From Eubacteriales bacterium (GTDB taxonomy: Bacteria; Bacillota; Clostridia; Oscillospirales; CAG-272): 61,328 nt of DNA. The notes beneath the pieces were generated by a model. That model was given only the letters and a program-made list of their open reading frames with translations, was not told where the DNA came from and did no database searches. The position numbers and the translations under genes were made by a program. Of the stretch, positions 1 through 61,328 are shown piece by piece. Where the stretch lies: NCBI GenBank assembly GCA_045636085.1, contig JAZTWU010000122.1, forward strand, positions 1 through 61,328, written 5' to 3'. Position 1 is the stretch's first letter; each line of letters starts with the position of its first letter.

Positions 1-277
1 CGGGAATGTCCTCACGCTTGAGGAAAAAGACCTTATTCTTTAAAGCAATGGCATCCTCACGGGTTTCGATCCCCTCGATGCCGAGAAGCACGAAGTCGCC
101 CGCAACCGAGCCGCGAGTGATCTTGCATTCCTTCATAGTGCCGTCCTTTTCGGCGAAGAAAACGCGCTTTTGCGCCGCAAGCACCTTCGGTGAGTCGCAC
201 CAGGCCTCCGTCTTCAAGAGTCCGCGGACGCCGTGCGCATTGCAAACACGGCCGCCCTCCAAATATTCCTTTTTCAT
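1..277 (-). CDS. rimM: 16S rRNA processing protein RimM, N-terminal fragment (gene continues past window start)
   Basis: Reverse-strand ATG at 275-277. My hand translation MKKEYLEGGRVCNAHGVRGLLKTEAWCDSPKVLAAQKRVFFAEKDG... stays open to base 1 and has the RimM-type G-x-V-x-x-x-H-G-V-R-G lead. Absent from the ORF track because it is truncated. Confidence 0.65.
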   Translation of the reverse strand, partial: MKKEYLEGGRVCNAHGVRGLLKTEAWCDSPKVLAAQKRVFFAEKDGTMKECKITRGSVAGDFVLLGIEGIETREDAIALKNKVFFLKREDIP

Positions 278-309
278 AACATTTATTTTATCACACCCGC
301 GCGCATATG

Positions 310-1386
310 TCAACTGTTTTCTGTATAGAGCCGCCGATACCCCTCCAGCATATGCGGGAGGGTGAACATAGCCTCGTAGCGCTTGCGCGCTCCCTTTTTC
401 AGCAGTTGCATCAGATTTTTATCCTCCAGAGCCTTCTCAATCGCGGCGGCAAGCCCCTCGGCATCCTCGCTCCGAAAGAGCAGACCGCTGACCTCGTGTG
501 CCACGCATTCGCGGTTTCCGCCGAAGTCGGAGGCAACGGTCGGGATACCGAGCGCGGCGCATTCGGAGGTGGCAAGGCAGGAGGTTTCCGTGCCGCGCGA
601 GGGATTGATGTTCAGCGAAAAAAGATTCTGATAGATGTGCGGCGTCGGGGTATATCCGATGAATTTCACGCGGTCGGAAATTCCGAGCGCGCGTGCCTCG
701 GCCTCCAGAAATTTGCGTCGGCTTCCATCGCCAACGAGCAGGAGCACGAGTGAGGGGCTTCTTTTCGTGAGTATATGCATCGCCTTCAGCAGAAGATCCT
801 GTCCCTTCACGTTCTCAAGCCTGCCAACACAGCCGAGCACGGTATCCTTTTCCGCAATGCCGAGGCTTGTCCTGAGCGCGCGTTTTTCCGAGCAAGAGAG
901 GCGGAGAGGCTCCTTCGTTCCGTTATAGATCAGGCGGATCCTTTCCTTCGGGATCCCCTCGCGCAAAAGCTCCTCCTCCGCCGCGCCTGCGGTGGCCACC
1001 GTCACCGTCGTCACGCGGTTATATAGCCGCCCGTAAAGCGGCGGCGTGCGCTTTTCACCCATTGCGCAATGGCGCGTGGAATACAGGCGCGGGATTCCCG
1101 CAAGTGCACCGCCGAGCCTTGCGCTGAAGGCGGCGTGGGTATGCAGAATGTCGCAGGGGTTTTCCTTGAAATAGCGGTAGAAGCGGAAAATGTCCTGCAT
1201 AGCCCCCGATCCGTGCATCGGCAAGGGCGTGATGCGAATGCCCTGCGGAAGCCGCTCGGCAAGCCTTGAGCCCTGCGGCAAAACCACCTCGAAATCGAAT
1301 TCCTCACGAAGCCCCTCCGTGATCAGGGAAAGCAAAATTCCTGCGCCCCCGATGTTTTCATCGCTGATGACCTGCGTGATCTTCAT
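310..1386 (-). CDS. glycosyltransferase, GT4/GT1 (GT-B fold) family
   Basis: Track ORF 310..1542. The internal ATG at 1384-1386 gives MKITQVISDENIGGAG, a typical GT4 N-terminus. The C-terminal half has the sugar-nucleotide motif region PSRGTETSCLATSECAALGIPTVASDFGGNRECV. Confidence 0.8.
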   Translation of the reverse strand: MKITQVISDENIGGAGILLSLITEGLREEFDFEVVLPQGSRLAERLPQGIRITPLPMHGSGAMQDIFRFYRYFKENPCDILHTHAAFSARLGGALAGIPRLYSTRHCAMGEKRTPPLYGRLYNRVTTVTVATAGAAEEELLREGIPKERIRLIYNGTKEPLRLSCSEKRALRTSLGIAEKDTVLGCVGRLENVKGQDLLLKAMHILTKRSPSLVLLLVGDGSRRKFLEAEARALGISDRVKFIGYTPTPHIYQNLFSLNINPSRGTETSCLATSECAALGIPTVASDFGGNRECVAHEVSGLLFRSEDAEGLAAAIEKALEDKNLMQLLKKGARKRYEAMFTLPHMLEGYRRLYTENS

Positions 1387-1493
1387 ATCCTTCTTTTTCC
1401 TCACATTCTCTCTACGTGTATGTAAAAAATAAAAAATGCAAAGAAAAATATACAAAATAAAGGCGGAGTGGTCGGTCCACTCCGCCTCTGCAA

Positions 1494-1973
1494 TTAGTTT
1501 TGGCGTTTTTGCTTGAAGTATGCGCGAAGGATGGAAAGACATTCGTCAGCGAGAAGTCCGCCCTCCACGGTCGGCTTATGATTGGTGGGAAGCTCGGCGA
1601 GATTGAAGAGCGAGCCGAAGGCGCCGAAGCGGATGTCGGGAATTCCGAATACCACGCGCCCGATGCGCGCGTTCACGATCGCACCCGCGCACATCGCGCA
1701 GGGCTCCATCGTCACAAAAAGCGTGCAATCGGGAAGCCGCCACCCGCCAAGAACGCGACAGCCCTCCTCGATTGCGAGAATCTCCGCGTGATGGGTGGCG
1801 CATTTGTTTTGCTCGCGGCGGTTATAGGCTCTTGCGATGATTTCTCCGCGATGCACCAGAACGGCACCGATGGGAACCTCGTCCTCATCCCTTGCCGCGG
1901 CGGCAAGCGCGAGTGCTTCGCGCATAAAGGCCTCGTCCTCTGCGGAGAAGGTGCTGATTTTTTCTTCTGCCAT
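1494..1973 (-). CDS. tadA: tRNA-specific adenosine deaminase
   Basis: HAEILAIE and PCAMCAGAI zinc-deaminase motifs. The ATG at 1971-1973 has GGAGG 5 nt upstream; the track ORF starts 8 codons earlier. Confidence 0.85.
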   Translation of the reverse strand: MAEEKISTFSAEDEAFMREALALAAAARDEDEVPIGAVLVHRGEIIARAYNRREQNKCATHHAEILAIEEGCRVLGGWRLPDCTLFVTMEPCAMCAGAIVNARIGRVVFGIPDIRFGAFGSLFNLAELPTNHKPTVEGGLLADECLSILRAYFKQKRQN

Positions 1974-2062
1974 TTTTTCCTCCGAAAAGAAAAGCACTCA
2001 CGCCGCAGAAAACCCGTGGCCTCTGCCGTAAGTGCTTTTTCGTAATTCCGTCTTTGGGCGGA

Positions 2063-2374
2063 TCAGCCGAAGATACCGCTGTAATCGGTCAGCTGCTTCC
2101 AGGCATCCACGGCGGAGGTCTGGTTGTAATCGGGCTGAATGATATAAACGATGATAACGCAGAGCGCGAAAATCACGCCGACGATCTTCGTCCACTTCTT
2201 GAGGATCACATCACCGCGGCTTGCGCTGTCCTTACCGTAGAAGGTATCTGCACCGCCGGTGATCGCACCGGAAAGTCCATCCTCCTTGGTCTTCTGAAGA
2301 AGAACCGAGACAACGAGGAAGATCGCGCTGGCGAGAAGGATCGCCATCAGAATGTAGTTCAAAACTGTAAGCAT
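2063..2374 (-). CDS. secG: preprotein translocase subunit SecG
   Basis: 103 aa with two TM segments and a Gly-rich loop (LLQKTKEDGLSGAITGGADTFYGK). AGGAG RBS upstream. Confidence 0.8.
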   Translation of the reverse strand: MLTVLNYILMAILLASAIFLVVSVLLQKTKEDGLSGAITGGADTFYGKDSASRGDVILKKWTKIVGVIFALCVIIVYIIQPDYNQTSAVDAWKQLTDYSGIFG

Positions 2375-2470
2375 AAATTCATCTCCTAAAGCATCTTTCG
2401 ATGCAAAAAAATCTTATAGAGTGATTGTATCATATTTTTTCAAAAAAAGCAAGACCTTTTTGAAAAATAT

Positions 2471-3403
2471 TTAATCTTTACAGTATAAGGGGGTGGAAAG
2501 GTAGCGCTCGCCCGTGTCGGGAAGGAGAACCACGATGCGTTTTCCCTCCATTTTTTCGCATCCCGCAAGCTTCACGGCGGCCGAGAGCGCCGCACCCGAG
2601 GAGATGCCGCAGAGAAGTCCCTCCGTCGTTGCGAGAAGGCGCGCCGCCTCGTAGGCCGCGGTCTCGGTCTCGCAGGCAACCTCGTCGTAAATTTCCGTAT
2701 CCAGAACTGCGGGGATAAAGTTTGCGCCAATGCCCTGAAGCCCGTGCGCTCCCGCTCTTCCCTCCGAAAGCAGGGGGGAGGAGGCCGGCTCAACGGCAAC
2801 GATGCGCACGCCGTTGCAGTGCTCCTTGAGATAGCGGCCAACGCCCGTCACCGTGCCGCCCGTGCCAACGCCCGCAACAAAGACGTCGATTGCTCCGTCC
2901 ATTGCCTCGAAAATTTCGGGGCCCGTCGTCCGATAATGCGCATCGGCGTTGTCGGGATTATCAAACTGCGAGGGGATATAGGCGCGCTCCGCCTTTGCCT
3001 TCAGCTCCTCCGCCTTTGCGATCGCGCCCTTCATTCCGAGTGCTCCCGGCGTCAGCACGACCTCTGCGCCGTATGCCTCCATCAGAAGGCGGCGCTCCTT
3101 GGACATAGAGTCAGGCATTACGATGCAAACGCGGTAGCCGCGCGCCGCACCGACGGCGCAAAGGCCGATGCCCGTATTGCCCGAGGTCGGCTCGATCAGA
3201 AGATCTCCCGGGGCGATTTCACCGCGCTCCTCTGCGCCGAGGATCATTCGCAATGCTACGCGATCCTTGGCCGAGCCTGCGGGATTCATTCCCTCGGCCT
3301 TCGCGAAGAGCTTTGCCTTCAGCCCCAGCTTCTTTTCCAGTCTCGTCAATGCAAAAATCGGCGTTTGTCCGATCGATGCTTCCAGATTTTCAAAAATTTT
3401 CAT
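2471..3403 (-). CDS. cysK: cysteine synthase A (O-acetylserine sulfhydrylase)
   Basis: PLP-lysine motif NPAGSAKDR and TSGNTGIGL loop. Start taken at the MKIFENLEASIGQTPIF ATG (3401-3403) rather than the longer track ORF. Confidence 0.9.
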   Translation of the reverse strand: MKIFENLEASIGQTPIFALTRLEKKLGLKAKLFAKAEGMNPAGSAKDRVALRMILGAEERGEIAPGDLLIEPTSGNTGIGLCAVGAARGYRVCIVMPDSMSKERRLLMEAYGAEVVLTPGALGMKGAIAKAEELKAKAERAYIPSQFDNPDNADAHYRTTGPEIFEAMDGAIDVFVAGVGTGGTVTGVGRYLKEHCNGVRIVAVEPASSPLLSEGRAGAHGLQGIGANFIPAVLDTEIYDEVACETETAAYEAARLLATTEGLLCGISSGAALSAAVKLAGCEKMEGKRIVVLLPDTGERYLSTPLYCKD

Positions 3404-3433
3404 TCTCTCTCTCCGATCCGTATCGGTATTGGG

Positions 3434-3472
3434 CAAAAAAGAACGCCCGATGAGGAGCATTCCCCATCGGGC
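3434..3472 (-). terminator. intrinsic terminator after the last gene of the phage-like operon
   Basis: Minus strand reads GCCCGATG-12 nt loop-CATCGGGC followed by GTTCTTTTTTG. Lies between the stop at 3517 and the cysK start. Confidence 0.5.
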
Positions 3473-3516
3473 TCCTCTTTATGACAGAAATATTCTATCA
3501 CACGAGGCATTTAAAG

Positions 3517-4338
3517 TCAAGAGGCGGCGCTTTCCTTTTTCTCCTCGCCGTGCTCGCACAGAAATTGGGCAAGCAGGCGCGTTTTTGCGCGAAGGAAGGG
3601 GATCTCGGCCTCGGAAACGAAGAGATAGCCCTGCGTATAGCCGCGCAGACCGATGATCAGAAGCGCCGAGAGCTTGAGGATTCCCTCCAGCACGGCCGAG
3701 GTGGTGAGAGAATCCCGAACGCTGACGGCAACGCCGATGCCGAAGGCTGTGCACAGAAGTGAGGGCGCCAGCCTCGCAAAAAGGCGGCGGCGTCTTTGTC
3801 TTGCGGGTTGCCAGAGCGGCGTTCCCTCCGCATCCGCGCCCTTGCCGAGAAGCATTGCGGCGCGCACGGGCAGAGGGCGAAGCCTTCGGTAGCGCCGGAG
3901 CTGTGCGGGACGGAGGGCGGCCTCATCCCTTGCACCGTAGGTAAGCAAAAGCAGGGCGCGGCGGCGGGAAAGCTCCTCCGCCGTGTAAGCGCGGCAGAAA
4001 TCCTCCAGCGCACCGTAGTGGTGCGGCGTGACGGCGGCCACCGCCTCCTTCAGCTCACGCTGTGCCTCCGTGAAGGCAGATTCGGCGCGGCCTGCGCATT
4101 CTCCCTCCTCCGCCAGAGAGAGAAATATAACGGCGGTTGCCACGGCGTAAATGCCGAGCTTCAGCGTCATTGCCTCGGCGCTCAGCGAGAGAAGGGAAAG
4201 GTCGGTAAAGGTGGCCAGCGCCGCGATGAGAAGCGCAAGCACCGCAATCCAGAAGCCGATGTGCGCGAAAAGTCGCTCCTTTCCCTTGGAAAATGCGGCA
4301 AGGGAGCCTGCAAGCAGGCGTTCATTCTTGCTTTCCAT
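3517..4338 (-). CDS. membrane protein (about 4 TM helices), last gene of the phage-like operon
   Basis: ATG at 4336-4338 (the track starts one GTG codon earlier). Hydrophobic stretches include HIGFWIAVLALLIAALATF, LGIYAVATAVIFLSL, LLCTAFGIGVAVSV and LSALLIIGL. Overlaps the preceding gene by 17 nt. Confidence 0.55.
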   Translation of the reverse strand: MESKNERLLAGSLAAFSKGKERLFAHIGFWIAVLALLIAALATFTDLSLLSLSAEAMTLKLGIYAVATAVIFLSLAEEGECAGRAESAFTEAQRELKEAVAAVTPHHYGALEDFCRAYTAEELSRRRALLLLTYGARDEAALRPAQLRRYRRLRPLPVRAAMLLGKGADAEGTPLWQPARQRRRRLFARLAPSLLCTAFGIGVAVSVRDSLTTSAVLEGILKLSALLIIGLRGYTQGYLFVSEAEIPFLRAKTRLLAQFLCEHGEEKKESAAS

Positions 4339-4693
4339 CACGCATACCCCGTCTGTTTGCTGCGCGCAGGCAAAGCGCGCCGAGCAGGTTGCCGATCAGG
4401 CCGAAAAAGCAGATCATACTCATCTCGGGCGCAATGCTTTGCACGAGGCGGAAAAAGATCAGGCCGAAAAGCCAGAGGCTCCAGATCGCAGGCGAGCGCA
4501 GATAATCCCTCAGCGCGCGCAGAAAGGGGAGCGCGCAGAGCACGCAGAGCAGAAGCGTTCCGCCGGCAATCCTTGCGCCGCCTCCGCGCTCACTCCAGAG
4601 CGGAAAGCAGGAGAGCGTTGCCGCCAAGGGGGTGCCAACGGCGAAAAGATAGCCGAGAGCCTTTAAAAGGCGGCCGCGCTTATTCCGTTTCAT
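4322..4693 (-). CDS. small multi-pass membrane protein (holin-sized, function unverified)
   Basis: 123 aa with 3-4 hydrophobic segments and charged termini. Overlaps both neighbours, which suggests translational coupling. Confidence 0.5.
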   Translation of the reverse strand: MKRNKRGRLLKALGYLFAVGTPLAATLSCFPLWSERGGGARIAGGTLLLCVLCALPFLRALRDYLRSPAIWSLWLFGLIFFRLVQSIAPEMSMICFFGLIGNLLGALCLRAANRRGMRDGKQE

Positions 4694-5300
4694 TGCTTTC
4701 GTCCTCTCTGCCGCGGTGCAATGTAGCCTTCATTTCCTCCACGCGCCCGAAAACGCGATCCTTTTCAAACTGCGGCAGGGCGGAGGAAAGAAAAATGTCG
4801 CGGAGCATATCCACCTGCCCCTCCATCAGCAGATGCAGTTTTTCAATCTCGCCCTTTTGGTCGCCGAAGGCATCGAGCTTTGTCTCGATTTCTGCGAGAG
4901 CCTGTTCCGTTTTCTTTGCGAGATCGTTTGCAAAATGAATAGTGTTGTTTGCATTTTCATAGATTTTCAGTGCTTGCTCCGTCTGCTTGGTTGCGCTCTT
5001 TTCGCAATCCTTGGTGGCGGCGCTGATGGCGCCGAGTCCCTCGCGCAAAAGCGGAAGAAGTCCCTTTTTATAGCAAAGGCCGATAATGCAGGCCGAGAGC
5101 AGGGAGAGGGCGGAGAAGACCTCGGGAAGATGCGCGCCGAGGCGCTCGTAAAGGAGAAGAAAAAATCCCTCCTCCTCTGTCACCTGCACTTCGTCGGCGG
5201 CTTGCGTTGCCTCCGTGCTCGGCTCGGCCGCGTGGGTTACTGCGGCGAAGGGAACAAGGAGCGAAAGGCAAAGGCAAAGCGTGAGTAAAATTCTTTTCAT
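4680..5300 (-). CDS. signal-peptide/membrane-anchored coiled-coil protein
   Basis: MKRILLTLCLCLSLLVPFAAVTHAAEP signal-like N-terminus, an internal TM (ALSLLSACIIGLCY), then heptad-rich sequence. The ATG at 5298-5300 has AAAGGAA 6 nt upstream. Confidence 0.55.
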   Translation of the reverse strand: MKRILLTLCLCLSLLVPFAAVTHAAEPSTEATQAADEVQVTEEEGFFLLLYERLGAHLPEVFSALSLLSACIIGLCYKKGLLPLLREGLGAISAATKDCEKSATKQTEQALKIYENANNTIHFANDLAKKTEQALAEIETKLDAFGDQKGEIEKLHLLMEGQVDMLRDIFLSSALPQFEKDRVFGRVEEMKATLHRGREDESNETE

Positions 5301-5315
5301 GGTGATTCCTTTCAT

Positions 5316-5711
5316 TCAGAAAATACTGGTGTCTGTGAGGCGTGTCTCAAGGGCTTGGATGCGTCGCTCCAGCGCCTCGACGCGCGCCAAAGAACCCTTC
5401 AGCGCCCGCTCCAGAGCGATGCATTCCTCCTTCCCCGGCGGAAGAAGATGCATGCATCCGCCGCTGATGAGGAAGGGCGGCCCCTCAAAGCGCTTGCCCT
5501 CTGCGAAGAAAACGGGGGTGTGGATGCCCGTTTGAAGCCCGTCCGCAGGAACCTCCGCGCCCTCCGCCGTGAGCGGAAAGCGCCTTGCTCCGATCGTGAG
5601 ATCTCCGGGCACGGGTGTGGTGAGGCGAAAGCGCGCACGGTCACAGCCGAGTCTTTCTGCGCGGATGATCAGCGCTCTTTCTCCCTCAAGCTCAAAAATG
5701 AATTCCTTCAT
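5316..5711 (-). CDS. hypothetical phage-like protein with C-terminal coiled coil
   Basis: 131 aa. ATGA overlap with the upstream gene. Ends LARVEALERRIQALETRL. No family recognised. Confidence 0.5.
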   Translation of the reverse strand: MKEFIFELEGERALIIRAERLGCDRARFRLTTPVPGDLTIGARRFPLTAEGAEVPADGLQTGIHTPVFFAEGKRFEGPPFLISGGCMHLLPPGKEECIALERALKGSLARVEALERRIQALETRLTDTSIF

Positions 5712-5935
5712 CGGAGCATCTCCTCCCGATAACAGATGTAAATGAAGTCCTCGTCCTCCTCGTAGTAAATGGAGAAGGTGGTCGGCGCTTCGCCCTCGGT
5801 GCGCTCCTTGAGCGGCTTATAGCCTGCCGCGCGCAGCTGTTCCTCCGAAGGGTTGGTATAGATCCGCCCGTTCACGGTGAGGTATGGGCGGGTCAGGCAA
5901 TCGATGCGTGTGTCGCTGATTCTTTTTGCGTACAT
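5708..5935 (-). CDS. hypothetical small phage-like protein
   Basis: The ATG at 5933-5935 has AAGGAG 5 nt upstream; the track ORF starts 6 codons earlier. 75 aa. Confidence 0.5.
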   Translation of the reverse strand: MYAKRISDTRIDCLTRPYLTVNGRIYTNPSEEQLRAAGYKPLKERTEGEAPTTFSIYYEEDEDFIYICYREEMLR

Positions 5936-5945
5936 AGCGTCTCCT

Positions 5946-7115
5946 TTAAACATAAGTGAAATACATAATGAAGGGGGAGATCTTCGTCTGCAAATTGAGG
6001 TAATTGTCTCCCTTCACGGTTTTTGGACGAATAGGCTCGAAGCGCTCGATCACGGGCGTTTCGGTCAACCAGAGAAGCTCTGCACCGAGCGATTGGAAGA
6101 GTGTAAGGAAGGATTCGGGCGTTTTGTAGGTGCTCTTCGCCGTGAAATCGATCGCCCTTCCGTCCTCGGTGCGCATTGCCCAGAAGGCGTTGGAGAGGAA
6201 GGAGGATTGGTTTGTGGTCAGTGAAAAGCAGTTGAGTGCAATGGTTTTGTCCCAAAGATCCTCGGGCAGAGCGATGCGATAGGTCGGAAGAGAGGAGCCG
6301 ACATCCACGGCGACGGCCTCCTCTGCTTGGAAGGGGCGGGACATCACGACGCGCTCAACATAGCCCTGCAAGGGGTATGCAATATCGGCAGAGGTGCTCA
6401 TCGTGCGCAGAGGCGCGCTCAGCGAAAAGCTGTAAAACTCGCCCGCGTATGGCTCGAATTCCTCCTCCGTCGGTGTGCCGAAGAAAAAGCCGAAGCTATC
6501 AAGATCCAGCTCGCGGATCGCTCCGCCCGTGGAAACAACGGACATACCGTTGATGCGCTTGGAGCTTGAGCTGCTCGTCAGAAACTGCACCGTTTCGCCG
6601 CCCGTGAAGGTTCCGCTTTTCGTGATCGCCTGTGTGCCGCTGTCGTACTTTATGACGAGACCCGAATTCAGCGAGCTTCCGCTGTACGTGGGGGCACGCA
6701 TGCGAAACATCACCGTGTAAATGACGCCCGATCCGTCACGAAGAAAGCCGTCGGGAAAAAGGGCTACCGTTTTGGTGGAGGAAAAGCGCAAAACGCCTCC
6801 CTCCACCTCGGCGCTCACGGCGCTGTTTTGCGCGGCCACCCGAAGCATCGCCTCGGCCAGCATTTCGCCGCTGACATAATTTCTTTTATGAAAGTGGATC
6901 GGGAAATGATAGCGCCCGTCCTCCCCTGCATCGCCGAGGTAGCTCGTATAGCGGACGCCGCTGGAAAGTGAAGCGGCGCTGGAATACGCACGTATGCCAA
7001 GGCTTATGAGGCCGTTTGCACGGGAGAGGGTAACTCTGTGGCCGGAGCTCATTTGCATCGTCTGCATCGTCGGCGCAGAGGTTGCTCCGAAGAAGCGAAG
7101 CCTGTCAGCAATCAA
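5946..7115 (-). CDS. putative tail fibre / receptor-binding protein
   Basis: 389 aa. TTG start at 7113-7115 with GAGGGGGG 6 nt upstream. Ser/Thr/Gly-rich, beta-type sequence. Assignment rests on its position after the fibre N-terminal-domain gene. Confidence 0.45.
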   Translation of the reverse strand: MIADRLRFFGATSAPTMQTMQMSSGHRVTLSRANGLISLGIRAYSSAASLSSGVRYTSYLGDAGEDGRYHFPIHFHKRNYVSGEMLAEAMLRVAAQNSAVSAEVEGGVLRFSSTKTVALFPDGFLRDGSGVIYTVMFRMRAPTYSGSSLNSGLVIKYDSGTQAITKSGTFTGGETVQFLTSSSSSKRINGMSVVSTGGAIRELDLDSFGFFFGTPTEEEFEPYAGEFYSFSLSAPLRTMSTSADIAYPLQGYVERVVMSRPFQAEEAVAVDVGSSLPTYRIALPEDLWDKTIALNCFSLTTNQSSFLSNAFWAMRTEDGRAIDFTAKSTYKTPESFLTLFQSLGAELLWLTETPVIERFEPIRPKTVKGDNYLNLQTKISPFIMYFTYV

Positions 7116-7581
7116 GCGTAACCCCCCTCACTAGGCCCTGCATTCTTCCGTCGTGCCAGAAGAGAAGGGTATAATGCTTGCCCGCCGCAGGGATAAAGAG
7201 CCCCTCGGCCACGTCATCGCCGCTGAAGTGGATATGCGGCTCTTCGGGATAGGAAAGCTCGGTTGGCGTATCGATCGGGGAATCGAAGCTCAGCGAGGCG
7301 TAATAATCCTCACGAATAAAATCGGGGAAGGATACGGCGATCGCCTCTGCCTCGGAAAAGCGCATATCGTCGCCGTGGCGAAGCAGAGCCTGCGCGCCGT
7401 CACCCTCCTTGACCTCGCCCGTCAGAGAGGAAAGCTCGGAGAAGGGATGCGTGCCGTCGCCGATTTTGATCAACGTGCCGCCTCCGATGCAAAGGAGCGC
7501 CAGCTCTCCCTCTGCGGGAATGATATCTGCCTGCGCCCATTGCTCCCGATCGGCGCGCAGGTGTTGTATGACTTTAGACAT
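7105..7581 (-). CDS. tail fibre protein with HylP/Mtd-type N-terminal domain
   Basis: N-terminus RADREQWAQADIIPAEGELALL...IKIGDGTHPFSELSSLTG follows the pattern R-x-x-x-x-W-x-x-x-D-x-I-x-x-x-G-E...K-x-G-D-G-x-x-x-F-S-x-L seen in phage hyaluronidase/fibre N-termini. GGAGG RBS. Confidence 0.65.
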   Translation of the reverse strand: MSKVIQHLRADREQWAQADIIPAEGELALLCIGGGTLIKIGDGTHPFSELSSLTGEVKEGDGAQALLRHGDDMRFSEAEAIAVSFPDFIREDYYASLSFDSPIDTPTELSYPEEPHIHFSGDDVAEGLFIPAAGKHYTLLFWHDGRMQGLVRGVTLDC

Positions 7582-7591
7582 AAGACCTCCG

Positions 7592-8038
7592 TTATATGGA
7601 ATCGGTTCTTTCCGAGGGGGCGCCGCAGTCCACGTGGAAATTTCCCGTGCCCCGGAAGCTGTCGCCCATCAGAAGAACCAGCGTTTTAAGTGTGCCCTCC
7701 ATTTCGGTGAGCAGGCTGTAAAGAGAGCGCCCGCCGATATCAAGGTAGGTGGAAAGGGCACCGCTTTTCAGATCGTCAAAAAGATTTTTCAGCGTGTGAC
7801 CGCTTTCCAGCCCCGTGGGGATCTCGCTCGCAAGCGAACCCGCGCCCGTGCTCCCAATGTCCGAAAGAAGGGCGTTGAAGCGGCGGATGATCAGCAGAGG
7901 GAGGCGGTCAAAGGCCTCCTTGAGCTGGGTTGCGGTGTAGCCCCTTCCGCCAAAGGCGGAGGAGGCTGTGGGGCGGGAGGGAAGCGCCGCAATGCAAAGC
8001 GGCGCGTATTCGCTCTCTAAGATAGGTTGGGTATTCAT
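7592..8038 (-). CDS. hypothetical virion protein
   Basis: 148 aa, GGAG RBS 6 nt upstream of the ATG at 8036-8038. No family recognised. Confidence 0.5.
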   Translation of the reverse strand: MNTQPILESEYAPLCIAALPSRPTASSAFGGRGYTATQLKEAFDRLPLLIIRRFNALLSDIGSTGAGSLASEIPTGLESGHTLKNLFDDLKSGALSTYLDIGGRSLYSLLTEMEGTLKTLVLLMGDSFRGTGNFHVDCGAPSERTDSI

Positions 8039-8060
8039 AATCGTCTCCGTTTCTCAGAAA

Positions 8061-10775
8061 TTATCGGTTTTTGATTCTTCCCTGCACGGTGAAGCGGTAG
8101 CTCAGCGAATAGATGCCGAAGGGCTCGCGAAAGCCCTCGCTATACACAGCGATTTGCTTTTCGATCCAGTTTTTCTCCTTTTCACGGAAGCTGAGGGTGA
8201 AATAGGGGGAGTTGTCCAGCGTGGTCGCGGAGAAATCCAGCGTGTCAAAGGCAAAGCTTGCGCCGGGAAGAAAAACGCCCTCGCGGTAGCCCGCGCGATC
8301 CGTGCCGACCTCCAAAAGCATAGAGGAGGAGGTATAGGAGCGGCATTTGACGGAGAGCGAGCCCTTCACGGTGCTTTTCGTCAGGTGCGGAATGTCACAG
8401 CAATCGCGCTTGGTTGCCAGCGCATAGCGGGGCGCGTGACGGTCGAAGTCGTAAAAGCTTTCGTGAATGCGCCGTCCGTAGTGAAGCTTGTAATTCTCCT
8501 CGTCGAAGTCGTCGCTCTCCCTGAGCGCCTCGGGGGCTTCACCGCGCTTGTCATTGTTGAAAAGGCAGAGATCTCCGCTTCCCGTTCCGAAGAAGAGAAA
8601 CTGCTCCAAGGCAAGAATGCTTTTTGCGGGGGAGAAATATCCGCCCCGTCTTTGCTCCGTGGGATAAACGAGATAGCGCCGATAGTCCCGCGTGACATAG
8701 TAAACGAGATCCTCGCCGTCACGCACGCTGTAAACGGTTTCGTTTTCCACGACCTCGTCGCGATGCTCGGTGAGAACAAAAAATCCGCTTCTCTCCTCGC
8801 CGCTGAAGCGGTAAACCGTTTCGTCGTCGCGATAAGAGCCGATGCCGTTAAGGTAATACCATTCGTAGGAAAAGCTTCCCGTGGGATGCGAATAGGTCTG
8901 GTGTGCGTCTGCAAGGTAGATGTGCTCGCCTGCGCAAACCACGAGGTAGTTCTGCCATTTTGCCAGTCGGATGCGGCTCATATCCTCTGCAAGCAGACGG
9001 GTGTTGACCGTTTGAGAGCGGCAGGTAACGCTTCTTTGCAGGGAAAGATTCTTTTTGTCCAGCGCGCAGATTCCCTCCTCGCAAACGAAAACGGGATCGT
9101 CAAAGAAGGAGAGGGAGCCTGCGGTGGCCGCAATGCCCGAATGCACATAGCTGACGGGATAGATCTTCGGCAATAGCGGAGAATCGGTGGCCTGCGGCGT
9201 ATGGTAGTAGATACTGCCGCCGCCGTCGTCACCGCTTTTGAAGACCGCAAGCGAGTCCCCTGCCGCCAGCAGGGATTTCACGGGGAAGCCCGCAATGCCA
9301 TCGTTGAAGTAGTTGAGGCTTCCGAAGTAGGTCGGATTCATTCGTCCCGTGTTGTCACGCGCCGAATAGAAAACGGTGTTCGGATAGTCGGGGTTTCCCG
9401 AAAGGAAAACGCGCCCGTCAAAAACCTCGCAAACCGTGCATCCGAGGATCGCCATAAAGCCGCCCTTGTTCTTTCCTTGGTTTTCAAAAAGAAAGTCGTT
9501 GCCCGCTTCGCTCTGATAGCCGAGCTCGTCGAAAATCTCGCCGCTGATCACGGCCTCCTTGCCAACGGTCTCCGTATAGTCGGAGAGGGTGATGTCCAGC
9601 GCGCAAATGATGCCGTCCTTCTGCACGAAGGCGGCAGACCAAGGCGTGTCACCGATGCGAAAATCCGCAATACTCTCGGTCGGCTCGTGCAGAGGAAGGC
9701 GCAGGCGCCTTTCCTTGTATTGGGAGTGCTCGTGTACCGTGGCATTCGCGGGGAAAACGGCGCGCACCGCCTCGGGAAGATCCGCCGTCAAGCCGTCGAT
9801 GTGAATATTCGCAAGTGCGTTGCAGTCGCGCAGGGCATCCTCCGCCGCGCTTTGGAGAGTGGACGGCAGATAGAGTGCGCCGAGCGTGTAGCAATCGGCC
9901 AGAACCTCGGATGCAAGCTCCGTCAGCCCTGCGGGGAGAGCCGCGGTTTTCAGCGTGGTGCATTCCGCAAAGGCGCGCGCCCCGATGTCGCAAACGCCGC
10001 TCGGCAAAACGATGGCGCGGAGCGTTCGATCCTTTTCGAAGGCCGCAGGGGCGACGGAGACAACGGTGTAGTCTATGCCGCCGATGCTTGCCGTTTTCGG
10101 AACGAAGAGCTTTTCGTCCGTGCACCGCCCGCGCCCCGCGAGGCGGCAGGTGAGATCCGCCTCGCTTTCGATCTCGAATTCAAGATCGGGGGAGGTATAG
10201 GCAAAGCGCATCGGATTTTCAAGGCTGTAAATTTCCTTGAAGCCAACGGAGAGAAGATTTCTCTGCTCCATTGGCTCTCCGTTATAAAATGTGGTTGGAA
10301 TGTAAACCCCGCTTTGCTTATATTCGTTTATCGTGACCGTTTTTCCGCTTTCATCCACGATGTGAATGTTCATTCCGTCCAGAATATAAACGGAGCTTCC
10401 GTGGCTGAAGGCCGCGCTTTGCGCAGGGTAAAGCGTGCCGATCGGACTCATAATATCGGGAAGAGAATCCCGGCTTTCGAGCGAAAAACGGTACAGATAA
10501 TGTCCTGCGTGAACGAGGATAAAGCGCCCGCGCGGCGTGGTCTGCGAAAAAATGCCGTAGATCGGATGCTCAAAGGAGCAGAGCTTTCGGAAGCCCGGAA
10601 TGCTTTCCGTGATCCCTGCGCCCTCGCCGTCATAATCGCGATACATATTTTCAAGATAAGCAAAGCGATCTGCCGCGATATTGCTTCCGTCACCCGTGAA
10701 ATCAACGCCGCGCATATCGTGATAGTGGCGGTTATATTGGCTTTTGCTCTGAATCAGATTGTTGGTGTTTTTCAT
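8061..10775 (-). CDS. large tail hub/nozzle-like protein with embedded BspA-type leucine-rich repeats
   Basis: The ATG at 10773-10775 follows AAGGAGG; the track ORF begins at a TTG 6 codons earlier. Beta-propeller-like repeats by eye. The LRR block is VVSVAPAAFEKDRTLRAIVLPSGVCDIGARAFAECTTLKTAALPAGLTELASEVLADCYTLGALYLPSTLQSAAEDALRDC. Confidence 0.6.
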   Translation of the reverse strand: MKNTNNLIQSKSQYNRHYHDMRGVDFTGDGSNIAADRFAYLENMYRDYDGEGAGITESIPGFRKLCSFEHPIYGIFSQTTPRGRFILVHAGHYLYRFSLESRDSLPDIMSPIGTLYPAQSAAFSHGSSVYILDGMNIHIVDESGKTVTINEYKQSGVYIPTTFYNGEPMEQRNLLSVGFKEIYSLENPMRFAYTSPDLEFEIESEADLTCRLAGRGRCTDEKLFVPKTASIGGIDYTVVSVAPAAFEKDRTLRAIVLPSGVCDIGARAFAECTTLKTAALPAGLTELASEVLADCYTLGALYLPSTLQSAAEDALRDCNALANIHIDGLTADLPEAVRAVFPANATVHEHSQYKERRLRLPLHEPTESIADFRIGDTPWSAAFVQKDGIICALDITLSDYTETVGKEAVISGEIFDELGYQSEAGNDFLFENQGKNKGGFMAILGCTVCEVFDGRVFLSGNPDYPNTVFYSARDNTGRMNPTYFGSLNYFNDGIAGFPVKSLLAAGDSLAVFKSGDDGGGSIYYHTPQATDSPLLPKIYPVSYVHSGIAATAGSLSFFDDPVFVCEEGICALDKKNLSLQRSVTCRSQTVNTRLLAEDMSRIRLAKWQNYLVVCAGEHIYLADAHQTYSHPTGSFSYEWYYLNGIGSYRDDETVYRFSGEERSGFFVLTEHRDEVVENETVYSVRDGEDLVYYVTRDYRRYLVYPTEQRRGGYFSPAKSILALEQFLFFGTGSGDLCLFNNDKRGEAPEALRESDDFDEENYKLHYGRRIHESFYDFDRHAPRYALATKRDCCDIPHLTKSTVKGSLSVKCRSYTSSSMLLEVGTDRAGYREGVFLPGASFAFDTLDFSATTLDNSPYFTLSFREKEKNWIEKQIAVYSEGFREPFGIYSLSYRFTVQGRIKNR

Positions 10776-10783
10776 AGGCCTCC

Positions 10784-11626
10784 TTATGCCCAATGATGCG
10801 TGTCAACGATTCCGTCCTCCGCATAGGAGGGGCGGCTGAGACGGATGTCACGCACGCCCTCCATATACATTTGCAGGTAAAACTGCGCCTTCGCCGCATC
10901 GTCGTCCAGCCAGAGATAGGAGGCGGTCAGCAGAGGGAGAAGGTGCGAGAAGGTCGGAGCCATATCGATCGGCGCATCGGGAGAATTTGGATTGATGGCG
11001 CGGGGCAGGCGGCGGTAGGTGAGATGAATCTCGCCCTCGTATTCGCGGGGAATGAAGAAGGTTTCATCGCGAAAATATGCGCCGGGGATCGTGGCGCCCC
11101 CCGCATCGCGGGGGAGCGCCGTAAAGCCGTAAAAGTCCGCCGTCAGCTCTCGCATCGGGTAGGTCTGATAAGGGCGCAGGACGGGAATGTCTTTCTCGGA
11201 GGTGCCGTAGGTGAAGGGAAAGCAGGCGATATCCTTCAGCTGATAGGAAAACTGCCCGCTGAGGATCAACTCGCCCTCCTTATCGGGCAAAAAGCGGCAG
11301 AATTCCATATAAGGCGATTCAAAGAAAAAGGGGGTAACTCTGTGGCGCTCCTTGAGCGTGAAATGGCCTGCCCCCGAAAACTTCATACTGAAGGAGGTTC
11401 CGTGCAGAGGGATGGTGACATCCTCTCCCGGCGTATAAATCACCTCCTCGATCAGAGACGAGGGCTGAATCGCGCGCTGCAGGAGCGTGAGCGTTTCATA
11501 GGAGGGGGAAAGGGCGCTGAGGCTTCGCAGAGCGCGGTTGGCGCAATGAAGCAGGGCGGATTTGTTTTCAATCTCGCTCTCAAAGCCGAGCGCCGCCACC
11601 TCCGAGGTCAATTCGGTATAGGTCAT
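10784..11626 (-). CDS. hypothetical protein in the head-tail adaptor position
   Basis: 280 aa, lying directly after the capsid gene. No motif recognised; the role is inferred from position only. Confidence 0.45.
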   Translation of the reverse strand: MTYTELTSEVAALGFESEIENKSALLHCANRALRSLSALSPSYETLTLLQRAIQPSSLIEEVIYTPGEDVTIPLHGTSFSMKFSGAGHFTLKERHRVTPFFFESPYMEFCRFLPDKEGELILSGQFSYQLKDIACFPFTYGTSEKDIPVLRPYQTYPMRELTADFYGFTALPRDAGGATIPGAYFRDETFFIPREYEGEIHLTYRRLPRAINPNSPDAPIDMAPTFSHLLPLLTASYLWLDDDAAKAQFYLQMYMEGVRDIRLSRPSYAEDGIVDTHHWA

Positions 11627-11633
11627 CGCGGCA

Positions 11634-12686
11634 TCAGAGCGCGGTTGCGTTCGCTACGGCGCTTGCCGAATCCACGGCGAGAAGAATGTGCTTGTAGCTT
11701 CCGAAGCCAACGCCGAAGCGGCAGCGTCCCGCCCAAAGGTAGTTGCCCGTGTGATGGTCAACCCAGTTGGAAACCGAGAGGGGAACGCGGTTGAAGAACA
11801 TATTGCCCGAGAGGTTCTTGTTTGCCTCGGAGGACATGATCATCACGCGGTCGTCCGTGGTCTGCCAGCCGGGAAGAATCACGATGTTCCAGTTGCCGAA
11901 CTGCAGGTTGATATCGTTGTAGCCGTTGCCGAGAGCACCCTCGGAGCCGCAAACCTTCTTTGCAATCATTTCGGCCGCAGGGCGGTTGCCGGGAAGGATC
12001 AGGGTGTCGGCCGTGTAGCCGAGGCTCTCGCCGTTTTCGTCCTTCATATTGCGAAGCTTCACGGAAAGCTCGGAGAGCGCCTGCTCAAAGGCCGCCGTCG
12101 AGAGCTTTCGGTCCGCGCCGGAGGCGAAAATATCGCCCCAGAAGAAATTGGACTGCGTGCCCGTATCCGTGCCGTACTTGTGCGCGGCGGAGAAGAGGGG
12201 AAGGTTGTCCGGTGCGGTCAGATCCAGCGTTGCACCGGAGAAGGCGCCGCTTGCCGCAGTTCCGCTTGCCAGCGCGTATTCGCAGATCTTGTGCATCGTC
12301 TTGTAGTAAGCACGGGTGAAGTTTTCCGCGCGGCGCTTGGCATCGGCGGCAACGCCGTAGCCCGCATCCTCCATCATTTCGGCGGTGATGACGAATTCCT
12401 TCATAAACTGAATGTGCTCGATAAACTTGCGGTAGGTCTCCGTCACGGTATCGCGCTGTGCGCCGTCTCCCTCGGGGGTAGCGGCAAAGACGTCGAATTC
12501 GTTCTGGCCAACGATGGTTTCGCCGAAGCGAGCGCTGCTCTCAACGTTGAAGAGCCAATCGCGGATGCCTCCCTTCTTGGTCAGAATATCGCTCTCGTGC
12601 TCGATCACCATCTTGATGGGAGTTTCGAGCTTTCCAATGGCGGCGTTGTTGGTGCCGACGGATTTGGAGTAAATAATAGTAGACAT
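11634..12686 (-). CDS. major capsid protein (presumed HK97 fold)
   Basis: 350 aa, following the scaffold-like gene and preceding the tail genes. Size, composition and position are typical of a capsid protein. No HMM search was run. Confidence 0.65.
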   Translation of the reverse strand: MSTIIYSKSVGTNNAAIGKLETPIKMVIEHESDILTKKGGIRDWLFNVESSARFGETIVGQNEFDVFAATPEGDGAQRDTVTETYRKFIEHIQFMKEFVITAEMMEDAGYGVAADAKRRAENFTRAYYKTMHKICEYALASGTAASGAFSGATLDLTAPDNLPLFSAAHKYGTDTGTQSNFFWGDIFASGADRKLSTAAFEQALSELSVKLRNMKDENGESLGYTADTLILPGNRPAAEMIAKKVCGSEGALGNGYNDINLQFGNWNIVILPGWQTTDDRVMIMSSEANKNLSGNMFFNRVPLSVSNWVDHHTGNYLWAGRCRFGVGFGSYKHILLAVDSASAVANATAL

Positions 12687-12707
12687 TTTGAAGCAAAAAT
12701 CCTTTCT

Positions 12708-13202
12708 TTAATTGGTTACCTTTTTGAATAAACGGTGGATCTGCGCATCGTCGAGATCCGAGAATAAGCGTCTGGCCTCCGCCATTTCCTCCGCAGAGAG
12801 CGTGGTGGAGCCAAGCGCTCCTATGCGCGGAACGGCGCTTTGCAGATGGGCGCGGTTGTCGCTTCTTTTGCGAGGCGCACCGCCCGTGGCAAGATAAGCC
12901 TCTGCGGGACTGAGGCCGAGCTCTCGCAGCTCGGCATAGCGCACGGGGTTGGGAAGTGCGCCGAGCGATGCAAGCCCCGCGAGAGCGGGAAACTGCGCCT
13001 TCAGCGCCGCAAGATCCTCTTTTGCGATTTTTTCGTAATCCTCCGCGGCGAGTGCGGCTTCCTCCGCCTCTGTTTCGAGGATTTCCTCGGAAGGCGCCGC
13101 GGTTTCCTCGGAGAAGGTCTCCGCTTCGCCTTCAATCTTCAGTTCTGCGGCGGCGAGGGGCTCGTCCGCTCTTTCGCCGTTTTCAAGAAGCGTCTCGTCC
13201 AT
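12708..13202 (-). CDS. scaffolding protein (acidic, helical)
   Basis: 164 aa, Glu/Ala-rich (EAEEAALAAEDYEKIAKEDLAALKAQF), immediately upstream of the capsid gene. Confidence 0.55.
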   Translation of the reverse strand: MDETLLENGERADEPLAAAELKIEGEAETFSEETAAPSEEILETEAEEAALAAEDYEKIAKEDLAALKAQFPALAGLASLGALPNPVRYAELRELGLSPAEAYLATGGAPRKRSDNRAHLQSAVPRIGALGSTTLSAEEMAEARRLFSDLDDAQIHRLFKKVTN

Positions 13203-13205
13203 AGA

Positions 13206-13343
13206 TCAGCCCTTCTTTCTCTTGGAGCGCAGATCGTCTCCCACGGTCTTGGTTACGCGGGGCTCGCCTGCGGTGATATTGTTCGGGGCACAGATCCTTC
13301 CGCCCTTGTTGGTTGCATAGGTGGATTGTCTTTCCTTTTTCAT
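13206..13343 (-). CDS. small basic protein (45 aa), absent from the ORF track
   Basis: My translation is MKKERQSTYATNKGGRICAPNNITAGEPRVTKTVGDDLRSKRKKG. AAAGGAA lies 5 nt upstream of the ATG at 13341-13343. It fills the gap between two operon genes. Confidence 0.35.
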   Translation of the reverse strand: MKKERQSTYATNKGGRICAPNNITAGEPRVTKTVGDDLRSKRKKG

Positions 13344-13367
13344 AGCAGTTCCTTTCATTCGTAAAAA

Positions 13368-14018
13368 TTAATTCGTTTTGTCAAAGATTTGAGGCACGGT
13401 GGTTCCTCCGATTACCTGCGCGTATTTGCCGAAGCGCTCGACCTCCTCCTCCGAGAAGCCAAGGGAGCGCGCATAGCCCTCCACTCGAACTCTCGAAAGC
13501 CTTTGCTCAAGGATCATTTCAAGCAGGCGCGAGGCGGCTCTCTGCTTTGCCGCGACAACGCCGAGCTCGGCGGCAACCCTTGCGTTTTCCTCCGTCAGGC
13601 CTCCTGCGATCGCCTTGTTAAAGGCGCTTTCAAGATCAAAGCTTCCGTCACTTTCAATGCTGTCGATCATTTGCATGCGAAGGCGATCCTGCCTGTCCTC
13701 GTGCGAGGTCAGGTATTTTGCATAGCCCGCAAGGTTTTTCTCCTTCACGGCGGCATTGTCCGATGCGTATTTCTGCTTTGCGGCGGAGAAGCTGCGATCG
13801 GCCTCGTTGGCAAGAAAACGCGCGTAGCCGCTGCTCTGCAAGCCCCTTTCGGAGAGCCATTCCGCATTTTTGCCGTAGGTCGGTGCGCTTTTTGCGCGTG
13901 CGGTTGCCGCCGCATCGGGCGTCACGGTGTTCGTATTTGCCGTTCCGTGCTTGCGGATCCAGGCGGCAAAGCTGCTCGGCTCGTTTTCCTTCTTCTTTTT
14001 CGTGAGCAAATCCGTCAT
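13368..14018 (-). CDS. hypothetical head-associated protein
   Basis: 216 aa. Its ATG overlaps the portal stop (ATGA at 14015-14018). No family recognised. Confidence 0.5.
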   Translation of the reverse strand: MTDLLTKKKKENEPSSFAAWIRKHGTANTNTVTPDAAATARAKSAPTYGKNAEWLSERGLQSSGYARFLANEADRSFSAAKQKYASDNAAVKEKNLAGYAKYLTSHEDRQDRLRMQMIDSIESDGSFDLESAFNKAIAGGLTEENARVAAELGVVAAKQRAASRLLEMILEQRLSRVRVEGYARSLGFSEEEVERFGKYAQVIGGTTVPQIFDKTN

Positions 14019-15784
14019 CCGATCACCTCCTCACCGATATCTCGTTGCATTGCTTCCTCTCGCACGGCACCACGGAAATATTCCACATTCTCCCTTGCGT
14101 ACGGGTAATGTGCGCGCTCCTGACTTTGCCAGTAGCGCAGAAGGGTGGCACTCCTCGAAGGATCGCCCAGCGCGCCACTACGCAGATTTTCCAGATTCTT
14201 TTGCCAAAGAACCTCTCTTTGCGCCTCTGCGCCTCCGTTAAGATCCACGGAAAAGAGAAAATCGTCGTCGTAATAAAGCGTGCCGCTTCCCTCGTCGCAG
14301 AGAATGAAGTCGTAGCGGTTGAAGGTCGCGTTGTGCATACGGCCGAAGGCATCGGTATAAGAGATCTGCCTCGGCTCGTCCGCAAAGGAAAGATGATGCT
14401 CAAAGATCAGTCGGTCGATCTCGGCATAGGCCGTGTATTTCATCTTGCGCTTGGATTCGAGGCGCCCCGAGGCCTGCGAGATCTGCAGGCTTCTTGCATA
14501 GCCGGATTCGTTTCGGCTGTTGTCAATGCCGACGAGCGCATCGGAAATACCGAGAATGCGCTTGGCCTGATCGTAAAGGCGGGTGGCCTCCGCGATGTCC
14601 TGTGAAATGTCGGGGGTGGTATCCACCTTGCCGTATTGCGCCGCGCTTTCGCCGGGCTTCATCTTGATCATCTGGCCGAAAACCGAGTTGTTGAGGGTGA
14701 TGGTGGCATCCTCGGGAACCACGGGGGTAACGCCGGCGCGCAGAAGCTTTTGCAGAATGCGGGATTCGATCTTGTTGATCGCCTGCTGCTGCGGGCGGAT
14801 GATCTCGCAGTCCGAGGCGCCGAAAAGGCTTCCCTCCAGCGAGGTGTTTCTTCGGATCACGATGGGGAAGCGCTTGGGCGTATAATAGGGAACGCTGATG
14901 CCTCCGTCCTCCTGCTCCGAGGGGGAAAAGATTTTCGTTCCGTCCGAAAGCTCTGTGACTTGCAGATGCTCCTCGCTCTGGTTTTGCAGAGTGAACTGCG
15001 GATGCTCGCAAAGGCAGTTTTGCTCCTCGCTGTGGCAAGCGGAGCAGAATCTCCGCTTTCTGGCGTAGTAATCGGGAATGTCTGTCAGCGTAAGCTCGCC
15101 CGAAAATGCGTATTCACCGATTCTGCCGTCCGTGTCGCGATAAAAGCAAAGGATCACGGTTGCGCCCTCCTCCGCCTCTCCCTCGTAGGTCTCGCTGTCC
15201 CATTCTCTTTCGGCCAGAGAAAGCGCCTCCGCCGAAACACCCCATTTGCGCATAAGCTCGGCCTTCGTCGTGTCAAAGCGCAAAAAGCAGTAGTCCATAT
15301 CCTCAATGGTACGCGCGCCCGGCTGAGGGATGAAGTCCTTCGGGGAAAGGCAATGCACGGAAACGCCGCCGATGCGGTTGCCAAGCCCCTCGTGGCTATC
15401 CCATTCCACGAACCAGACGCTTCCGCCGTATATGTAGCTGTATCGCTCGTCGAGGTCGTTCATTTGCTCGTAGGGGAGCTTTTCGCGCACCGCGGAAAGC
15501 AGGCGCTCCACGCTCTGCGCAAGGCGAAGCTTCTTTTCGCTGTAAGCCGTCGGATCCACCTTCGGGGGCGGGATGTGGGAGGAGACCTGACTCTCGATCA
15601 TCTCGTAGGTGATGTTGCGCACGGTCAGCGCCTTCTCGGTGGAGCCGTCGATCTCGGTCGTTCCGCGATATTGCCGCATATGGCGGTCAAAGAGCGTGCG
15701 CCCCTCTGCGGCCGCATTCCTGCTCTTTTGGTAAAGCGAGGAAAAATAAGCGAGCCGCTCGGATTTTGTTTTGTTTTGTGTCAT
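14015..15784 (-). CDS. portal protein
   Basis: Starts MTQNKTKSERLAYFSSLYQK at the ATG 15782-15784, overlapping the terL stop. 589 aa, directly after the large terminase. The first ~200 codons of track ORF 14015..16387 are an out-of-frame overlap with terL. Confidence 0.8.
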   Translation of the reverse strand: MTQNKTKSERLAYFSSLYQKSRNAAAEGRTLFDRHMRQYRGTTEIDGSTEKALTVRNITYEMIESQVSSHIPPPKVDPTAYSEKKLRLAQSVERLLSAVREKLPYEQMNDLDERYSYIYGGSVWFVEWDSHEGLGNRIGGVSVHCLSPKDFIPQPGARTIEDMDYCFLRFDTTKAELMRKWGVSAEALSLAEREWDSETYEGEAEEGATVILCFYRDTDGRIGEYAFSGELTLTDIPDYYARKRRFCSACHSEEQNCLCEHPQFTLQNQSEEHLQVTELSDGTKIFSPSEQEDGGISVPYYTPKRFPIVIRRNTSLEGSLFGASDCEIIRPQQQAINKIESRILQKLLRAGVTPVVPEDATITLNNSVFGQMIKMKPGESAAQYGKVDTTPDISQDIAEATRLYDQAKRILGISDALVGIDNSRNESGYARSLQISQASGRLESKRKMKYTAYAEIDRLIFEHHLSFADEPRQISYTDAFGRMHNATFNRYDFILCDEGSGTLYYDDDFLFSVDLNGGAEAQREVLWQKNLENLRSGALGDPSRSATLLRYWQSQERAHYPYARENVEYFRGAVREEAMQRDIGEEVIG

Positions 15785-17145
15785 AAGGGTTCTCCGTATT
15801 TGCGTTTTAGATATTGCCTTCCTTCCTCGTCGGCGGCGAAATAGTCCTCCCACATATCGGCGCTCCAGGGCCGTCCGTGCCGCTCCGTGGGGACGGGGGC
15901 GGGGCGGGTGAAATAAACGGCGAAGCCGCGCAGAGCATCGGGGGCATGCGTAATATCGTGCGGCTCGGTGGCGCAGTCGCTGGGGCGGTGCTTGTCTATT
16001 TGCAGGGCGGGAAGGCAACGGATCAGCTCGGTGCAGTGCGAAAAAATGGAGAGCATCGGGGCGCCGTCCTTTTCCCTCAGAAGCTCCTTCAGGCAGAGCC
16101 AGCCGGCCTCGCGGTTGTTGGAGCTCTTCGTGAAGGGAATGCCATAGGAGGCAAAAAGGGTGGCCTTGCTTTTTCCGCTTTCCTGACTGCGGCTGAAAAG
16201 ATCGGGGGGCGCGAGCGTTGCATAGATCTGCTCGTGCGGCGGCGTGTGCGATAGAATTTCGGCGGCCGCCTCGCCGATGGGGAGATCCGAGATGCAAAGC
16301 TCTCGGTAAACGTAGGCTCGTCCCTCCGGGCTCACGGCGATCCATAGGCAGGCGAGACGGTCCAGCCCATAATCCACCGTGCGCCATTTTCTCCAGCCGC
16401 TCGGAATTTCGAAGGGTGCACAGGTATGCTTTGCCGCTGAAAATTCGGAAAAATACTGCCCGTCGAAAATATTCCAGTCGCCATAGAGGAGCGCCTTTTG
16501 CTCCTTTTCGGGAAGCGAGAGAAGCCGCTTTTTATAGTCGGGATCTCCTTCGCTGAGAAAGCGGTTGTCCGAAAGAAGAGAGGGGAGAAAGATCCGCGAG
16601 AGCCCGTCCGATCCCGAGAAGGGGGTCTCGGGAGGCGAGGGGTCAACGAAGCGCGCCTTCACCCATCCGTGCCCGATCCCGCCGGGATTGGTGGAGGACT
16701 TGATCTGCTTCGGAAAGGCGTTTGCCCCGCGAACGCGTGAGATGAGATACAGATACTGTGCCTCGGTGAAATGCGTCAGCTCGTCGAAGCGAACGATATC
16801 GTATTCCGCGCTCTGGTATTGGTAAACGTCGTTTTCTGCCGCGCAGTAGCCAAAGTCGATGCAGGAGCCGTTTTTGAATCGGCCGAGGTGGGCGGTCGAA
16901 TTGAAACGGTAGATCTCCCTTGGGAAAAGCGCCAGTGAGGTGCGGATCAGGGATTTTTCCAGCTCTGCAAAGCTTCTTCGGAGAATCAGCTGCTTGGAGC
17001 CGGGATAGAGGAGCGCCGTTGTCAGCGCATCCACAAGCTGGCCATAGGACTTGCCGCCGCCCGCCGCGCCGCCGAATAAAACCTCGGTTGCGGTGGCATC
17101 CATAAAGGCCTTCTGCTTTTTTGTGAGCGTGAGATGCAGCTTCAA
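15781..17145 (-). CDS. terminase large subunit
   Basis: Walker A GGAAGGGKS near the N-terminus and a C-terminal nuclease-type region. TTG start at 17143-17145 with GGAGG 7 nt upstream, overlapping the terS stop. Confidence 0.85.
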   Translation of the reverse strand: MKLHLTLTKKQKAFMDATATEVLFGGAAGGGKSYGQLVDALTTALLYPGSKQLILRRSFAELEKSLIRTSLALFPREIYRFNSTAHLGRFKNGSCIDFGYCAAENDVYQYQSAEYDIVRFDELTHFTEAQYLYLISRVRGANAFPKQIKSSTNPGGIGHGWVKARFVDPSPPETPFSGSDGLSRIFLPSLLSDNRFLSEGDPDYKKRLLSLPEKEQKALLYGDWNIFDGQYFSEFSAAKHTCAPFEIPSGWRKWRTVDYGLDRLACLWIAVSPEGRAYVYRELCISDLPIGEAAAEILSHTPPHEQIYATLAPPDLFSRSQESGKSKATLFASYGIPFTKSSNNREAGWLCLKELLREKDGAPMLSIFSHCTELIRCLPALQIDKHRPSDCATEPHDITHAPDALRGFAVYFTRPAPVPTERHGRPWSADMWEDYFAADEEGRQYLKRKYGEPL

Positions 17146-17477
17146 GAGAGCACCTCCAGCGTCACCGAAAGAGAGGAATCCTCCCCGTCCTGTCCGTTTT
17201 CGCTCTCGTCATCCAGAAGGTACTTGACGAAGGAGGCGTCAAACCGCTTTGTCAGTGCTCGGTCAATCAGGTAATCCCTGCGGATTTCACCGCATTCGCG
17301 GATGGCGCGCTCAAAGTCCTTGTGCCCTTTGAAGGCGAGAAGCTGTTCGGTTGTGTATCCCTGCGATCGGGCGAATTTGTGAAGGCTGGGGGCGCTCTTC
17401 TCATCGTCGTAGCAGGCGAAAAAGCTATATAGCCGTCTCGGAAGATCGCGCTCGTAGGCGCGCTTTTTCGTTTTCAA
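17142..17477 (-). CDS. terminase small subunit (start uncertain: TTG 17477 with strong RBS, or GTG 17525)
   Basis: Basic N-terminus, an HTH-like core (SLHKFARSQGYTTEQLLAF) and an acidic tail. AAAGGAGAA lies 7 nt upstream of the TTG at 17475-17477. Confidence 0.65.
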   Translation of the reverse strand: MKTKKRAYERDLPRRLYSFFACYDDEKSAPSLHKFARSQGYTTEQLLAFKGHKDFERAIRECGEIRRDYLIDRALTKRFDASFVKYLLDDESENGQDGEDSSLSVTLEVLS

Positions 17478-17527
17478 GGAGGTTCTCCTTTCTTTCGTTT
17501 TTCGAGAGCTTTGCCTCTCGTGCACTT

Positions 17528-17586
17528 AGTATACCAAAGAATTTTTTTTCCGTAAGTATAGTGCATTTCCAAAAATCACCTATCAA
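17528..17586 (-). promoter_or_regulatory. candidate promoters of the phage-like operon
   Basis: On the minus strand, TTGATA (17581-17586) is followed by CACTAT at 17 nt or TATACT (17555-17560) at 20 nt. A second, extended -10 TGgTATACT lies at 17528-17536. Confidence 0.4.
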
Positions 17587-17595
17587 GTGACTTTT
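17571..17595. promoter_or_regulatory. palindromic operator copy A: AAAAATCAC-CTATCAA-GTGACTTTT
   Basis: Both 9-nt half-sites and the 7-nt spacing are identical to the site at 54552-54576. The flanking tcc and the downstream tttgtg are also shared. Confidence 0.6.
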
Positions 17596-17613
17596 TTATT
17601 TGTGAAAGAGCAA

Positions 17614-17646
17614 CAAAAAAAGCCCACCGAGAAGGCCTCGGTGGGC
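17614..17646 (-). terminator. intrinsic terminator of the ABC-F gene
   Basis: Perfect 10-bp stem GCCCACCGAG/CTCGGTGGGC with a 5-nt loop, followed on the minus strand by TTTTTTT. Confidence 0.75.
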
Positions 17647-17675
17647 AAAATAGGGGTAAAACGGATAAATTTTTT

Positions 17676-19592
17676 TTACATTGTGAGCTCGTAAAGAGAA
17701 AGAAGCTCCTCCTCAATCTCGCTCTTTCTTTTGTCGATTTCTGCCGCGCGCAGATAATCGCTTGCCGCCTCGCCGAAAAGCTCCTCCTCCAGCGCCTCAA
17801 GCTCCTTTTCGAGCGCCTCGATCTTCTCCTTGGCGCGCTCAAGCTTCTTTTGCTCTCCGCGCTTTTTTGCGGCCTCCTTCTTCTTTTGCTCGTATTCCTC
17901 CTTGCCTGTGCTGATCTGCACGGGCTGAGCCTGCATCGCGTGGCTTTCGCGCTTTTCCTTGAGCTTCAGATATTCCGTATAGGCATCGTCGTATTCCTCA
18001 AGTCGGTAGTCGAGCATACCGCGCTCCGTATGCGGATCCAGCTCGATGATGCGCGTGGCCAGGCGATTGATAAAGTAGCGGTCGTGCGAAACGGCAACGA
18101 TCGTGCCGTCAAAGGCGAGGAGCGCGTTTTCCAGCGCCTCGGCAGAGCCGATATCCAGGTGGTTGGTCGGCTCGTCCATCACGAGCAGGTTCACCTTTTT
18201 GAGAATGAGCTTTGCAAGCGTCAGTCTTGCGCGCTCACCGCCCGAAAGCACCTTCACGCTCTTGTCGATATCCTCTGCGCCGAAGAGAAAGAGCGCCAGC
18301 GCCGAGCGAAGCTCAAGATCCGTCATCAACGGATAGCTTTCCCGCATTTCGGAAAAAACCGTATTGTGCTCGCCAAGACCGCGGTTTTCCTGATCGTAGT
18401 AGCCGATCTTGATATTGTATCCAAGCTCCACACGGCCGCCCTGCGGCACAAGCCGACCGTTGATGATCTTCATCAGCGTGGATTTTCCCGATCCGTTCGG
18501 GCCGAGGAAAAGTGTTCTCTCTCCCTTTTCTATTAAGAAGGAAAGATTTTCGATCAGCGGCGCGCCGCCGTAGGAAAAGCAAAGCTCCTTCGCCTCAATG
18601 ACGTGCCCTGTGCTCTCGCTCTCGGAAAGAAAGCGCATACGGATCTCCTTCTCGGGCCCCTTGGGCTTTTCAATCTTTTCCATTCTGGCGAGCTGCTTTT
18701 CCTTGGAGCGGATGGTCACGAAATTGTGCTCGCGGTTGCATCTGCGCTGAAATTCGATATTCTTGCGGATGCGCTCGATCTCCTTTTGCTGCTCCTTATA
18801 GCGCTTTTCGAGCGAGGCGCGCTCGGCCTCCATCTGGAGCTTGGCCTTAGAATAATTCCCGAAAAAGATTTTGGCAACGCCGTCCTGGATCTGCATCGTC
18901 TTCTCCGTGGTGCGGTCAAGGAAATAGCGGTCGTGCGAGATGATCAGCACGGTTTTCTTATAGCCTGCAAGATAGCCCTCCAGCCAAGCAAGGGCATCAA
19001 GGTCGAGATGGTTGGTCGGCTCGTCAAGCATCAGCACGTCCGGCTCGGTGGCCAGAAGGCGCGCAAGCGAGAGTCTCGTATACTGTCCGCCCGAAAGGGT
19101 GGAGATGGTTTGCGAAAGCTGTGCCTCCGAAAAGCCGAGGCGCAGAAGCATTCCTCTTGCGCGGGAGCGGAATTCAAGTCCGCCCTCATTTGCAAAGCGC
19201 GTGTTGAGCGCCGAGAGGCGGGCGGAAAGCGCATTCACCTCGTCGTGCCCTGCCACGGTCAGCGCGTGGGAGGTTGCCTCGATCTCCTCCTCCAAGGCGA
19301 GAAGGGCGGGGAAGGCGGTGATCATATATTGCTCCATCGTCATATTTCCGGGGAGTGCCGTGAGGTCGGCGTTTTGCTCAAGAACGCCAACCGTATAGCC
19401 CTTGCGCAGGCTCACAGTGCCCTGATCGGGGGTGTATTGTCCCGAAAGCAGGCGGAAGAGCGAGGTTTTTCCTGCGCCGTTGGTGCCAACGATGCCGATA
19501 TGCTCGCCGTCCTGTGCGGCGAAGGTGATATCCTTCAATATTATATTATCCCCGAAGGAGAGGGAGAGGGAGGATGCGGAAATTGCGATCAT
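17676..19592 (-). CDS. ABC-F family ATPase (EttA/Uup-like translation factor type)
   Basis: Two ABC cassettes (Walker A GTNGAGKTS and GPNGSGKST; signatures LSGGQ and LSGGE), no TM domain, Lys/Glu-rich coiled-coil tail. Confidence 0.9.
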   Translation of the reverse strand: MIAISASSLSLSFGDNIILKDITFAAQDGEHIGIVGTNGAGKTSLFRLLSGQYTPDQGTVSLRKGYTVGVLEQNADLTALPGNMTMEQYMITAFPALLALEEEIEATSHALTVAGHDEVNALSARLSALNTRFANEGGLEFRSRARGMLLRLGFSEAQLSQTISTLSGGQYTRLSLARLLATEPDVLMLDEPTNHLDLDALAWLEGYLAGYKKTVLIISHDRYFLDRTTEKTMQIQDGVAKIFFGNYSKAKLQMEAERASLEKRYKEQQKEIERIRKNIEFQRRCNREHNFVTIRSKEKQLARMEKIEKPKGPEKEIRMRFLSESESTGHVIEAKELCFSYGGAPLIENLSFLIEKGERTLFLGPNGSGKSTLMKIINGRLVPQGGRVELGYNIKIGYYDQENRGLGEHNTVFSEMRESYPLMTDLELRSALALFLFGAEDIDKSVKVLSGGERARLTLAKLILKKVNLLVMDEPTNHLDIGSAEALENALLAFDGTIVAVSHDRYFINRLATRIIELDPHTERGMLDYRLEEYDDAYTEYLKLKEKRESHAMQAQPVQISTGKEEYEQKKKEAAKKRGEQKKLERAKEKIEALEKELEALEEELFGEAASDYLRAAEIDKRKSEIEEELLSLYELTM

Positions 19593-19654
19593 AATACCTT
19601 TCCATTCTGCCGCCGAAGACGGCCGAGATAAAAGTAAGCGTTTTTTCTTTTCCT

Positions 19655-19683
19655 ATTTTATCATATATGGAGAAGAAAATCAA
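19655..19683 (-). promoter_or_regulatory. sigma-A type promoter of the ABC-F gene
   Basis: Minus strand reads TTGATT-17 nt-TAAAAT with a TGa extended -10. Confidence 0.55.
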
Positions 19684-19720
19684 TCGCCGAAGCAAAGAAA
19701 ACGGAAGAAACTTGAATAAT

Positions 19721-19780
19721 TGCATAAAATACGCATATTTATGCAGTAAATATTCTGCATATTCAAAACATTTATGCAGT
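19721..19780. repeat. array of TGCA-centred inverted repeats and a direct repeat ATTTATGCAGT x2
   Basis: TGCATAAA-N9-TTTATGCA (19721-19745), TGCAG-N8-CTGCA (19742-19759) and CTGCATA-N11-TATGCAG (19755-19779). ATTTATGCAGT occurs at 19737 and 19770. Confidence 0.5.
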
Positions 19781-19931
19781 GCGGCGGGAGGAGAACAACG
19801 GCTTTTTCTTTGCTTGTTGCTCCTTAAATCCGAAAAACAGTCAAAAAATAGTGCAAAACGAACAAAAATAAGCGAGAACAAACATCGAAAACGTCCAAAA
19901 TGCCAAAGATGAATTTTTTTGCAAAAAACTC

Positions 19932-19960
19932 TTGACTTTCTGAATAAATAAGCGTATAAT
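19932..19960 (+). promoter_or_regulatory. sigma-A type promoter of the amino-acid ABC importer operon
   Basis: TTGACT-17 nt-TATAAT, 55 nt upstream of the ATG at 20015. Confidence 0.7.
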
Positions 19961-20014
19961 GTCTACATCACAAAAAACAGTTCGGGTGAGAGACCCGAAA
20001 GAAAGAGGAAAAAA

Positions 20015-20860
20015 ATGAAAAAGATTGTTTCTTTGCTTCTTGCAGTCGTTCTTCTGTGCGGTTGCGCGTTCACGCTTTCTTCCTGCGGCGATACCATCGT
20101 ATCCAAGGTCGGCGTTCAGGAGGGTACCACCTCTAAGGATTATGCAGATATCCTGAAGGGTGTTGAGGTTGTTCCTTACGAGACCTTTGCTTATGCTGCA
20201 ACGGCTATGAAGAATGGCAACGTTGACTATGTGATCGTTGATAAGACCACCGGTGAGGCTCTTTGCAGAGACATTTCCGGCCTTAAGATCAACCCCATCG
20301 CGCTTTCCACCGAGAAGTACGGTATCGCGATCGATAAGAATCAGGCAAATCTGAAGACGCAGATCGATGCCATTCTTGCTGAAAAGGCAGACGAGATCCA
20401 GGCCATCAAGGATAAGTATATGGCCGGCAACGAGGAAGAATATGTAGGTGTTGTTTCCAAGACGCAGGATCCCGCAAAGGCTGCAACCCAGCTCGTTGTT
20501 GCTACCAACGCTGAGTTCGATCCTTGGGAGTGGGTTGAGGGCTCCGATGGCTCCGATACGGTTTACTACGGTATCGATATGGAGATCGCAGCTCTGATCG
20601 CTGAGGAGCTTGGTATGGAGCTCGTAATCAAGGATATGAAGTTCGAGGTTGTTGTTAGCGCTGTTGGCTCGAACGGCGTTGATATTGCAATGTCCGGTAT
20701 CACCATCACCGCAGAGCGTATGCAGGTTGTAAACTTCTCCGAGTCCTACTACACCGAGTCCATCGTGGTTGTTCACAAGGCAGATGACACGTCTCTTGAT
20801 AAGTGCGGCACCGTTGTTGACGTTCTCAAGAAGCTCTGCGTTCCCGAGGAAGAGGAATAA
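20015..20860 (+). CDS. amino-acid ABC transporter substrate-binding lipoprotein (family 3 SBP, circularly permuted order)
   Basis: Lipobox LSSC. The GVQEGTT...NGNVDYVIVD...YGIAIDK segment comes before the LVVATNAEFDPWEW...IAMSGITITAERMQVVNFSESYY segment. Confidence 0.85.
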   Translation: MKKIVSLLLAVVLLCGCAFTLSSCGDTIVSKVGVQEGTTSKDYADILKGVEVVPYETFAYAATAMKNGNVDYVIVDKTTGEALCRDISGLKINPIALSTEKYGIAIDKNQANLKTQIDAILAEKADEIQAIKDKYMAGNEEEYVGVVSKTQDPAKAATQLVVATNAEFDPWEWVEGSDGSDTVYYGIDMEIAALIAEELGMELVIKDMKFEVVVSAVGSNGVDIAMSGITITAERMQVVNFSESYYTESIVVVHKADDTSLDKCGTVVDVLKKLCVPEEEE

Positions 20861-20930
20861 TTCAAATAATTAGAAAAGGTAATATAAAGGCTTAGTTCTT
20901 TGAGCTAAGCCTTTCGTTTGGTTAATAGAG

Positions 20931-21635
20931 ATGACTATATCTGAAATGTGGCAAGAATTTGTCAAGCAATTTATAACGAGAAAAGGCTATATGAACGTGC
21001 TGAAGGGCCTCGGTATCACCGTGGAGATCGCCGTGCTTGGTCTTTTGATCGGTATCGTGGTCGGAACGCTGATTGCCATCGTTCGCGTGATGCCGAAATA
21101 TAAGCGCCTGCCCCGCATCCTTGATAAAATTTGCGTTGGTTACGTGGAGCTTTTCCGCGGCACGCCTATGGTCGTTCAGCTTCTGATCGGCTATTGGGTT
21201 TTGCTTCCCGCGCTGGATATGCAGGTAAGCTCGGGTGTTCCCGTTGCAATCATAACCTTTGGCTTGAATAGCGGTGCTTACGTCAGCGAGATTATGCGTG
21301 GCGGTATCAATTCCGTGGACATCGGCCAGATGGAGGCAGGAAGAGCCGTTGGCCTTCCGTATTCCACCTCGATGCTGAAAATCGTCGTTCCCCAGGCGGG
21401 GAAGAATATTCTTCCCACGCTCGGTAATGAATTTATCGTGCTGATCAAGGAGACCTCGATCGTCAGTTTCGTTGCCGTGACGGACCTTTACAGATCCTTC
21501 AAGCAGCTCGGTGACCCGACGTATAATTATACGATGCCCTATCTGATGCTGGCTCTGACCTATCTTATTATGGTGCTTCTGATCTCCTGGGGTGTCAGAA
21601 CGCTTGAGAGAAAACTGAAAAAGAGTGAGAGGTGA
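20931..21635 (+). CDS. amino-acid ABC transporter permease (His/Glu/Gln/Arg family)
   Basis: Five hydrophobic segments and an EAA-type loop ([16 protein letters not shown]). Confidence 0.85.
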
Positions 21636-21640
21636 TAGAA

Positions 21641-22495
21641 ATGGAATATAATATGACTTCAAACGAAACGGTTTTGTCTGTTCTGGGACTCGAGAAGAAA
21701 TTCGGTGACCTTGAGGTGCTTCGCGGCGTTGATTTTGAGATCAAGAACGGCGAGCAGGTTGCCATCATCGGCCCCTCGGGATGCGGAAAGTCCACCTTCC
21801 TCCGTTGCATCAACTGTATGGAGGATCCCACGGGCGGCGCGATTATGTTCGAGGGCGAAAACCTTGCGGATATGAAGGTGGATATCAATATTCACCGTCA
21901 GAAGATCGGAATGGTTTTCCAGCAGTTCAATCTTTTCAATAACCTCACGGTTATCGATAATATCACGCTTGCGCCCCGCTATGTGGCGAAGAAAAAGAGA
22001 AACGCGATCAGAAGAAAGAATTTCTTTATCAAGATTGCAAATCTTTTCCGCAAGGAGAAGAAGTCGCTTCTTGACGAGGGAGAAAGCGTTGAAGAGATCC
22101 ATAAGAGAACCGAGGAGGCCGCAATGGCGCTCCTTCGGCGCATCGGCCTTGAGGAAAAGGCGACGGTTTATCCCTCCACGCTTTCGGGCGGTCAGAAGCA
22201 GAGAATTGCGATCGTTCGCGCTCTTGCAATGAATCCCAAGCTCATTCTCTTCGATGAGCCCACCTCTGCGCTGGACCCTGAGATGGTCGGCGAGGTATTG
22301 GATCTGATGAAGGAGCTTGCGAAGGAGGGAATGACGATGATCATCGTCACGCACGAGATGGGCTTTGCCCGTGAGGTGGCGGATCGCGTGCTCTTTATGG
22401 ACGGCGGAAAGATCAAGGAGGAGGGCACCCCCGAGGAGCTCTTCAAGAATCCCAAGGACGAGAGACTCAAGGAGTTCCTTTCCAAGGTTCTTTGA
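21641..22495 (+). CDS. amino-acid ABC transporter ATP-binding protein (GlnQ-like, with a ~35-aa insertion)
   Basis: Walker [10 protein letters not shown], signature LSGGQKQR, Walker [13 protein letters not shown]. The ATG at 21641 follows GAGAGGTGA; the track starts at GTG 21632. Confidence 0.9.
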
Positions 22496-22508
22496 TTTGA
22501 AAAAGCGA

Positions 22509-22549
22509 AAATGCGCTCTTGGCGAAGGCCAAGGGCGCATTCTTTTTTT
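22509..22549. terminator. bidirectional intrinsic terminator
   Basis: AATGCGCTCTTGGC / GCCAAGGGCGCATT stem with one mismatch, followed by TCTTTTTTT. Lies between convergent genes. Confidence 0.65.
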
Positions 22550-22554
22550 GTTCT

Positions 22555-23388
22555 TTAAAATGGCGGATTGCTAACTATGGTTATCATTTCTCCCGTGATC
22601 GGATGGGGAATCTCCATTTTTGTGCAATGCAGAAGATAGCCCTCCTCGCTTTTTTCTCCGTATAAAAAATCGCCGAGAAGCGGATGCCCGATGTGCGCCG
22701 TGTGCACGCGGATCTGATGCGTTCGTCCCGTGAGAAGGCGCAGGGAAAGCACGGCGTTGCCATCCTCTCGCACGTAAAGCATTTCGTATTCCGTCACGGC
22801 GCGCTTGCCATCCTCAGCAACGATGCGGCGCATTTGCCCCTCGGCCTCTCTGCGGATTGGCGCATCGATGCGGCCGCTTTTTTCTTCGGGAATTCCCGTA
22901 ATGACGGCAGTATAAATCTTGGTGAAGCGCCCCGCCTTCATATCGGAGGAAAGCTTTGCGGCGGCATACTGCGTTTTTGCGATCAAAACGATGCCGGAGG
23001 TATCTCTGTCAAGCCGCGTGATCGCGCGGAAAACGAAGTCTTTGCCAAAATAATGCATCACGGCGTTCGCCAGCGTTGGCAGGGAATTGCCCTTGGAGGG
23101 GTGCGTTGGCATATTTTTCGGCTTGCAAACGGCAAGCATATGCGCATCCTCGTAAAGGATTTCAAGCGGCAGGTCGATCGGAGGAATTCCCTCGCTCTTT
23201 TCCTCGGGAAAATAGAGCTCGATGCGGTCGCCGTTTTGCACGGTGGCGCGCATATGCACGTTTTCTCCGTTGAGAAAAACGCCCCCGAGCTTCACCTTGG
23301 AAAGAAATGTGGAGGAAAGAGAAAGGCGGCTTTTCAGATATTGCGAGATGCGTATCGGCGTCTGTGCGCCCTCCACGGTGTGAATCAT
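22555..23388 (-). CDS. RluA-family pseudouridine synthase with N-terminal S4 domain
   Basis: Catalytic motif TRLDRDTSGIVLIAKT and late motif TGRTHQIRVH. Confidence 0.85.
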   Translation of the reverse strand: MIHTVEGAQTPIRISQYLKSRLSLSSTFLSKVKLGGVFLNGENVHMRATVQNGDRIELYFPEEKSEGIPPIDLPLEILYEDAHMLAVCKPKNMPTHPSKGNSLPTLANAVMHYFGKDFVFRAITRLDRDTSGIVLIAKTQYAAAKLSSDMKAGRFTKIYTAVITGIPEEKSGRIDAPIRREAEGQMRRIVAEDGKRAVTEYEMLYVREDGNAVLSLRLLTGRTHQIRVHTAHIGHPLLGDFLYGEKSEEGYLLHCTKMEIPHPITGEMITIVSNPPF

Positions 23389-23458
23389 ATCAGCGGCTTT
23401 CGTGACGGTCTCCTCCTCTCAAAATATAAATTTTAAATATTAAAAAAGCTTGAAAATA

Positions 23459-23487
23459 TTGACAAAATCCGTGATCTGTACTATTAT
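23459..23487 (+). promoter_or_regulatory. sigma-A type promoter upstream of the MFS/GH39-like cluster
   Basis: TTGACA-17 nt-TATTAT. Confidence 0.55.
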
Positions 23488-23539
23488 TGTAATATAATCG
23501 CAGACGTTTGTCAATATAAGAAAAAAAGGGAATGAGGCA

Positions 23540-24829
23540 ATGAAAGTGGAAATCGATTATTATTCTCCCGAATATAAGCGGTCGCGCGGTGCGTATATCG
23601 CGCAGAGCACCTTTGAATATTTTGTTTCTATGCTGGCGGCAGGCGCTTTTCTTGCCAAGCTTCTCACCTCGCTCGGCATCAGCGATGCGCTTGCGGGTAT
23701 TATTGCTTCCTTTTCCTCGCTCGTTTTCGTCGTTCAGCTCTTTTCCCTCGTTTTGGTGAAGGGAAAGCTCGGCGCGAAGGCACTTTCGATGATTTTTGAA
23801 ACGGCGAGCCAGCTTTGCTTTGCCCTGATGTATTTCGTCCCATTTATGCCGATTGGCAGAGGGGGAAGGCAAGCGGTCGTGATCCTTGCGATTCTGGTGG
23901 CCTATATTTGCAAGTATCTTGTGTATTCGATCCTCTTCGGATGGGGAAATTCCTTTTTCGATCCCCAAAAGCGCGGCATATTCTCTGCGCGCCGCGAAAT
24001 GATCTCCCTTATCTCGGGTATCGTCTTTTCGCTTTCGGTCAGCTTTGTTTTTGACCGTCTGGAGGCGGCGGGAAATTTGCGCGGCGGCTTTCTCTTCATC
24101 GGCGCGCTGATGCTTCTTTCGGGCGTCTCGAATTTCGTTTGTATGCTGGTGATGCGCCCCCTGCCGAAATGGGAGGAAACGGAGCAGAAGAAGCCGCTTT
24201 CGGTGGTTTTAAAGCAAACGCTCGGTAAATCCCCCTTCCGCCGTATTCTGATTTTCTCGGTGCTCTTCAGCTGTGCGGGAAGCTTCACGCTCGGCTTCCT
24301 TGGCGTTTATAAAACCAACGATCTTCTGATGTCGCTCTTTTTGATCGAGCTCGTCAATATGGCGTCCAATCTCTGCCGTCTTTTCGTGACCTCTCCCTTC
24401 GGAAAATATGCGGATCGCAATTCCTTCGCCAAGGGACTTCGGCTTGGTGCGATTTTGCTTGCATGTGCGTTTTTGTGCTGTATGATCACAACGCCGCGCA
24501 CTTGGTTTTTCATCATTTTGTTCTCAATTCTTTACAATATGAGCCTTGCGGGAACAAACCAGAACTCGTTCAACATTATTTATAGCTATATCGATAGCCA
24601 ATATATCACGCAGGCAATGGCAATCAAAAGCTGCGTTGGCGGCATCTGCGGCTTCGTCGCCGCGCTCTGCGGTGGCTGGATTCTTGCCGCCGTGCAGGAA
24701 AACGGAAATCGCGTTTTCGGCCTGCAGATCTACGGTCAGCAGCTTCTCGCCGCCATTTCCCTGATCCTTGCAATCACCGCAATCCTTTATCTTCATTTTG
24801 CCATCGTGCGTCACGATGCGCATCACTAA
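23540..24829 (+). CDS. MFS transporter (possibly glycoside/oligosaccharide symporter)
   Basis: 429 aa with about 12 hydrophobic segments. The substrate guess rests only on the adjacent hydrolase genes. Confidence 0.7.
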   Translation: MKVEIDYYSPEYKRSRGAYIAQSTFEYFVSMLAAGAFLAKLLTSLGISDALAGIIASFSSLVFVVQLFSLVLVKGKLGAKALSMIFETASQLCFALMYFVPFMPIGRGGRQAVVILAILVAYICKYLVYSILFGWGNSFFDPQKRGIFSARREMISLISGIVFSLSVSFVFDRLEAAGNLRGGFLFIGALMLLSGVSNFVCMLVMRPLPKWEETEQKKPLSVVLKQTLGKSPFRRILIFSVLFSCAGSFTLGFLGVYKTNDLLMSLFLIELVNMASNLCRLFVTSPFGKYADRNSFAKGLRLGAILLACAFLCCMITTPRTWFFIILFSILYNMSLAGTNQNSFNIIYSYIDSQYITQAMAIKSCVGGICGFVAALCGGWILAAVQENGNRVFGLQIYGQQLLAAISLILAITAILYLHFAIVRHDAHH

Positions 24830-24863
24830 GCAATACGAATTTGATTTTGAAAGGAAAAGAAGA

Positions 24864-26219
24864 ATGCGTGAAATTAAAGTGGATTTTGAAAATTCCGTCG
24901 GCCGCATCAAGGCGATGCACGCCGTTGGTCAGCCGCCCTTTTTCGGAATGGATTTTTCCTATTTTGAATACCTGCGCGCCGCGCACGTTCCGTATTCCCG
25001 TCTGCACGATGTCGGCGGTGCGTACGGAAGAAACGTTTTCGTTGATATCCCGAATATCTTCCGCGATTTCGATGCGGATGAGACCGATGCGGATTCTTAT
25101 GATTTCGCTTTCACGGATGCTTTGCTTTCCGCTCTGATGGAGAACGGCGTGAAGCCGTATTTTCGTCTTGGCGTCACGATCGAGAATTATGCCGATGTGC
25201 GTGCCTATCGCATCTATCCCCCGAAGGATTTCCACAAATGGGCGCGCGTGTGCGAGCATATCGTCCGCCATTATAACGAGGGCTGGGCAAACGGCTTCTT
25301 CCACGGCATTGAATACTGGGAGATCTGGAACGAGCCCGAGGGACACCCGAACGGTGACGGGCTTGCAATGTGGGTCGGCACGAGGGAGCAGTATTTCGAG
25401 CTTTATCGCATCACCGCCACGCACCTGAGAGAATGCTTCGGAAATTCGATCAAGATCGGCGGCTATGCCTCCTGCGGCTTTTCTGCTTTGCGCTATGAGA
25501 ATGCGCAAAGGGCGTTTTGCACGGGAAACACCGAAGGACTGACGGAGCGTGAGGAGATCGTATTGCACCGGCAGCTTTATTATCATGCCTTTCTTGAAAT
25601 GCTGAAGCAATACAGACCGCCGATGGATTTCTTTTCCTGGCATAGCTATGAAAGCGTGGAATTCAATCTCGTTCAGCAGGCCTATGTGGAAAAAACGCTG
25701 GCCGAGGCGGGATACGCGGATGCCGAGATCCATCTGAATGAATGGAATACGCATCATAGCTTCGCCTCCCGTGGCTCTGCCGAGGCTGCCGCGCACAGCG
25801 CCGCCGCACTATGCAGTATGCAGAAAACGAAAATGGAGATGATGTGCTTTTATGATGCGCGTCTCGGTATCTCCACCTATGCGGGCTTTTTCTCGCCCGA
25901 AACGCTTCACCCCTATCCGACATACGATGCGTTCCTTTGCTTCGGTGCGCTCTATGCGCTCGGTCGCGAGGCAGAGGTGACGGGGCTTGGGCGCGGGCTG
26001 TATGCCACCGCCGCCACGGACGAAAAGGATCGCGCCGTTCTTATCGTCAATACGGGTGCAAGAAAAACGGTCTGCTTGAATCTTTCCGGCAAATATGAGG
26101 CCTATATCTGCAAAAACGGAAAGCGCCTTGCACCTGCAAAAATCGATCCCGCATCCTTCGTCCTGAAGAAAAACGAGTTCGCGTTCTTTTCCACGAAGGC
26201 GCTTGAAATTCCCGAATAA
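24864..26219 (+). CDS. glycoside hydrolase, clan GH-A, GH39-like (paralogue 1 of 3)
   Basis: The ATG at 24864 follows AAGGAAAAG. Motifs PPKDFHKWARV, YWEIWNEPE (acid/base Glu) and EIHLNEWN (nucleophile Glu). No signal peptide. Confidence 0.7.
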   Translation: MREIKVDFENSVGRIKAMHAVGQPPFFGMDFSYFEYLRAAHVPYSRLHDVGGAYGRNVFVDIPNIFRDFDADETDADSYDFAFTDALLSALMENGVKPYFRLGVTIENYADVRAYRIYPPKDFHKWARVCEHIVRHYNEGWANGFFHGIEYWEIWNEPEGHPNGDGLAMWVGTREQYFELYRITATHLRECFGNSIKIGGYASCGFSALRYENAQRAFCTGNTEGLTEREEIVLHRQLYYHAFLEMLKQYRPPMDFFSWHSYESVEFNLVQQAYVEKTLAEAGYADAEIHLNEWNTHHSFASRGSAEAAAHSAAALCSMQKTKMEMMCFYDARLGISTYAGFFSPETLHPYPTYDAFLCFGALYALGREAEVTGLGRGLYATAATDEKDRAVLIVNTGARKTVCLNLSGKYEAYICKNGKRLAPAKIDPASFVLKKNEFAFFSTKALEIPE

Positions 26220-26243
26220 TTCCCAAAAGAAAAGGAGACAAAA

Positions 26244-27584
26244 ATGAAGAAGATCAGCGTTGATTTTGAAAATTCCGTCGGCCGCATCAAGGCGATGCAC
26301 GCCGTTGGTCAGCCGCCCTTCTTAGGAATGAATTTTGAAAAATTTTCTTATTTGAAGGCCGCCAATATTCCGTATTCCCGTCTGCACGATGTCGGCGGTG
26401 CGTATGGCAAGGGCGTTTTTGTGGATATTCCCAACCTCTTCCGCAATTTCGATGCGGACGAAAACGATCCCGCTTCCTATGACTTTGCCTTCACGGATGC
26501 TTTGCTCTCCGCCCTGATGGAGCACGGCGTGAAGCCCTTCTTCCGCCTTGGCGTCACGATCGAGAATTATAGAAATATCAAGGCCTACCGCATTTATCCG
26601 CCGAAGGATTTTGCGAAGTGGGCGCGCGTGTGTGAGCATATCATCCGCCATTATAACGAGGGCTGGGCAGACGGCTTTGCCTTCGGTATTGAATACTGGG
26701 AGATCTGGAACGAGCCTGATAGCGGCCCCGGCGAGGTGAGTGAAATGTGGTTCGGCACCCCCGAGCAGTATTTTGATCTTTATAAGATCACCGCCGCGCA
26801 TCTGAAAAAATGCTTCGGCGATAAAATCAAGGTCGGCGGATACGCCGCCTGCGGTCTCTATGCAATGCGCAACGGCGCCTTGGAGGCCGAGGATAAGGAA
26901 GGGCTTTCCTATCACGAAAAAAGAACGCTCCATTGGCATAAATTCTTCCATATGTTTATGGATATGCTGAAGAAGGATCGCCCGCCGATGGACTTCTTCT
27001 CTTACCATAGCTACGATACCGTGGAAAACACCCTCTTCTATCAGAGCTATATCGAGAAAAAGCTCGAGGAGGTTGGCTACGGCGCGGTGGAAATCCATAA
27101 CAACGAATGGAACACCCATCACGAGATAGAAACGGTCGGCACGGCCGCCGCGGCGGCGCATACGGCCGCAATGATGTGCGCCTTGCAGAAAACGAAGCTT
27201 CATATGCTGATGTATTACGATGCGCGCATCGGCGCATCTCTTTACGGCGGTATGTTTGATCCCCGATGGAGAAGACCCTTCTGCACCTATGATGCCTTCC
27301 TTGCCTTTGGTAAGCTCTATGCGCTCGGCACGGAGGTGAAGGTGGAGGGCCTCGGTGAGGGACTTTATGCCACCGCAGCAAGAGACGGCGAGAAAAAGGC
27401 GATCCTTCTTTCCAATATCGGAGAAGCGAAGGAGCTTTCCCTCGATCTTGAAGGCAAGTATTTCGCTTATGCCGTAACGGACGACACGAGAATGAAGCCC
27501 GTGAAAATCAATCCTGCCGCCTTCACGGTGGAGAAGGAGACCTTCGTTTTCCTCACGACCGAGGAAATTGAAATTCCGCAGTAA
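26244..27584 (+). CDS. glycoside hydrolase, clan GH-A, GH39-like (paralogue 2 of 3)
   Basis: Same motif set: YWEIWNEPD, EIHNNEWN. AAGGAGA RBS. Confidence 0.7.
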   Translation: MKKISVDFENSVGRIKAMHAVGQPPFLGMNFEKFSYLKAANIPYSRLHDVGGAYGKGVFVDIPNLFRNFDADENDPASYDFAFTDALLSALMEHGVKPFFRLGVTIENYRNIKAYRIYPPKDFAKWARVCEHIIRHYNEGWADGFAFGIEYWEIWNEPDSGPGEVSEMWFGTPEQYFDLYKITAAHLKKCFGDKIKVGGYAACGLYAMRNGALEAEDKEGLSYHEKRTLHWHKFFHMFMDMLKKDRPPMDFFSYHSYDTVENTLFYQSYIEKKLEEVGYGAVEIHNNEWNTHHEIETVGTAAAAAHTAAMMCALQKTKLHMLMYYDARIGASLYGGMFDPRWRRPFCTYDAFLAFGKLYALGTEVKVEGLGEGLYATAARDGEKKAILLSNIGEAKELSLDLEGKYFAYAVTDDTRMKPVKINPAAFTVEKETFVFLTTEEIEIPQ

Positions 27585-27601
27585 AATAAAAGGAGCGAGA
27601 A

Positions 27602-28954
27602 ATGCAGAAATTAACCGTTGATTTTTCGAAGGCGCTCGGCCGTATCAAGCCGATGCACGCCGTTGGCCAGCCGCCCTTTTACGGAATGTATTTCGATATG
27701 TTCCACTACCTTCAGGATGCGAATATTCCGTATTCCCGTCTGCACGATGTCGGCGGTGCGTACGGTAGATCCGTTTTCGTGGATATCCCGAACCTTTTCC
27801 GCAACTTTGATGCGGACGAAAACGACGAAGCGTCCTATGATTTCGCCTTTACGGACGTGCTTCTTTCGGAGCTTATGAAGGTGGGCGTGAAGCCCTATTT
27901 CCGCCTCGGCGTCACGATTGAAAACTATCCTCATATCCGCGCATACCGCATCTATCCGCCGAAGGATTTTGCGAAGTGGGCGCGCGTGTGTGAGCATATC
28001 ATCCGCCATTATAACGAGGGGTGGGCAAATGGCTTCTTCCACGGCATTGAATATTGGGAGATCTGGAATGAGCCCGATAGCAAGACCGAGCGCGGCTCGA
28101 TGATGTGGCTTGGAACGGAGCAGGAATATTTCGATCTCTATTCCGTCACAGCTAAGCATCTGAAGAAGTGCTTTGGCGATTCGATCAAGATCGGCGGCTT
28201 TGCCTCCTGCGGCTTCTATGCCGTCACCGATCCCGAAATCCTCGCGGCAGAGAAAAACGGCACGGTGGAGGATCTCTCCGAGGCAAAGAAAAACCTCATC
28301 TATTTCAAGGAGTATTTCGAGCGCTTCCTCACTTTTATCAAGGCGGAAAATGCCCCGATCGATTTCTTCTCCTGGCATAGCTATGATCCCGTGGGAAACA
28401 CGCTGATCCATCAGGCCTATGTGGAAAAAACGCTTGAGAATATGGGCTACGGGGATATTGAGATCCATCTGAACGAGTGGAATACGCACCATACCGTCAA
28501 CGAGATGGGAACGGCCGCGGCCGCCGCATCCTCTGCCGCTATGATGTGCGGAATGCAGAATACGAAAATGGCGATGATGAATTTCTATGATGCAAGAATC
28601 GGCCTTTCCAATTATTGCGGTCTCTTTGATCCCAGATGGAGAAAGCCCTTCGGTACATACGATGCGTTTTCCGCCTTCGGCAAGCTCTATGCGCTTGGCA
28701 CAGAGGTGAAGGTGGATGGCCTCGGTGAGGGACTTTATGCCACAGCCGCAAAGGATGGCGAGAAAAAGGCGATCCTTCTTTCCAATATCGGAGAAGCAAA
28801 GGAGATCTCTCTTGCTCTCGATGGAAAATATTATGCCTATGCCGTAACGGATGATACGAGAATGAAGAACGTGAAAATTGATCCTGCCGCCTTCGTGATG
28901 GAGAAGGATACCATCGTGTTTTTCAGCACCGAGGCTGTGGAAATCGCCGAATAA
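27602..28954 (+). CDS. glycoside hydrolase, clan GH-A, GH39-like (paralogue 3 of 3)
   Basis: Same motif set: YWEIWNEPD, EIHLNEWN. AAGGAG RBS. Confidence 0.7.
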   Translation: MQKLTVDFSKALGRIKPMHAVGQPPFYGMYFDMFHYLQDANIPYSRLHDVGGAYGRSVFVDIPNLFRNFDADENDEASYDFAFTDVLLSELMKVGVKPYFRLGVTIENYPHIRAYRIYPPKDFAKWARVCEHIIRHYNEGWANGFFHGIEYWEIWNEPDSKTERGSMMWLGTEQEYFDLYSVTAKHLKKCFGDSIKIGGFASCGFYAVTDPEILAAEKNGTVEDLSEAKKNLIYFKEYFERFLTFIKAENAPIDFFSWHSYDPVGNTLIHQAYVEKTLENMGYGDIEIHLNEWNTHHTVNEMGTAAAAASSAAMMCGMQNTKMAMMNFYDARIGLSNYCGLFDPRWRKPFGTYDAFSAFGKLYALGTEVKVDGLGEGLYATAAKDGEKKAILLSNIGEAKEISLALDGKYYAYAVTDDTRMKNVKIDPAAFVMEKDTIVFFSTEAVEIAE

Positions 28955-28960
28955 AGAAAA

Positions 28961-28989
28961 AGCACCGTTTGAAAAAACGGTGCTTTTTG
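28961..28989. terminator. bidirectional intrinsic terminator
   Basis: AGCACCGTT-tgaaaa-AACGGTGCT followed by TTTT, with an A-run upstream. Lies between convergent genes. Confidence 0.75.
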
Positions 28990-29011
28990 TAAATAATTAT
29001 TATCGAAATGG

Positions 29012-29950
29012 TTATTTTTCAGATTCGCTTATCAAAAGTGACAGCGCTTTTTCGAAATTTTCGGGGAGCGGACATTCGAAGCAAACGCGCTCTCCCGTTG
29101 TCGGATGCAGAAAGGAAAGCTTTCTTGCGTGCAGAGCTTGCCCGTCAAAAAGCTTCGGATGCGCCTTTTCGAATCGGCTCCTTCCGCCGCCGTAGACCTC
29201 GTCGCCGAGCAACGGATGCCCAAGAGATGCCATATGCACGCGGATCTGATGGGTGCGCCCCGTTTCAAGCCGGAGCTTGAGATAGGAGACCTCGCCGTAG
29301 TGCCCAAGCACCTCATAGTGCGTCACGGCATCCTTTGCGCCGCTTGCGCCCTCGGGGAGGATTGCCATTTTCTTTCTGTCCACGGGATGGCGCCCGATCC
29401 ATTTTTTCACGGTGCCGCTTTCCTCGCGAAAGCCGCCGTATGCCAGCGCGTGATATTCGCGCACGATGCGATGCCCCTCCAGCTGCTCGGAAAGGGCGCG
29501 ATGCGCAAGGTCGTTTTTCGCAACCACGAGCAGGCCGCTCGTATCCTTATCGATGCGGTGCACGATGCCGGGGCGGATCTCGCCGCCGATGCCCGAAAGC
29601 TCGCTTCCGCAATGGTGGAGCAGGGCGTTGACGAGCGTTCCCTCGTAATTTCCCGGTGCAGGATGCACCACCATTCCCGAGGGCTTATTGATCACAACGA
29701 TGTCCTTATCTTCAAAAACGATATCCAAGGGAATGTTCTCGGGCTTTGCTTCCGTGGGCGCCGGCTCGGGGATCGAAAGCTCGATCGTGTCTCCCGCCGA
29801 AACGGCAAACTTCTTGCCCTGTGCCCTTCCGTTCACGGTGACGGAGCCCTCCTCACAAAGCCTCGCGGCCGCACTGCGGGAAAGCTCGGAATGCGCTTGA
29901 AGAAAGCTGTCAAGCCGCGTGCCCTCCCCATCCTTGACGGTGAAGATCAT
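29012..29950 (-). CDS. rluD: 23S rRNA pseudouridine synthase RluD
   Basis: S4 domain followed by HRIDKDTSGLLVVAKN and GRTHQIRVH. Start MIFTVKDGEG at 29948-29950. Confidence 0.85.
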   Translation of the reverse strand: MIFTVKDGEGTRLDSFLQAHSELSRSAAARLCEEGSVTVNGRAQGKKFAVSAGDTIELSIPEPAPTEAKPENIPLDIVFEDKDIVVINKPSGMVVHPAPGNYEGTLVNALLHHCGSELSGIGGEIRPGIVHRIDKDTSGLLVVAKNDLAHRALSEQLEGHRIVREYHALAYGGFREESGTVKKWIGRHPVDRKKMAILPEGASGAKDAVTHYEVLGHYGEVSYLKLRLETGRTHQIRVHMASLGHPLLGDEVYGGGRSRFEKAHPKLFDGQALHARKLSFLHPTTGERVCFECPLPENFEKALSLLISESEK

Positions 29951-29951
29951 A

Positions 29952-30446
29952 TTATTTCTTTTCCTTGCCTTCCTTGATGATATCGCGCACGAGTGCAAGC
30001 ACCAAAAGCCCCGCACCAACGCAAACAAAGGAATCCGCGCCGTTGAAGATGGCAAAGTTGATCAGTCGGAAATCGATGAAATCAACGACGTAGCCGAGGC
30101 CGATGCGGTCGATCATATTGCCGATGCCGCCCGAAATGATCATTGCAAGCGAAATGCCCGCCAGCCTTCCCTCGGAAAGCCCTGCGAAAAGATAGAAGGC
30201 CATTCCAAGGATCGCAACGGTGGAAACGATGAGGAAAACCCAGCGATTGTTTGCCAGCATACCAAAGGCCGCCCCGCGGTTTTCCGCATAGGTCAGATGC
30301 AAAACGCCCTCGAAAAGCGGGCAGGTATCGATCGGCATAAGAAAGCGAACGGCCAAAAGCTTCGTGACCTGATCGATCACGATACCGCCGAGCGTGATGC
30401 CGAGATAGAGAAGGTATTCAAAACGCGAAAGAATTCGAAGCTTCAT
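29952..30446 (-). CDS. lspA: lipoprotein signal peptidase II
   Basis: ENRGAAFG and FNGADSFV motifs. Start MKLRILSRFEY at 30444-30446. Confidence 0.85.
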   Translation of the reverse strand: MKLRILSRFEYLLYLGITLGGIVIDQVTKLLAVRFLMPIDTCPLFEGVLHLTYAENRGAAFGMLANNRWVFLIVSTVAILGMAFYLFAGLSEGRLAGISLAMIISGGIGNMIDRIGLGYVVDFIDFRLINFAIFNGADSFVCVGAGLLVLALVRDIIKEGKEKK

Positions 30447-30522
30447 TTTTTCTTTCCTTAAATAAGAATAAAAAACGGTCGGAGCAAGCAGAGAGCGCAC
30501 GGCCGTTTTTTGTTTTTTTGAC

Positions 30523-30798
30523 CTACACCACGGGCAAAAAGAGCTGAAGAATATAGATCAGGATGTAGGTAAGAGAGAAGGCCCAGTCAATCGGAGAATC
30601 CTGTCCTATGCCGAGTCGATAAAGAACGGCGCGCACGGGAATGATGAATGGCTCCGTCACCACCGTCGTGAAAATACTGACGCGGCTGTCCTGAAAGGCA
30701 GGGAAGAAAGAGATCACCATTCGCACGAGCATGCAAAAGGAAACTGCTGATAAAAGAATGGACACGCATTTTGCGAAAATGAAAAGTATGGTTGTCAA
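30523..30798 (-). CDS. yggT: YggT family membrane protein
   Basis: 91 aa with two or three TM segments. TTG start with AAGAGGTG RBS. Conserved position after sepF. Confidence 0.7.
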   Translation of the reverse strand: MTTILFIFAKCVSILLSAVSFCMLVRMVISFFPAFQDSRVSIFTTVVTEPFIIPVRAVLYRLGIGQDSPIDWAFSLTYILIYILQLFLPVV

Positions 30799-30822
30799 AA
30801 CGCACCTCTTATGCCGAAAGCA

Positions 30823-31224
30823 TTAAAGAAGATCGTCTCCCGTCACGTCCACGTTGTGAGGGGTGATGATATAGGTTCCTGCGGCCACCTGCTTGATATC
30901 TCCGCCGGTGGAATAGGTAACGCCGTTGAGGAAATCCAGCATACGAAGCGTGGTCGGCGCATCAAAAAGTTCGAGATTCAGGATCACGGTGCAGCCCTCG
31001 AGAAGATAGTCCGCAATGTCGCTGACCTCTGCGAAGGATTCGGGATGAACCACCTTGAGCTCAATATTGCTGTCCTTGCTTCCGGGCGCACTGCGAATGG
31101 CCTTGGGCTCCTCGGGTGCGGGCTTCGGCTGGGGCGCGGCGGTGCTCTCCTCGAAATTCTTGAAGGAGATCTCCTCCTGCGCTCTGGTCTTTTCCTTGAG
31201 TCGATCGGTTAATTTCTGAAACAT
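30823..31224 (-). CDS. sepF: cell division protein SepF
   Basis: C-terminal core VILNLELFDAPTTLRMLDFLNGVTYSTGGDIKQVAAGTYIITP. Confidence 0.85.
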   Translation of the reverse strand: MFQKLTDRLKEKTRAQEEISFKNFEESTAAPQPKPAPEEPKAIRSAPGSKDSNIELKVVHPESFAEVSDIADYLLEGCTVILNLELFDAPTTLRMLDFLNGVTYSTGGDIKQVAAGTYIITPHNVDVTGDDLL

Positions 31225-31236
31225 TTTCTTTCTCCT

Positions 31237-31941
31237 TTATTTTTTAAAGAGTCGCCGTCCGACGCGCACGAGGGTTGCCCCCTCTTCAATCGCGGTGAGA
31301 TAGCTGTCGCTCATTCCCATAGAGAGAACGGGCGATTCCGTCTCGTATCCGCCACGCGCGGCAATCGCGTCAAAAATTTTCTTGGTTTCCTTGAAATAGG
31401 GGCGATATTCCTCGCTTGTTTCAAGATTGGGCCCCATCGTCATAACGCCGACGAGAGAGATCCCCTCGTAGTCCTTAAGCTTTTCGAAAAACGCAAGCGC
31501 GTCCTCGGGGAGGATTCCGCCCTTGTTTTCTTCTCTTCCGCTGTTGATCTCCATCAGCACGGGAATTTTTCTTCCGAGCTTTTTTGCCTGCTTATCGATC
31601 TCCTTGGCAAGGGAGAGCGAATCGAGCGAATGGATCAGAGCGCACTTATCCGCGATCAGCTTCACCTTGTTGGTTTGCAGATTACCGATCTCGTGCATCA
31701 CGGTGCTGTATCCGTTTTCCAAAAGGAGCGTCTTTCTTCTTGCGGCCTCCTGCGGGCGGTTTTCGCCCATATCGGTGGCACCGAAGTGCGCCAGAGCCAA
31801 AAGCTCCTCGTCGCTTCCGCTTTTCGTCACGCAAACCAGCGTCACGGGCGGGCGGCCGAGTCTCGCGGTGAGCGCATCGATCTCCGCTCTCAGCTCGCGG
31901 TAATTCTTTTCAATATAGCGGAAATTCTCCGAATTTTGCAT
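31237..31941 (-). CDS. yggS: YggS family pyridoxal-phosphate homeostasis protein
   Basis: Alanine-racemase N-terminal-like fold: LVCVTKSGS, HEIGNLQTNK, SMGMSDSY. The ATG at 31939-31941 follows ACGAGGA; the track begins at an upstream TTG. Confidence 0.8.
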   Translation of the reverse strand: MQNSENFRYIEKNYRELRAEIDALTARLGRPPVTLVCVTKSGSDEELLALAHFGATDMGENRPQEAARRKTLLLENGYSTVMHEIGNLQTNKVKLIADKCALIHSLDSLSLAKEIDKQAKKLGRKIPVLMEINSGREENKGGILPEDALAFFEKLKDYEGISLVGVMTMGPNLETSEEYRPYFKETKKIFDAIAARGGYETESPVLSMGMSDSYLTAIEEGATLVRVGRRLFKK

Positions 31942-32160
31942 AGTATCCTCGTTTGCATTGGCAAAATTGCGCGGCAAATTTTCGCCGCGGTGCTCTCTTT
32001 CTTATAATTATAGCATATCCTTGCCGCCAAAAGCAAGACCTATGCTAAAATATTTTTTTCAATATAAAAATAATTCTATGCGTAAGACCTTGATTTTACA
32101 CGCGGAATATGGTATAATCATACGAGTGAAAAAACCTTCGAAAAAAGGGAGACTTTAGGG

Positions 32161-32568
32161 ATGCAGGAGAGGATCATCGGTGCAAATCTGCCTTCGGGTG
32201 CGGCGCTGGCCTATCTCGGAGACGCTTGGTATTCTCTTTTCGTCAGGCGGCGCTTGATCGAATCGGGAATCGAAAAGGCGAAGGATCTGAATGCCGCCGC
32301 CCTCGCCTTCGTCACGGCGGGGAAGCAGGCGCAGAGAATGCGCAGGATCCTGCCTCTTCTCACCGAGGAGGAGGAGGGCGTTTTCCGCCGCGCGGCGAAT
32401 GCCTCACATCCGCACCGTCCCAAGGGTGCCACGGCGGCAGACTATCGGTATGCCACGGGCTTTGAGGCTCTCGTTGGTATGCTTTGCTTTTTGAAGAAGG
32501 AAGAGCGACTTCTTTATTTGATGGAGGAGGCGCATAAGGAGGAGAAAGAAAATGATTCAGAAGATTAA
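32161..32568 (+). CDS. mrnC: mini-ribonuclease III
   Basis: LAYLGDAWYSLFVRRRL and YRYATGFEALVG motifs, 135 aa. Confidence 0.8.
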   Translation: MQERIIGANLPSGAALAYLGDAWYSLFVRRRLIESGIEKAKDLNAAALAFVTAGKQAQRMRRILPLLTEEEEGVFRRAANASHPHRPKGATAADYRYATGFEALVGMLCFLKKEERLLYLMEEAHKEEKENDSED

Positions 32569-33796
32569 AGGAACGATGGATATTTTCCCTGAGGAGACCG
32601 TCCTTTTCCGTCATATCGAGAAGGTAATGCGCGAGGAGGCCGAGCGCTATGGCTTCGGCGAGATCCGCACGCCCACCTTTGAGAATACCGAGCTTTTTGT
32701 ACGTGGCGTCGGTGATACAACGGATGTCGTGCAAAAGGAAATGTATACCTTCGCGGATAGAGACGAGAATCGCTCGATCTCTCTGCGCCCTGAGGGAACG
32801 GCCTCGGTTGCCCGCGCGCTGATCGAAAACGGTCGGTATAGCGAAACGATGCCCCTCAAGTATTATTATATCATCTCCTGCTTCCGACACGAAAAGCCTC
32901 AGGCAGGCAGAAGCCGCGAGTTCTTCCAGTTCGGAACGGAAATGTTCGGCTCGGATCATCCCGCATCGGATGCAACCGCGATTGCGCTTGCGGCCTCGGT
33001 GCTCCGCCGCCTTGGTCTGAAGAATGTGAAGCTTCATATCAATTCGATCGGATGCCCCACCTGCCGCCCCGATTATCGCGCGGCACTCGTGAATTATTTT
33101 GAGGGACATAAGGGTGAGCTTTGCGATACCTGCAAGGAGCGCCTTCTGAAAAATCCCCTTCGCCTTCTCGACTGCAAGAATCCCCCCTGCGCCGCTCTTG
33201 CCAAGGGCGCACCGCGCACCGTGGATCACCTTTGCGGCGATTGCGAGAATAAGTTCAAGCTTCTCACCGAGATGCTGGATAAAATGGGCGTGCCGTATGA
33301 GATCGATTCCGCCATCGTCAGAGGCCTCGATTATTATACGGGCACCGTATTTGAGTTTATTGCCGAGGGCATCGGCGCGCAGTCCACGGTTTGCGGCGGT
33401 GGCCGCTATAACGGGCTCGTGGAGTCCATCGGCGGTCCCTCTCTTCCCGGCATCGGCTTCGGTATGGGAATCACGCGCGTGATCCTCGCAATGAAGGAGC
33501 AGGGGCTGGATAAGGAAATTTTGGCGCCCTCGCCCCGTCTTTATATCGCCGCTCTCGGCGAGGCGGCCGCTGTGACGGCAATGGCCATCACGGAAAGACT
33601 TCGTCAAAACGGCGTTTTTTGCGAGTGTGACGTTGTCGGCAGAAGCCTGAAGGCGCAGATGAAGTATGCCAATAAGATCGGCGCGGCTTATACGCTGATT
33701 CTCGGAGATAGCGAGATCGAATGCGGAAAAGCTCAGCTCCGCAATATGGGAGACGGAACGCAGACCGAGGTCGAGCTCGATTCGTTCACCATCTAA
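32552..33796 (+). CDS. hisS: histidine--tRNA ligase
   Basis: Class II motif CFRHEKPQAGRSREFFQFG, plus RGLDYYTG and GGGRY. Confidence 0.95.
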   Translation: MIQKIKGTMDIFPEETVLFRHIEKVMREEAERYGFGEIRTPTFENTELFVRGVGDTTDVVQKEMYTFADRDENRSISLRPEGTASVARALIENGRYSETMPLKYYYIISCFRHEKPQAGRSREFFQFGTEMFGSDHPASDATAIALAASVLRRLGLKNVKLHINSIGCPTCRPDYRAALVNYFEGHKGELCDTCKERLLKNPLRLLDCKNPPCAALAKGAPRTVDHLCGDCENKFKLLTEMLDKMGVPYEIDSAIVRGLDYYTGTVFEFIAEGIGAQSTVCGGGRYNGLVESIGGPSLPGIGFGMGITRVILAMKEQGLDKEILAPSPRLYIAALGEAAAVTAMAITERLRQNGVFCECDVVGRSLKAQMKYANKIGAAYTLILGDSEIECGKAQLRNMGDGTQTEVELDSFTI

Positions 33797-33906
33797 AAGA
33801 AAACTATTGTTTGCAAAAACGGCAAAAACCGCCCGAGGATTCTTCTTTCGGACGGTTTTTGTCCACAATAAAGAAAATAAAGAAAAAAGAAAGGGAAAGG
33901 CGATAT

Positions 33907-35997
33907 ATGGCAAATCGCGAGGAATTTCTTCCCGTCTCGATGCAGGATATGCGCGCACGCGCCTGGAGTGAGGCGGATTTCGTTTTTGTAACGGGTGATG
34001 CTTATGTGGATCATCCGTCCTTTGGCGTTGCGATTATCAGCCGCGTTCTGGAGGCGGCAGGCTTCCGCGTTGCCATTCTTTCTCAGCCCGATTATAAGAG
34101 CTGTGAGGATTTTCGCCGCTTTGGCCGCCCGCGCCTCGGCTTTCTCGTCACGGCGGGAAATATCGATTCGATGGTCGCGCATTACACGGTTTCAAAGAAA
34201 AAGCGCTCCTCGGATTATTATAGCCCCGGTGGCAAAATGGGGCGCCGCCCCGATCGCGCGGCCATCGTGTATTGCAACCGCATCCGCGAGGCGTACGGAG
34301 ATATTCCGATCATTCTCGGCGGCCTTGAGGCCTCTCTTCGCCGCTTTGCGCATTACGATTATTGGGATGATCGCGTGCGCCGCAGTATTCTCGTGGATAG
34401 CCGCGCAGATCTTCTGACCTATGGTATGGGAGAAAATATTCTCCTTCGCATCGCGGCGCTTCTGGATAAGGGGGTTCCGATCAAAAAAATCCGTGATGTA
34501 CGCGGAAGCGTGTATCTTTGTAAAAGAGACGAGCCTGTCTTCTTCGAGAGTGTGCAGGTCGGAGAATATGATGATCTGAAGAGCGATAAGGCGGCCTATG
34601 CCGCCGCGTTTGCGGTGCAATACCGAAACACGGATTCCGTGCGGGGGCGTGCCGTGATCGAATACTACGGCGATAAGATGCTCGTGCAGAATCCCCCGAT
34701 GCCCCCGCTTTCCAGAGAAGAGCTGGATCGTGTGTATGCCTTGCCGTATACGCGCGAATACCATCCCGATTACGAGGCGGAGGGCGGCGTTCCCGCCATT
34801 GCGGAGGTGAAGCATTCCATCATTCATAACCGCGGTTGCTTCGGTGCCTGCAACTTCTGTGCCATTGCCTTCCATCAGGGGCGCGAGGTTCGCTCCCGCA
34901 GTATCGGAAGCGTGGTGGCTGAGGCGAAAAAGATTGCCGCAATGAAGGACTTTAAGGGCTATATCAACGACGTTGGCGGCCCAACGGCGAATTTCCGCTA
35001 TCCCTCCTGCGCACAGCAGGAGAAAAACGGTATGTGTGAGCGCAGAAAGTGCCTTGCCCCAACGCCCTGCAAAAATCTTCTGGTGGATCATTCCGAGTAT
35101 GCACGGCTTCTTTCGGAGGTAGAGGCCGTTGCGGGCGTGAAGAAGGTCTTCGTGCGCTCGGGCATCCGGTTTGATTACCTTCTTTATGATAAGGACCCCT
35201 CGTTTTTCCGCCGCCTTGTCGAGCACCACACCTCGGGTCAGCTGAAGGTTGCCCCCGAGCATTGCTCGGACGGCGCTCTGGCGATGATGGGCAAGCCGCC
35301 CATCGAGGTTTTTGAAAAATTCAAGAGCAAATTCTTCTCGCTCTGCAAGGATGCGGGGCTGGAGCAGTATCTCGTTCCGTATCTGATGTCCTCACATCCC
35401 GGCGCAACGCTGGCGGATGCCGTGGAAATGGCGCTCTGGCTCAAAAAATGGGGCTATTCGCCTGAGCAGGTGCAGGATTTTTATCCCACCCCCGGAACGA
35501 TCTCCACGGTGATGTATTATACGGGTATCCACCCGATGACGGGCAAGCGCGTTCCCGTCACGACCGATTATCACGAAAAACAGCTGCAACGCGCGCTTTT
35601 GCAGTTTAAGCGGCCTGAAAACGCCAACCTCGTCCGCGAGGCGCTTCGCCTTGCAGGCAGGGAGGATCTGATCGGAACGGGGGCGGAATGCCTCGTTCGT
35701 CCCGCCTTTGGTAAGGAGGGGAGAAACGGTGCATACGAGCGCCCTGCCGCAAGAGGCGCGCAGGCAAAGCGCACGGGAGCACACGGCGCGTCCGCACATT
35801 CCCGCAAGCCCTCTGCCGTGCAGTCACCGTATGCGGATGCGAAAAAGAAGCAGAAAAAGCTTACGCGCGTTTTCGGCGCGGATACGGAGCGGATTTTGCG
35901 CGAGGCGGAGCGCCTCAGCGGCGGTCAAAAAAGAAAAAATGCGCCCTCCTCCAAGGGGAAAGAAAAAAGTGCACAAAGAAAGCGCACGGGGCGCTGA
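33907..35997 (+). CDS. ygiQ: YgiQ family radical SAM protein
   Basis: N-terminus FVFVTGDAYVDHPSFGVAII and cluster motif CFGACNFC. Basic C-terminal tail. Start at the ATG 33907 rather than the track ORF start at 33721. Confidence 0.85.
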   Translation: MANREEFLPVSMQDMRARAWSEADFVFVTGDAYVDHPSFGVAIISRVLEAAGFRVAILSQPDYKSCEDFRRFGRPRLGFLVTAGNIDSMVAHYTVSKKKRSSDYYSPGGKMGRRPDRAAIVYCNRIREAYGDIPIILGGLEASLRRFAHYDYWDDRVRRSILVDSRADLLTYGMGENILLRIAALLDKGVPIKKIRDVRGSVYLCKRDEPVFFESVQVGEYDDLKSDKAAYAAAFAVQYRNTDSVRGRAVIEYYGDKMLVQNPPMPPLSREELDRVYALPYTREYHPDYEAEGGVPAIAEVKHSIIHNRGCFGACNFCAIAFHQGREVRSRSIGSVVAEAKKIAAMKDFKGYINDVGGPTANFRYPSCAQQEKNGMCERRKCLAPTPCKNLLVDHSEYARLLSEVEAVAGVKKVFVRSGIRFDYLLYDKDPSFFRRLVEHHTSGQLKVAPEHCSDGALAMMGKPPIEVFEKFKSKFFSLCKDAGLEQYLVPYLMSSHPGATLADAVEMALWLKKWGYSPEQVQDFYPTPGTISTVMYYTGIHPMTGKRVPVTTDYHEKQLQRALLQFKRPENANLVREALRLAGREDLIGTGAECLVRPAFGKEGRNGAYERPAARGAQAKRTGAHGASAHSRKPSAVQSPYADAKKKQKKLTRVFGADTERILREAERLSGGQKRKNAPSSKGKEKSAQRKRTGR

Positions 35998-36160
35998 GAG
36001 CCTTTCGTGAAAAACGCCCAAAAACGAAAAACGCAAAATCTTCGTACAAAATACGCCGCTCAAAAGCCCCAAAAAACGAGGCAGTACGGCGGTGCGCGAA
36101 AAAAAGCGTTTTTTCTGAAAATGTGCGTTTTTGATGTAAAAGTGCGGAAAAAGAAAGGTT

Positions 36161-36287
36161 GAGTTTTCCACAGTCTCCACAATCGCGGTTGTGGAAAACT
36201 CAGGAATTTTTTACCAAACCTTCCGAGAATGAAGGGGTTGTCCGCCTTGTTTTCCACATTTTCCACACCGAACATTGTGGAAAACTC
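36161..36287. promoter_or_regulatory. cluster of five perfect TTTTCCACA (DnaA-box-like) 9-mers plus one degenerate copy
   Basis: Plus-strand copies at 36164-72, 36250-58 and 36259-67; minus-strand copies at 36190-98 and 36276-84. Degenerate GTCTCCACA at 36173-81. The 12-mer GAGTTTTCCACA occurs three times. Confidence 0.6.
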
Positions 36288-36451
36288 ATTTTTTTGATTT
36301 TTTTTGAAAACCCTCTTGACATTCGGGAAAAGTGCAATTCGAGCGACCCGCCGTTGCTCCGATTTTAGGAGAAGAGAAGAGGGTAAAAATGCATTTGCGA
36401 ATAATTGATTCGCATAAAATACGATTTTGAGATCAACGAAGGAAAAAAGCG

Positions 36452-38896
36452 ATGCAAATGAAGACAGAGGATAAAAAAGAGCGCTTTCTCGCGGCAAAAC
36501 GCCGCCTTTTTGATAAGGTGTACGGCGCGCGGCTGAATGAGAAGCAAAGAGAAGCGGTTTTTCACGCAAAGGGGCCGCTTCTGGTGCTTGCGGGCGCGGG
36601 AAGCGGAAAGACGACGGTGCTCGTCAACCGCATTTCCTACCTCATTAAATATGGCGATGCGTATCACACCGATCGCATCCCCGAGAGCGTTAGTCTGGAT
36701 ATGACGGATGCCTTGGAGGCCGCGCTGGAAAGCAGTCCCGAGGAGATTGCGCAGATCCTTCCCGAGTTTATCTCGGATCCCTGCCCGCCTTGGGCGCTTC
36801 TGGCCTTCACCTTCACGAATAAGGCCGCAAGGGAGATTCGCGAAAGACTGGAGCGCGTTTTCCCCGATCCCGAGGTTTCCGCCTCGGTATGGACGGGAAC
36901 CTTCCATTCGATTTGCCTTCGTATTCTGCGCAAGTATGCAGAGCTTCTCGGCTACCAGCCGGGCTTTTCCATCTATGATGCCGACGATCAGAAGCGCCTG
37001 ATCTCCGTTTGCATGAAGGAGCTCTCCATCGATGAGAAGAGCCTTGCCGCCAAGGCGGTTGCATCCGCGATCAGCCGTGCCAAGGATCGGCTGGAGGATC
37101 CCGATGCCTTTCAGATCGATCGCGATCCGCGCACCAAGAGCATCCGCGAGATCTACCGTCTCTATCAGAAGAAGCTCAAGGAATATAATGCGATGGATTT
37201 CGACGATATTATTATGCAAACCGTTCGCATCCTTGAGAATTTTGAGGAGCCCCGCCTTTATTACCAGCGCAAGTTCCGCTATGTGCTCGTGGATGAGTAT
37301 CAGGACACGAACTATGCGCAGTTCGTTTTAACGAAGCTTCTCTCTGACAGAGAGAGAAATCTGATGGTCGTTGGAGACGACGATCAGAGTATTTATAAAT
37401 TCCGCGGCGCAACGATCGAGAATATTCTGAATTTTGATACGACCTATCCCGATGCCTTCGTGGTGAAGCTGGAGCAGAACTACCGCTCCACGGAGAACAT
37501 TCTGAACGCTGCAAACGCGATCATCTCGCATAACTCGGATCGCCACGCAAAGAAGCTTTGGTCAGATAAGGGCGCAGGAGAGCGCATCGTGATCAAGGAG
37601 GCCGCCGATCAGATTGACGAGGGCCGCTATATCATCGAAACGATCACGAAGCACCGTCTGGAAAACGGCAAAAAATACAGCGATTATGCGATTCTTTACC
37701 GTGTGAACGAGCTGGCGCGCTCGCTGGAGACGACCTTCACCAAGAGCGGTATTCCGTATCGTATTCTCGGCGGTCAGCGCTTCTATGACCGCAAGGAAAT
37801 CCGGGATATGCTTGCATATCTCTCGGTTTGCGCCACGCCGAGGGACGATCTTCGCCTGAATCGCATCATCAACGAGCCAAAGCGCGGCATCGGTGCGGTG
37901 GCGGTGGAGACTGTCGAGCAGCTGGGGCGCGAAAACGGCCTTTCGATGTATGAGGTAATGAAGAAGGCCGAGAGCTTCACCGCACTTGGCCGCGCAGGAA
38001 CGAAGCTTGCACAGTTCGTTACGGATATTGAAAGAATCAAGGAGGGCAAGGAGCTTCCCTCCGAGCTTCTCACGGCGCTTTTTGAGGAAACCGGCTATCG
38101 CAAGATGCTGGAGGCCGAGGGTTTTGAGGGCGAGGGAAGAATTGAGAATGTCAAGGAATTCGTCGCCGCCGCAACCGAATATGAGAAGCGCCAGAATGAA
38201 AACGGTGAGCCGATCACGCTCGCCGGCTTCCTTGAGGAAATTTCTCTTGTCAGCGATGTCGATAAATACGATGAAAACGCCGATGCCGTCGTGATGATGA
38301 CGATCCATTCGGCCAAGGGTCTTGAGTTCCCTGTGGTATTCCTTGCGGGCATGGAGGATGGCATCTTCCCCTCGCAATCCAATATGAGCGAGCCCGAGCA
38401 AATGAGCGAGGAGCGCAGACTTTGCTATGTTGCAATCACCCGCGCCAAGGAGCAGCTCTTTATTTCCTATGCGAAAAACCGTATGATGTACGGCAGAACG
38501 GCTTACGGCAGTCTTTCCTGCTTCATTCGGGACGAGGTGCCCGAGGAGCTGACGGTGAGACCGAAGCCCCGCGTGATTCCTCCGCGCGGTGCCGTTGGTG
38601 TCGGCGGCGGATATGCGCCCCGTCGTCCTGCGGGTGTCGGCACGGCGCCGATCGGCGTCGGCTATGGCGGCATCGGGCAGAAGCCCTTCGGCGGTGCGCC
38701 GAAGCCCAAGGCCGAGCCGAAAAGCTTCGGCGTTCAGAAATTCCCCGTCGGCACGCGCGTGCACCATACGGCCTTTGGCGAGGGCGAGATCATTTTAGCC
38801 AAGGATATGGGCGGCGACGTTCTGTATCAGGTGCGGTTTGATAACGGCGTGGAGAAAAAGCTGATGGCCACCTTTGCCAAGCTGAAGAAGCTGTGA
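36452..38896 (+). CDS. pcrA: ATP-dependent DNA helicase PcrA (UvrD family)
   Basis: GAGSGKT, DEYQDTN and TIHSAKGLEFPVVF motifs. Gly-rich linker and a C-terminal Tudor-like segment (VGTRVHHTAFGEGEI). Confidence 0.9.
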   Translation: MQMKTEDKKERFLAAKRRLFDKVYGARLNEKQREAVFHAKGPLLVLAGAGSGKTTVLVNRISYLIKYGDAYHTDRIPESVSLDMTDALEAALESSPEEIAQILPEFISDPCPPWALLAFTFTNKAAREIRERLERVFPDPEVSASVWTGTFHSICLRILRKYAELLGYQPGFSIYDADDQKRLISVCMKELSIDEKSLAAKAVASAISRAKDRLEDPDAFQIDRDPRTKSIREIYRLYQKKLKEYNAMDFDDIIMQTVRILENFEEPRLYYQRKFRYVLVDEYQDTNYAQFVLTKLLSDRERNLMVVGDDDQSIYKFRGATIENILNFDTTYPDAFVVKLEQNYRSTENILNAANAIISHNSDRHAKKLWSDKGAGERIVIKEAADQIDEGRYIIETITKHRLENGKKYSDYAILYRVNELARSLETTFTKSGIPYRILGGQRFYDRKEIRDMLAYLSVCATPRDDLRLNRIINEPKRGIGAVAVETVEQLGRENGLSMYEVMKKAESFTALGRAGTKLAQFVTDIERIKEGKELPSELLTALFEETGYRKMLEAEGFEGEGRIENVKEFVAAATEYEKRQNENGEPITLAGFLEEISLVSDVDKYDENADAVVMMTIHSAKGLEFPVVFLAGMEDGIFPSQSNMSEPEQMSEERRLCYVAITRAKEQLFISYAKNRMMYGRTAYGSLSCFIRDEVPEELTVRPKPRVIPPRGAVGVGGGYAPRRPAGVGTAPIGVGYGGIGQKPFGGAPKPKAEPKSFGVQKFPVGTRVHHTAFGEGEIILAKDMGGDVLYQVRFDNGVEKKLMATFAKLKKL

Positions 38897-38906
38897 GGAA
38901 AAGAAA

Positions 38907-39566
38907 ATGAAGATCAAGGCTTGTATATTTGATCTGGACGGAACGCTTCTGAATACGCTTGGCACGATCACGCATTACCTGAACCGAGCGCTTGCAAGCG
39001 TTTGCGGCTCGCAGGTCTCGGAGCAGGAATGCCGCAGGATGGTCGGAAAGGGCGCAAGAAATCTTCTTGCCCGTGCCCTCGAGGCAGTAGGTGCCTCGGT
39101 TTCGGATTTTGAGGCGTTCTTCTCGGCATATGATGCAAATTATAATGCCGCGCCCGATTATCTCACGGAGCCGTATGCGGGCATCCCCGAGGTCGTGGAG
39201 AAGATTGCGCGTGCAGGTGTGCGCATTGCCGTTCTTTCCAATAAGCCGGAGGGCGCCGTGCGTCCCTTGGTGGAGAAATTCTTCGGAGATCGCATCCCGA
39301 TCGTCGCAGGAGGAAAGGCGGGCGTACCGCTGAAGCCGAACCCTGCCGCTGTGGTGCCGATCCTTGAGGCGCTCGGCGTTGATGCCTCGGAAACCGCCTT
39401 TATCGGCGATAGCGGCGAGGATATCGAGACCGCGAAAAACTACGGTGCGGGGCTTTCCGTCGGCGTTCTCTGGGGATATAGAGACGAAGCGGAGCTTTGC
39501 GAAAGGGGCGCGGATTTTCTTGCAAAAGCGCCTGCCGATATTCTTGCGGCACTTGAAATTTTCTAA
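38907..39566 (+). CDS. HAD-superfamily hydrolase (phosphoglycolate phosphatase-like)
   Basis: DLDGTLLNT motif I, SNK motif II and GDSGEDI motif IV. Confidence 0.8.
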   Translation: MKIKACIFDLDGTLLNTLGTITHYLNRALASVCGSQVSEQECRRMVGKGARNLLARALEAVGASVSDFEAFFSAYDANYNAAPDYLTEPYAGIPEVVEKIARAGVRIAVLSNKPEGAVRPLVEKFFGDRIPIVAGGKAGVPLKPNPAAVVPILEALGVDASETAFIGDSGEDIETAKNYGAGLSVGVLWGYRDEAELCERGADFLAKAPADILAALEIF

Positions 39567-39650
39567 GCAAAAAACGCTTTTGCATTTTTTTGAAAACAAA
39601 AAAATATAAGAAAACAAAGATTTTGTTCTTTAATGGAACATCGGAATATG

Positions 39651-39691
39651 AAAAAAGCGGAGGCCTCGTTTTTTGAGGTCTCCGCTTTTTA
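39651..39691. terminator. bidirectional intrinsic terminator
   Basis: AGCGGAGGCCTC-gtttttt-GAGGTCTCCGCT with one mismatch, flanked by an A-run and a T-run. Confidence 0.65.
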
Positions 39692-39697
39692 TAAGGC

Positions 39698-40453
39698 TTA
39701 AACGAATTTTTCAATCTGCGCATTGAGCTTTCCTTTTTTGGAAAGAGAAGCAACGCCGAGGTAGATAAATCTGCCCTTGGTGCGAACGCTGATGCGCTCA
39801 CCCGCCTTGGGGGTATAGGACGGGGAATCGATCTGCACGCCGTCGGCAAAAACGAGGGATTTCAGAAAATATCCCTGCGCCTCCTCTCTGGAAAGAGAGA
39901 AGACCTTTGCAACGATAGCGTCCAGTCGCTCGCTTTGGATCTGAACGGTCACGCTCTGCGTGCGAAAAAGCTTTCCCTCGGGGATGCTTTCCGCGATCTC
40001 TGCGGTGACGGCCGTATGGCGCACCTCCGTGAGCGAGGAGAGAATATGCGCGGCCATCTTTTCCTCGCAGAAAAGATATCCCTCGTTTTCAAAGATAGCA
40101 ATATCACCGAGCATCTCGCGCTTGAGCCCGAGAGACATCAAAGCGCCGAGAAAATCGCGGTGCGTCAGCTGATCTGCGAATTTTTGGGATTTGGGCGCGA
40201 TTTTTAAGCAAACGATGGGGAAGGGCTCCTCCCATCCGAGAAGCTCGGGATCGCCGAAGCGCGCCATCACGCGCTCACACCCCTCTATACCGCCGAAAAG
40301 CGTGATATGCGAGGCGGGAGTGCCCTTCGTTACCCTGCGAAGCACCGTTTGCTCCGCGAGACCGAGAAAGTCCGTGAAGGTGAAGAGGTCGCGCTCAAAG
40401 CTCTTTTGGCAGAGCTCGGCGAGTCGCCCCTCCAGAAGCGCCTCCTCGTTCAT
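39698..40453 (-). CDS. ylmH: YlmH-like RNA-binding protein (S4 domain)
   Basis: 251 aa with the typical N-terminus (FTDFLGLAEQ) and a C-terminal S4-like segment. Confidence 0.7.
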   Translation of the reverse strand: MNEEALLEGRLAELCQKSFERDLFTFTDFLGLAEQTVLRRVTKGTPASHITLFGGIEGCERVMARFGDPELLGWEEPFPIVCLKIAPKSQKFADQLTHRDFLGALMSLGLKREMLGDIAIFENEGYLFCEEKMAAHILSSLTEVRHTAVTAEIAESIPEGKLFRTQSVTVQIQSERLDAIVAKVFSLSREEAQGYFLKSLVFADGVQIDSPSYTPKAGERISVRTKGRFIYLGVASLSKKGKLNAQIEKFV

Positions 40454-41202
40454 CAGATCATCATATCCACGGGGAAGAGGATCTTCAGCTGGTTCACGCG
40501 GCTCTCGTAAGCCTTCTGCTGCTTCTGGGAAAGAAGCTGCTGGCTGAGTCTGCCCTTGATGGCTTCAAGCGCAATGCTTTCGCCTTCCTTCTTCTCGTTG
40601 AGACGGATCAGGTGGTAGCCAAACTGCGTCTGGACGGGCTCCTTCGTGATCTCTCCGATCTCCATTGCGAAAACAGCCGCATCAAATTCGGGAACCATCT
40701 GGCCTCTGCCGAAATCGCCGAGCGAGCCGCCGTTTTCCTTGGAGGGGCAGGAGGAATATTCCTTTGCCGCATCTTCAAAGCTCAGCGCGCCGCTTTCGAT
40801 CTTTGCAAGGATCTCCTTTGCCTTCTCCTCGGAATCCACGAGGATGTGGCTTGCGTTTACGGTTGCGGGAGAAACGAATTTTTCCTTATTCTCGTTATAA
40901 TAGTCCTCAACCTCTTTGTCCGTGATGCGAACGCCGCCGATCACCTTTTCGAGTGCGTAGTTTGCAAGCAGGCCCTCCTTGGCCTTCTTGAGCTGCTCCT
41001 TGAAGGCAGGCTCCGCCTCGTAGAGGTTCTTCTGTGCATCAAGAAGCAGAAGCTTCTGTGCCACAAGCTCGCCAACCACGGCCTTGTGTCCCTCGGGATT
41101 GTCGTAAGCCTGTCCATTCTGGCCCATTCCGCGAAGGAATGCGGAAACGTCCGCATCGGTGATCGGCAAACCGTTAACGGTTGCTAAAACTTTCTCGTTC
41201 AT
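40453..41202 (-). CDS. parvulin-type peptidyl-prolyl isomerase (PrsA/SurA-like)
   Basis: ASHILV...GGSLGDFGRGQMVPEFD...FGYHLIRL rotamase core. No obvious signal peptide. Confidence 0.8.
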   Translation of the reverse strand: MNEKVLATVNGLPITDADVSAFLRGMGQNGQAYDNPEGHKAVVGELVAQKLLLLDAQKNLYEAEPAFKEQLKKAKEGLLANYALEKVIGGVRITDKEVEDYYNENKEKFVSPATVNASHILVDSEEKAKEILAKIESGALSFEDAAKEYSSCPSKENGGSLGDFGRGQMVPEFDAAVFAMEIGEITKEPVQTQFGYHLIRLNEKKEGESIALEAIKGRLSQQLLSQKQQKAYESRVNQLKILFPVDMMI

Positions 41203-41260
41203 AGTGTAAAACTCCTGTTTTGTAAATATTTATTTTCAATTATTGAAAAACAAAAGAAGA

Positions 41261-42613
41261 TTAAGGGTTGCGAAGCCCCTTGGGATAATGGTTTTTGAGG
41301 CGCCCGTTTGCGACCTTTGCGCCGCCGAGAGAGATGCCGTTATAGAAAACGGCGGCATAGCCCTGCCCCTCGCTTGCGGCAAGCTCCTCACCGCGCAGAT
41401 AGCGTGCGGCCTCCGCATCGGAAAGCGGGATCTTGGTGAAAAAGCATTCGCCGAGCGCGCTGAAAAGCTGATGGTGCGGAATCAGCCGCCCCTTTGCGAT
41501 TTCGCCGAGGCAAACGCCGCTGAGAAAAACCGAGCGTGGCGGAATCGCCTCTCCTTCCTTCAGTATGGAAATGCGATCGCCAACGCGGCGAATGCAAAGT
41601 CCCTTCGGGAGATTCAAATGCGATTTGATAAAGTCCTCCGCCACCTTCGCTTCATCCTTCTTTAAGGGCTCGGAAGCATCTTTGTAAAGGATTGTTGGTA
41701 AATCACTCGTTTTTCTTTGCATCAAAGCGACAAACTGCCCCTCGCCCTTGGAAATCTGCGGATAAAACCTGCGGCAATAATGCAGAGGAATGTCCTCCGC
41801 ATCGGGAAGAAAAACGCCCGCCGCAGTGTAGGGGAGAATCTCGTCTTTGGTTTTGACCAGCGTATAGTCCGGATGCGTACGCAAAAACCAAACCACATTC
41901 TCCTCGTTTTCTTCCTTGGAGAAGGTGCAGGTGGAATAGAGCAGATAGCCACCGTCCTTCACGGTGGTGGCCGCATTTTCAAGAATTTCTCTTTGCCGCT
42001 CGGCACAGCGGCGCACGTTTTCCTCGCTCCATTCCTCGATCGCGGTCTCGTTTTTTCGGAACATACCCTCGCCGGAGCAGGGCGCATCCACAACGACGGC
42101 ATCAAAATAAGCGGAAAACCATTTTTTGTAGCTTGCCGTGTCCGTGGAGGTGACGATGGCACTTCTCACGCCGAGTCTTTCGAGGTTGCCAACAAGGATC
42201 TTCGCCCGAGAGGGAATGAATTCGTTGCAGAAGAGCATCCCCTCCTCGCTGATTGCGGCGGCGATCTGCGCGGATTTTCCTCCGGGTGCTGCACAGAAAT
42301 CCGCAACCCGCATTCCTTTTTTCAGCGGCAGGGCGGCAACGGCGCTCATAGCGCCCGGATCCTGCACGTAAATGCCGCCGCTGTGGTGCAAGGGCGTTTG
42401 CCCGATGTGTGTCTCGTTGAAAATATAGCCGTCGGGATCATAGGCCAGCGGCGTGATGGGAAAGGGGCACAGCCGCTCTGCCTCGGCATCCATTGCCTTG
42501 ATGCGGTTGATGCGCAGGGCGCGCACGGGCTCTTCCTTCAATGCCGCGAGAAATTCCTCTGTCGCATCGCCGAGAAGCGCCTGCATTCGTTTTATAAAGG
42601 CTTCTGGGAGCAT
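41261..42613 (-). CDS. rRNA cytosine-C5 methyltransferase (RsmF/RsmB, NOL1/NOP2/Sun family)
   Basis: DFCAAPGGKS SAM motif, catalytic DAPCSGEGMFRK and STCT motifs. Confidence 0.85.
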   Translation of the reverse strand: MLPEAFIKRMQALLGDATEEFLAALKEEPVRALRINRIKAMDAEAERLCPFPITPLAYDPDGYIFNETHIGQTPLHHSGGIYVQDPGAMSAVAALPLKKGMRVADFCAAPGGKSAQIAAAISEEGMLFCNEFIPSRAKILVGNLERLGVRSAIVTSTDTASYKKWFSAYFDAVVVDAPCSGEGMFRKNETAIEEWSEENVRRCAERQREILENAATTVKDGGYLLYSTCTFSKEENEENVVWFLRTHPDYTLVKTKDEILPYTAAGVFLPDAEDIPLHYCRRFYPQISKGEGQFVALMQRKTSDLPTILYKDASEPLKKDEAKVAEDFIKSHLNLPKGLCIRRVGDRISILKEGEAIPPRSVFLSGVCLGEIAKGRLIPHHQLFSALGECFFTKIPLSDAEAARYLRGEELAASEGQGYAAVFYNGISLGGAKVANGRLKNHYPKGLRNP

Positions 42614-42644
42614 CGCTTGCTTTCCTTTCCTTGAAATTCAGAAT

Positions 42645-43848
42645 TTATTTTATAACGGTGAATGCCGAATCCGTGATGTGTGCATCCTCGAGATTGTATA
42701 GATAAGGCTCCTTGATGCCTGCCACCCTCACGTTCTCGATCACCAGTCCCTTGATCGGGCGCTCGGGAAGTCCGCAGATATAAACGCCGCGGCCCGCAAT
42801 CGTCTCTGCGCTGAGATTTTTCAGCGTGATGCCCTCTGCGAGAGGCGTTGTTTCGTCCACGGGGCGCTTTTCGTCTGCATCGAAATCGCCCTCTTCCTTT
42901 CCGTAAAAGCCGTCGATATAGATCGCACCTCTGTACCAGAGGCAGTCTCTGTGCTCAAGGCTCTCGTTTTTATGCGTGCAGTTTTCGTAAAGGATGTTTT
43001 TAACATAGCCGCCGCGCGGGCGGATGGGCTTGATGCTGACGATGCCGAAGGTGTTTTCGAAGCGGCAGTTGCGCACCGTTACATTCTCAACGCCGCCGCT
43101 CATTTCGCTTCCGATGGCAACGCCGAAGCCGCTGATGAAGCGGCAGTTTTCAATCAGAATATTCTTAGAAGGGATTCCGACTCTGCGCCCCTCGACATCG
43201 CGGCCGCTCTTGATGGCAATGCAGTCATCCTCGCTTCCGATGAGAGAGCTGCGCACCGTGACGTCCGAGCAGGAATCCAGATCGATTCCGTCGCCGTTAA
43301 ACATATCGCAGAGGTTTCCGTCCTCGTCGTATTTCGTGAAGATCTTTACATCCTCAAGAAGGACCTCGTTGCAATAGATCAGGTGCAGGCACCATGCGGG
43401 GGATTGGCGCACGGTCACACCGCGCACGGTCACGCCGCGCGTATTGCGCAGGCAAACGGCACGGCCGCGCTTTCCCTTGGCCTCGGCGCGCTCCGCTTCG
43501 TAAAGCGGCATACCGCCCGCATCGATCACGCCCTCGCCGAGAATGGAAATGTTTTCGTGCGGCGCGCTGTCCGTGTTGATCAGGGAAGTATAGCAGAGCG
43601 ATTCACAGCCCTCGTAGCGATAGGTCATCAGCGGAAAATGCGCAGGATCCTGCGCGGCGCAAAGGCGCGCCCTTTTCGAGGCGCAGGGTCATATTGCTTT
43701 TGAGAAAGAGAGCTCCCGAAAGAAATTTTCCCGCAGGGATCAGAACCTCGCCGCCCTTCGGGCAAAGATCGATGGCGCGCTGGATCTCTTTTGTGCAAAC
43801 GGTTTTTCCGTCCGAGACGGCACCGCAATCGGTGATAAGAACGGTCAT
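42645..43848 (-). pseudogene. glycoside hydrolase family 28 (polygalacturonase-like) interrupted by a frameshift
   Basis: The 81-aa N-terminal ORF ([25 protein letters not shown]...[14 protein letters not shown]) and the 327-aa ORF are contiguous after a 1-nt frame change in GGGCGCGCC at about 43663-43672. The downstream frame continues [20 protein letters not shown]. Confidence 0.7.
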
Positions 43849-43965
43849 TTGGGATCTCCCTTCTTAAAAAAGTGATTTATCCCGATGCGCATTTCGGCCT
43901 TGCTTTTTTGTCTTTGGGCATTCTTTCGCCGCGCGCACCAAAGCAATCCTTGATTCATTTATAAA

Positions 43966-43994
43966 AGTATACCATTGCGCGCGACTTTTGTCAA
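43966..43994 (-). promoter_or_regulatory. sigma-A type promoter facing the GH28 gene
   Basis: Minus strand reads TTGACA-17 nt-TATACT with a TGg extended -10. Confidence 0.6.
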
Positions 43995-44136
43995 GTGCCC
44001 GTTTTTTATAAGCTTTTGGCCTTTTTGCCGCGTTTTTCTGCCGTTTTTGCCCAACTCTCCTGCGGGTAGAGAAGAATTCGCCCTGCGGGAGAGCGGCCTT
44101 CTCTATTTTGGAGACGGCCGGAAATGCGCAAAAAAC

Positions 44137-44166
44137 TTGACAACGGCAGCAAAAAAATGGTAAACT
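44137..44166 (+). promoter_or_regulatory. sigma-A type promoter of the acyl-CoA ligase gene
   Basis: TTGACA-18 nt-TAAACT with a TGg extended -10. Confidence 0.55.
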
Positions 44167-44207
44167 TCTATTGCAATCAAAAAAGCATTGTAAAGAAAGG
44201 AAACCGT

Positions 44208-45956
44208 ATGGCTTTCAAGAACAGAAAAAGAAACTATCCTCTTTATGAGACAACGAAGTTTGCTAACCTTAGAGAAATGACGGAGAACGTAGCGGATCGC
44301 TATCCCGATAAGATCGCGTTTTCCTATAAGAAGAACCCGAACGATAAGGAGATTCTTCATTTTACCTACGAGGAGGGCCGCGCCTTTGTTCGCGCCTTGG
44401 CAACCGAGTTCCATATGATGGGACTTTCGGGCAAGACGGTTGCGATCATCGGAGAGGCCTCGCCGCAATGGGCGTTTTCCTATTTCGCGCTGATGAGCAT
44501 GGGCGCGATCACCGTGCCGATCGATAAGGAGCTTCCCGCTCCCGATATGGCCTCGATCCTCGGAACGGCCGAGTGCACGGCCTGCGTGTATTCCACGGTT
44601 GCTTCGAAGAAGGTATGGGAGGCAAAGGAAAATCTTCCCCTGATGGAAAAGATGATCGAGATCGGCGATGCGATCCACGAGGGTGCGATCTCTCTTGAGA
44701 GCGTTCGCCTTGCGGGAGACGAAAAGTATCGCGGCGGCAACAATATCTATTACGACTACGAGATCGATGCAGATGCATTGGCCTCCATCGTGTTTACCTC
44801 GGGAACCACGGGCAAGGGCAAGGGCGTTATGCTCACCTCCAAGAATATCTGCTCGGATATGGAGCAGGGAATGTATAACTTCCGGATCACGGAGCGCACG
44901 ATGTGCGTGCTTCCTCCGCACCATACCTTCGGCTCCACGGTCAATTTCGTTGGCCATTATGCGCAGGGCTGTGAGATTTATATCTCGGCAGGCATCCGTT
45001 ACATTATGAACGAGCTTGCCGCCTTCCGTCCCACGCACCTTGTGCTCGTGCCTCTCTTCGTTGAAACCTTCTATAAGCGCATTATGAGCGCGATCGAGAA
45101 GCAAGGCAAGCTGAAGCTCGTGAAAACGATGATCAAAATATCCAATATTCTGCGCCGTGTCGGCATCGATCTTCGCAAGAAGCTCTTTGGATCGATTCTG
45201 AAAAACTTTGGCGGTGAGCTTGAAATGATCATCTGCGGCGGTGCGGCGCTGAATCAGGACGTGATCGATTTCTTTGAGTCGATTGGCGTTGTCATCCTGA
45301 ATGGCTACGGTATCACCGAGTGCGCACCTCTGATTTCCTGCAACCGTAACGAATACCGCAAGAAGGGCTCGGTTGGTATGCCCATCATCGGCGGCCACGT
45401 GAAGATCGCCGATCCCGATGAAAACGGCGAGGGTGAGATCTGCTATCAGGGCCCCAACCGTATGATCGGATATTTCAAGAATGAGGAAGCCACCGCCGCT
45501 GCCTTCGACGAGGAGGGCTACTTCAAGACGGGTGACTACGGTAAGGTGATCACCGAGATCAACCCCATCAGCGGCAAGGAGGATCAATGGGTTTATATTA
45601 CCGGCCGTCTGAAGAACCTGATCATCTTCTCTAACGGTAAGAACGTATATCCCGAGGAGATCGAAAATGATATTCAGGGCGTATACGGTGTCGGCGAGGT
45701 TGTCGTTTATGCAGGTGAGAGCAAATCCGATCCCTCCAAGGAGATCATCGTTGCGGAGATCTTCCCGGATGAGGAGGCGCTGAAGATGCGTAATATCACC
45801 GATGCACAGACCTATTTTGAGGATGCCGTGAAGGAGATCAATAAGAAGAACGTTTCTTATAAGACTGTCGGCAAGGTGAAGCTTCGCGCAGAGGAATTCC
45901 CGAAGAATACCTCCAGAAAGATCACGCGCTTCGCCATCGATAAGTCCATCGACTGA
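44208..45956 (+). CDS. long-chain-fatty-acid--CoA ligase (AMP-binding enzyme)
   Basis: FTSGTTGKGKGVML AMP-binding motif, GYGITE and GDYG motifs. Start MAFKNRKRNYPLYE at 44208. Confidence 0.85.
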   Translation: MAFKNRKRNYPLYETTKFANLREMTENVADRYPDKIAFSYKKNPNDKEILHFTYEEGRAFVRALATEFHMMGLSGKTVAIIGEASPQWAFSYFALMSMGAITVPIDKELPAPDMASILGTAECTACVYSTVASKKVWEAKENLPLMEKMIEIGDAIHEGAISLESVRLAGDEKYRGGNNIYYDYEIDADALASIVFTSGTTGKGKGVMLTSKNICSDMEQGMYNFRITERTMCVLPPHHTFGSTVNFVGHYAQGCEIYISAGIRYIMNELAAFRPTHLVLVPLFVETFYKRIMSAIEKQGKLKLVKTMIKISNILRRVGIDLRKKLFGSILKNFGGELEMIICGGAALNQDVIDFFESIGVVILNGYGITECAPLISCNRNEYRKKGSVGMPIIGGHVKIADPDENGEGEICYQGPNRMIGYFKNEEATAAAFDEEGYFKTGDYGKVITEINPISGKEDQWVYITGRLKNLIIFSNGKNVYPEEIENDIQGVYGVGEVVVYAGESKSDPSKEIIVAEIFPDEEALKMRNITDAQTYFEDAVKEINKKNVSYKTVGKVKLRAEEFPKNTSRKITRFAIDKSID

Positions 45957-45980
45957 TGAAAAAGCGAAAATAAAAGAAAA

Positions 45981-46015
45981 TACCAGCGCCGCGCCGTTTT
46001 GGTGCGGCGCTGGTA
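45981..46015 (+). terminator. strong hairpin after the ligase gene (no clear U-run on the plus strand)
   Basis: Perfect 12-bp stem TACCAGCGCCGC/GCGGCGCTGGTA with an 11-nt loop. Confidence 0.45.
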
Positions 46016-46086
46016 CTTGCATATTGAGAAAAAATAGGTTATAATATAGGGAAGAAGAAAGCGCGAAAGCGAAAGGAGGCGTATCT

Positions 46087-47364
46087 ATGCGGGAAAAAAG
46101 CTACGAAAGCAAAAACGGCGTGCGGGTATTCGCAATGGAGAATGCGGCACAGCACGGATTTTTTCTTTCGCTCTTCGTGCGCGCGGGGAGCCTTTATGAA
46201 AGGGAAGAGGAGAGCGGGATCACGCATTTTCTCGAGCATATCACCATTCGCAACATCCATCATCAGATGGGTGAGGGGCTCTACGCGATGCTGGATAAAT
46301 ACGGGCTGGAATTCAATGCCTCCACCTATAATGAAATGGTGCAGTTCTATATCAGCGGCGCAAGGGTGCATTTTGCCAAGGCGGCCGAGATCCTTTGCCG
46401 CGTGTTTTCCGAGATCACTCTGCCGAAATCCGAGATCGATCTCGAGCGGCTTCGCATCAAGGCGGAGATAAGGGAGGGAGACGAGAAGAATTCCCTCGCC
46501 GCCTTCACCGCGGGCGTTCTCTATCCCGATAGCTCCTTAAAAAATCCGATCGTCGGCACTCTGCGCTCGGTTTCCCGTGTCACGGGGCGGCAGCTTGAGA
46601 CCTTCCGCAAAAGCATTCTCACATCGCAGAATCTCTTCTTCTACGCAACGGGTGCCGTGGGAGAGACGGAGATCTCGGCGCTTTTGTCCGCGGTGGAAAA
46701 ATACCCCGTGGCAAGCGGTGAAAAGAGAGAAAGCGCACCGCGCCTTCCCGAGGCCTTTGGGCGACGCGGCTGTGCCGTGCAGATCAAAAATGCGGATTTC
46801 ACGATGCTTCGCTTTAACTTTGATCTCGATATGGCGCGTGTCGGCTCTGCAGAGCTGGATCTTCTGTACGATCTCCTTCTTTCGGGCTACGGCGCAAAAT
46901 TTTTCGTGGAGATGAGCGAAAAGCGTGGTCTCTTTTACGATATCAACGGCGGAATTGACCGCTATAAAAACTGCGGATGCTTCTATTTTTCCTTCGAGGT
47001 AAAGGAGAAGAATCTGGAGGAATCGATCCGCATCGCCGTCGAAATATTAAACGATTTGAAAACAAATATTTGCAAAACAGAGGATTTGATTAAGGCGCCA
47101 TATGTGGATAACGCATATTTGCTTTGTGATGATGCAAGAGAGCTGAACTTCACTTTTGCATACGATGCGCACATTCTTGAGCTTCCGTATCGCGGCCTTG
47201 AGGACCGCATCGCGGCGTACCGCACCGTCACGGGTGAGAGAATGCGTGAGGTAGCGCGCACGGTTTTTGTCCCCGAAAATCTGACGCTGACCGTCAAGGG
47301 AAGCAAAAAGCGACTGGACGGCGCGGCACTTTCGGCGTTTCTCTGTTCTTGTTTTGGAAAATAA
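46087..47364 (+). CDS. M16 family (insulinase-like) peptidase
   Basis: Inverted zinc motif HFLEH (GITHFLEHITIRN), 425 aa. Confidence 0.8.
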   Translation: MREKSYESKNGVRVFAMENAAQHGFFLSLFVRAGSLYEREEESGITHFLEHITIRNIHHQMGEGLYAMLDKYGLEFNASTYNEMVQFYISGARVHFAKAAEILCRVFSEITLPKSEIDLERLRIKAEIREGDEKNSLAAFTAGVLYPDSSLKNPIVGTLRSVSRVTGRQLETFRKSILTSQNLFFYATGAVGETEISALLSAVEKYPVASGEKRESAPRLPEAFGRRGCAVQIKNADFTMLRFNFDLDMARVGSAELDLLYDLLLSGYGAKFFVEMSEKRGLFYDINGGIDRYKNCGCFYFSFEVKEKNLEESIRIAVEILNDLKTNICKTEDLIKAPYVDNAYLLCDDARELNFTFAYDAHILELPYRGLEDRIAAYRTVTGERMREVARTVFVPENLTLTVKGSKKRLDGAALSAFLCSCFGK

Positions 47365-47450
47365 ACCCCATCCCTCGTTACCTGCCTTGTGAAAAAAAGC
47401 GGGAAAACGGGGGATTTTTCTTTTAAAAAAGAGATTTTTGCGACTACATC

Positions 47451-47479
47451 TTGACAAAAGCGCTTCTATGCGTTATAAT
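47451..47479 (+). promoter_or_regulatory. consensus sigma-A promoter of the capD-like gene
   Basis: TTGACA-17 nt-TATAAT. Confidence 0.7.
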
Positions 47480-47559
47480 GGCTTGGGCGTGTTGTATGCT
47501 TTTTGCGCCCTGATAAGAATAAAAATCGGGCAATTTTTTTGCTCTTGAACGGAGATTTT

Positions 47560-49485
47560 ATGGACGTGGTTGATCTTCTCAAGAAGCGCAGGAAGGTATT
47601 CCTCTTTATCATCGATGCCTTCATATTTATGGCGTCTTACCTTCTTTCCGCGCTCTTCCATTCTCTGGCGGCACCCGTCGTGCCCCTGCAGCCTGTCGGA
47701 TATGTGCTGAACGGACTCATCTTCTTTATGTGCGTTTTCGCCTCGCGCCTCATTTTTATGGTGTACTTCAACGTTTGGCGCTATGCGAATTCCCATTCGC
47801 TCCTGATGGTGATCCTCGCGGATTTTGCGGGCGGTGTTCTCGCCATTTCCGTCACGGCGCCCTTCGCGGCGTTGGATCTCGGTCTTCAGGCCGGCGTTGG
47901 CCTCGTTGCCACGGCGGATGTGCTGACGATCCTCTCGCGTCTGGTGTATCAGCAGGGATACCGTTATTTCCACAGAGGCGGTCCGCTTCGCAATAAGATC
48001 GGTGTTGCCATCGTCGGTGCGGGCACGGTCGGTGCTCTGCTTGCCGAGGAGCTGACCTGCAATTCCCATTCGCATTACTATCCCGTTTGCTTCATCGACA
48101 GAAGTGCGGATAAGGTTGGTAGCCGCGTATCCGGCGTTAAGGTGTATCCCGAAGGGGAGCAAACGCTGGAGCTGCTTCGCTCCCTGCCCGTTGCCGAGAT
48201 CTTCATTGCCGTTCCCTCTCTCACGGGAGAAATGGCGCGCGAGCTGCACGAGTTTTACAGCCGCACGGGCTGCAAGGTTAAGCTTTATGATTTTCCGCTG
48301 AAGGACCAGGCGGTGACCGATGCCCCCGGAGAGCGCCGCGTTTTGAGACAGATGCGCATCGAGGATCTTCTGTTCCGTAATTCCCTCAAGGTGAATGATG
48401 AGCAAACGAAGAATTTCTATGCCGGAAAGACCGTTCTCGTAACGGGCGGCGGCGGCTCGATCGGTAGTGAGCTTTGCCGTCAGATCGCCAAGGCATCGCC
48501 CGCAAAGCTGATTATCTTTGATATATATGAAAACAACGCTTACGACATCCAGCAGGAATTGGTTCGCCGCCACGGCGCGGCTCTGGATCTTGCCGTGGAG
48601 ATCGGCTCGGTGCGCGACCGCGCGCGTCTCGAAGCCGTCTTTGCTCATTACAAGCCCGAAATCGTTTTCCACGCCGCCGCGCATAAGCACGTGCCCCTGA
48701 TGGAGCACAGCAATCAGGAGGCGATCAAAAACAACTGTCTCGGCACCTATAACACCGCGGATATGGCGGAGAAATACGGTGCGAAGAAATTCATTCTCGT
48801 TTCCACCGATAAGGCCGTAAACCCCACGAACGTGATGGGCGCCTCCAAGCGCGTTTGCGAAATGGTGGTGCAATGCCGCACGGATAGTGAAACCGCCTTT
48901 GCCGCCGTTCGCTTCGGAAACGTTCTCGGCTCCAATGGCTCCGTAATCCCGCTCTTCCGCCGTCAGATTGAGGCGGGCGGCCCCATCACCATCACGGATA
49001 AGCGCATCATTCGCTACTTTATGACGATTCCCGAGGCATCGGGCCTCGTTATGCAGGCGGGCGCGATGGCAAAGCGCGGAGAGCTCTTCGTCCTTGATAT
49101 GGGCAAGCCCGTGCGCATTCTGGATCTTGCGGAGAATATGGTGCGCCTTTCCGGCCTTGTGCCCTACCGTGATATCGATATCGTCGAAACGGGTCTGCGC
49201 CCCGGCGAAAAGCTTTATGAGGAGCTCCTCATAAAGACCGAAACGCTGGATAAGACCGAAAATAATATGATCTTCATCGAGAAGGATACGCCCTATACCC
49301 GTGCCGAGGTGGATGAAAAGCTACAGATCCTCCGCCGCGCCGTGGAGGAGCATAGCGGCGAGATTGCCGCCGAGGCGGTGACGGAGGCGATGAAGGCCGT
49401 CGTTCCCACCTTCCGTTCTCCCGAGCTTGTGAATAAGGCCGCCGCCAAGGCCGCCGAAATGCAGATGGTGAACGGGGAAAATTAA
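47560..49485 (+). CDS. polysaccharide biosynthesis protein CapD/PglF-like (membrane-anchored NDP-sugar 4,6-dehydratase)
   Basis: N-terminal TM helices followed by an SDR domain with VTGGGGSIGSEL. The ATG at 47560 follows GGAG. Confidence 0.85.
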   Translation: MDVVDLLKKRRKVFLFIIDAFIFMASYLLSALFHSLAAPVVPLQPVGYVLNGLIFFMCVFASRLIFMVYFNVWRYANSHSLLMVILADFAGGVLAISVTAPFAALDLGLQAGVGLVATADVLTILSRLVYQQGYRYFHRGGPLRNKIGVAIVGAGTVGALLAEELTCNSHSHYYPVCFIDRSADKVGSRVSGVKVYPEGEQTLELLRSLPVAEIFIAVPSLTGEMARELHEFYSRTGCKVKLYDFPLKDQAVTDAPGERRVLRQMRIEDLLFRNSLKVNDEQTKNFYAGKTVLVTGGGGSIGSELCRQIAKASPAKLIIFDIYENNAYDIQQELVRRHGAALDLAVEIGSVRDRARLEAVFAHYKPEIVFHAAAHKHVPLMEHSNQEAIKNNCLGTYNTADMAEKYGAKKFILVSTDKAVNPTNVMGASKRVCEMVVQCRTDSETAFAAVRFGNVLGSNGSVIPLFRRQIEAGGPITITDKRIIRYFMTIPEASGLVMQAGAMAKRGELFVLDMGKPVRILDLAENMVRLSGLVPYRDIDIVETGLRPGEKLYEELLIKTETLDKTENNMIFIEKDTPYTRAEVDEKLQILRRAVEEHSGEIAAEAVTEAMKAVVPTFRSPELVNKAAAKAAEMQMVNGEN

Positions 49486-49520
49486 CGCGCATACCGAAAA
49501 CCATAGTATTTTTTATTGAG

Positions 49521-49553
49521 TTCGCCCGCAGGTGCCCGCCTGCGGGCGAATTT
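49521..49553 (+). terminator. intrinsic terminator
   Basis: Perfect 12-bp stem TTCGCCCGCAGG/CCTGCGGGCGAA followed by TTT. Confidence 0.7.
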
Positions 49554-49714
49554 GTATATGTTGCATATAAATTTTTTCTCAAAATCGTCTTTTTGCCTAT
49601 GGAAAATACGGGCGCGGTGTGCTATAATATAGATATAAAATTATAGGATGCGGAAATTGCGCCTATTTTTCGGTTTTGTTAATCAAAAAAGTTTTATATA
49701 CATAGGAGAGTTGT

Positions 49715-52624
49715 ATGAAAAAACTGCAGAAAATCCTGATGCTGGCCGTTTCGGTCGCTATGCTTGTGGGAATTTTCTCCATTGCCTCCGCCGCGGCGGC
49801 AACGATGGAGCCCTCGCAGGTTCTGGCACAGTTCGATGGTGAAAAGGACGGATCCGCCACGAATTCGACGATTGCGGTCAATAGCTCGTCTTCCGCTAAT
49901 AAGTATTACGAGATTGATTTCACCAAGGATGGCGGAAACGTCAACTTCGGCGGAAGCAATATTGCATTCCTCGGTAAGGGTGATTATATCGTCACCGAGT
50001 TCGACTTTATGGCTGAGGATTGGACGACGGTGAAGAGCCTTACCGTCGGCTGGAACTCCCGTAACAGCGCGAACGGTGCTTTGAACGATATGCACTTCAA
50101 CTTCTCCAATAGCGCGGGTCAGCCCAAGATCACCGGCTCGCCTCTTGCGGGTAGCGTTACGCTGGATTCCAAGCCCGGCACCTGGCATCACTTCACGCTG
50201 ATCGTGCAGGTTGGCGGAACGCATAAGGACAACGGAAACTTCCTTTCTGCCCTGCAGGGACAGGATGCGGTTGAGGCTTACGCTTATATCGACGGTGAGC
50301 TCTTCGCAAAGAACCTGATCGGCGACGGCAAGGAATTCTGGTCGAAGGATACCACCTATTTCCAGACCTTCCGTATCACGGCCTCCGGTGCAAACCAGAG
50401 AATCTGCCTTGATAACCTCTATATCGCACAGTATCAGACGAGCCGCGAGCTTCGCGAATTCTTCAACTACCGTGTGAAGAACGGTGGCGAATTCCCCGAT
50501 CTGAATGCTGTCTCCTATCCCTTCCTTCAGTACGATGCAAACTACGATTATCCGCTCGGAACGCCCACTCTCAAGGTTGTTGAGGTGAACGGAACGGAGA
50601 CGATGTTTGACCGCTTTGATAAGGCTTGTAAGTTCGCCTCCACCCTTTCGGGTGCAAAGATCGTTCTTCTTGCGGACATCGAGGATGTGGTTGTAAAGTA
50701 TCCCGTTTTGATTGACCGTGCAGGCTATAAGATCAGCTATGAGGTTGAGCCTCAGCTTCGCGGTGTGGAAAAAGAGATCGTCAACCCCATCACCGGTAAG
50801 AAGTCCTACGAGCTTTCCTTTATTAAGAAAACCAAGTATGCTTATTTTGCTTGGGAGGTAGATCACACGGGTCTTGTTCTTGATTCCAGAGGATACACCC
50901 CCATCACCGTCGGAACCCCCGTTGTTTATGACGGCACGGAGATTCCCGCGCAGTACTGCCTCGACGGTGTGCTTTATACCTTCAACGGCCAATGGAAGCT
51001 GAACGGAGAGATTCTCTCCACGGTTCCCGAATACGCCGCAAACTCTTATTACAGACTCGTTCCCGTGATCAAGGCGAAGAACGTATTTGCCACGATCACC
51101 GTAAATGATGTTGAAACCTATGCGCTCTCCCGCAGTGAATTCGTTGAGATGATTGCAGAAGCACCCGCAGGTGCCGAGATCAAGCTTCTGCGCGATATCA
51201 CGGTTGAAGAGCCGATTGTGATCAACGCGGGCATCACCTTGGATCTTGCAGGTAACAAGCTGGCGGTTTCGGGTGAAAACAGCGCAATCGTTCTTTCCGA
51301 GACGGCCGCAGGTGCCGAGATCAAGTCCTCTGTCGCCGGCGGCGTGATTGAGAACCTCGGTGCGATCTTTGATGCGGCTTGCTCCTTCGAGGTGAAGGGC
51401 GAAAATCTTATGGCCTTCGGTTCTGCTCTCCTTAAGACCGATGCCGAGATTGCCGATGTGAAGATCGAGGGCGGTGTCTTCGTTCTGAGCGGTGCAAAGG
51501 CTCTGCTCGTTGGTGCAGATGCTTCGCTTTCCGCAGAGATCTCTGCGGCTCTGATTGCCAAGAATGCGGCTCTGATCGATTCCTCCGCAGCCTATGCTCT
51601 GAAGCTTGGCGGCGCGATTTCCGGCATTTCTCTTCCCGCATCCGAGACCTCCACGGTCGTTCTCGCTAAGGGCCTTGCTCTTTCCGGCGTGAGCGTTCTG
51701 GTTGGTGCGGCTCTTCCCGAGGGCGTTTCCCTTGCGGATGAAGCGCTCGTTCTTGCCACCAAGAAGGGCGAGACGGTTTACGGCGATGCCGTGCTTGCAA
51801 CCGACTGCATCGTAACCGAGAAGACCGGTCTGGCTCTGATCGTTTGGGCAGATGGCGTTTGTGAGTACGCCATTCCCGGCGAAAAGGTTTATTACCTCTA
51901 TCCCTCTATCTACGATACCAAGAAGTTCTATACGCCGAATGGCAATTACCTCTTCACCGTGGACGGTGAGACGGTGCTCGGCAATGTAGTTTCCGAGGAT
52001 TGGGCAGGACTCACCGTAGCCGCTCAGCCCGATTACGATTCTAAGGCATTCTTCGTTTTGGCCGCTAAGCCCGACGGAACCTTTGATTACTTCGGAAACT
52101 TCGTAAATCTTGCCGCTCTTCTTTCCTCCGATGCATATGAGGCAGGCACGACCTTCGTTATCGGCCGTAGCAATATGCTCCTTGAGGATGCAACCGTTGT
52201 CGGTGATTATGCAATTGATCTGAACGGCTATGCTTTGACTCTCGCAAGAACCAATAAGGTTCAGGGCGGATCGCTGAAGATCTTCTCCACCGCCGAGGGC
52301 GCAAGCATCATCTCCTCGGGTGCACGTGCATTCTATCTCATCGGCGGAACGCTGGAGATCGATGGCATTGCATATGTAGGCGGAACGCTTGCAGAGATGG
52401 ATGCAACCTCTGTTCTGAAGATCAAGGACGGCGCGTTCATCCTTGGCGAGGCTGAGTTCTGCAAGGCAGAAACCGGCGCTCTCCTCGTGATTGAAACGTT
52501 GACCGCCGATAAGGAGCTCTTCGCCGCCGCAGACGGATTTGCTTGGATTCAGGCAAATGATGAGGTCGAGGTAAACGGCGCGCTTCTTCCCGTAACCGTG
52601 AAGTACGAGAAGGAAGCAGAGTAA
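49715..52624 (+). CDS. large secreted protein: signal peptide, LamG/ConA-like N-terminal domain, beta-helix-like repeats
   Basis: Signal peptide MKKLQKILMLAVSVAMLVGIFSIASAAAA. WHHFTLIV...YIDGELF is lectin-fold-like. Repeated ITLDLAGNKL / AIDLNGYAL units. No LPXTG or SLH motif seen. Confidence 0.7.
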   Translation: MKKLQKILMLAVSVAMLVGIFSIASAAAATMEPSQVLAQFDGEKDGSATNSTIAVNSSSSANKYYEIDFTKDGGNVNFGGSNIAFLGKGDYIVTEFDFMAEDWTTVKSLTVGWNSRNSANGALNDMHFNFSNSAGQPKITGSPLAGSVTLDSKPGTWHHFTLIVQVGGTHKDNGNFLSALQGQDAVEAYAYIDGELFAKNLIGDGKEFWSKDTTYFQTFRITASGANQRICLDNLYIAQYQTSRELREFFNYRVKNGGEFPDLNAVSYPFLQYDANYDYPLGTPTLKVVEVNGTETMFDRFDKACKFASTLSGAKIVLLADIEDVVVKYPVLIDRAGYKISYEVEPQLRGVEKEIVNPITGKKSYELSFIKKTKYAYFAWEVDHTGLVLDSRGYTPITVGTPVVYDGTEIPAQYCLDGVLYTFNGQWKLNGEILSTVPEYAANSYYRLVPVIKAKNVFATITVNDVETYALSRSEFVEMIAEAPAGAEIKLLRDITVEEPIVINAGITLDLAGNKLAVSGENSAIVLSETAAGAEIKSSVAGGVIENLGAIFDAACSFEVKGENLMAFGSALLKTDAEIADVKIEGGVFVLSGAKALLVGADASLSAEISAALIAKNAALIDSSAAYALKLGGAISGISLPASETSTVVLAKGLALSGVSVLVGAALPEGVSLADEALVLATKKGETVYGDAVLATDCIVTEKTGLALIVWADGVCEYAIPGEKVYYLYPSIYDTKKFYTPNGNYLFTVDGETVLGNVVSEDWAGLTVAAQPDYDSKAFFVLAAKPDGTFDYFGNFVNLAALLSSDAYEAGTTFVIGRSNMLLEDATVVGDYAIDLNGYALTLARTNKVQGGSLKIFSTAEGASIISSGARAFYLIGGTLEIDGIAYVGGTLAEMDATSVLKIKDGAFILGEAEFCKAETGALLVIETLTADKELFAAADGFAWIQANDEVEVNGALLPVTVKYEKEAE

Positions 52625-52647
52625 GCTTCTCCCAAATAACAAAAATA

Positions 52648-52683
52648 AGGGCGAGTGAAAAAACGGCACTCGCCCTTTTCTTT
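52648..52683 (+). terminator. intrinsic terminator (first of a tandem pair)
   Basis: AGGGCGAGTG-9 nt-CACTCGCCCT followed by TTTCTTT. Confidence 0.75.
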
Positions 52684-52688
52684 ATGAA

Positions 52689-52722
52689 AATCCCTCGCAA
52701 GGTTTCTTGCGAGGGATTTTTT
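52689..52722 (+). terminator. intrinsic terminator (second of a tandem pair)
   Basis: AATCCCTCGCAAG-gttt-CTTGCGAGGGATT followed by TTTT. Confidence 0.75.
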
Positions 52723-52791
52723 ATCGGTTTCCTTCATATATAAGTACATATACAAGGACATAAACGGTCGGTGAAAAAAGGAGGCAGAGAA

Positions 52792-53892
52792 ATGCGAAAG
52801 AAGGGAAGAATCGCCGTCGTGATCGGAACGCGGCCGGAGGGGATCAAGCTTTGCCCCCTTGTTTTGCAGATGCGCGAAAGCGGAATGGATGCGGCGGTTT
52901 TCACCTCCGGCCAGCATGGAGATCTGCTTTCGTCGGTGATGGATATATTCGGCGTGCAGGCAGATGTTGCGCTTGCGCCCGTGCATTTTGGGGAGGACCT
53001 TTGCGGCCTCGTTTCGCATTTGCTTCGCTCCTTCGGAGAATGCTTTGCGGCCGCATCCCCCTCGCTTGCGGTCGTGCAGGGGGATACAGCAACCGCATAT
53101 GCCGCCGCTCTGGCCGCTTTCTTAGCGCGCATCCCCGTGATGCACGTGGAGGCAGGCCTGCGCACGGGTGCGCCCTTTTCTCCCTTTCCCGAGGAGGCTT
53201 TTCGCCGAGAGATTGCCGCAATGGCGAGTCTGCATATCGCGCCCTCGCCGCAAGCTATGCGGCATTTATGGCAGGAGGGGGTTCCGAAACGGTGCACGTA
53301 TCTCTTTGGGAATACGGTGGAGGATGCCCTGCGGCGGCTTTTGAAGGGAAGATGCAGACCGAGTCGGCAAGCGGTATTGACGGTGCATCGCCGCGAGCAT
53401 AGTGAGGCGGCGCTTCGCGGTATCTTTTTTGGTGTTCGGGCGCTGATGGATCGCCTTCCCGCGCTTTCGCTTCTGTATCCGATGCATCCGAGTCCGCGCG
53501 TGCGGTGCGTTGCCGAAGGGATTCTCGGCGGTCATCCGCGCATTCGGCTCTCTCCGCCTCTCCCCGTTTTGGATTTTTATCGGGCGCTCGCATCCGCCCC
53601 CTTAGTGCTCACGGATTCGGGAGGGGTGCAGGAGGAGGCCTCGCTTCTCGGGATTCGCACCCTCGTTTTGCGGGAAAATACGGAGCGTGAGAGTGAGCTT
53701 CAAGGCGGTGGCCTTATGCTCGGCGGAACGGCGCCCGAGCGCATCGTTTCGCTTGGTGAGAGACTTTTGTCCTTGCCACCTCCAAAAAGAAAGGAGAGTC
53801 GAATCGGCTCTCCGAGTGCAAGGATTTGCAAATTGTTGCTTGCATTTAAAGAAGTCGGCTTTGATAAGCAACGGCTTTTCCAAGGATTTTAA
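52792..53892 (+). CDS. wecB: UDP-N-acetylglucosamine 2-epimerase
   Basis: GTRPEGIKL and DSGGVQEEA motifs. The ATG at 52792 has AAGGAGG 7 nt upstream. The 3' end overlaps the convergent repressor gene by 47 nt. Confidence 0.85.
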   Translation: MRKKGRIAVVIGTRPEGIKLCPLVLQMRESGMDAAVFTSGQHGDLLSSVMDIFGVQADVALAPVHFGEDLCGLVSHLLRSFGECFAAASPSLAVVQGDTATAYAAALAAFLARIPVMHVEAGLRTGAPFSPFPEEAFRREIAAMASLHIAPSPQAMRHLWQEGVPKRCTYLFGNTVEDALRRLLKGRCRPSRQAVLTVHRREHSEAALRGIFFGVRALMDRLPALSLLYPMHPSPRVRCVAEGILGGHPRIRLSPPLPVLDFYRALASAPLVLTDSGGVQEEASLLGIRTLVLRENTERESELQGGGLMLGGTAPERIVSLGERLLSLPPPKRKESRIGSPSARICKLLLAFKEVGFDKQRLFQGF

Positions 53893-54457
53893 CGCTGTTC
53901 AGCTCCTCGTCCATGAAAACGAGCGGCTCGTATTTCGGGTTTTCGGGGGAGAGAATCAGCTTGTTTTTTTCCGGGTAGAAATAAACGCGCTTGAGCGTTG
54001 CCTCATCTCCTATAATGACGGCGGCGATCTCTCCGTTTTCAACGGTGTCCTGCGCGCGAATGAAGACGATATCTCCGTCAAAGATTCTTGCCCCGATCAT
54101 AGAGTCACCGCTGGCGGCAAGACAGAAATCCGCATCGATATTTCCTCCCGGGGTGCAAAAGCTTCCGTATTCGCTTTCGGCAAGGATCGGTTTTCCGCAG
54201 GCGATGCGGCCGAGAAGCGGCAGGCGCTTGGTCGTGATCTGCGGGTATCCCTCGGATTCGCCCTCCCAGCCCATCAGCGCGGCAGGCGTTGTCTCCAAAG
54301 CAATCGCCAGAGCCTCCACCTTTTCGGGAGGAATATTGGCGATGGTTCCGTTTTCGTATCGGTGGATCGTTTGTTTGCTCGTGCCGATGCGGGTGGCAAG
54401 CTCCTCCAGCGTCAGCCCCAGTGCTCTGCGGCGGATTTTAAGTTCATTGCAAATCAT
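53846..54457 (-). CDS. XRE-family HTH / S24 peptidase self-cleaving repressor (phage cI-like or LexA-like, not canonical LexA)
   Basis: N-terminus RRRALGLTLEELATRIGTSKQTIHRYENG is an XRE-type HTH. S24 catalytic motifs are GDSM (Ser) and ATLKRV (Lys). The predicted cleavage region is LLGRIACGKPIL. Start MICNELK at 54455-54457. Confidence 0.85.
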   Translation of the reverse strand: MICNELKIRRRALGLTLEELATRIGTSKQTIHRYENGTIANIPPEKVEALAIALETTPAALMGWEGESEGYPQITTKRLPLLGRIACGKPILAESEYGSFCTPGGNIDADFCLAASGDSMIGARIFDGDIVFIRAQDTVENGEIAAVIIGDEATLKRVYFYPEKNKLILSPENPKYEPLVFMDEELNSVKILGKAVAYQSRLL

Positions 54458-54492
54458 AGGGAATTTTCTCCTTTTTTGTCGAATCCACATAT

Positions 54493-54521
54493 AGTATACA
54501 CTACTGTCACTTATTATGCAA
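54493..54521 (-). promoter_or_regulatory. sigma-A type promoter of the repressor gene
   Basis: Minus strand reads TTGCAT-17 nt-TATACT. Confidence 0.55.
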
Positions 54522-54551
54522 TAGTTTTTCGAAAAAAATGAAAAAAACTCC

Positions 54552-54576
54552 AAAAATCACTTGACAAGTGACTTTT
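54552..54576. promoter_or_regulatory. palindromic operator copy B (O1): AAAAATCAC-TTGACAA-GTGACTTTT
   Basis: Near-perfect inverted repeat (8 of 9 positions) centred on the -35 hexamer. Same half-sites and spacing as 17571-17595. Confidence 0.65.
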
Positions 54577-54590
54577 GTTTGTGGTATCAT
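54561..54590 (+). promoter_or_regulatory. strong sigma-A promoter divergent from the repressor gene
   Basis: TTGACA-18 nt-TATCAT with a TGg extended -10. Confidence 0.7.
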
Positions 54591-54609
54591 AGTCACGCAT
54601 CAGGTTACT
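54591..54609. promoter_or_regulatory. weaker operator-like site O2: AGTCAC-N7-GTTACT
   Basis: Same 7-nt spacing as O1, with one mismatch to the core palindrome. Lies directly after the -10 element. Confidence 0.4.
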
Positions 54610-54655
54610 GTTTTGCTATTATTCCACAATTAAGTGACGAAAGGAGAGGGTTTTT

Positions 54656-54943
54656 GTGCCAGCGGAATGGATGGCGAGAGAGGAAGAGGATTTTGTGGAT
54701 TCGCTTTTTTCCCTGCAGGGAGAAATACAGGCCTTGGCAAATCGCGGTCGCGCGGTAAATGTGCGGCTGAACGTTCGGGAGCTCGTGGCTCCCTTGTCCT
54801 TCGGAGGGGTTTCGGAGGTCTCCGTCCGCGCGCTTTCAACGATGATGCGCGAGGTAGCGGCGATACGAGCACATCTTTCCCAGCTTGCGGAGAAGCTTTC
54901 GCTTCTTGCAGGGGAGATATTTGCGGAGGGAGGTGTTGCTTGA
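54656..54943 (+). CDS. hypothetical 95-aa protein, first gene of the repressor-controlled transcript
   Basis: GTG start with AAGGAGAG about 9 nt upstream. Helical, acidic N-terminus. No family recognised. Confidence 0.5.
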   Translation: MPAEWMAREEEDFVDSLFSLQGEIQALANRGRAVNVRLNVRELVAPLSFGGVSEVSVRALSTMMREVAAIRAHLSQLAEKLSLLAGEIFAEGGVA

Positions 54944-55329
54944 TGTGCCCGAAGGAGAATATAAAAGAAAAGGAAGAAAAGGGTATTCCCGAAAGTGCAG
55001 ATGCGCTTGCGGCGGCACTTTGTGCGGATTATTTCCGAAGGGAGCGCGCCATTGAAACGGGGGAAGCACCCCTGCGCGTTCGGATGGAATACGAATATTT
55101 GAATCGCAAGATCTATACGGCGGCGCGTGAGCTCTGCGAGGGGGCAGACGATGCGCTTGGCTACATAGAGGAGATCGGTGCGCGACGTGGCTATGCAAAA
55201 AGCCGCTTCACGGTCAGCGAAAAGACCTATAAGGTGAAAAAGCGCGAGGTGAAGCTCAATATTTTGCGTCGCCTCTTTTTGCTGGAGAGTGAACGCGGCC
55301 GAGCCTCGTCCGAGGAGGCCGAAAAATAA
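54943..55329 (+). CDS. 128-aa protein, possible RinA/ArpU-like late-gene activator (unverified)
   Basis: The ATG overlaps the upstream stop (TGATG). N-terminal LCADYFRRERAI and a C-terminal HTH-like tail (FTVSEKTYKVKKREVKLNILRRLFL) resemble the layout of small phage late activators by eye. Confidence 0.45.
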   Translation: MCPKENIKEKEEKGIPESADALAAALCADYFRRERAIETGEAPLRVRMEYEYLNRKIYTAARELCEGADDALGYIEEIGARRGYAKSRFTVSEKTYKVKKREVKLNILRRLFLLESERGRASSEEAEK

Positions 55330-55378
55330 AAACCGGCTTCGCGTGTTTTGACATTTTTTTCATTCTGCATCTGATATA

Positions 55379-55762
55379 ATGGAGACGGATCAAAGAAAGA
55401 ATGAAGGAATGGCCAAAAAAATGTCTGAAAAAAATGAAAATCTCTCTCTTTCCTACCGTGCGGATACGCTTTCGGCTACATTGCTTTGCGAGGTGGATCA
55501 CCATAAGGCCAAGCCCTTGCGCGAGGCGATCGACCGCGCCGCATTTGCTTATAGGCCGCGTGTGCTCGCGCTGGATTTCTCTGCCGTTCGATTTATGGAT
55601 AGCTCGGCGATTGCCCTGATCCTCGGGCGCTCTGCCCTGGGGGAGGATCTGGGCTTTCGCGTTGTGCTCACGGGGCTTTGTCCCACAGCGGAAAGGCTTC
55701 TCAGGCTTTCCGGAATCGAAGGAAGAAAAAATATTACCGTGCAACGGGAAAAGAAGGCTTAA
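55379..55762 (+). CDS. spoIIAA: anti-sigma-F factor antagonist SpoIIAA (STAS domain); start uncertain (55379, 55409 or 55421)
   Basis: LDFSAVRFMDSSAIALILG with the phosphorylatable Ser context. Followed by spoIIAB and sigF. Confidence 0.8.
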   Translation: METDQRKNEGMAKKMSEKNENLSLSYRADTLSATLLCEVDHHKAKPLREAIDRAAFAYRPRVLALDFSAVRFMDSSAIALILGRSALGEDLGFRVVLTGLCPTAERLLRLSGIEGRKNITVQREKKA

Positions 55763-55772
55763 GGAGAGAGAA

Positions 55773-56207
55773 ATGAAAAAGATAGAAAATGAAATGAAGC
55801 TGCGCCTTCCCGCAAAAAGCGAGAATGAGAGCGCGGCAAGAAGCGCCGTCAGCGCATTCGTTGCCCTTTTGAATCCAACGGTGGAGGAGCTGGGCGATAT
55901 CCGCCTCGCCGTCAGCGAGGCGGTCACGAATGCAATCGTTCACGCCTATAAGGAGAACGAGGAGGGGCTTATATACATATCGGTTCGTCTGTATAGTGAC
56001 CGTGAAATATCGGTTGAGATCTCGGATAAGGGATGCGGGATCGAGAATGTGGAAAAGGCGCAACAGCCTTTTTTCACCACGGGAAACGGAGAGGACCGAT
56101 GCGGTATGGGCTTCCTCGTAATGCAGAGCTTCACGGATGCTTTGCTCGTGAAATCCAAGGTGGGGCGCGGCACCACCGTGCTGATGAGGAAAAAACTACA
56201 CCCTTAA
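55773..56207 (+). CDS. spoIIAB: anti-sigma-F factor / serine kinase SpoIIAB
   Basis: N-box EAVTNAIVHAY and G-boxes DKGCGI and CGMGF. The ATG at 55773 follows AAGGAGAGAG. Confidence 0.9.
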   Translation: MKKIENEMKLRLPAKSENESAARSAVSAFVALLNPTVEELGDIRLAVSEAVTNAIVHAYKENEEGLIYISVRLYSDREISVEISDKGCGIENVEKAQQPFFTTGNGEDRCGMGFLVMQSFTDALLVKSKVGRGTTVLMRKKLHP

Positions 56208-56223
56208 CCGCGGTGAGTGCCGG

Positions 56224-56964
56224 ATGATGAACGAAGTAAAAGAGCAGGCCGCGAGAGCCTACGATAAAAATCTTGACCTTTTAAGAGAATATCGCGCGGG
56301 CAATTCTTTGGCAGGTGAGGAGCTCGTACTGCTGAACCGCCCCTTGATCTATCGGATCGTTGCTCGTTTTTCTGCGAGATACAGCGATGTGCAGGAGCTA
56401 TATGAGGTGGGGAGCATCGGGCTTGTCAAGGCGATCAATACCTTTGACTTTTCGAGGGAATGCGCCTTTTCCACCTATGCCGTTCCGCTGATTATGGGCG
56501 AGATCCGTCGCTTTCTCAGAGATGACGGGCCAATCAAGGTTTCAAGAGAGGAGAAGCGCCTTTGCGCGCTTCTTGGCGCCGCGCGGGAAAAAATGCTTGC
56601 CGAGGGGATCCGTCCAACGGTGGAGATGCTGGCCGTGGCGGTCGGCGTTGCGCCCTCGGATGCGGCCGTTGCGCTCACCTCGGGCGGCGCGGTGCGTTTG
56701 CTCTCCGAGCCTGTGGGAGGGGAAGAGGAGCTTTCGCTCGAGAGCACCGTATATGACGAGGAGGCCGAGGGGCGATTTTTTGACCGCCTATCCCTCCGTA
56801 TGGCAATGGAAAAGCTGGAGGAGCGGCAAAAAAAGCTCATTCTTTTGCGGTATTTTCGGGATTATTCCCAGCAAAGAACGGCTGAGATCCTTGGCGTAAC
56901 GCAGGTGAAGGTCTCCCGTGAGGAAAAGAAAATTCTTGAAAAGTTGCGCGCCGCGCTGGTGTAG
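56224..56964 (+). CDS. sigF: RNA polymerase sporulation sigma factor SigF
   Basis: Region 2 (GSIGLVKAINTFD, FSTYAVPLIMGEIRRFLRD) and a region 4 HTH (SQQRTAEILGVTQVKVSREEKK). Confidence 0.9.
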   Translation: MMNEVKEQAARAYDKNLDLLREYRAGNSLAGEELVLLNRPLIYRIVARFSARYSDVQELYEVGSIGLVKAINTFDFSRECAFSTYAVPLIMGEIRRFLRDDGPIKVSREEKRLCALLGAAREKMLAEGIRPTVEMLAVAVGVAPSDAAVALTSGGAVRLLSEPVGGEEELSLESTVYDEEAEGRFFDRLSLRMAMEKLEERQKKLILLRYFRDYSQQRTAEILGVTQVKVSREEKKILEKLRAALV

Positions 56965-57017
56965 ATCGATGCCGAATGGGAAAATTGTTAATAAACTGTG
57001 AAAGTCTCAAAAAGGTA

Positions 57018-57046
57018 TTGATTTTTCCTTTATATTGGTATAAAAT
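57018..57046 (+). promoter_or_regulatory. sigma-A promoter of groESL
   Basis: TTGATT-17 nt-TAAAAT, immediately upstream of CIRCE. Confidence 0.65.
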
Positions 57047-57060
57047 ATAGAATGTAACGC

Positions 57061-57087
57061 TTAGCACTCTTTCCTTTTGAGTGCTAA
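57061..57087. promoter_or_regulatory. CIRCE element (HrcA operator)
   Basis: Perfect TTAGCACTC-N9-GAGTGCTAA. Confidence 0.95.
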
Positions 57088-57112
57088 ATGCGAAATTTCG
57101 GAGGTAAACTTT

Positions 57113-57400
57113 ATGAAAATCAAACCTTTGCTTGATAAGGTTGTTGTGAAGCGTGTTGAAGCGCAGGAAACCACGAAGGCGGGCATCCTTTTGCCCGGCT
57201 CCGCGCAGGAGAAGCCCCAGATGTCCGAGGTTGTGGCCGTTGGCCCCGGTGGACTTGTGGATGGCAAGGAAGTGGTTATGACGCTTTCTGTCGGTGATCG
57301 CGTGATCGTCGGCAAATATAGCGGCACGGAAGTGAAGCTGGATGGCGTGGAGTATATGGTTGTCAGCCAGTCGGATATTCTTGCCGTAATTGAGGACTGA
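57113..57400 (+). CDS. groES: co-chaperonin GroES
   Basis: MKIKPLLDKVVVKRVEAQETTKAGILLP. GGAGG RBS. The track ORF starts 12 codons upstream. Confidence 0.95.
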   Translation: MKIKPLLDKVVVKRVEAQETTKAGILLPGSAQEKPQMSEVVAVGPGGLVDGKEVVMTLSVGDRVIVGKYSGTEVKLDGVEYMVVSQSDILAVIED

Positions 57401-57406
57401 TTTTAG

Positions 57407-59053
<1,647 letters not shown>

Positions 59054-59280
59054 TACGCTTAGAAATTTTCGCATAAAGTGCCGATCGCTCCCGCTCGCCG
59101 TACCCTCGTACGGCTTCGGGTCGCGCTCGGCGCTTTCTATCAAAAATTTCGTCGCGTAGTCGCTTAGATATTTTGGCATAAATAATCGTGCGCGCCCCTT
59201 GGAGTAGGTTTCTACACCGTAGGGGTGCGCACTTCTATTTCTGCTCAAAATCCCGTTGCCAAATGTCGCTTTGACATAAA
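59054..59280. repeat. two diverged tandem copies of a ~100-bp unit (AT-rich head, GC-rich imperfect hairpin, TTCTAT..CAAAAT tail)
   Basis: CGCTTAGAAATTTTCGCATAAA at about 59056 versus CGCTTAGATATTTTGGCATAAA at about 59158, each followed by a long hairpin (about 59079-59135 and 59191-59236). Confidence 0.45.
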
Positions 59281-59320
59281 AATTAATCAACCGCACCCGA
59301 GGGTGCGGTTGATTAATTTT
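59281..59320. terminator. bidirectional intrinsic terminator
   Basis: AATTAATCAACCGCACCC / GGGTGCGGTTGATTAATT long stem with T-runs on both strands. Also marks the GC-content boundary. Confidence 0.75.
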
Positions 59321-61328
59321 TAAGAATAGTACAAAGCATACATCTGCAAAACGATTGTATCGTATCGTCTGTAGAGATCTTGTTTGATAAGCTTCGAGGA
59401 AGCAATGTCGTTAATCAAGGACTCGTAAGCGGCCATTTCTTCATCATTTATATCGTTGGCATTGGCACGCTCCCTAAAGAATATGTTAGCATAATCCATA
59501 CCAAGGAGAACGGATGTTTTATACATTTTGATCGCATAAACATAGTTCTCCGCTTGCGTCCGATTGGAAAATCTGAAGTAATCCAGTAACGTATTATGAA
59601 TGATTCCGCGGAGTGCGTCCTCGAGTTGAGTACCGATATACATTTTATAATATGCGGTATAAACGGCATCCACGTTAAATCCAAGGTTGGCTAAGAAGAG
59701 AACGCCCTTAGCAGCCCCTTGAATTGCACCGATTGCAGGAAAAATGGAGGTTACCACGTGATCCCATGCCAAATCTAATAAAGCCTTAGCCAACGCATTG
59801 GTGGTTGCACTCACCTCGGGGTCAGAGCGAAGTCTTTCGAAAAGATTGTCTGCTGCGGCGCGATAAAGATCGGCACATTCGCTTGCCGCATCTCTGAGCG
59901 CACGAGGATTCGAAGAGTCGTTGGCGATTTCCGTTAAAATGGCTTGAAACGCGCTATCCATATCGGAAAGCGCCTTGGTCATTGCACAGGCTTTGAGCGC
60001 ATCATATAAATTTTTTTCTCTTTCAAAAATAACATCTAAGCCGACGATACCCCATTTTGTCAGCTTAGCGAGTTCAAATCCGGAGGTTGGCATCGTACCG
60101 AGAATTTCTTCTTCCAACGGACTGCCGACAGCATCCTTAATAAGCCCGAACAGATAGGAATTTGTCATGTACTCTAATGTATCATAAACATTTTTTTCCG
60201 CATCTGCCTCTCCGCATAAAAGATCATAAATAACGAGCTTGTAGAGGTCCTTTTCACAAATAGCAGCGCCATCATCCGAAAATGATGTGTTTGCGGCGAA
60301 GTATAATCCCTTCCAAATGGTAAGCTGGGCTTGCCATTTCATATCCTCTTGCATCATATTCACTAGTATAGAGGAATAAGATGATTCTTCCTCACCAAAA
60401 ATCTCCGTAAAGTTTTCGGAGGAAAATTCTGCTTCAAAAGAGGTTTCGCTTATATTCCAAATGCGCTTTTGTCCGTCATCGTTATAGTACCAAAAATCCC
60501 CCGTGTTTTGAGGCTCATTTTCGCTATAATAGTATGGTGTTACACTTAAGGGATATACATTGTTGCTATTGATAGTAATTTCCGCCCATTCGTCAGGAGT
60601 TCCTGTGAAATACAATCTTTCGAGACTGGAACAACCGCTAAAAACATTGCTACCGAAAGAACGCAAAAAATCCTTTCCGTTCACGAAAGTTACATCATCA
60701 AGGGATACACAGTTATTAAATGCATTATTTCCGAGAAATTTAACATTTGAAGGAATTACAACAGAAGTCAAAGCGGTACAGCCCGAATAGGCATAGGAAC
60801 CGACGCTATTAACGCCGGTTCCGAGATCAATATTTTTGAGGGATACACATCCCTCAAAAACGTAATTACCAATAGTTGGTATGTGGGAATAGGTGATTGT
60901 TTCGAGCAAGACACATCCTGCAAAGGCGTAATCTCCAATCGTTTCGACTCTTTCTCCGATAGTAACACTAACAAGAGCAGTACAATCACGGAACGTTTCT
61001 CTATCTACCGCAAGCAACTTATTTCCAAGCGTTACACTTGTCAGCTTTTCGCAATTCTCAAACGCACCATCGTATCTTTGGTAATAGCTATCAGTACAAT
61101 ACGACAAGATTTGAGTTACGCTATCGGGAATTACAAACTCAGTAATGGGACATCCCATAAATGCAGCGCCGGCAATTGAAAGCAATCCTTCGTTGAGCAT
61201 AACGTTTGTAAGACGGATACAGCCGCTAAAGCAATAACTTCCAATGCTTTCTACATTACCCGGTATTACAATAGAAGCAAGTTCAATGCAGTTACTAAAC
61301 GCGTGATCGCCAATAGAAATTACAGATG
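59320..61328 (-). CDS. BspA-type leucine-rich-repeat protein with a ~400-aa helical C-terminal domain of unknown function (N-terminus beyond the window end)
   Basis: The track ORF ends at 61200, but my translation of 61201-61328 in the same frame (SVISIGDHAFSNCIELASIVIPGNVESIGSYCFSGCIRLTNV) stays open and continues the repeats. Hand-counted GC is about 38-40%. Confidence 0.75.
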   Translation of the reverse strand, partial: SVISIGDHAFSNCIELASIVIPGNVESIGSYCFSGCIRLTNVMLNEGLLSIAGAAFMGCPITEFVIPDSVTQILSYCTDSYYQRYDGAFENCEKLTSVTLGNKLLAVDRETFRDCTALVSVTIGERVETIGDYAFAGCVLLETITYSHIPTIGNYVFEGCVSLKNIDLGTGVNSVGSYAYSGCTALTSVVIPSNVKFLGNNAFNNCVSLDDVTFVNGKDFLRSFGSNVFSGCSSLERLYFTGTPDEWAEITINSNNVYPLSVTPYYYSENEPQNTGDFWYYNDDGQKRIWNISETSFEAEFSSENFTEIFGEEESSYSSILVNMMQEDMKWQAQLTIWKGLYFAANTSFSDDGAAICEKDLYKLVIYDLLCGEADAEKNVYDTLEYMTNSYLFGLIKDAVGSPLEEEILGTMPTSGFELAKLTKWGIVGLDVIFEREKNLYDALKACAMTKALSDMDSAFQAILTEIANDSSNPRALRDAASECADLYRAAADNLFERLRSDPEVSATTNALAKALLDLAWDHVVTSIFPAIGAIQGAAKGVLFLANLGFNVDAVYTAYYKMYIGTQLEDALRGIIHNTLLDYFRFSNRTQAENYVYAIKMYKTSVLLGMDYANIFFRERANANDINDEEMAAYESLINDIASSKLIKQDLYRRYDTIVLQMYALYYS

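Follow-up and report, generated by a model that had tools for sequence, protein, structure and literature searches.

A short-tailed, phage-derived particle operon in uncultured gut Clostridia as a candidate family of GTA-like elements

Seventeen closely packed minus-strand genes at positions 3517–17477 of the 61-kb window (the whole stretch of DNA analysed) form one 14-kb operon. This agrees with a sequence-only reading of the same DNA, all of whose 17 ORFs are present; neighbouring genes overlap by 4–17 nt or are separated by gaps of at most 24 nt. The genes and sites of the element described below all lie on the minus strand. The operon is set between two strong terminators, as had been noted before, with an ABC-F gene and cysK as its neighbours. 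The intrinsic terminator that ends it (3445–3472; 12-bp stem with 8 GC pairs, then a T-run) has the top score within positions 2300–20000, and together with that of the upstream ABC-F gene (17622–17646; 11-bp stem with 8 GC pairs, then a T-run) represents the best two of the region. The terminator at 17622–17646 marks the upstream boundary of the element. One flank holds a PALP/cysK-type gene, SecG, a deaminase and a glycosyltransferase, the other the ABC-F gene. Direct repeats common to both junctions reach 12 nt at most, a length that we ascribe to chance and that fits the earlier view that flanking repeats are absent. The GC content is 57.5% for the block, 56.4% for the left flank and 52.4% for the 43 kb on the right, and the GC3 of the block is 0.70 vs. 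about 0.61 for host ORFs. Minus-strand ORFs at 19841–22540 were rejected as genes, being shadows of a plus-strand amino-acid ABC transporter. Among the 17 ORFs, Pfam, PHROG and NCBIfam gave no match to an integrase, repressor, replication protein, tape measure, tube, sheath or lysin, the same set that the sequence-only reading had failed to recognise.

The first gene, terS (17142–17477; 111 aa, TTG start), encodes a small terminase subunit that matches phrog_3064 at 4e-5, and five of its orthologues match PF16677 GP3_package, the P22 gp3 type. The large terminase terL (15781–17145; 454 aa) matches phrog_979 at 1e-43 and Terminase_6N at 1e-6, carries the Walker A motif GGAAGGGKS that had been called earlier, and has a dN/dS of 0.06. 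The portal protein (14015–15784; 589 aa) is of podovirus type (phrog_156 at 6e-29, SU10_portal at 29.4 bits); its true start, MTQNKTK, is internal to an ORF spanning 14015–16387, and a cysteine cluster (C247, C250, C257 and C259) is conserved. The top 50 Foldseek matches of its AF2 model (pLDDT 70) are all portal or portal-vertex entries, mostly from podoviruses (Pan3, N4, SU10, T7, P22). Next comes a Lys/Ala/Glu-rich 216-aa protein (13368–14018; dN/dS 0.24). A tblastn search finds it in about 50 of 84 loci, our family searches gave no match, and it possibly acts in head assembly or as an internal protein. It is followed by a basic 45-aa protein (13206–13343; dN/dS 0.12–0.19), for which a 45-aa gene is called at the same place in relatives. 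A 164-aa protein (12708–13202) with an acidic N-terminus and a helical, basic C-terminus has no family match and is kept between portal and capsid in nearly all loci; from its position and composition we infer that it is the scaffold. The major capsid protein (11634–12686; 350 aa, dN/dS 0.06) is HK97-type and is assigned to the Mu-gpT/Phage_capsid_4 type via its orthologues (Mu-like_gpT in 15 of 24, Phage_capsid_4 in 4 of 24), with the copy in the window giving a weak match to Mu-gpT/phrog_371. Orthologues also identify the 280-aa SU10-type head-to-tail adaptor (10784–11626): 13 of 22 match PF24175 SU10_adaptor (best E 2.8e-7), and the window copy itself gives no match.

The 904-aa tail nozzle (8061–10775) was recognised by its fold, as its AF2 model (pLDDT 84.8) matches those of cyanophage A4 (1e-17), T7 gp12 (6e-15), SU10 (1e-12) and P22 gp10 (3e-10) in Foldseek. 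It contains a beta-propeller and an inserted BspA-type leucine-rich-repeat domain (around aa 215–340; LRR_5 at 8.5e-12), and its residues 443–651 are 28% identical to the product of the gene after the adaptor in the phage relative L103. The predicted folds of portal and nozzle show a short-tail architecture, in line with the sequence-only reading, whose remark that such an architecture would stand out is outdated because the gene transfer agent FpGTA has already been described as podovirus-like (PMC12946183). Downstream lies a conserved tail-distal protein of 148 aa (7592–8038; dN/dS 0.12), present in most loci at 32–73% identity and without a family match. The 158-aa fibre-like protein (7105–7581), previously called a HylP-N-type fibre, indeed has a HylP-type N-terminus by weak matches to phrog_6049 (0.002) and to the hyaluronidase PDB 6x3m (residues 9–59; 0.002); it belongs to a variable module and is found in only about one third of loci. 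Among the fastest-evolving genes is that for a variable 389-aa protein (5946–7115) with 51–73% aa identity to the closest relatives, yet a dN/dS of 0.20; it has no family or PDB match and is a candidate receptor-binding protein. A further variable-module protein of 75–81 aa (5708–5953; dN/dS 0.24–0.28) corresponds to a 75–77-aa gene called in relatives, and a 131-aa protein with a C-terminal coiled coil (5316–5711; dN/dS about 0.3) to a 130–131-aa gene at the same position in distant loci.

The last three genes encode membrane proteins, for which no family match was found. The first (4680–5315; 211 aa) has one transmembrane segment by hydropathy, a signal-peptide-like N-terminus and a coiled-coil C-terminal half, and is 24–53% identical across the clade (dN/dS 0.22–0.33). 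The second (4322–4693; 123 aa), with three to four predicted transmembrane segments and charged termini, is holin-like in size and topology and conserved clade-wide; the family search gave only a sub-threshold DUF2232. The third, encoded by the last gene (3517–4338; 273 aa, dN/dS 0.16–0.21), is likewise conserved across the clade and has 2 + 2 transmembrane segments by hydropathy, with an Arg-rich loop between the pairs. One promoter-to-terminator operon encodes all that is needed for a DNA-filled, short-tailed particle.

The promoter (17528–17571) consists of TGGAA (17571–17567), N7, ATACTTAC (17559–17552), N18 and an extended -10, TGgTATACT, with the -10 hexamer at 17533–17528. The consensus TGGAA-N7-ATACTTAC-N18-TATAAT, of fixed geometry, lies ahead of the operon in most loci: when one mismatch is allowed in ATACTTAC, 63 of 79 loci carry this element, N18 and a -10-like hexamer ahead of terS, and TGGAA could be read 7 bases upstream in most of the 63. 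The pattern occurs once in the 61-kb window, against 0.32 expected. A metagenome scan with the exact pattern gave five matches, three of them upstream of terS homologues and a fourth before a similar leader on a contig that stops before any terS. The 5' leader holds a hairpin, CGAGAG-gcaaag-CTCTCG (17503–17520), followed by an A-rich spacer and the ribosome-binding site GGAG (17488–17485). The window leader folds at -9.3 kcal/mol (z = -3.05), 54 distinct leaders have a mean z of -2.5 (z < -1.5 in 78%), and an Rfam search matched no family. The same promoter precedes a winged-helix (HTH_36) gene in four loci (L020, L027, L051 and L091), the only ones where such a gene adjoins the cluster; it is not in this window. 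We consider the HTH_36 protein a candidate regulator that may bind this promoter.

The cluster is carried by at least 197 species-representative genomes of uncultured gut Clostridia. Every host is an uncultured genome bin, so that single loci such as L080, labelled Akkermansia, may reflect bin contamination. There are more than 2,200 portal clusters at 53–87% identity, many on contigs of 100–480 kb, and the loci always lie amid housekeeping genes (housekeeping-type genes for L079 and L080 as well). Two positions recur: ABC-F, cluster, then cysK or a DinG-like helicase; and MutS2(-isochorismatase), cluster, then a DinG-like helicase or giant proteins. The two closest relatives share the order of the window from ABC-F through the 17 genes to cysK-SecG-deaminase-glycosyltransferase. 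Relative to the closest, L119, dS is 0.38–1.07 for cluster genes and 0.39–0.62 for flanking host genes; the synonymous divergence of the cluster matches that of its neighbours. Pairwise distances correlate with those of the adjacent ABC-F gene for terL (r = 0.75) and portal (r = 0.77; Mantel p = 0.001). Capsid distances correlate poorly (r = 0.31, Spearman -0.05), so that some exchange between lineages may occur.

Structural-only prophage remnants are common in bacterial genomes, and the GC content of the block is slightly above the local average, as might be seen in a decaying cryptic prophage without present function. This explanation is effectively refuted by the state of the genes: essentially all loci have undisrupted core ORFs (full-length portal in 82/82, nozzle in 71/71, terL in 78/79 and capsid in 73/74), dN/dS is 0.06–0.33 for all 17 genes, small ones included and thus far below 1, promoter and leader are conserved, and the content of 17 genes is identical in relatives despite a synonymous divergence of 0.4–1.2. 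The cluster has long resided amid host housekeeping genes and diverges in step with them, with every gene under purifying selection. Synteny, dN/dS, spread and intactness therefore agree with the domesticated podovirus-like particle, as opposed to an inducible prophage, that the sequence-only reading had put forward.

The nearest outgroups (L103/L104, L105 and L107) are true phages or mobile elements, and all three have replication genes (Phage_rep_org_N and DnaB, a rolling-circle replication protein, or primase and helicase). An integrase-like gene, a holin and a lysin are further features of L103; L107 encodes an amidase together with a reverse transcriptase of the DGR type. Both share the cluster order portal-scaffold-capsid-adaptor-nozzle. 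Identity to outgroup proteins is 32–42% for portal, 28% for capsid, 26–28% for nozzle and, for L105 and L107, 30–48% for terL; the domesticated clade forms a single 50%-identity cluster with a score gap to the outgroups (997 vs. at most 665 bits). An alternative is that the operon is part of a multi-locus autonomous phage or a capsid-forming, PICI-like satellite, with integrase, replication and lysis encoded elsewhere or supplied by a helper. Only 61 kb of the genome is in view, and neither lysis genes nor the regulator were found in the window; moreover, capsid-forming satellites do have terS, terL, portal and capsid genes (cited in 10.64898/2026.07.08.737213). We nevertheless regard this possibility as improbable. 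With adaptor, nozzle and fibres encoded in the cluster itself, a helper tail is unnecessary; the annotated contexts show no adjoining integrase, primase, att site or replication module, and no phage life-cycle genes were found in 12 such contexts from other genomes. The stable position of the cluster and its co-divergence with hosts over at least 197 species are not known from mobile satellites, and 50,697 phage records contained neither a complete phage counterpart nor a near-DNA match, with IMG/VR giving only fragments of at most 16 kb. The comparative sequence data strongly support domestication.

We therefore think that the block is probably a host-domesticated, vertically inherited, podovirus-derived particle operon (viriform), most likely functioning as a GTA-like DNA-packaging particle. 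Its promoter, putatively of the sigma-A type with an extended -10, no consensus -35 and TGGAA-N7-ATACTTAC as a fixed operator, would be turned on by the winged-helix protein as a dedicated activator; the promoter shared with the gene of this protein would lead to positive feedback and restrict expression to a subpopulation. The 5' stem-loop at the mRNA start may stabilise the transcript. The terminase would fill capsids via a headful mechanism, mostly with chromosomal DNA because the element cannot amplify its own, and the leucine-rich-repeat nozzle would bind recipient cells, with some lineages adding the fibre module. The clade-specific membrane trio may act in release, through either a holin-like trigger of host autolysins or passage across the envelope; no lysis enzyme was found in the operon or the 61-kb window, which makes the release route a guess.

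The evidence for domestication would be identical for a particle selected for a role other than transfer, such as a PBSX-like killer (phibacin), kin discrimination or defence, or DNA release or biofilm formation, with packaging kept only since head assembly or stability requires it. The adhesin-type leucine-rich-repeat domain of the nozzle would suit such roles, and the membrane trio, which neither of the two phage relatives examined possesses, may be a sign of a function acquired after domestication. There is also a precedent in PBSX, which packages host DNA yet works as a bacteriocin. Still, we find a non-transfer role rather unlikely: constraint is among the strongest at terS and terL (dN/dS 0.06–0.14), an argument for selection on DNA packaging itself, family searches found no toxin or enzymatic tail domain, and published data on virus-like particles of gut Clostridia accord with host DNA being carried in a GTA-like manner (PMC12946183). 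A GTA-like particle hence remains our preferred reading.

Like PBSX-type loci of Bacillus, the cluster is a Firmicutes chromosomal, phage-derived particle locus incapable of self-propagation. PBSX has a contractile long tail and its locus retains the repressor Xre, a sigma-like activator and a lysis cassette, whereas family searches found no such repressor, activator or lysis cassette in the cluster. With the RcGTA type of Alphaproteobacteria it shares a head-to-tail structural operon of about 14–15 kb without replication or integration genes, vertical inheritance, purifying selection, slightly raised GC, and regulator and lysis genes elsewhere in the genome. RcGTA, unrelated in sequence, is of the long-tailed siphovirus type, with tape measure and tail tube; its regulator GafA and host-DNA packaging have been demonstrated, whereas for the cluster we infer both. 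The gene order is that of P22 (terS, terL, portal, scaffold, capsid, adaptor, nozzle), and the likeness to P22, SU10 and T7 rests on the PF16677 terS, SU10_portal and SU10_adaptor matches and on the nozzle fold. Unlike the modules of those phages, the cluster comes without replication, lysogeny and lysis modules, has the BspA-type insert in its nozzle and ends in three membrane proteins.

Another parallel is FpGTA of Faecalibacterium prausnitzii, described as podovirus-like in a 2024 preprint and by Borodovich et al., Nat Commun 2026 (PMC12946183). Both are chromosomal operons of gut Clostridia that run terS-terL-portal-...-capsid-...-nozzle and lack genes for replication and integration; FpGTA is near-ubiquitous in its host genus, and its nozzle was annotated via P22 gp10 (PDB 8eap), also a match of the nozzle fold here. 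The FpGTA capsid is annotated as N4-gp56 family, with a Prp-type protease between its portal and capsid genes, whereas none of 24 capsid orthologues of the cluster matches the N4-gp56 model even at E <= 1 and no Prp protease was found in it. In FpGTA a second operon supplies fibres, receptor-binding protein, holin and endolysin; the cluster, by contrast, has its fibres in the same operon, no lysin that we could find, and three membrane proteins at the end. Experiments support FpGTA (40-nm capsids, about 9-kb DNA), while the cluster is known here from its genes. As two FpGTA markers fail, the cluster is best read as a distinct family, set apart through the annotation and description of FpGTA; in the same comparison by description, remote shared ancestry is possible. 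In gut Ruminococcaceae, Oscillospiraceae and Christensenellaceae, GTA-like packaging of host DNA has been reported, mostly without identification of the loci responsible (PMC12946183), and 14-kb 'core' clusters of mouse gut Clostridia have been proposed as GTA candidates (10.64898/2026.07.08.737213). Alongside these, the cluster described here is a strong candidate for a new family of GTA-like particles.

Seventeen co-directional ORFs occupy the minus strand of the window from 3517 to 17477, with neighbouring genes either overlapping by 4-17 nt or separated by gaps of at most 24 nt. Two intrinsic terminator-like sites, the strongest of the region, bracket the block upstream (17646-17622) and downstream (3472-3445), both on the minus strand. 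One flank carries genes for a glycosyltransferase, a TadA-type deaminase, SecG and a PALP/cysK-type protein, and the other an ABC-F ATPase, a plus-strand amino-acid ABC transporter and an RluA-type pseudouridine synthase. ORF layout, terminator scan and flank annotation thus bear out the sequence-only reading of a packed minus-strand block set between terminators and housekeeping genes. The GC content of the block is 57.5%, vs. 52.4% to its right, and its GC3 of 0.70 lies at the upper end of the host range. Three long minus-strand ORFs at 19841-22540, with dN/dS at or above 1 and low dS, were discarded as shadow ORFs; the opposite strand encodes the genuine products, namely the binding protein (20015-20860), permease (20931-21635) and ATPase (21632-22495) of the amino-acid ABC transporter. 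At the right contig end (59320-61328), GC falls to ~0.40-0.42 across an ORF at 59320-61200, compared with 0.52-0.58 elsewhere, and this ORF is possibly a horizontally acquired gene.

Family and fold assignments show that the block groups head, packaging and tail genes of tailed-phage origin (terS, terL, portal, capsid, adaptor and nozzle) within a host chromosome. The large terminase matches phrog_979 at 1e-43, and the small terminase is of the P22 gp3 type (PHROG terminase family at 4e-5; PF16677 in five orthologues). The portal (14015-15784, minus strand; 589 aa, starting MTQNKTK) is of podovirus type, matching phrog_156 at 6e-29 and scoring slightly below threshold against SU10_portal. The capsid gene (11634-12686, minus strand) is of the Mu-gpT/Phage_capsid_4 type, with Mu-like_gpT matched by 15 of 24 orthologues and Phage_capsid_4 by four of the 24. 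The identity of the 280-aa protein as an SU10-type adaptor is carried by its orthologues (13 of 22 match, best E 2.8e-7), the window protein itself being below threshold. Searches of the PDB by sequence profile gave nothing useful for the portal, capsid, adaptor or 389-aa protein, and for the nozzle returned matches restricted to leucine-rich-repeat and propeller parts; because these sequence-only searches were uninformative, fold comparison was needed. All top 50 PDB matches of the AF2 portal model are portal or portal-vertex entries, mostly from podoviruses (Pan3, N4, SU10, T7, P22), and the model of the 904-aa protein (pLDDT 84.8) matches the tail nozzles of cyanophage A4 (1e-17), T7 gp12, SU10 and P22 gp10, the last (8eap_D, 3e-10) being one of many nozzle matches. 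The nozzle contains an inserted BspA-type leucine-rich-repeat domain. Within an insertion of the portal, residues 247-259 form a CxxC...CxC cluster in which three of the four cysteines are invariant, including in phage relatives at 32-44% identity, which suggests a zinc-binding element typical of this portal family. The 158-aa protein is fibre-like, with a weak HylP-type N-terminus.

With a portal, an adaptor and a nozzle, and no matches to a tape measure, tube or sheath, the module is that of a short-tailed phage, and its gene order (terS-terL-portal-scaffold-capsid-adaptor-nozzle) is the same as in P22. The nozzle and portal folds, together with the adaptor matches of the orthologues, confirm the short-tailed architecture first proposed from the sequence. 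The last three genes of the operon encode membrane proteins with no family match. In gene order, the 211-aa protein combines a signal peptide and a single transmembrane segment with a coiled coil, the small 123-aa protein has three to four transmembrane segments, and the 273-aa protein shows a 2+2 arrangement of such segments. We do not favour the idea that this trio represents P22-like ejection proteins, as two phage relatives examined have no multi-transmembrane proteins after the nozzle.

Family searches of the 17 ORFs gave no match to an integrase, repressor, replication protein, tape measure, tube, sheath or lysin, in agreement with what had been noted by eye for the block. Genes for replication, integration/excision or lysogeny control were likewise not found in the window flanks or in the annotated contexts in other genomes, and the window has no tRNA gene. 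The longest direct repeat common to both block junctions is a 12-mer; no flanking repeat had been seen by eye. The phage-derived head and tail genes could belong to an inducible prophage, but we reject this since the block and its flanks have no integrase, att repeats, repressor, or replication or lysis modules. Capsid-forming satellites (cf-PICIs) have an integrase, a replication/primase module and capsid and packaging genes, and they lack tail genes. The cluster shares the capsid and packaging genes, but has tail genes and neither an integrase nor a replication gene within the block, and we consider a satellite of this kind unlikely.

The cluster is widespread. A scan with a single genome for each species detected the cluster in 197 genomes, a lower bound that corresponds to at least 197 species, and portal homologues form more than 2,200 protein clusters at 53-87% identity, many from contigs of 100-480 kb. 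Virtually all of these genomes are bins of uncultured Clostridia/Eubacteriales from the ruminant, horse or human gut; neither a literature search nor a separate search seeded from the divergent portal of one locus (L079) turned up a host that is cultured or named. The Clostridia-type cluster also occurs on a 229-kb contig that is labelled Akkermansia muciniphila (L080, CAVDSZ010000002.1) and is probably mis-binned or mislabelled. With tblastn the same gene set was recovered in 84 loci, with capsids at 56-94% and terL at 56-97% identity and all three membrane proteins kept. The only variable part is the module between the nozzle and the 131-aa gene, comprising the 158-aa, 389-aa and 75-aa genes, which is found in about one third of the loci.

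Chromosomal surroundings were compared using loci anchored on the nozzle gene for the downstream flanks, since the genome-scan loci stopped at the cluster edge. The synteny check between the ABC-F gene and cysK shows an identical arrangement in the two nearest relatives, which have exactly ABC-F, the 17 genes, and cysK-SecG-deaminase-glycosyltransferase-RimM-TrmD. In more distant members the cluster lies between ABC-F and a DinG-like helicase, and in others between pantothenate kinase-MutS2(-isochorismatase) and either a DinG-like helicase or giant proteins. No annotated context has an integrase, replication gene or lysin. The DinG-like (DEAD_2) helicase downstream of the cluster recurs in both main synteny groups (L001, L110, L117 and L118) with different upstream neighbours, a pairing that may reflect ancestral linkage or a functional association. 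In the low-GC clade member L079 (2815-6447), the cluster directly follows spoIIAA-spoIIAB-sigF and groEL; therefore, at least some hosts appear to be spore-forming.

Several lines of evidence show that the cluster is under purifying selection and vertically inherited with its host. Core ORFs are intact in nearly all loci (portal 82/82, nozzle 71/71, terL 78/79, capsid 73/74), with almost no disrupted orthologues, and dN/dS is well below 1 for all 17 genes (0.06-0.33). Measured against the closest relative, terL and the capsid share a ratio of 0.06, the portal reaches 0.13 and no other gene, the 45-aa one included, exceeds 0.31. The dS values of this comparison span 0.38-1.07 in the cluster and 0.39-0.62 in the flanking host genes, and more distant comparisons agree. 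Across 40 genomes in which ABC-F adjoins the cluster, the pairwise divergence of ABC-F is mirrored by that of terL (r = 0.75), the portal (r = 0.77) and the nozzle (r = 0.71) (Mantel p = 0.001), with terL evolving more slowly than ABC-F. Capsid distances barely follow ABC-F (r = 0.31, Spearman -0.05), and capsid conservation exceeds that of the adjoining ABC-F (94% vs. 89-94% identity). Capsid identities to the window apparently fall into two groups, at about 80% and about 60-75%, a pattern that could possibly be explained by allele exchange or by two capsid variants. Given selection, co-divergence, synteny, intact ORFs and the missing phage life-cycle genes, the proposal of a domesticated podovirus-like particle rather than an inducible prophage stands, and by the standards of sequence data we regard domestication as firmly established.

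The nearest relatives outside the clade are real phages or mobile elements. In a profile search of 1.84 billion representative proteins the whole clade formed a single 50%-identity cluster, at 997 bits, with the next matches at 665 bits or less, and three outgroups were examined. L103 encodes Phage_rep_org_N, DnaB, an integrase-like gene, a holin and an M15 lysin; L105 a rolling-circle replication protein and a 3,561-aa polyvalent protein; and L107 a primase, a helicase, RecU, a DGR-type reverse transcriptase and an amidase. The polyvalent protein of L105 (14932-21911) has an ART-PolyVal domain, and the reverse transcriptase of L107 (RVT_1, 19208-21384), probably from a diversity-generating retroelement, adjoins tail genes. 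L103 and L107 share the order portal-scaffold-capsid-adaptor-nozzle with the cluster at 32-34% (portal), 28% (capsid) and 26-28% (nozzle) identity to the window proteins but, unlike the cluster, have no membrane trio. The phage collection searched contained no close relative and no near DNA match; IMG/VR has only fragments of up to 16 kb that contain the cluster itself. The most abundant portal outgroup, considered as a link to the gene transfer agent of Faecalibacterium prausnitzii (FpGTA), proved to be an ordinary phage or prophage.

Upstream of terS, ATACTTAC-N18-TAnAAT is present at invariant spacing in 63 of 79 loci, mostly with TGGAA seven bases upstream, and this rigid TGGAA-N7-ATACTTAC-N18-TAnAAT promoter is kept across genomes whose proteins are just ~60% identical. 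Many of the -10 elements are extended (TGn). A consensus -35 is lacking; the element in that position is unlike TTGACA, and we know of no sigma-factor consensus that it resembles. The motif occurs once in the window (17571-17528, minus strand), vs. 0.3 occurrences expected by chance. An exact-pattern metagenome scan yielded five matches, three of them upstream of terS homologues and a fourth with a similar leader on a contig that stops ahead of any gene. Sporulation sigma, LexA, Spo0A and cre consensus sequences were rejected by eye for misfits in spacing or sequence, the -10 element being an extended sigma-A one. The 5' leader is consistently structured (mean z = -2.5 for 54 distinct leaders) and often closed by a GCCGAGG/CCUCGGC helix that begins within a few bases of the predicted transcript start and ends right before the ribosome-binding site; in the window the structure is a hairpin at 17520-17503 (minus strand), and several lineages have an inner hairpin with a UCCGGAAC or UCAUGAAC loop. 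Rfam gave no match in the window or in eight loci, leader included.

In four loci a second copy of the promoter precedes a small HTH_36 (PF13730) winged-helix gene near the cluster (L020, 1987-1601, L027, 4474-3872, and L051, 1098-463, all on the minus strand; L091, 1377-1775, plus strand). This makes the HTH_36 protein a candidate autoregulated activator of the operon, possibly with a role like that of GafA in RcGTA, or of the late-gene activators whose genes precede terS in Firmicutes phages. The 61-kb window has no HTH_36 homologue. The four regulator sequences are too divergent for alignment-based scanning, and a metagenome scan with a single HTH_36 protein found nothing.

What might the particles do? 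Transfer of host DNA is the leading hypothesis. We tentatively propose a composite account, which we rate as less likely than not, in which the cluster is an ancient, single-operon gene transfer agent that arose from a podovirus separately from FpGTA and became fixed in a clade of uncultured gut Clostridia of family or order rank (at least 197 species). An autoregulated winged-helix activator would turn on the unusual -35-less promoter, the leucine-rich-repeat domain built into the nozzle would bind the receptor, and the clade-specific membrane trio would replace a holin-endolysin pair for release; the cluster could then be the source of part of the "GTA-like" host-DNA signal in gut viromes. 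Were it active, it would serve uncultured members of ruminant, horse and human gut communities as a major channel of gene flow. The cluster is of interest for its breadth, for its conserved control region and because it can be tested as a possible origin of GTA-like signals in gut viromes that lack an explanation. It is a concrete, very widespread candidate locus (at least 197 species, more than 2,000 protein clusters) with a recognisable promoter signature and a putative regulator. Given this signature and the wide spread, existing long-read virome data can be re-examined for the cluster directly.

To our knowledge, detailed characterisation of gene transfer agents is almost confined to Alphaproteobacteria. 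Gut Firmicutes yield abundant host DNA in virus-like particles from mostly unknown loci, and GTA-like packaging has been reported for other Ruminococcaceae, Oscillospiraceae and Christensenellaceae without identification of the loci responsible (PMC12946183). In addition, 14-kb "core" clusters of mouse gut Clostridia that resemble this one have been proposed as gene-transfer-agent candidates (2026 preprint, 10.64898/2026.07.08.737213). FpGTA is itself podovirus-like, with a 10-ORF operon I, a separate operon II carrying fibre and lysis genes, and particles with 40-nm capsids and roughly 9 kb of DNA (PMC12946183). The short-tailed architecture of the cluster is real, yet has a precedent, and the initial expectation that it would stand out does not hold. 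A nozzle of the same type (P22 gp10-like, PDB 8eap) is common to both systems. By contrast, the FpGTA capsid marker N4-gp56 is matched by none of 24 capsid orthologues even at E <= 1, and the Prp-type cysteine protease that FpGTA encodes between portal and capsid (RCH50850.1) has no match among the 216-aa, 45-aa and 164-aa proteins of that interval in the cluster. FpGTA operon II consists of fibre, receptor-binding protein, holin and endolysin genes, whereas the fibre-like genes of the cluster are inside the main operon; no comparable gene set was recognised among the ORFs scanned in the window. Compared with FpGTA, the cluster is organised as a single operon, with a leucine-rich-repeat nozzle, a membrane trio and no lysin found. 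Because both markers fail and the organisation differs, we treat the cluster as a family apart from FpGTA as described, and one that was probably domesticated independently. If so, it would be a second domesticated short-tailed phage, and comparing it with FpGTA could inform which features of domestication recur.

Follow-up and report, generated by a model that had tools for sequence, protein, structure and literature searches.

A shared 25-bp dyad suggests that a CI-like repressor beside spoIIA may control a distant phage-like, GTA-type operon in gut Clostridia

A 25-bp inverted repeat shared by two loci 37 kb apart in the 61,328-nt stretch of DNA analyzed here (the window) suggested, with moderate confidence, a regulatory cascade in which a repressor would control an activator and the activator a phage-like operon, complemented by an optional direct repressive arm. 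According to this model, the dyad is the putative operator of a chromosomal CI-like XRE/S24 repressor (53846-54457). Judging from the conserved positions of the sites, repressor bound at operators O1 (over the -35 box) and O2 (over the likely start) would keep the divergent genes ORF1 and ORF2 off. DNA damage would inactivate the repressor via RecA, and ORF2 would switch on a 14-kb operon from its conserved terS promoter. In the lineage of the window, a third operator copy at terS overlaps the conserved TTTGGAA box and would act as a direct second lock, probably by blocking an activator or an upstream contact of RNA polymerase and not a -35 box. Altogether, the system was interpreted as the control circuit of a probable gene-transfer agent (GTA) in many uncultured gut Clostridia.

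The two dyads read AAAAATCAC-CTATCAA-GTGACTTTT at 17571-17595, upstream of the terS promoter (operator copy A, O_T), and AAAAATCAC-TTGACAA-GTGACTTTT at 54552-54576. Searches of the whole window for AAAAATCAC-N7-GTGACTTTT returned these two matches, still two when up to three mismatches were allowed, against a chance expectation of about 0.06 (mean of 100 shuffles, none of which reached four strand-hits). The original prediction had described identical half-sites with a 7-nt spacer at both loci and had judged a chance origin very unlikely; both statements held. Its further details were also reproduced: the half-sites are reverse-complementary at 8/9 positions (the exception being position 5, A vs G), the identity reaches the 12-mers tccAAAAATCAC and CAAGTGACTTTT in both copies, TTTGTG follows on the 3' side (after 4 nt at the 17571 copy and 2 nt at the 54552 copy), and both spacers contain a -35-like hexamer, TTGACA at 54561-54566 on the plus strand and TTGATA at 17586..17581 on the minus strand. 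On two further points the earlier reading was silent: both dyads share the (+) orientation, and both are 94-95 nt upstream of a minus-strand start codon (terS TTG 17477 and repressor ATG 54457).

Relaxing the search to the core TCAC-N7-GTGA with at most one mismatch gave 27 matches in the window vs 22.6 in shuffles. Only three of the 27, at 17575, 54556 and 54592, had the flanking context, the last being a third dyad, AGTCAC-GCATCAG-GTTAC. Counting copies genome-wide had been proposed as a check against a generic repeat, and the one representative MAG with both loci had a single exact copy at terS (L028), a single one at the repressor locus (L062) and no others. These results supported the reading of the motif as a conserved protein-binding dyad and not a generic repeat.

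At the repressor locus, O1 (54552..54576) overlaps the -35 box of a promoter that would transcribe ORF1-ORF2, for which a promoter scan reported TTGACA-18-TATCAT with TG at a score of 11/12. The extended -10 element TGGTATCAT (54582..54590, plus strand) is kept as tg.TA.aAT. Directly 3' of it and over the likely start lies O2 (54592..54608, GTCAC-GCATCAG-GTTAC), kept as agTCaCg.aAca.gttact in 27 aligned loci. Among the orthologous loci, the O1 spacer was TTGACAA in 23/27 and TTGACAG in 4/27, with TTGACA invariant. O1 and O2 thus appear to occupy repressing positions at a divergent promoter, and their placement implies that ORF1-ORF2 would be under CI-type repressor control. On the repressor side, a conserved block reading TTGCAT-17-TATACT (54493..54521, minus strand) with an AAGTGAC half-site at 54506-54512 may represent the promoter of the repressor gene together with a site for autoregulation. 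In one related locus (L250), the leader of the repressor gene contains a complete third dyad. As a repressor promoter, TTGCAT-17-TATACT stayed tentative, its -35 matching TTGACA at only 3/6 positions and the promoter scan making no call.

The same layout, with the repressor and ORF1-ORF2-spoIIA diverging from O1/O2, was present in 24 representative species and in two loci found by protein similarity, of which L250 has the exact motif and L248 one mismatch. The exact-motif scan of representative genomes returned these 24 repressor/ORF1/ORF2/spoIIA loci together with three terS loci. Half-site conservation at the 24 loci is partly built in, as they were chosen by exact half-site match; TTGACA, the extended -10 and O2 were kept there though not selected for. 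Among terS promoters, the dyad occurred in 15/44 related sequences. The terS promoter of L249, on the same contig as L248, carries it. One 123,976-nt contig was matched among the repressor, ORF2 and capsid homologues alike, and the same operator was found there. A search for co-variation, in which a terS promoter and a repressor locus would share a different dyad, found none; all fetched repressor loci had the same operator type.

Of the candidate binders of the dyad, the XRE/S24 repressor is the most likely. This 203-aa minus-strand protein matched HTH_3 (1.3e-13) and Peptidase_S24 (4.2e-24) in Pfam, and phrog_4 transcriptional repressor (2.1e-37) in PHROGs. Its identification as the likely binder relies on the recognition helix GTSKQTIHRYE, which does not vary among 23 orthologues whose identity elsewhere is about 60%, and on the occurrence of the dyad beside a homologous HTH repressor in four switch regions of integrase-bearing temperate phages, which have a cro-like gene and no ORF2. 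The order in these regions is integrase, repressor, a dyad with -35, extended -10 and a second dyad, and the cro-like gene. The exact 25-mer had no match in viral contigs, and the phage dyads were found with the looser core pattern. Repressors at the 24 motif-bearing loci were only 56-67% identical to that of the window. The proposal that this repressor binds the dyad was supported by the invariant helix, the O1/O2 positions and the phage switch regions, but not in the part that had it covering the -35 box at terS.

Four features of CI/LexA-type self-cleaving repressors were present, namely the HTH, the S24 Ser/Lys dyad, a Cys-Gly site and dyads overlapping a divergent promoter. GDSM and ATLKR were invariant, and the Cys-Gly of GRIACGKP was kept in at least 80% of the 23 orthologues. 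Cys-Gly is the cleavage site of UmuD. From the intact Ser/Lys autoprotease and the Cys-Gly site, inactivation of the repressor by DNA damage and RecA would be expected.

Upstream of terS, the elements of a likely promoter were recognized on the minus strand. Read toward terS, O_T is AAAAGTCAC-TTGATAG-GTGATTTTT. Its T-run overlaps a TTGGAA box (17572..17567), which is followed by a TACTTAC box (17558..17552) containing the -35-like CTTACG and by a predicted extended -10, TGGTATACT (17528..17536). The TTGGAA/TACTTAC pair is unique in the window, with 0 expected; the consensus of 44 promoters is TTTGgAAgg....taTACTTACa, and TGnTAtAAT is kept 18 nt downstream of TACTTAC in terS orthologues. Transcription likely starts near 17521, which would place O_T about 50-74 nt upstream of it; given that the TACTTAC-18 nt-TGnTAtAAT elements lie downstream of the dyad, its centre falls near -62. 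A promoter scan of the terS region found no sigma-70-type promoter, and an Rfam search of 17000-18000 gave nothing above threshold. Promoters of the sporulation sigma factors E, F, G, K and H were considered as well, and none of their consensuses, compared by eye, fit the TACTTAC/-10 boxes.

These positions spoke against the original claim that the repressor occludes the -35 box at terS, since TTGATA is 20 nt from the nearest TATACT, the spacer is variable and the promoter elements are downstream of the dyad. The dyad lies upstream of the -35-like box, an unusual place for simple repression, and its centre near -62 is a position that an activator could use as well. In the 15 related promoters, it lies 33 +/- 2 nt upstream of TACTTAC, with N7 spacers among orthologues that include CTATCAA, CCGATAA, CTGTTAA, GCAACGG and others. 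Some terS promoters have another palindrome in that place, for example AGGGGG-TAAT-CCCCCT. As only 15 of the 44 carry the dyad, about one third of related elements, they do not in general have terS under direct control. A distant terS clade has the same type of dyad over the start of its terS promoter. The circuit also suggests that terS promoters carry the operator at variable positions, which bears on how domesticated phages are captured by host control.

Two further elements lie upstream of the terS promoter, both on the minus strand. The degenerate inverted repeat TGTTGCTCTTTCACA (17601..17615) corresponds to a conserved form, TGTGCA-N3-TGCACA, that was found with at most three mismatches in 37/44 related terS promoters, in most of them 56-58 nt upstream of TACTTAC; the window copy has four mismatches. 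This repeat is a candidate binding site of the putative ORF2 activator, as is the TTTGGAA box. Beyond it lies an intrinsic terminator (17622..17646; 11-bp stem with 8 GC pairs and a T-run; -21.5 kcal/mol, z -6.6) that belongs to the ABC-F gene, which is upstream and co-directional, and is predicted to insulate the terS promoter.

ORF1 (54656..54943, plus strand), an acidic protein of 95 aa, represents a fast-evolving family that is always located between the operator and ORF2. ORF2 (54943..55329, plus strand; 128 aa) belongs to a family of small basic proteins and is a candidate Ltr-type late-operon activator. Most members are about 105-115 aa long with a median pI of 9.15, and the conserved core of ORF2 has a pI of 9.17. 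Searches with an ORF2 HMM identified members directly upstream of terS-terL in phage-like contigs; for example, contig L126 has an ORF2-like gene at 4987-5322, terS at 5536 and terL at 5992, and the order is the same in L124, L125, L127 and L176. The size, charge and place next to terS fit the published description of Ltr late activators (PMC3753634). Comparison with a viral structure library gave 'Transcriptional activator' as the top match of ORF2 (probability 0.98, TM-score 0.57, E 0.44), and a library of solved structures gave no match.

Attempts to assign ORF2 to a named family with Pfam, PHROGs and NCBIfam (41 members) and the two structure libraries yielded nothing significant. Pfam had no match among the 41 family members, TIGR01637 (ArpU) matched two of them weakly (E 0.02) and the RinA/ArpU models gave nothing significant, phrog_248 'transcriptional activator' matched 1/41 at 0.036, and phrog_11237 (unknown function) matched 6/41. 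The family comprises 223 clusters, all without annotation. ORF2 is probably a late-activator-like intermediate that had been missed in the earlier reading.

The proposed target is a 14-kb operon on the minus strand that looks like a domesticated podovirus-type, GTA-like element. It begins with a terS-like gene (17142..17477; 111 aa, TTG start, RBS GGAGAA) directly before terL; the product matched the phrog_3064 terminase (E 1.7e-4), is 53-79% identical in aligned orthologues, and gave no Pfam match (with a longer 127-aa ORF as query) and no NCBIfam match. The rest of the operon (3517..17145) includes genes for terL (15781-17145), the portal (14015 to about 15790), the major capsid protein (11634-12686), a protein of 280 aa (10784-11626) with a weak SU10-adaptor match in its L249 orthologue, a 910-aa LRR_5 protein (8061-10793) and a small membrane protein (4322-4693), alongside about eight unknown ORFs. 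The portal and adaptor matches are of podovirus type (SU10/P22). Within 3517-17477, no integrase, replication or regulator match was found, the 274-aa last gene had no match among solved structures, and no endolysin was identified.

On its two sides, the operon directly adjoins genes for an ABC-F protein and for an enzyme of the PALP family. This ABC-F / 17 genes / PALP layout is repeated in L249, and the ABC-F adjacency also in L068 and L072. The capsid protein had 1788 homologues, the best 120 of which were all 77-96% identical; some of these 120 are encoded on chromosomal contigs as long as 359 kb. The regulatory module and the operon are separated by 37 kb in the window and by about 40 kb in JAZPDR010000033.1; the idea of control in trans of a phage-like operon among core genes fits this synteny, repeated in another genome. 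Of the features used to recognize GTAs, those observed were packaging and structural genes with no integrase, replication or regulator match, set among core genes; the same position and strong conservation across species; and dispersed loci. GTA-type packaging with podovirus-like particles has been documented in related gut families, where particles are reported to take up random host DNA in lengths below that of the element (PMC12946183).

Other explanations of the dyad were weighed against this cascade. It is possible, though we consider it doubtful, that the repressor is a general host regulator of the damage response, similar to HdiR or a LexA substitute, for which the GTA-like operon and ORF1-ORF2 are only some of the targets; this reading overlaps the main model and differs in scope. 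A chromosomal locus in a cell-wall-polysaccharide context (L093) has an O1-type promoter, AAAAATCAC-TTGACGC-GTGACTTTT with an extended -10 and an extra GTTAC-N7-GGTGA dyad upstream, in front of the gene of a 499-aa Y-family DNA polymerase that it would drive. The repressor may therefore regulate the damage response more broadly and not be dedicated to the GTA. The fixed syntenic chromosomal position of its gene in at least 26 species and the label 'repressor LexA' given to homologues by some sources agree with such a role. However, only three dyads occur in the 61-kb window and one representative MAG has just two exact copies, and the N-terminus is HTH_3 and not the LexA winged helix, with the LexA model TIGR00498 matching residues 76-197 only, at 87.5 bits vs a cutoff of 110.95. 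We regard as very unlikely the reading in which the same protein activates terS, as lambda CI does at P_RM, by class-I-type activation from about -62. The dyad does have a suitable distance to the likely start and immediately precedes a weak -35-like box, in a region where no sigma-70 consensus promoter is found, but the operon would then be on when uninduced and off after cleavage, which for genes of a lytic particle would be either lethal or without purpose. Moreover, the 29/44 orthologous promoters without the dyad retain the other boxes, and the distant clade has its dyad in a repressing position.

Binding of the dyad by ORF2 or ORF1, with ORF2 repressing its own promoter and activating terS from about -62, is likewise hard to credit. 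ORF2 is the most constant gene downstream of O1/O2, including five loci without an adjacent repressor (L016, L030, L080, L083 and L111), and the terS dyad is at an activator-like distance. Yet the four phage switch regions combine the dyad with an HTH repressor and a cro-like gene and no ORF2-family gene, phage relatives that encode ORF2 beside terS have no such dyad, and the O1/O2 positions are purely repressive. ORF2 is also only 41-52% identical across loci with an unchanged operator, in contrast to the invariant helix of the repressor. Least probable, and in our view scarcely tenable, is that the inverted repeat acts as an RNA hairpin (a weak minus-strand terminator or insulator) or is a chance or generic repeat. 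The minus strand can fold with a G-U pair, at -8.8 and -12.2 kcal/mol (z about -4), and has a T-run behind the fold, copy B was flagged by a terminator scan, and about 80 of the 115 genome-scan matches were unrelated A-tract/T-tract hairpins. Compared with the real terminator at a distance of 30 nt, these folds are nevertheless much less stable. The repressor locus has no upstream minus-strand gene to terminate, and its spacer contains the invariant -35 box, with an extended -10 behind it. The T-run is absent from O2 and the phage dyads, and the half-sites are kept while the loop varies freely, with no compensatory changes seen; a chance repeat is opposed by the low expectation reported above. 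The repressor-activator cascade remained the account that we prefer.

Parts of this cascade resemble known systems. In Caulobacter crescentus, RogA, an HTH protein with an S24-like domain, binds inverted repeats at the GafYZ promoter, and GafYZ activates a GTA cluster located elsewhere (PMC9632790). The predicted circuit shares with it a repressor, a separately encoded activator and a structural cluster at another locus, and looks like an independent re-invention of this logic. The two systems are unrelated in sequence, RogA lacks the catalytic residues that the window repressor has (GDSM, Lys and Cys-Gly), and the activator family is unrelated to GafYZ and single-gene, with ORF1 possibly contributing. 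Temperate phages of Gram-positive bacteria combine a CI repressor, an Ltr activator (RinA, ArpU and others) and a late operon starting with terS (PMC3152322, PMC3753634). Similarities to these phages are a small basic activator, predicted CI control, a location before terS in relatives and repeats upstream of terS. Unlike in these phages, the window regulators are 37 kb from the operon and fixed beside spoIIA, and replication and integration genes are missing; the published Ltr phages are siphoviruses, whereas the window portal and adaptor match the podovirus type.

PBSX of Bacillus subtilis is a defective, SOS-inducible particle element whose divergent promoter has several operators bound by Xre and whose late operon needs a positive factor of its own, Xpf. 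The DNA binding of Xre is the subject of a paper cited in PMC4243946. In outline, PBSX resembles the window system, likewise a phage-particle element of a Firmicute with an XRE repressor, a set of operators at a divergent promoter and, as a candidate, a distinct positive factor. In PBSX, the regulators are encoded inside the element, Xre lacks an S24 domain, Xpf resembles a sigma factor and the particles are of myovirus type; the window differs in having its regulators apart from the operon, an S24 domain in the repressor and podovirus-type genes. HdiR of streptococci and lactococci joins an XRE HTH to a self-cleaving S24 domain and controls damage-inducible genes, including a Y-family polymerase. 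Its architecture and polymerase target are like those described here and its operator sequence is not, and no link between HdiR and a phage-particle operon is known.

Packaging of host DNA of the GTA type was recently reported to be common in gut Ruminococcaceae, Oscillospiraceae and Christensenellaceae, where the gene clusters were mostly not identified and the regulator not described (PMC12946183). FpGTA of Faecalibacterium, which among the literature searched was mentioned only in PMC12946183, has podovirus-type genes over distant loci, conserved across species, in operons of 10.5 kb and 5.5 kb; they encode a TerS that lacks any evident DNA-binding domain, as well as TerL, a portal, a scaffold and a capsid protein. 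Compared by gene order and podovirus-type features alone, the window system is similar in its gut Oscillospirales-type Clostridia host and its split loci. It differs from FpGTA in having a single 14-kb operon, and regulation was not described for FpGTA (PMC12946183). The locus offers a directly testable circuit that combines a putatively cleavable CI-like repressor and the sequence of its proposed operator with a family of candidate activators and a terS promoter of conserved design, and these parts could allow GTA production to be predicted or induced in uncultured or hard-to-grow gut anaerobes.

A wider reading, which we put forward as an unlikely one, is that the XRE/S24 protein, fixed beside spoIIA across a large clade of uncultured gut Clostridia, is the master switch of a widespread podovirus-type GTA, acting through ORF2 (with ORF1) as a family of previously unnamed late-activator-like proteins, and also of damage genes such as that of the Y-family polymerase. 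A search of the ORF2-spoIIAA interval in three genomes found no terminator, so de-repression could read into the operon of the first forespore sigma factor, sigma-F. If true, this read-through into spoIIA would link DNA damage both to the release of GTA particles and to the onset of sporulation. Separately, a terL that is 39% identical was observed about 1.7 kb from an exact copy of the motif in a Ruthenibacterium sequence (L060).

Within the window, whose span is the complete NCBI contig of 61,328 nt, a scan allowing up to three mismatches identified AAAAATCAC-N7-GTGACTTTT at only two sites, 17571-17595 upstream of the terS-like gene and 54552-54576 (O1) next to the repressor gene, compared with a mean of 0.06 expected in shuffled versions of the window. 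Re-reading of the two 25-mers showed these positions to be correct. Both copies have the same orientation, are alike beyond the half-sites out to tccAAAAATCAC and CAAGTGACTTTT, and lie upstream (94-95 nt) of a minus-strand start codon, the TTG of the terS-like gene at 17477 and the ATG of the repressor gene at 54457. A scan with the core TCAC-N7-GTGA revealed a third site that fits the context, AGTCAC-GCATCAG-GTTAC at 54592-54608 (O2). The repressor locus consists of an XRE(HTH_3)+S24 repressor (53846-54457, minus strand) and, on the plus strand, ORF1 (54656-54943; 95 aa) and ORF2 (54943-55329; 128 aa), overlapping at a TGATG junction and followed by spoIIAA, spoIIAB and sigF. Its promoter was called as TTGACA-18-TATCAT with TG (11/12).

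An exact-pattern scan of 185,579 representative genomes returned 115 loci, which were then sorted by context. The layout of the repressor locus was observed in 24 of these, with repressors 56-67% and ORF2 proteins 41-52% identical to those of the window. Three were terS loci (L028, L068 and L072), five carried a lone ORF2-like gene behind the same promoter (L016, L030, L080, L083 and L111), one carried a Y-family DNA polymerase there (L093), and the remainder were unrelated A-tract/T-tract hairpins. L028 and L062 belong to one MAG, with exactly two exact copies in the genome, one per locus. Amongst 27 aligned repressor-type loci, the O1 spacer was TTGACAA in 23 and TTGACAG in four, with TTGACA invariant. 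The extended -10 box was likewise conserved, as was the second dyad that immediately follows it; since all three elements lie outside the search pattern, this conservation was not built in. Additionally, three loci fetched via their proteins were unbiased as to the motif: L250 had exact O1 and O2, and its repressor leader carried a third dyad; L248 had O1 with one mismatch; and L249, on the same 124-kb contig as L248, carried the dyad in front of terS, the operon again lying between the ABC-F and PALP genes. The observation of two matching sites is confirmed, and the original prediction was right in substance about a shared operator; both sites recurred in relatives, at repressor-type and terS loci.

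At L093 (4722-6294; MAG JAZKYE010000049.1), a gene for a 499-aa Y-family DNA polymerase, located amongst cell-wall-polysaccharide genes, is driven by the O1-type promoter AAAAATCAC-TTGACGC-GTGACTTTT, which is followed by TGGTATAAT and preceded by another dyad, GTTAC-N7-GGTGA, and because of this the repressor regulon may include damage-response genes. A conserved AAAAAATCACGCCAGGCGTGACTTTTT hairpin at one orthologous site in the Streptococcus salivarius/vestibularis group (L011, L012, L017, L022, L027, L046, L050, L066, L073, L075, L105 and L107) looks like an intrinsic terminator matching the pattern by coincidence.

The most likely binder of the dyad is the XRE/S24 protein, with its neighbors ORF1 and ORF2 as the less likely candidates. 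The strongest available argument for the XRE/S24 protein came from a viral-contig scan with ATCAC-TTGACRN-GTGAC, which yielded four temperate-phage switch regions (L256, L264, L276 and L282) ordered as integrase, HTH repressor, dyad promoter with second dyad, and cro-like gene. Their repressors matched an HMM of the window repressor HTH with E 1e-27 to 1e-30, and no ORF2-family gene was found near the four regions. As dyad and homologous HTH are paired there without ORF2, the dyad appears to travel with this HTH, which points to the XRE/S24 protein as the binder. Three motifs were invariant across 23 orthologues of the repressor, namely GTSKQTIHRYE (the recognition helix) and the Ser/Lys-dyad motifs GDSM and ATLKR; the remainder of the protein was divergent. 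The predicted self-cleavage site of the window repressor is Cys-Gly (GRIACGKP), kept in most orthologues; this is the UmuD type, LexA and lambda CI having Ala-Gly.

The target at the terS copy had been read as a phage-like operon, and terminase, portal and capsid genes were indeed found there. This minus-strand operon (17477 to 3517) includes the terS-like gene (weak phrog terminase match), terL downstream of it, a portal gene that matched SU10/P22 portals weakly and below the cutoff, the gene of the major capsid protein (Phage_capsid_4), a gene for a 280-aa protein (weak SU10-adaptor match for the L249 orthologue), about eight ORFs without assigned function and a small membrane protein. On one side it borders an ABC-F gene, whose strong minus-strand terminator lies at 17646..17622, and on the other a gene for a PALP-family enzyme. 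Neither an integrase nor a replication, regulator or recognizable endolysin gene was found in it. Amongst 1788 capsid homologues, the best 120 were all 77-96% identical, and the contigs that carry them include chromosomal ones as long as 359 kb; the chromosomal position of the operon is conserved, and its regulators are located elsewhere. Relatives with approximately 55%-identical terL lie inside viral contigs of roughly 40 kb. All this fits a domesticated, GTA-like element, on which the repressor probably acts in trans. For Faecalibacterium, Oscillospiraceae and Christensenellaceae, GTA-type packaging and podovirus-like GTA particles have lately been described, without regulatory data (PMC12946183). 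The operon also encodes a 910-aa LRR_5 protein with BspA-type leucine-rich repeats (8061-10793, minus strand; conserved in L249 with 904 aa), which may serve the particle as a fibre or in receptor binding. G+C drops from about 0.57 over 1-18000, which covers the operon and its left flank, to about 0.48-0.52 at 19-24 kb.

The analysis covered 44 terS upstream regions, 37 from metagenome and three from viral contigs (protein-based scans) plus those of the window, L068, L072 and L249. Their common layout is a terminator, the inverted repeat TGTGCA-N3-TGCACA (three mismatches or fewer in 37 of the 44 regions, and a degenerate form in the window), roughly 25 nt of variable sequence, the boxes TTTGGAAgg and aTACTTACa separated by 8 nt, and, 17-18 nt further, the extended -10 TGnTAtAAT. 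A GTCAC-N7-GTGAT/C dyad occupied the variable stretch in 15 regions, at a constant distance of 33 ± 2 nt from the downstream TACTTAC. The remaining 29 regions had at least three mismatches to the dyad; several of these have different palindromes in its place, which may be an exchangeable operator position. Examples are TTCGGCG-GCT-CGCCGAA, CTCGC-GGG-CGAG and AGGGGG-TAAT-CCCCCT (L213, L221, L225, L229, L236 and L239), for which no matching repressors were found.

The original prediction had the repressor occluding a -35 box, the minus-strand TTGATA, at terS. This part did not hold: the N7 spacer differs between orthologues, so TTGATA does not qualify as a conserved -35 box, the nearest TATACT is 20 nt away from it, and the promoter scan called no sigma-70 promoter in the window terS region. 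With the extended -10 at 17536..17528 and a predicted start near 17521, the operator falls at about -50 to -74 and overlaps the conserved TTTGGAA box. Instead of -35 occlusion, the bound repressor would prevent activation or block an upstream RNA polymerase contact.

A distant, GC-rich clade (L243, L245 and L247; terS 36% identical) represents a different promoter design with the same dyad type, located directly after the terS -10 box. There, terS has TGCTATAAT in front of it together with AGTCACGCAACAGGTGA over the likely start (L245:1580-1860), and some 120 nt beyond these, on the upstream side, is GTCAC-TTGACGC-GTGAC; the five loci in which a lone ORF2-like gene has an O1/O2 promoter may belong to this clade. 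The terS leader (17497-17527, minus strand) has a conserved hairpin, CACGAGAGG-CAAAG-CTCTCG, in close relatives, most other elements having TTGCCGAtG right after the -10 box; no Rfam family matched it.

Also absent from the original prediction was an activator step, for which ORF2 is the candidate. Its family comprises 223 clusters at 50% identity, mostly of about 105-115 aa with a median pI of 9.15, and has no Pfam family. In the phage-like contigs L124-127 and L176, the family HMM matched genes that immediately precede terS-terL. The AlphaFold model is all-helical (pLDDT 83.6), with 'Transcriptional activator' as its best match in a viral structure library (probability 0.98, TM-score 0.57, E 0.44) and no match in a solved-structure library; ArpU was the sole NCBIfam family matched by more than one member (E 0.02). 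These features fit the description of Ltr late activators, which are small, basic, CI-controlled, encoded before terS and bind repeats upstream of it (PMC3753634). ORF1, present in every repressor-type locus, belongs to a helical family of proteins of around 100 aa that evolves fast. The ORF2 HMM also matched L269 (IMGVR_UViG_3300035520_001239, 10.8 kb), where a 184-aa repressor, O1, an ORF1-like gene, a 101-aa ORF and an ORF2-like gene are compactly arranged, with genes for a small-membrane-protein homologue, a 942-aa protein and a portal (66% identity to the window portal) behind them; it may be an intermediate between phage and split chromosomal form.

Altogether, repressor, operator, candidate activator and operon would form a variant of known control logic. 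The logic is alike in PBSX (Xre/Xpf), in phages where CI represses an Ltr activator of terS, and in Caulobacter, where RogA (HTH plus S24-like) represses GafYZ, the activator of the GTA cluster (PMC9632790). The circuit proposed here differs from these three systems: its S24 domain is catalytically intact, some lineages have an additional operator at the structural promoter, the candidate activator family is unnamed, and the linkage to spoIIA is fixed.

In at least 26 species, spoIIAA-spoIIAB-sigF directly follow the repressor-ORF1-ORF2 module, and no terminator-like site was found between ORF2 and spoIIAA in three genomes (window 55329-55379; L248:4456-4550; L250:10360-10500). Because of this adjacency and the missing terminator, transcripts started at the promoter upon de-repression could extend into the sigma-F operon. 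The same gap in the window contains TTTGACA, which resembles a Spo0A box.

Follow-up and report, generated by a model that had tools for sequence, protein, structure and literature searches.

A LexA/cI-type switch beside spoIIA as the probable control module of a podovirus-like, GTA-type element in Clostridia

The Bacillus subtilis defective prophage PBSX is an SOS-inducible particle element that is silenced by the XRE-family protein Xre, which lacks an S24 domain, and whose late operon is activated by the small protein Xpf, with the regulatory genes contiguous with the element. Late activators of the RinA type sit directly upstream of terS, and the self-cleaving protein UmuD is cut at a Cys-Gly bond. 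The Caulobacter GTA has a repressor, RogA, a two-gene activator operon, GafY-GafZ, located away from the cluster, and a structural cluster of ~14 kb (PMC9632790, PMC11150451). In the gut, GTA-like particles have recently been shown to transfer large quantities of bacterial DNA; Ruminococcaceae, Oscillospiraceae and Christensenellaceae are prominent among their hosts, random packaging of host DNA has been reported for these particles, and the podovirus-like GTA-type elements of those gut families have split operons for which no regulator has been reported (PMC12946183).

Here we analyzed a 61,328-nucleotide stretch of DNA from a CAG-272 bacterium (the window), which carries an XRE-S24 repressor gene divergent from a two-gene operon and, 37 kb away, a phage-like structural operon. 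On balance, we consider it likely that the locus controls a domesticated podovirus-like element of the GTA type. By gene content, the structural operon resembles that of FpGTA, sharing the podovirus type and a terS-terL-portal-capsid operon of ~10-14 kb that lacks genes for lysogeny or replication, and the dispersed loci and gut Clostridia hosts of FpGTA and like elements also recur here; no regulator is described for FpGTA (PMC12946183). With the Caulobacter system the locus shares, by analogy only, the logic of a repressor, a remote two-gene activator operon and a structural cluster, but here the host belongs to the Clostridia, the element is podovirus-like and the repressor is of the self-cleaving type. 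The pairing of an XRE-family repressor with a small positive factor, as proposed here, is also the logic of PBSX, although in our case the switch lies 37 kb from the element and the candidate activator, ORF128, has no sigma-factor match.

The repressor module and its place beside spoIIA

The module comprises three genes with divergent promoters and putative operator sites:

53846-54457, minus strand: repressor gene, 203 aa, XRE-type HTH plus S24 domain
54521 to 54493, minus strand: repressor promoter P_rep, TTGCAT-17-TATACT
54506-54512, unstranded: half-site GTCACTT within the P_rep spacer, a candidate autoregulation site
54556-54572, unstranded: putative operator O1, 17-bp palindrome ATCACTTGACAAGTGAC of the GTCAC-N7-GTGAC type, containing the -35 TTGACA
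54561-54590, plus strand: promoter of the two-gene operon, TTGACA-18-TATCAT with an upstream TG, 11/12 consensus matches in a promoter scan
54592-54608, unstranded: putative operator O2, GTCACGCATCAGGTTAC, right after the -10 and about the expected transcription start
54632-54638, unstranded: half-site AAGTGAC, directly 5' of the ribosome-binding site of ORF95
54656-54943, plus strand: ORF95 (orfA), 95 aa, GTG start at 54656
54943-55329, plus strand: ORF128 (orfB), 128 aa, overlapping ORF95 at TGATG (54941-54945)

The repressor, motifs, promoters, operators and two ORFs described in a first-pass annotation of this DNA were all found again at their coordinates. Profile searches agreed with its reading of the repressor as an XRE-S24 protein of the LexA/cI type that carries a Cys-Gly site, returning HTH_3 (E = 1.1e-13) and Peptidase_S24 (PF00717; residues 80-196; 85.4 bits, cutoff 23.3) from Pfam and the transcriptional repressor family phrog_4 (E = 2e-37) from PHROGs, while the nearest solved structures were LexA C-terminal domains (E = 2e-15). 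Residues 85-90 read IACGKP, placing the predicted scissile bond at Cys87-Gly88, and the motifs GDSM (117-120) and TLKR (154-157) supply Ser119 and Lys156 as the predicted catalytic dyad. The IACG site and the dyad were invariant across 14 orthologs, among which the HTH region was almost invariant as well. With its S24 domain, Ser-Lys dyad and Cys-Gly bond in the linker, the protein belongs by sequence to the S24 self-cleaving class, and its cleavage is predicted. It shares the domain, the dyad and a small-residue-Gly linker bond with LexA, lambda cI and UmuD (MEROPS S24). LexA itself has a winged-helix DNA-binding domain, whereas the N-terminus here is HTH_3, and the protein scored below the LexA equivalog TIGR00498 (87.5 versus a cutoff of 110.95 bits), aligning over residues 76-197 only. 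Repressors of the cI type lie inside prophages, while this one occupies a fixed chromosomal site.

The back-to-back promoters, with one site over the -35 and a second just after the -10, were likewise confirmed, and the regulatory region was kept nearly base for base in 15 aligned loci. Retained in all 15 were the promoter of the two-gene operon and both the -35 (GCAAT on the plus strand) and the -10 region of P_rep. The inner palindrome of O1, TCACTTGACAAGTGA (54557-54571), covers the -35 of the two-gene operon; its core CTTGACAA was invariant across the aligned loci, and in two of them (L002 and L012) O1 is the perfect palindrome GTCACTTGACAAGTGAC. O2 has the wider form AGTCAC-N7-GTTACT (54591-54609), with GTCACG..ACAG kept in 15/15 loci. 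Conservation of the half-sites was slightly lower: the GTCAC in the P_rep spacer was kept in 12/15 loci (GTAAC in L015 and L016; L017 differs) and AAGTGAC in 14/15. The latter might act in the DNA, as half of an operator, or in the RNA, as the 3' arm that pairs with the GTCAC of O2 in a 5'-UTR stem, and the 15 loci contained no covariation that would separate these two roles. Allowing at most one mismatch, GTCAC-N7-GTGAC occurred five times in the window against 0.43 expected, which, together with the base-for-base conservation, places the operator pattern beyond chance. Two of these matches are probably fortuitous, both with GC-rich spacers: one at 25342 inside a long ORF, the other at 30656 where there is no recognizable promoter. 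From the positions of the sites around its gene, we infer that the repressor is the protein that binds them. The pattern is unlike the Firmicute LexA box. As in the cI/cro region, the promoters diverge and autoregulation is predicted.

The gene order rep, orfA, ORF128, spoIIAA-AB-sigF-groES-groEL was identical in 12/12 GTDB species found, with groEL identities of 85-98%; the left flank of the module differs between species while the right side (spoIIA) is constant. The module evolves at about the rate of the adjoining core genes, in a fixed position. No terminator-like site was seen between ORF128 and spoIIAA in a scan of the window, so that read-through may be a reason for the adjacency, yet a conserved promoter of its own, bearing a 0A-box-like element, precedes spoIIAA. 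A paralogous three-gene cassette occupies a second, ordinary chromosomal site (L020/L021), and on a contig of 2.5 kb another member of the ORF128 family adjoins a gene for a rolling-circle Rep protein.

The structural cluster and its operator link to the module

The second locus lies on the opposite strand to the two-gene operon:

3517-17477, minus strand: structural and packaging operon with terS-like (111 aa), terL, portal, head proteins, adaptor and further ORFs
17528-17574, minus strand: terS promoter block, TTTTTGGAA-N6-TATACTTAC-N18-TATACT, TGG before the -10, no canonical -35
17575-17591, minus strand (as the sequence is given): remote operator-like site, GTCACTTGATAGGTGAT, abutting the terS promoter block on its upstream side

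PHROG matches in the operon covered terminase, terL, portal and major head proteins, and portal and adaptor matches in the clusters of relatives were of the SU10/P22 type. A further product of the operon is 910 aa long, and in relatives the proteins corresponding to it, of 901-904 aa, match Pfam LRR_5. The operon is flanked by host genes, an ABC-F gene at 17676-19592 on one side and a PALP enzyme gene at 2471-3460 on the other, the latter side also with deaminase and glycosyltransferase genes, and the ABC-F/terS junction was the same in genomes with terL 93%, 86% and 72% identical. Homologs of terL formed more than 5,751 clusters, and the best 120 of these were nearly all 452-456 aa long, with one of 469 aa. 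Within the window, no integrase, replication or lysogeny genes were found near the cluster. Given this synteny between host genes and the lack of integrase and replication genes, the cluster looks like a GTA-like domesticated element. In a second species, a single contig of 54.8 kb carries both an ORF128 homolog (MBP3605519.1) and a terL (MBP3605487.1), separated by 32 accessions. The module and the structural cluster are both vertically inherited chromosomal features.

The TTTGGAA, TACTTAC and -10 elements of the terS promoter were kept in 17 sequences from ~14 lineages, and the block occurs once in the window, so that there is no sign there of a second operon under the same promoter motif. 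A promoter that combines conserved upstream elements with the lack of a -35 is consistent with dependence on an activator. The TTTGGAA/TACTTAC motif was not found in the late-promoter regions of phage loci.

The first-pass annotation had connected the module with the operon of structural genes (3.5-17.5 kb), and the operator-like site gives this regulatory link real support, as the same operator type stands at the terS promoter and recurs in many related loci. L038, L040, L051, L068, L078 and L083 each carry the site in the corresponding position, and sequences of the form GTCAC-N7-GTGAY were strongly enriched upstream of terL: windows there, totaling 41.5 kb, contained 15 sites, against 11 in 841 kb of other sequence (Poisson P ~5e-17). 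The closest relative, with 93% terL identity, kept the half-sites of the terS operator and changed the N7 spacer, the pattern expected from selection on protein contacts. The module's own -10/O2 block, TGcTATAATaGTCACGCAACAGG, also heads the terS operon in two lineages (L061 and L065). Elsewhere the operator was missing or degenerate with the promoter block kept (L024, L027, L036, L039, L047, L069 and L074), suggesting that direct repression of terS is not universal; one lineage without an intact terS operator is a terL cluster that shares its contig with a module. The site spans about -70 to -54, upstream of the -35 region, which is not the classic occluding position.

ORF95, ORF128 and the ORF128 family near terS

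ORF95 is an acidic, helical and fast-evolving protein (pI 4.9) with a motif L-N/S-V/I-R-E/D-L and a leucine-rich C-terminal helix; its AlphaFold2 model comprises three helices at low confidence (pLDDT 61). Orthologs occupy the same position in every module locus and in the paralogous cassette, and none was found in the phage loci that bear ORF128-family genes near terL. ORF128 is basic (pI 8.4), with five helices (model pLDDT 80.6) and translational coupling to ORF95 by their overlap. It has 57 close homologs, and a profile search extended these to at least 221 clusters, an unannotated protein family.

Neither small protein could be assigned to a family: searches of Pfam, NCBIfam, PHROGs and PADLOC matched neither ORF95 nor ORF128, PADLOC reported nothing beyond a generic HTH for the three-gene unit, and neither product had a membrane segment or a likeness to known division inhibitors. 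For ORF128, Pfam and NCBIfam profiles detected no DNA-binding domain, HTH, sigma region 4 or sigma-factor match; distant family members searched against Pfam and PHROGs matched phrog_11237 (function unknown) alone (E = 3e-5). Searched with Foldseek, the PDB contained no fold match to the ORF128 model (best E = 3.4), and no known activator matched significantly; the fold did weakly resemble that of a phage protein annotated 'Transcriptional activator' (probability 0.96, TM 0.57). A profile match to tobamovirus coat protein among PDB sequences (E = 1.2e-5) was rejected as an artifact because the chain is a tandem fusion, each copy having an i-E of 0.63. An IMG/VR scan with the ORF128 alignment revealed no relatives, and with three family members as tblastn queries no match was obtained in 50,697 phage genomes.

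The resemblance of ORF128 to RinA/ArpU activators, which had been noted by eye, was not borne out as homology. It matched neither TIGR01636 nor TIGR01637 at E values up to 1, a single one of 19 family members matched ArpU (E = 0.058), and hhalign against 80alpha RinA aligned 22 C-terminal residues at a probability of 7.5%; there was also no PDB fold match. What ORF128 does share with RinA/ArpU is small size, basic charge, a similar C-terminal helix pattern and, in its relatives, a position upstream of terS. Of 39 loci whose terL is below 67% identical, 12 have a family member 0.7-2 kb upstream of that gene, in phage contexts (methyltransferases, SSB, dUTPase), versus 0 of 17 loci in the chromosomal clade. 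In L053, L056, L060, L062, L087-L090 and L093 the gene is immediately upstream of terS, and in L063, L064 and L095 it is ~1.5-2 kb upstream of terL (on the opposite strand in L095); the window's own ORF128 is 37 kb from terS on the other strand. The position in phages suggests a role in late-gene control and makes ORF128 a candidate late activator.

Alternative readings and the proposed circuit

The module had been described as an orphan that may have been relocated or may be the other half of a prophage split by rearrangement. Such a recent separation from the structural operon in this genome would suit a phage-cI-like repressor (phrog_4), a structural cluster without a lysogeny module and an operator joining the two loci, but we find it scarcely credible: the module sits beside spoIIA in 12 species with 85-98% groEL identity, the cluster keeps its place among host genes even where terL identity falls to 72%, and the ~32-gene spacing is seen again in a second species. 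The synteny of both loci and this recurring spacing imply that any separation is ancient and fixed. The loci also lie on opposite strands, which simple insertion between them would not produce. It is hardly more probable that the three genes form an autonomous toxin-antitoxin, addiction or anti-phage defense cassette unrelated to the structural operon. The unit does recur as a paralog (L020/L021), with a family member next to a rolling-circle Rep gene, but PADLOC gave a generic HTH only, the cassette was not found in IMG/VR or the 50,697 phage genomes, and it evolves at about the rate of its core-gene neighbors, in a fixed position; the operator link to terS would moreover be left without explanation.

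That a different XRE protein binds the sites at the terS promoter, with the likeness to O1 and O2 reflecting shared phage ancestry of promoter DNA, is improbable but deserves somewhat more weight, as binding by the repressor is inferred and the whole -10/O2 block of L061 and L065 could be inherited promoter sequence. It is harder to reconcile with the 93% relative, in which the half-sites persist while the 7-bp spacer is rewritten, and with the nearly invariant HTH region of the repressor. A host regulator of stress or cell fate, like lexA with a divergent yneA/sosA, is less remote though still unlikely; ORF95 and ORF128 would then act on division or sporulation, which would account for the fixed position beside spoIIA, and the operator at terS would have been co-opted secondarily. 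The invariant adjacency to spoIIAA in 12 species, the lack of a terminator-like site between ORF128 and spoIIAA in the window, the paralogous cassette in an ordinary chromosomal context and the absence of the terS operator from some lineages all agree with this. However, spoIIAA has its own conserved promoter and 0A-box-like element, ORF128 relatives are phage genes directly before terS, terS promoters show a strong excess of operator sites, and the small proteins show neither a membrane segment nor a likeness to division inhibitors.

We therefore favor a control module for the GTA-type element, which together with its candidate activator looks like an SOS-type switch of a known circuit kind rather than a stray piece of a broken prophage. 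In the proposed circuit, a repressor dimer would bind the GTCAC-N7-GTGAY sites, silencing ORF95-ORF128, curbing its own synthesis and damping the terS promoter. Upon DNA damage, activated RecA would stimulate self-cleavage of the repressor and the two-gene operon would be derepressed. ORF128, possibly with ORF95, would then activate the structural operon from a promoter that has a good -10 and, in place of a -35, the conserved TTTGGAA and TACTTAC, and the outcome would be production of phage-like particles.

Taken further, and more tentatively, the module may be the first identifiable master switch of podovirus-like GTAs in gut Clostridia, in which DNA damage triggers cleavage of a dedicated LexA-like repressor at its Cys-Gly bond, ORF128 founds a new late-activator family acting on the TTTGGAA...TACTTAC promoter, and the position upstream of spoIIAA-spoIIAB-sigF couples lyse-and-release to the sporulation decision; we regard this combined reading as possible rather than probable. 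The analysis also delineates the unannotated ORF128 protein family, with its minimum of 221 clusters. A conserved repressor, operator and candidate activator would make the induction of GTA-like elements directly testable, and the parts of the module would serve as sequence markers for such elements in metagenomes.

The switch module and its setting beside spoIIA

The module lies beside spoIIA and comprises a minus-strand repressor gene (rep) and a divergent pair, orfA and orfB, which encode ORF95 and ORF128. ORF128 homologs were recovered only from uncultured gut Clostridia, and when one genome of each GTDB species was scanned, the module turned up in 12 species, all 12 with the order rep(-), orfA, ORF128, spoIIAA, spoIIAB, sigF, groES, groEL. 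Across these species, identity to the window was 85-98% for groEL, 62-87% for rep and 42-80% for ORF128, while the left flank of the module varied by lineage. The first-pass annotation had described an orphan switch, a label that the identical order next to spoIIAA does not sustain; judged by this synteny, the module has a fixed place in the chromosome.

In the spoIIAA promoter (window 55340-55381), a Spo0A-box-like element, (T)TCGACA/TTGACA, is combined with the extended -10 TGcTATAAT, and both are conserved in the matching region of the related loci L001-L017. Several extra GTGTCGAA-like boxes occur near this promoter in L002, L012, L014 and L015. On the left, the window encodes a secreted-looking protein of 969 aa (49694-52669, plus strand; 46-58% identity in neighbouring species), whose gene is spanned over its full length by a 991-aa antisense ORF, most likely a composition artefact.

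Repressor gene in the window
53846-54457, minus strand: rep, 203 aa, XRE-type HTH plus Peptidase_S24

The repressor matched HTH_3 (E 1.1e-13) and a complete Peptidase_S24 domain (85.4 bits against a cutoff of 23.3) in Pfam, as well as the phrog_4 repressor family in PHROGs (E 2e-37). Its nearest solved structures were LexA C-terminal domains (E 2e-15), followed by UmuD and the 434 repressor HTH, but its score of 87.5 bits did not reach the LexA equivalog cutoff of 110.95 bits, which marks it as LexA-like in predicted mechanism, yet not LexA. The Cys-Gly cleavage site originally proposed for this S24/XRE protein was confirmed at the level of motifs: IACGKP occupies residues 85-90, placing the predicted scissile bond at Cys87-Gly88, with dyad residues Ser119 (from GDSM) and Lys156 (from TLKR), and IACG, GDSM and LKR were unchanged in an alignment of 14 repressor orthologs. 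In L017, from a horse-gut MAG, the repressor ortholog (783-1390) aligned in two pieces in different frames, indicating that the gene is a frameshifted pseudogene or that the assembly contains an error there.

Both previously annotated promoters, the palindrome over the -35 (O1), the site after the -10 (O2) and the two ORFs of 95 and 128 aa with their overlap were all recovered at the coordinates first given for them. When the regulatory regions of 15 loci were aligned, the O1 core CTTGACAA, the -10, O2 (GTCACG..ACAG) and a GTGAC immediately 5' of the ribosome-binding site proved conserved, and GTCAC in the repressor-promoter spacer was retained in 12 loci. The operators follow the consensus GTCAC-N7-GTGAC, which forms a flawless 17-bp palindrome in L002 and L012. 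In L002 the interval from rep to its operators is also enlarged, and within it a 22-nt unit (GCGAAATAAGCATAGAATTTGC) is repeated approximately six times in tandem (7234-7368). In L015 (3871-5130) and L016, a 419-aa oxidoreductase-like gene interrupts the interval between rep and the orfA-orfB operators and promoter but leaves the remainder intact, so the divergent arrangement is not obligatory.

ORF95, ORF128 and their relatives

ORF95 is acidic, helical and fast evolving, with a low-confidence AlphaFold2 model (pLDDT 61), and was present at every module locus, each time translationally coupled to ORF128. ORF128 is basic and strongly conserved (31 invariant positions among 24 sequences), with a confidently predicted fold of five helices (pLDDT 80.6). 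Neither protein had a match in Pfam, NCBIfam, PHROGs or PADLOC. A profile search of 1.84 billion representatives yielded 221 clusters of ORF128 relatives of 100-120 aa, none with a Pfam domain, and a fold search of the PDB with the ORF128 model returned no match; among viral proteins, its top match came from a metagenome and bears the annotation 'Transcriptional activator' (prob 0.96, TM 0.57, E 0.76). The RinA/ArpU-like assignment made by eye for the 128-aa product failed, with no match to TIGR01636 or TIGR01637 and an hhalign comparison with 80alpha RinA that aligned the last 22 residues alone, at 7.5% probability. It is this C-terminal segment that accounts for the likeness noted by eye. 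On these profile searches, ORF128 belongs to a family that is new and unannotated.

Other members occur elsewhere. L020 (5992-7318) and L021 carry a paralogous three-gene cassette at an unrelated chromosomal site, encoding an XRE protein, a protein of 96-113 aa and a more distant ORF128-family member of 105 aa; its operator, GTAAC-N7-GTGAC, is similar to that of the module, and its XRE protein keeps the HTH but has an S24-like domain without the Cys-Gly site and without the serine. On the 2.5-kb contig L019 (1210-2380), the gene immediately upstream of an ORF128-family member encodes a rolling-circle replication initiator (REP_ORF2-G2P), and the family therefore travels on small replicons too.

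When the ORF128-family HMM was run on all fetched loci, 12 of the 39 whose terL identity was below 67% had a member upstream of terL, at a distance of 0.7-2 kb and on the same strand except in L095, where the strand is opposite; in the chromosomal clade the HMM found no such gene upstream of terL (0 of 17 loci). Genes for DNA methyltransferases, SSB and dUTPase accompany the family member in L089, L064 and L053, which are true phage contexts; it is the final gene ahead of terS-terL in L089 and L053 and lies ~1.3 kb upstream of terS in L064. By gene order, then, relatives of ORF128 occupy the late-activator position. The contiguous ancestral arrangement that the first-pass annotation suggested looking for was thus found in related phages but is absent from this lineage.

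The structural operon and the operator at terS

Structural-operon features in the window
3517-17477, minus strand: structural operon, encoding a 111-aa terS-like protein, terL, portal, head proteins and further ORFs
17528-17574, minus strand: terS promoter block, TTTTTGGAA-N6-yTrTACTTAC-N17/18-TAnAAT
17575-17591: remote operator-like site directly upstream of the terS promoter, found by operator-pattern search

An ABC-F ATPase gene borders the structural operon at one end, and genes for a PALP enzyme, a TadA-like deaminase and a glycosyltransferase lie at the other, with no integrase, replication or lysogeny genes adjoining it. Among more than 5,751 terL homolog clusters, the best 120 homologs were nearly all 452-456 aa (one of 469 aa) and 71-93% identical, many on long chromosomal contigs. 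Relatives with terL 93%, 86% and 72% identical have the operon at the same site downstream of the ABC-F gene in unchanged order, and their portal and adaptor matches are of podovirus SU10/P22 type. Together these traits of the operon are characteristic of a GTA-like element under vertical inheritance. It also encodes a 910-aa protein (8061-10793, minus strand; counterparts of 901-904 aa with Pfam LRR_5 in relatives) that may be a receptor-binding or tail component. Podovirus-like GTA elements with dispersed operons have been described in Faecalibacterium, and similar ones inferred in Ruminococcaceae, Oscillospiraceae and Christensenellaceae, in a report that mentions neither a repressor nor an activator (PMC12946183). 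By description, the FpGTA elements share the podovirus-like type and dispersed operons with the window element.

Searching the window for GTCAC-N7-GTGAC with at most one mismatch gave five matches against 0.43 expected, including the site at terS. In the nearest relative, with terL 93% identical, the half-sites at terS are kept and the 7-bp spacer is rewritten (GTCACCTATTAAGTGAT versus GTCACTTGATAGGTGAT). A metagenome scan with the terL alignment added 80 further loci; over 82 non-redundant loci, 15 operator-type sites fell within -900 to -300 relative to terL (41.5 kb) compared to 11 in the remaining 841 kb, a 28-fold enrichment (Poisson P ~5e-17). In many lineages the site abuts the terS promoter block, which is kept in ~14 lineages with terL identities of 68-93% (window and L024-L083). 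The lack of a canonical -35 in the block suggests that a dedicated activator or a sigma-like protein acts on it. The terS operons of L061 and L065 open with TGcTATAATaGTCACGCAACAGG, the -10/O2 block of the module's own promoter. The terS operator is absent or degenerate in several lineages, including that of a second species with contig JAGBBQ010000042.1, so that the predicted direct repression of terS is widespread, not universal. On this contig, 32 protein accessions separate an ORF128 homolog from a terL, in agreement with the ~37 kb between the two loci in the window. The shared operator type at terS, its enrichment and the related spacing uphold the proposed link, and the switch appears to belong with the structural operon.

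The terS 5' leader contains a hairpin just past the -10 (CGAGAG-gcaaag-CTCTCG; window 17503-17520, minus strand) without a U-tract. It recurs in L027 as CGGAAGG-aaaag-CCCTTCCG, with differences that look like compensatory changes.

A proposed circuit and its alternatives

From the observed anatomy, conservation, operator distribution and gene positions, we infer a sequence of binding, cleavage, activation and particle production. A repressor dimer would occupy O1 and O2, keeping the ORF95-ORF128 promoter off, and would also bind a half-site in the rep promoter as well as the site that adjoins the terS promoter in many lineages. DNA damage would trigger RecA-stimulated self-cleavage at Cys87-Gly88, allowing ORF95 and ORF128 to be produced. 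ORF128, perhaps with ORF95, would then activate the -35-less terS promoter with its conserved TTTGGAA and TACTTAC, and the particle genes would be expressed. This control logic resembles that of PBSX Xre/Xpf, as analogy and not homology. The same kind of analogy holds for RogA and GafY-GafZ of the Caulobacter GTA (PMC9632790, PMC11150451).

The idea that one prophage split recently, or was relocated, into the module and the structural operon is contradicted by the synteny of each locus across relatives. A role for the module as a host stress or sporulation regulator would fit its invariable adjacency to spoIIAA and the lack of any terminator found between ORF128 and spoIIAA in the window, but the conserved 0A-box-type promoter belongs to spoIIAA itself and the relatives of ORF128 are phage genes. 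The PADLOC search gave no support to the idea of an autonomous toxin or defence cassette. Overall, the annotated features are real and the switch appears tied to the structural operon, but the two loci are ancient and fixed and the candidate activator falls outside RinA/ArpU; together they appear to be parts of a domesticated GTA-like system. Gut gene-transfer elements of this class were described only recently, and the module offers the first candidates for their regulation.
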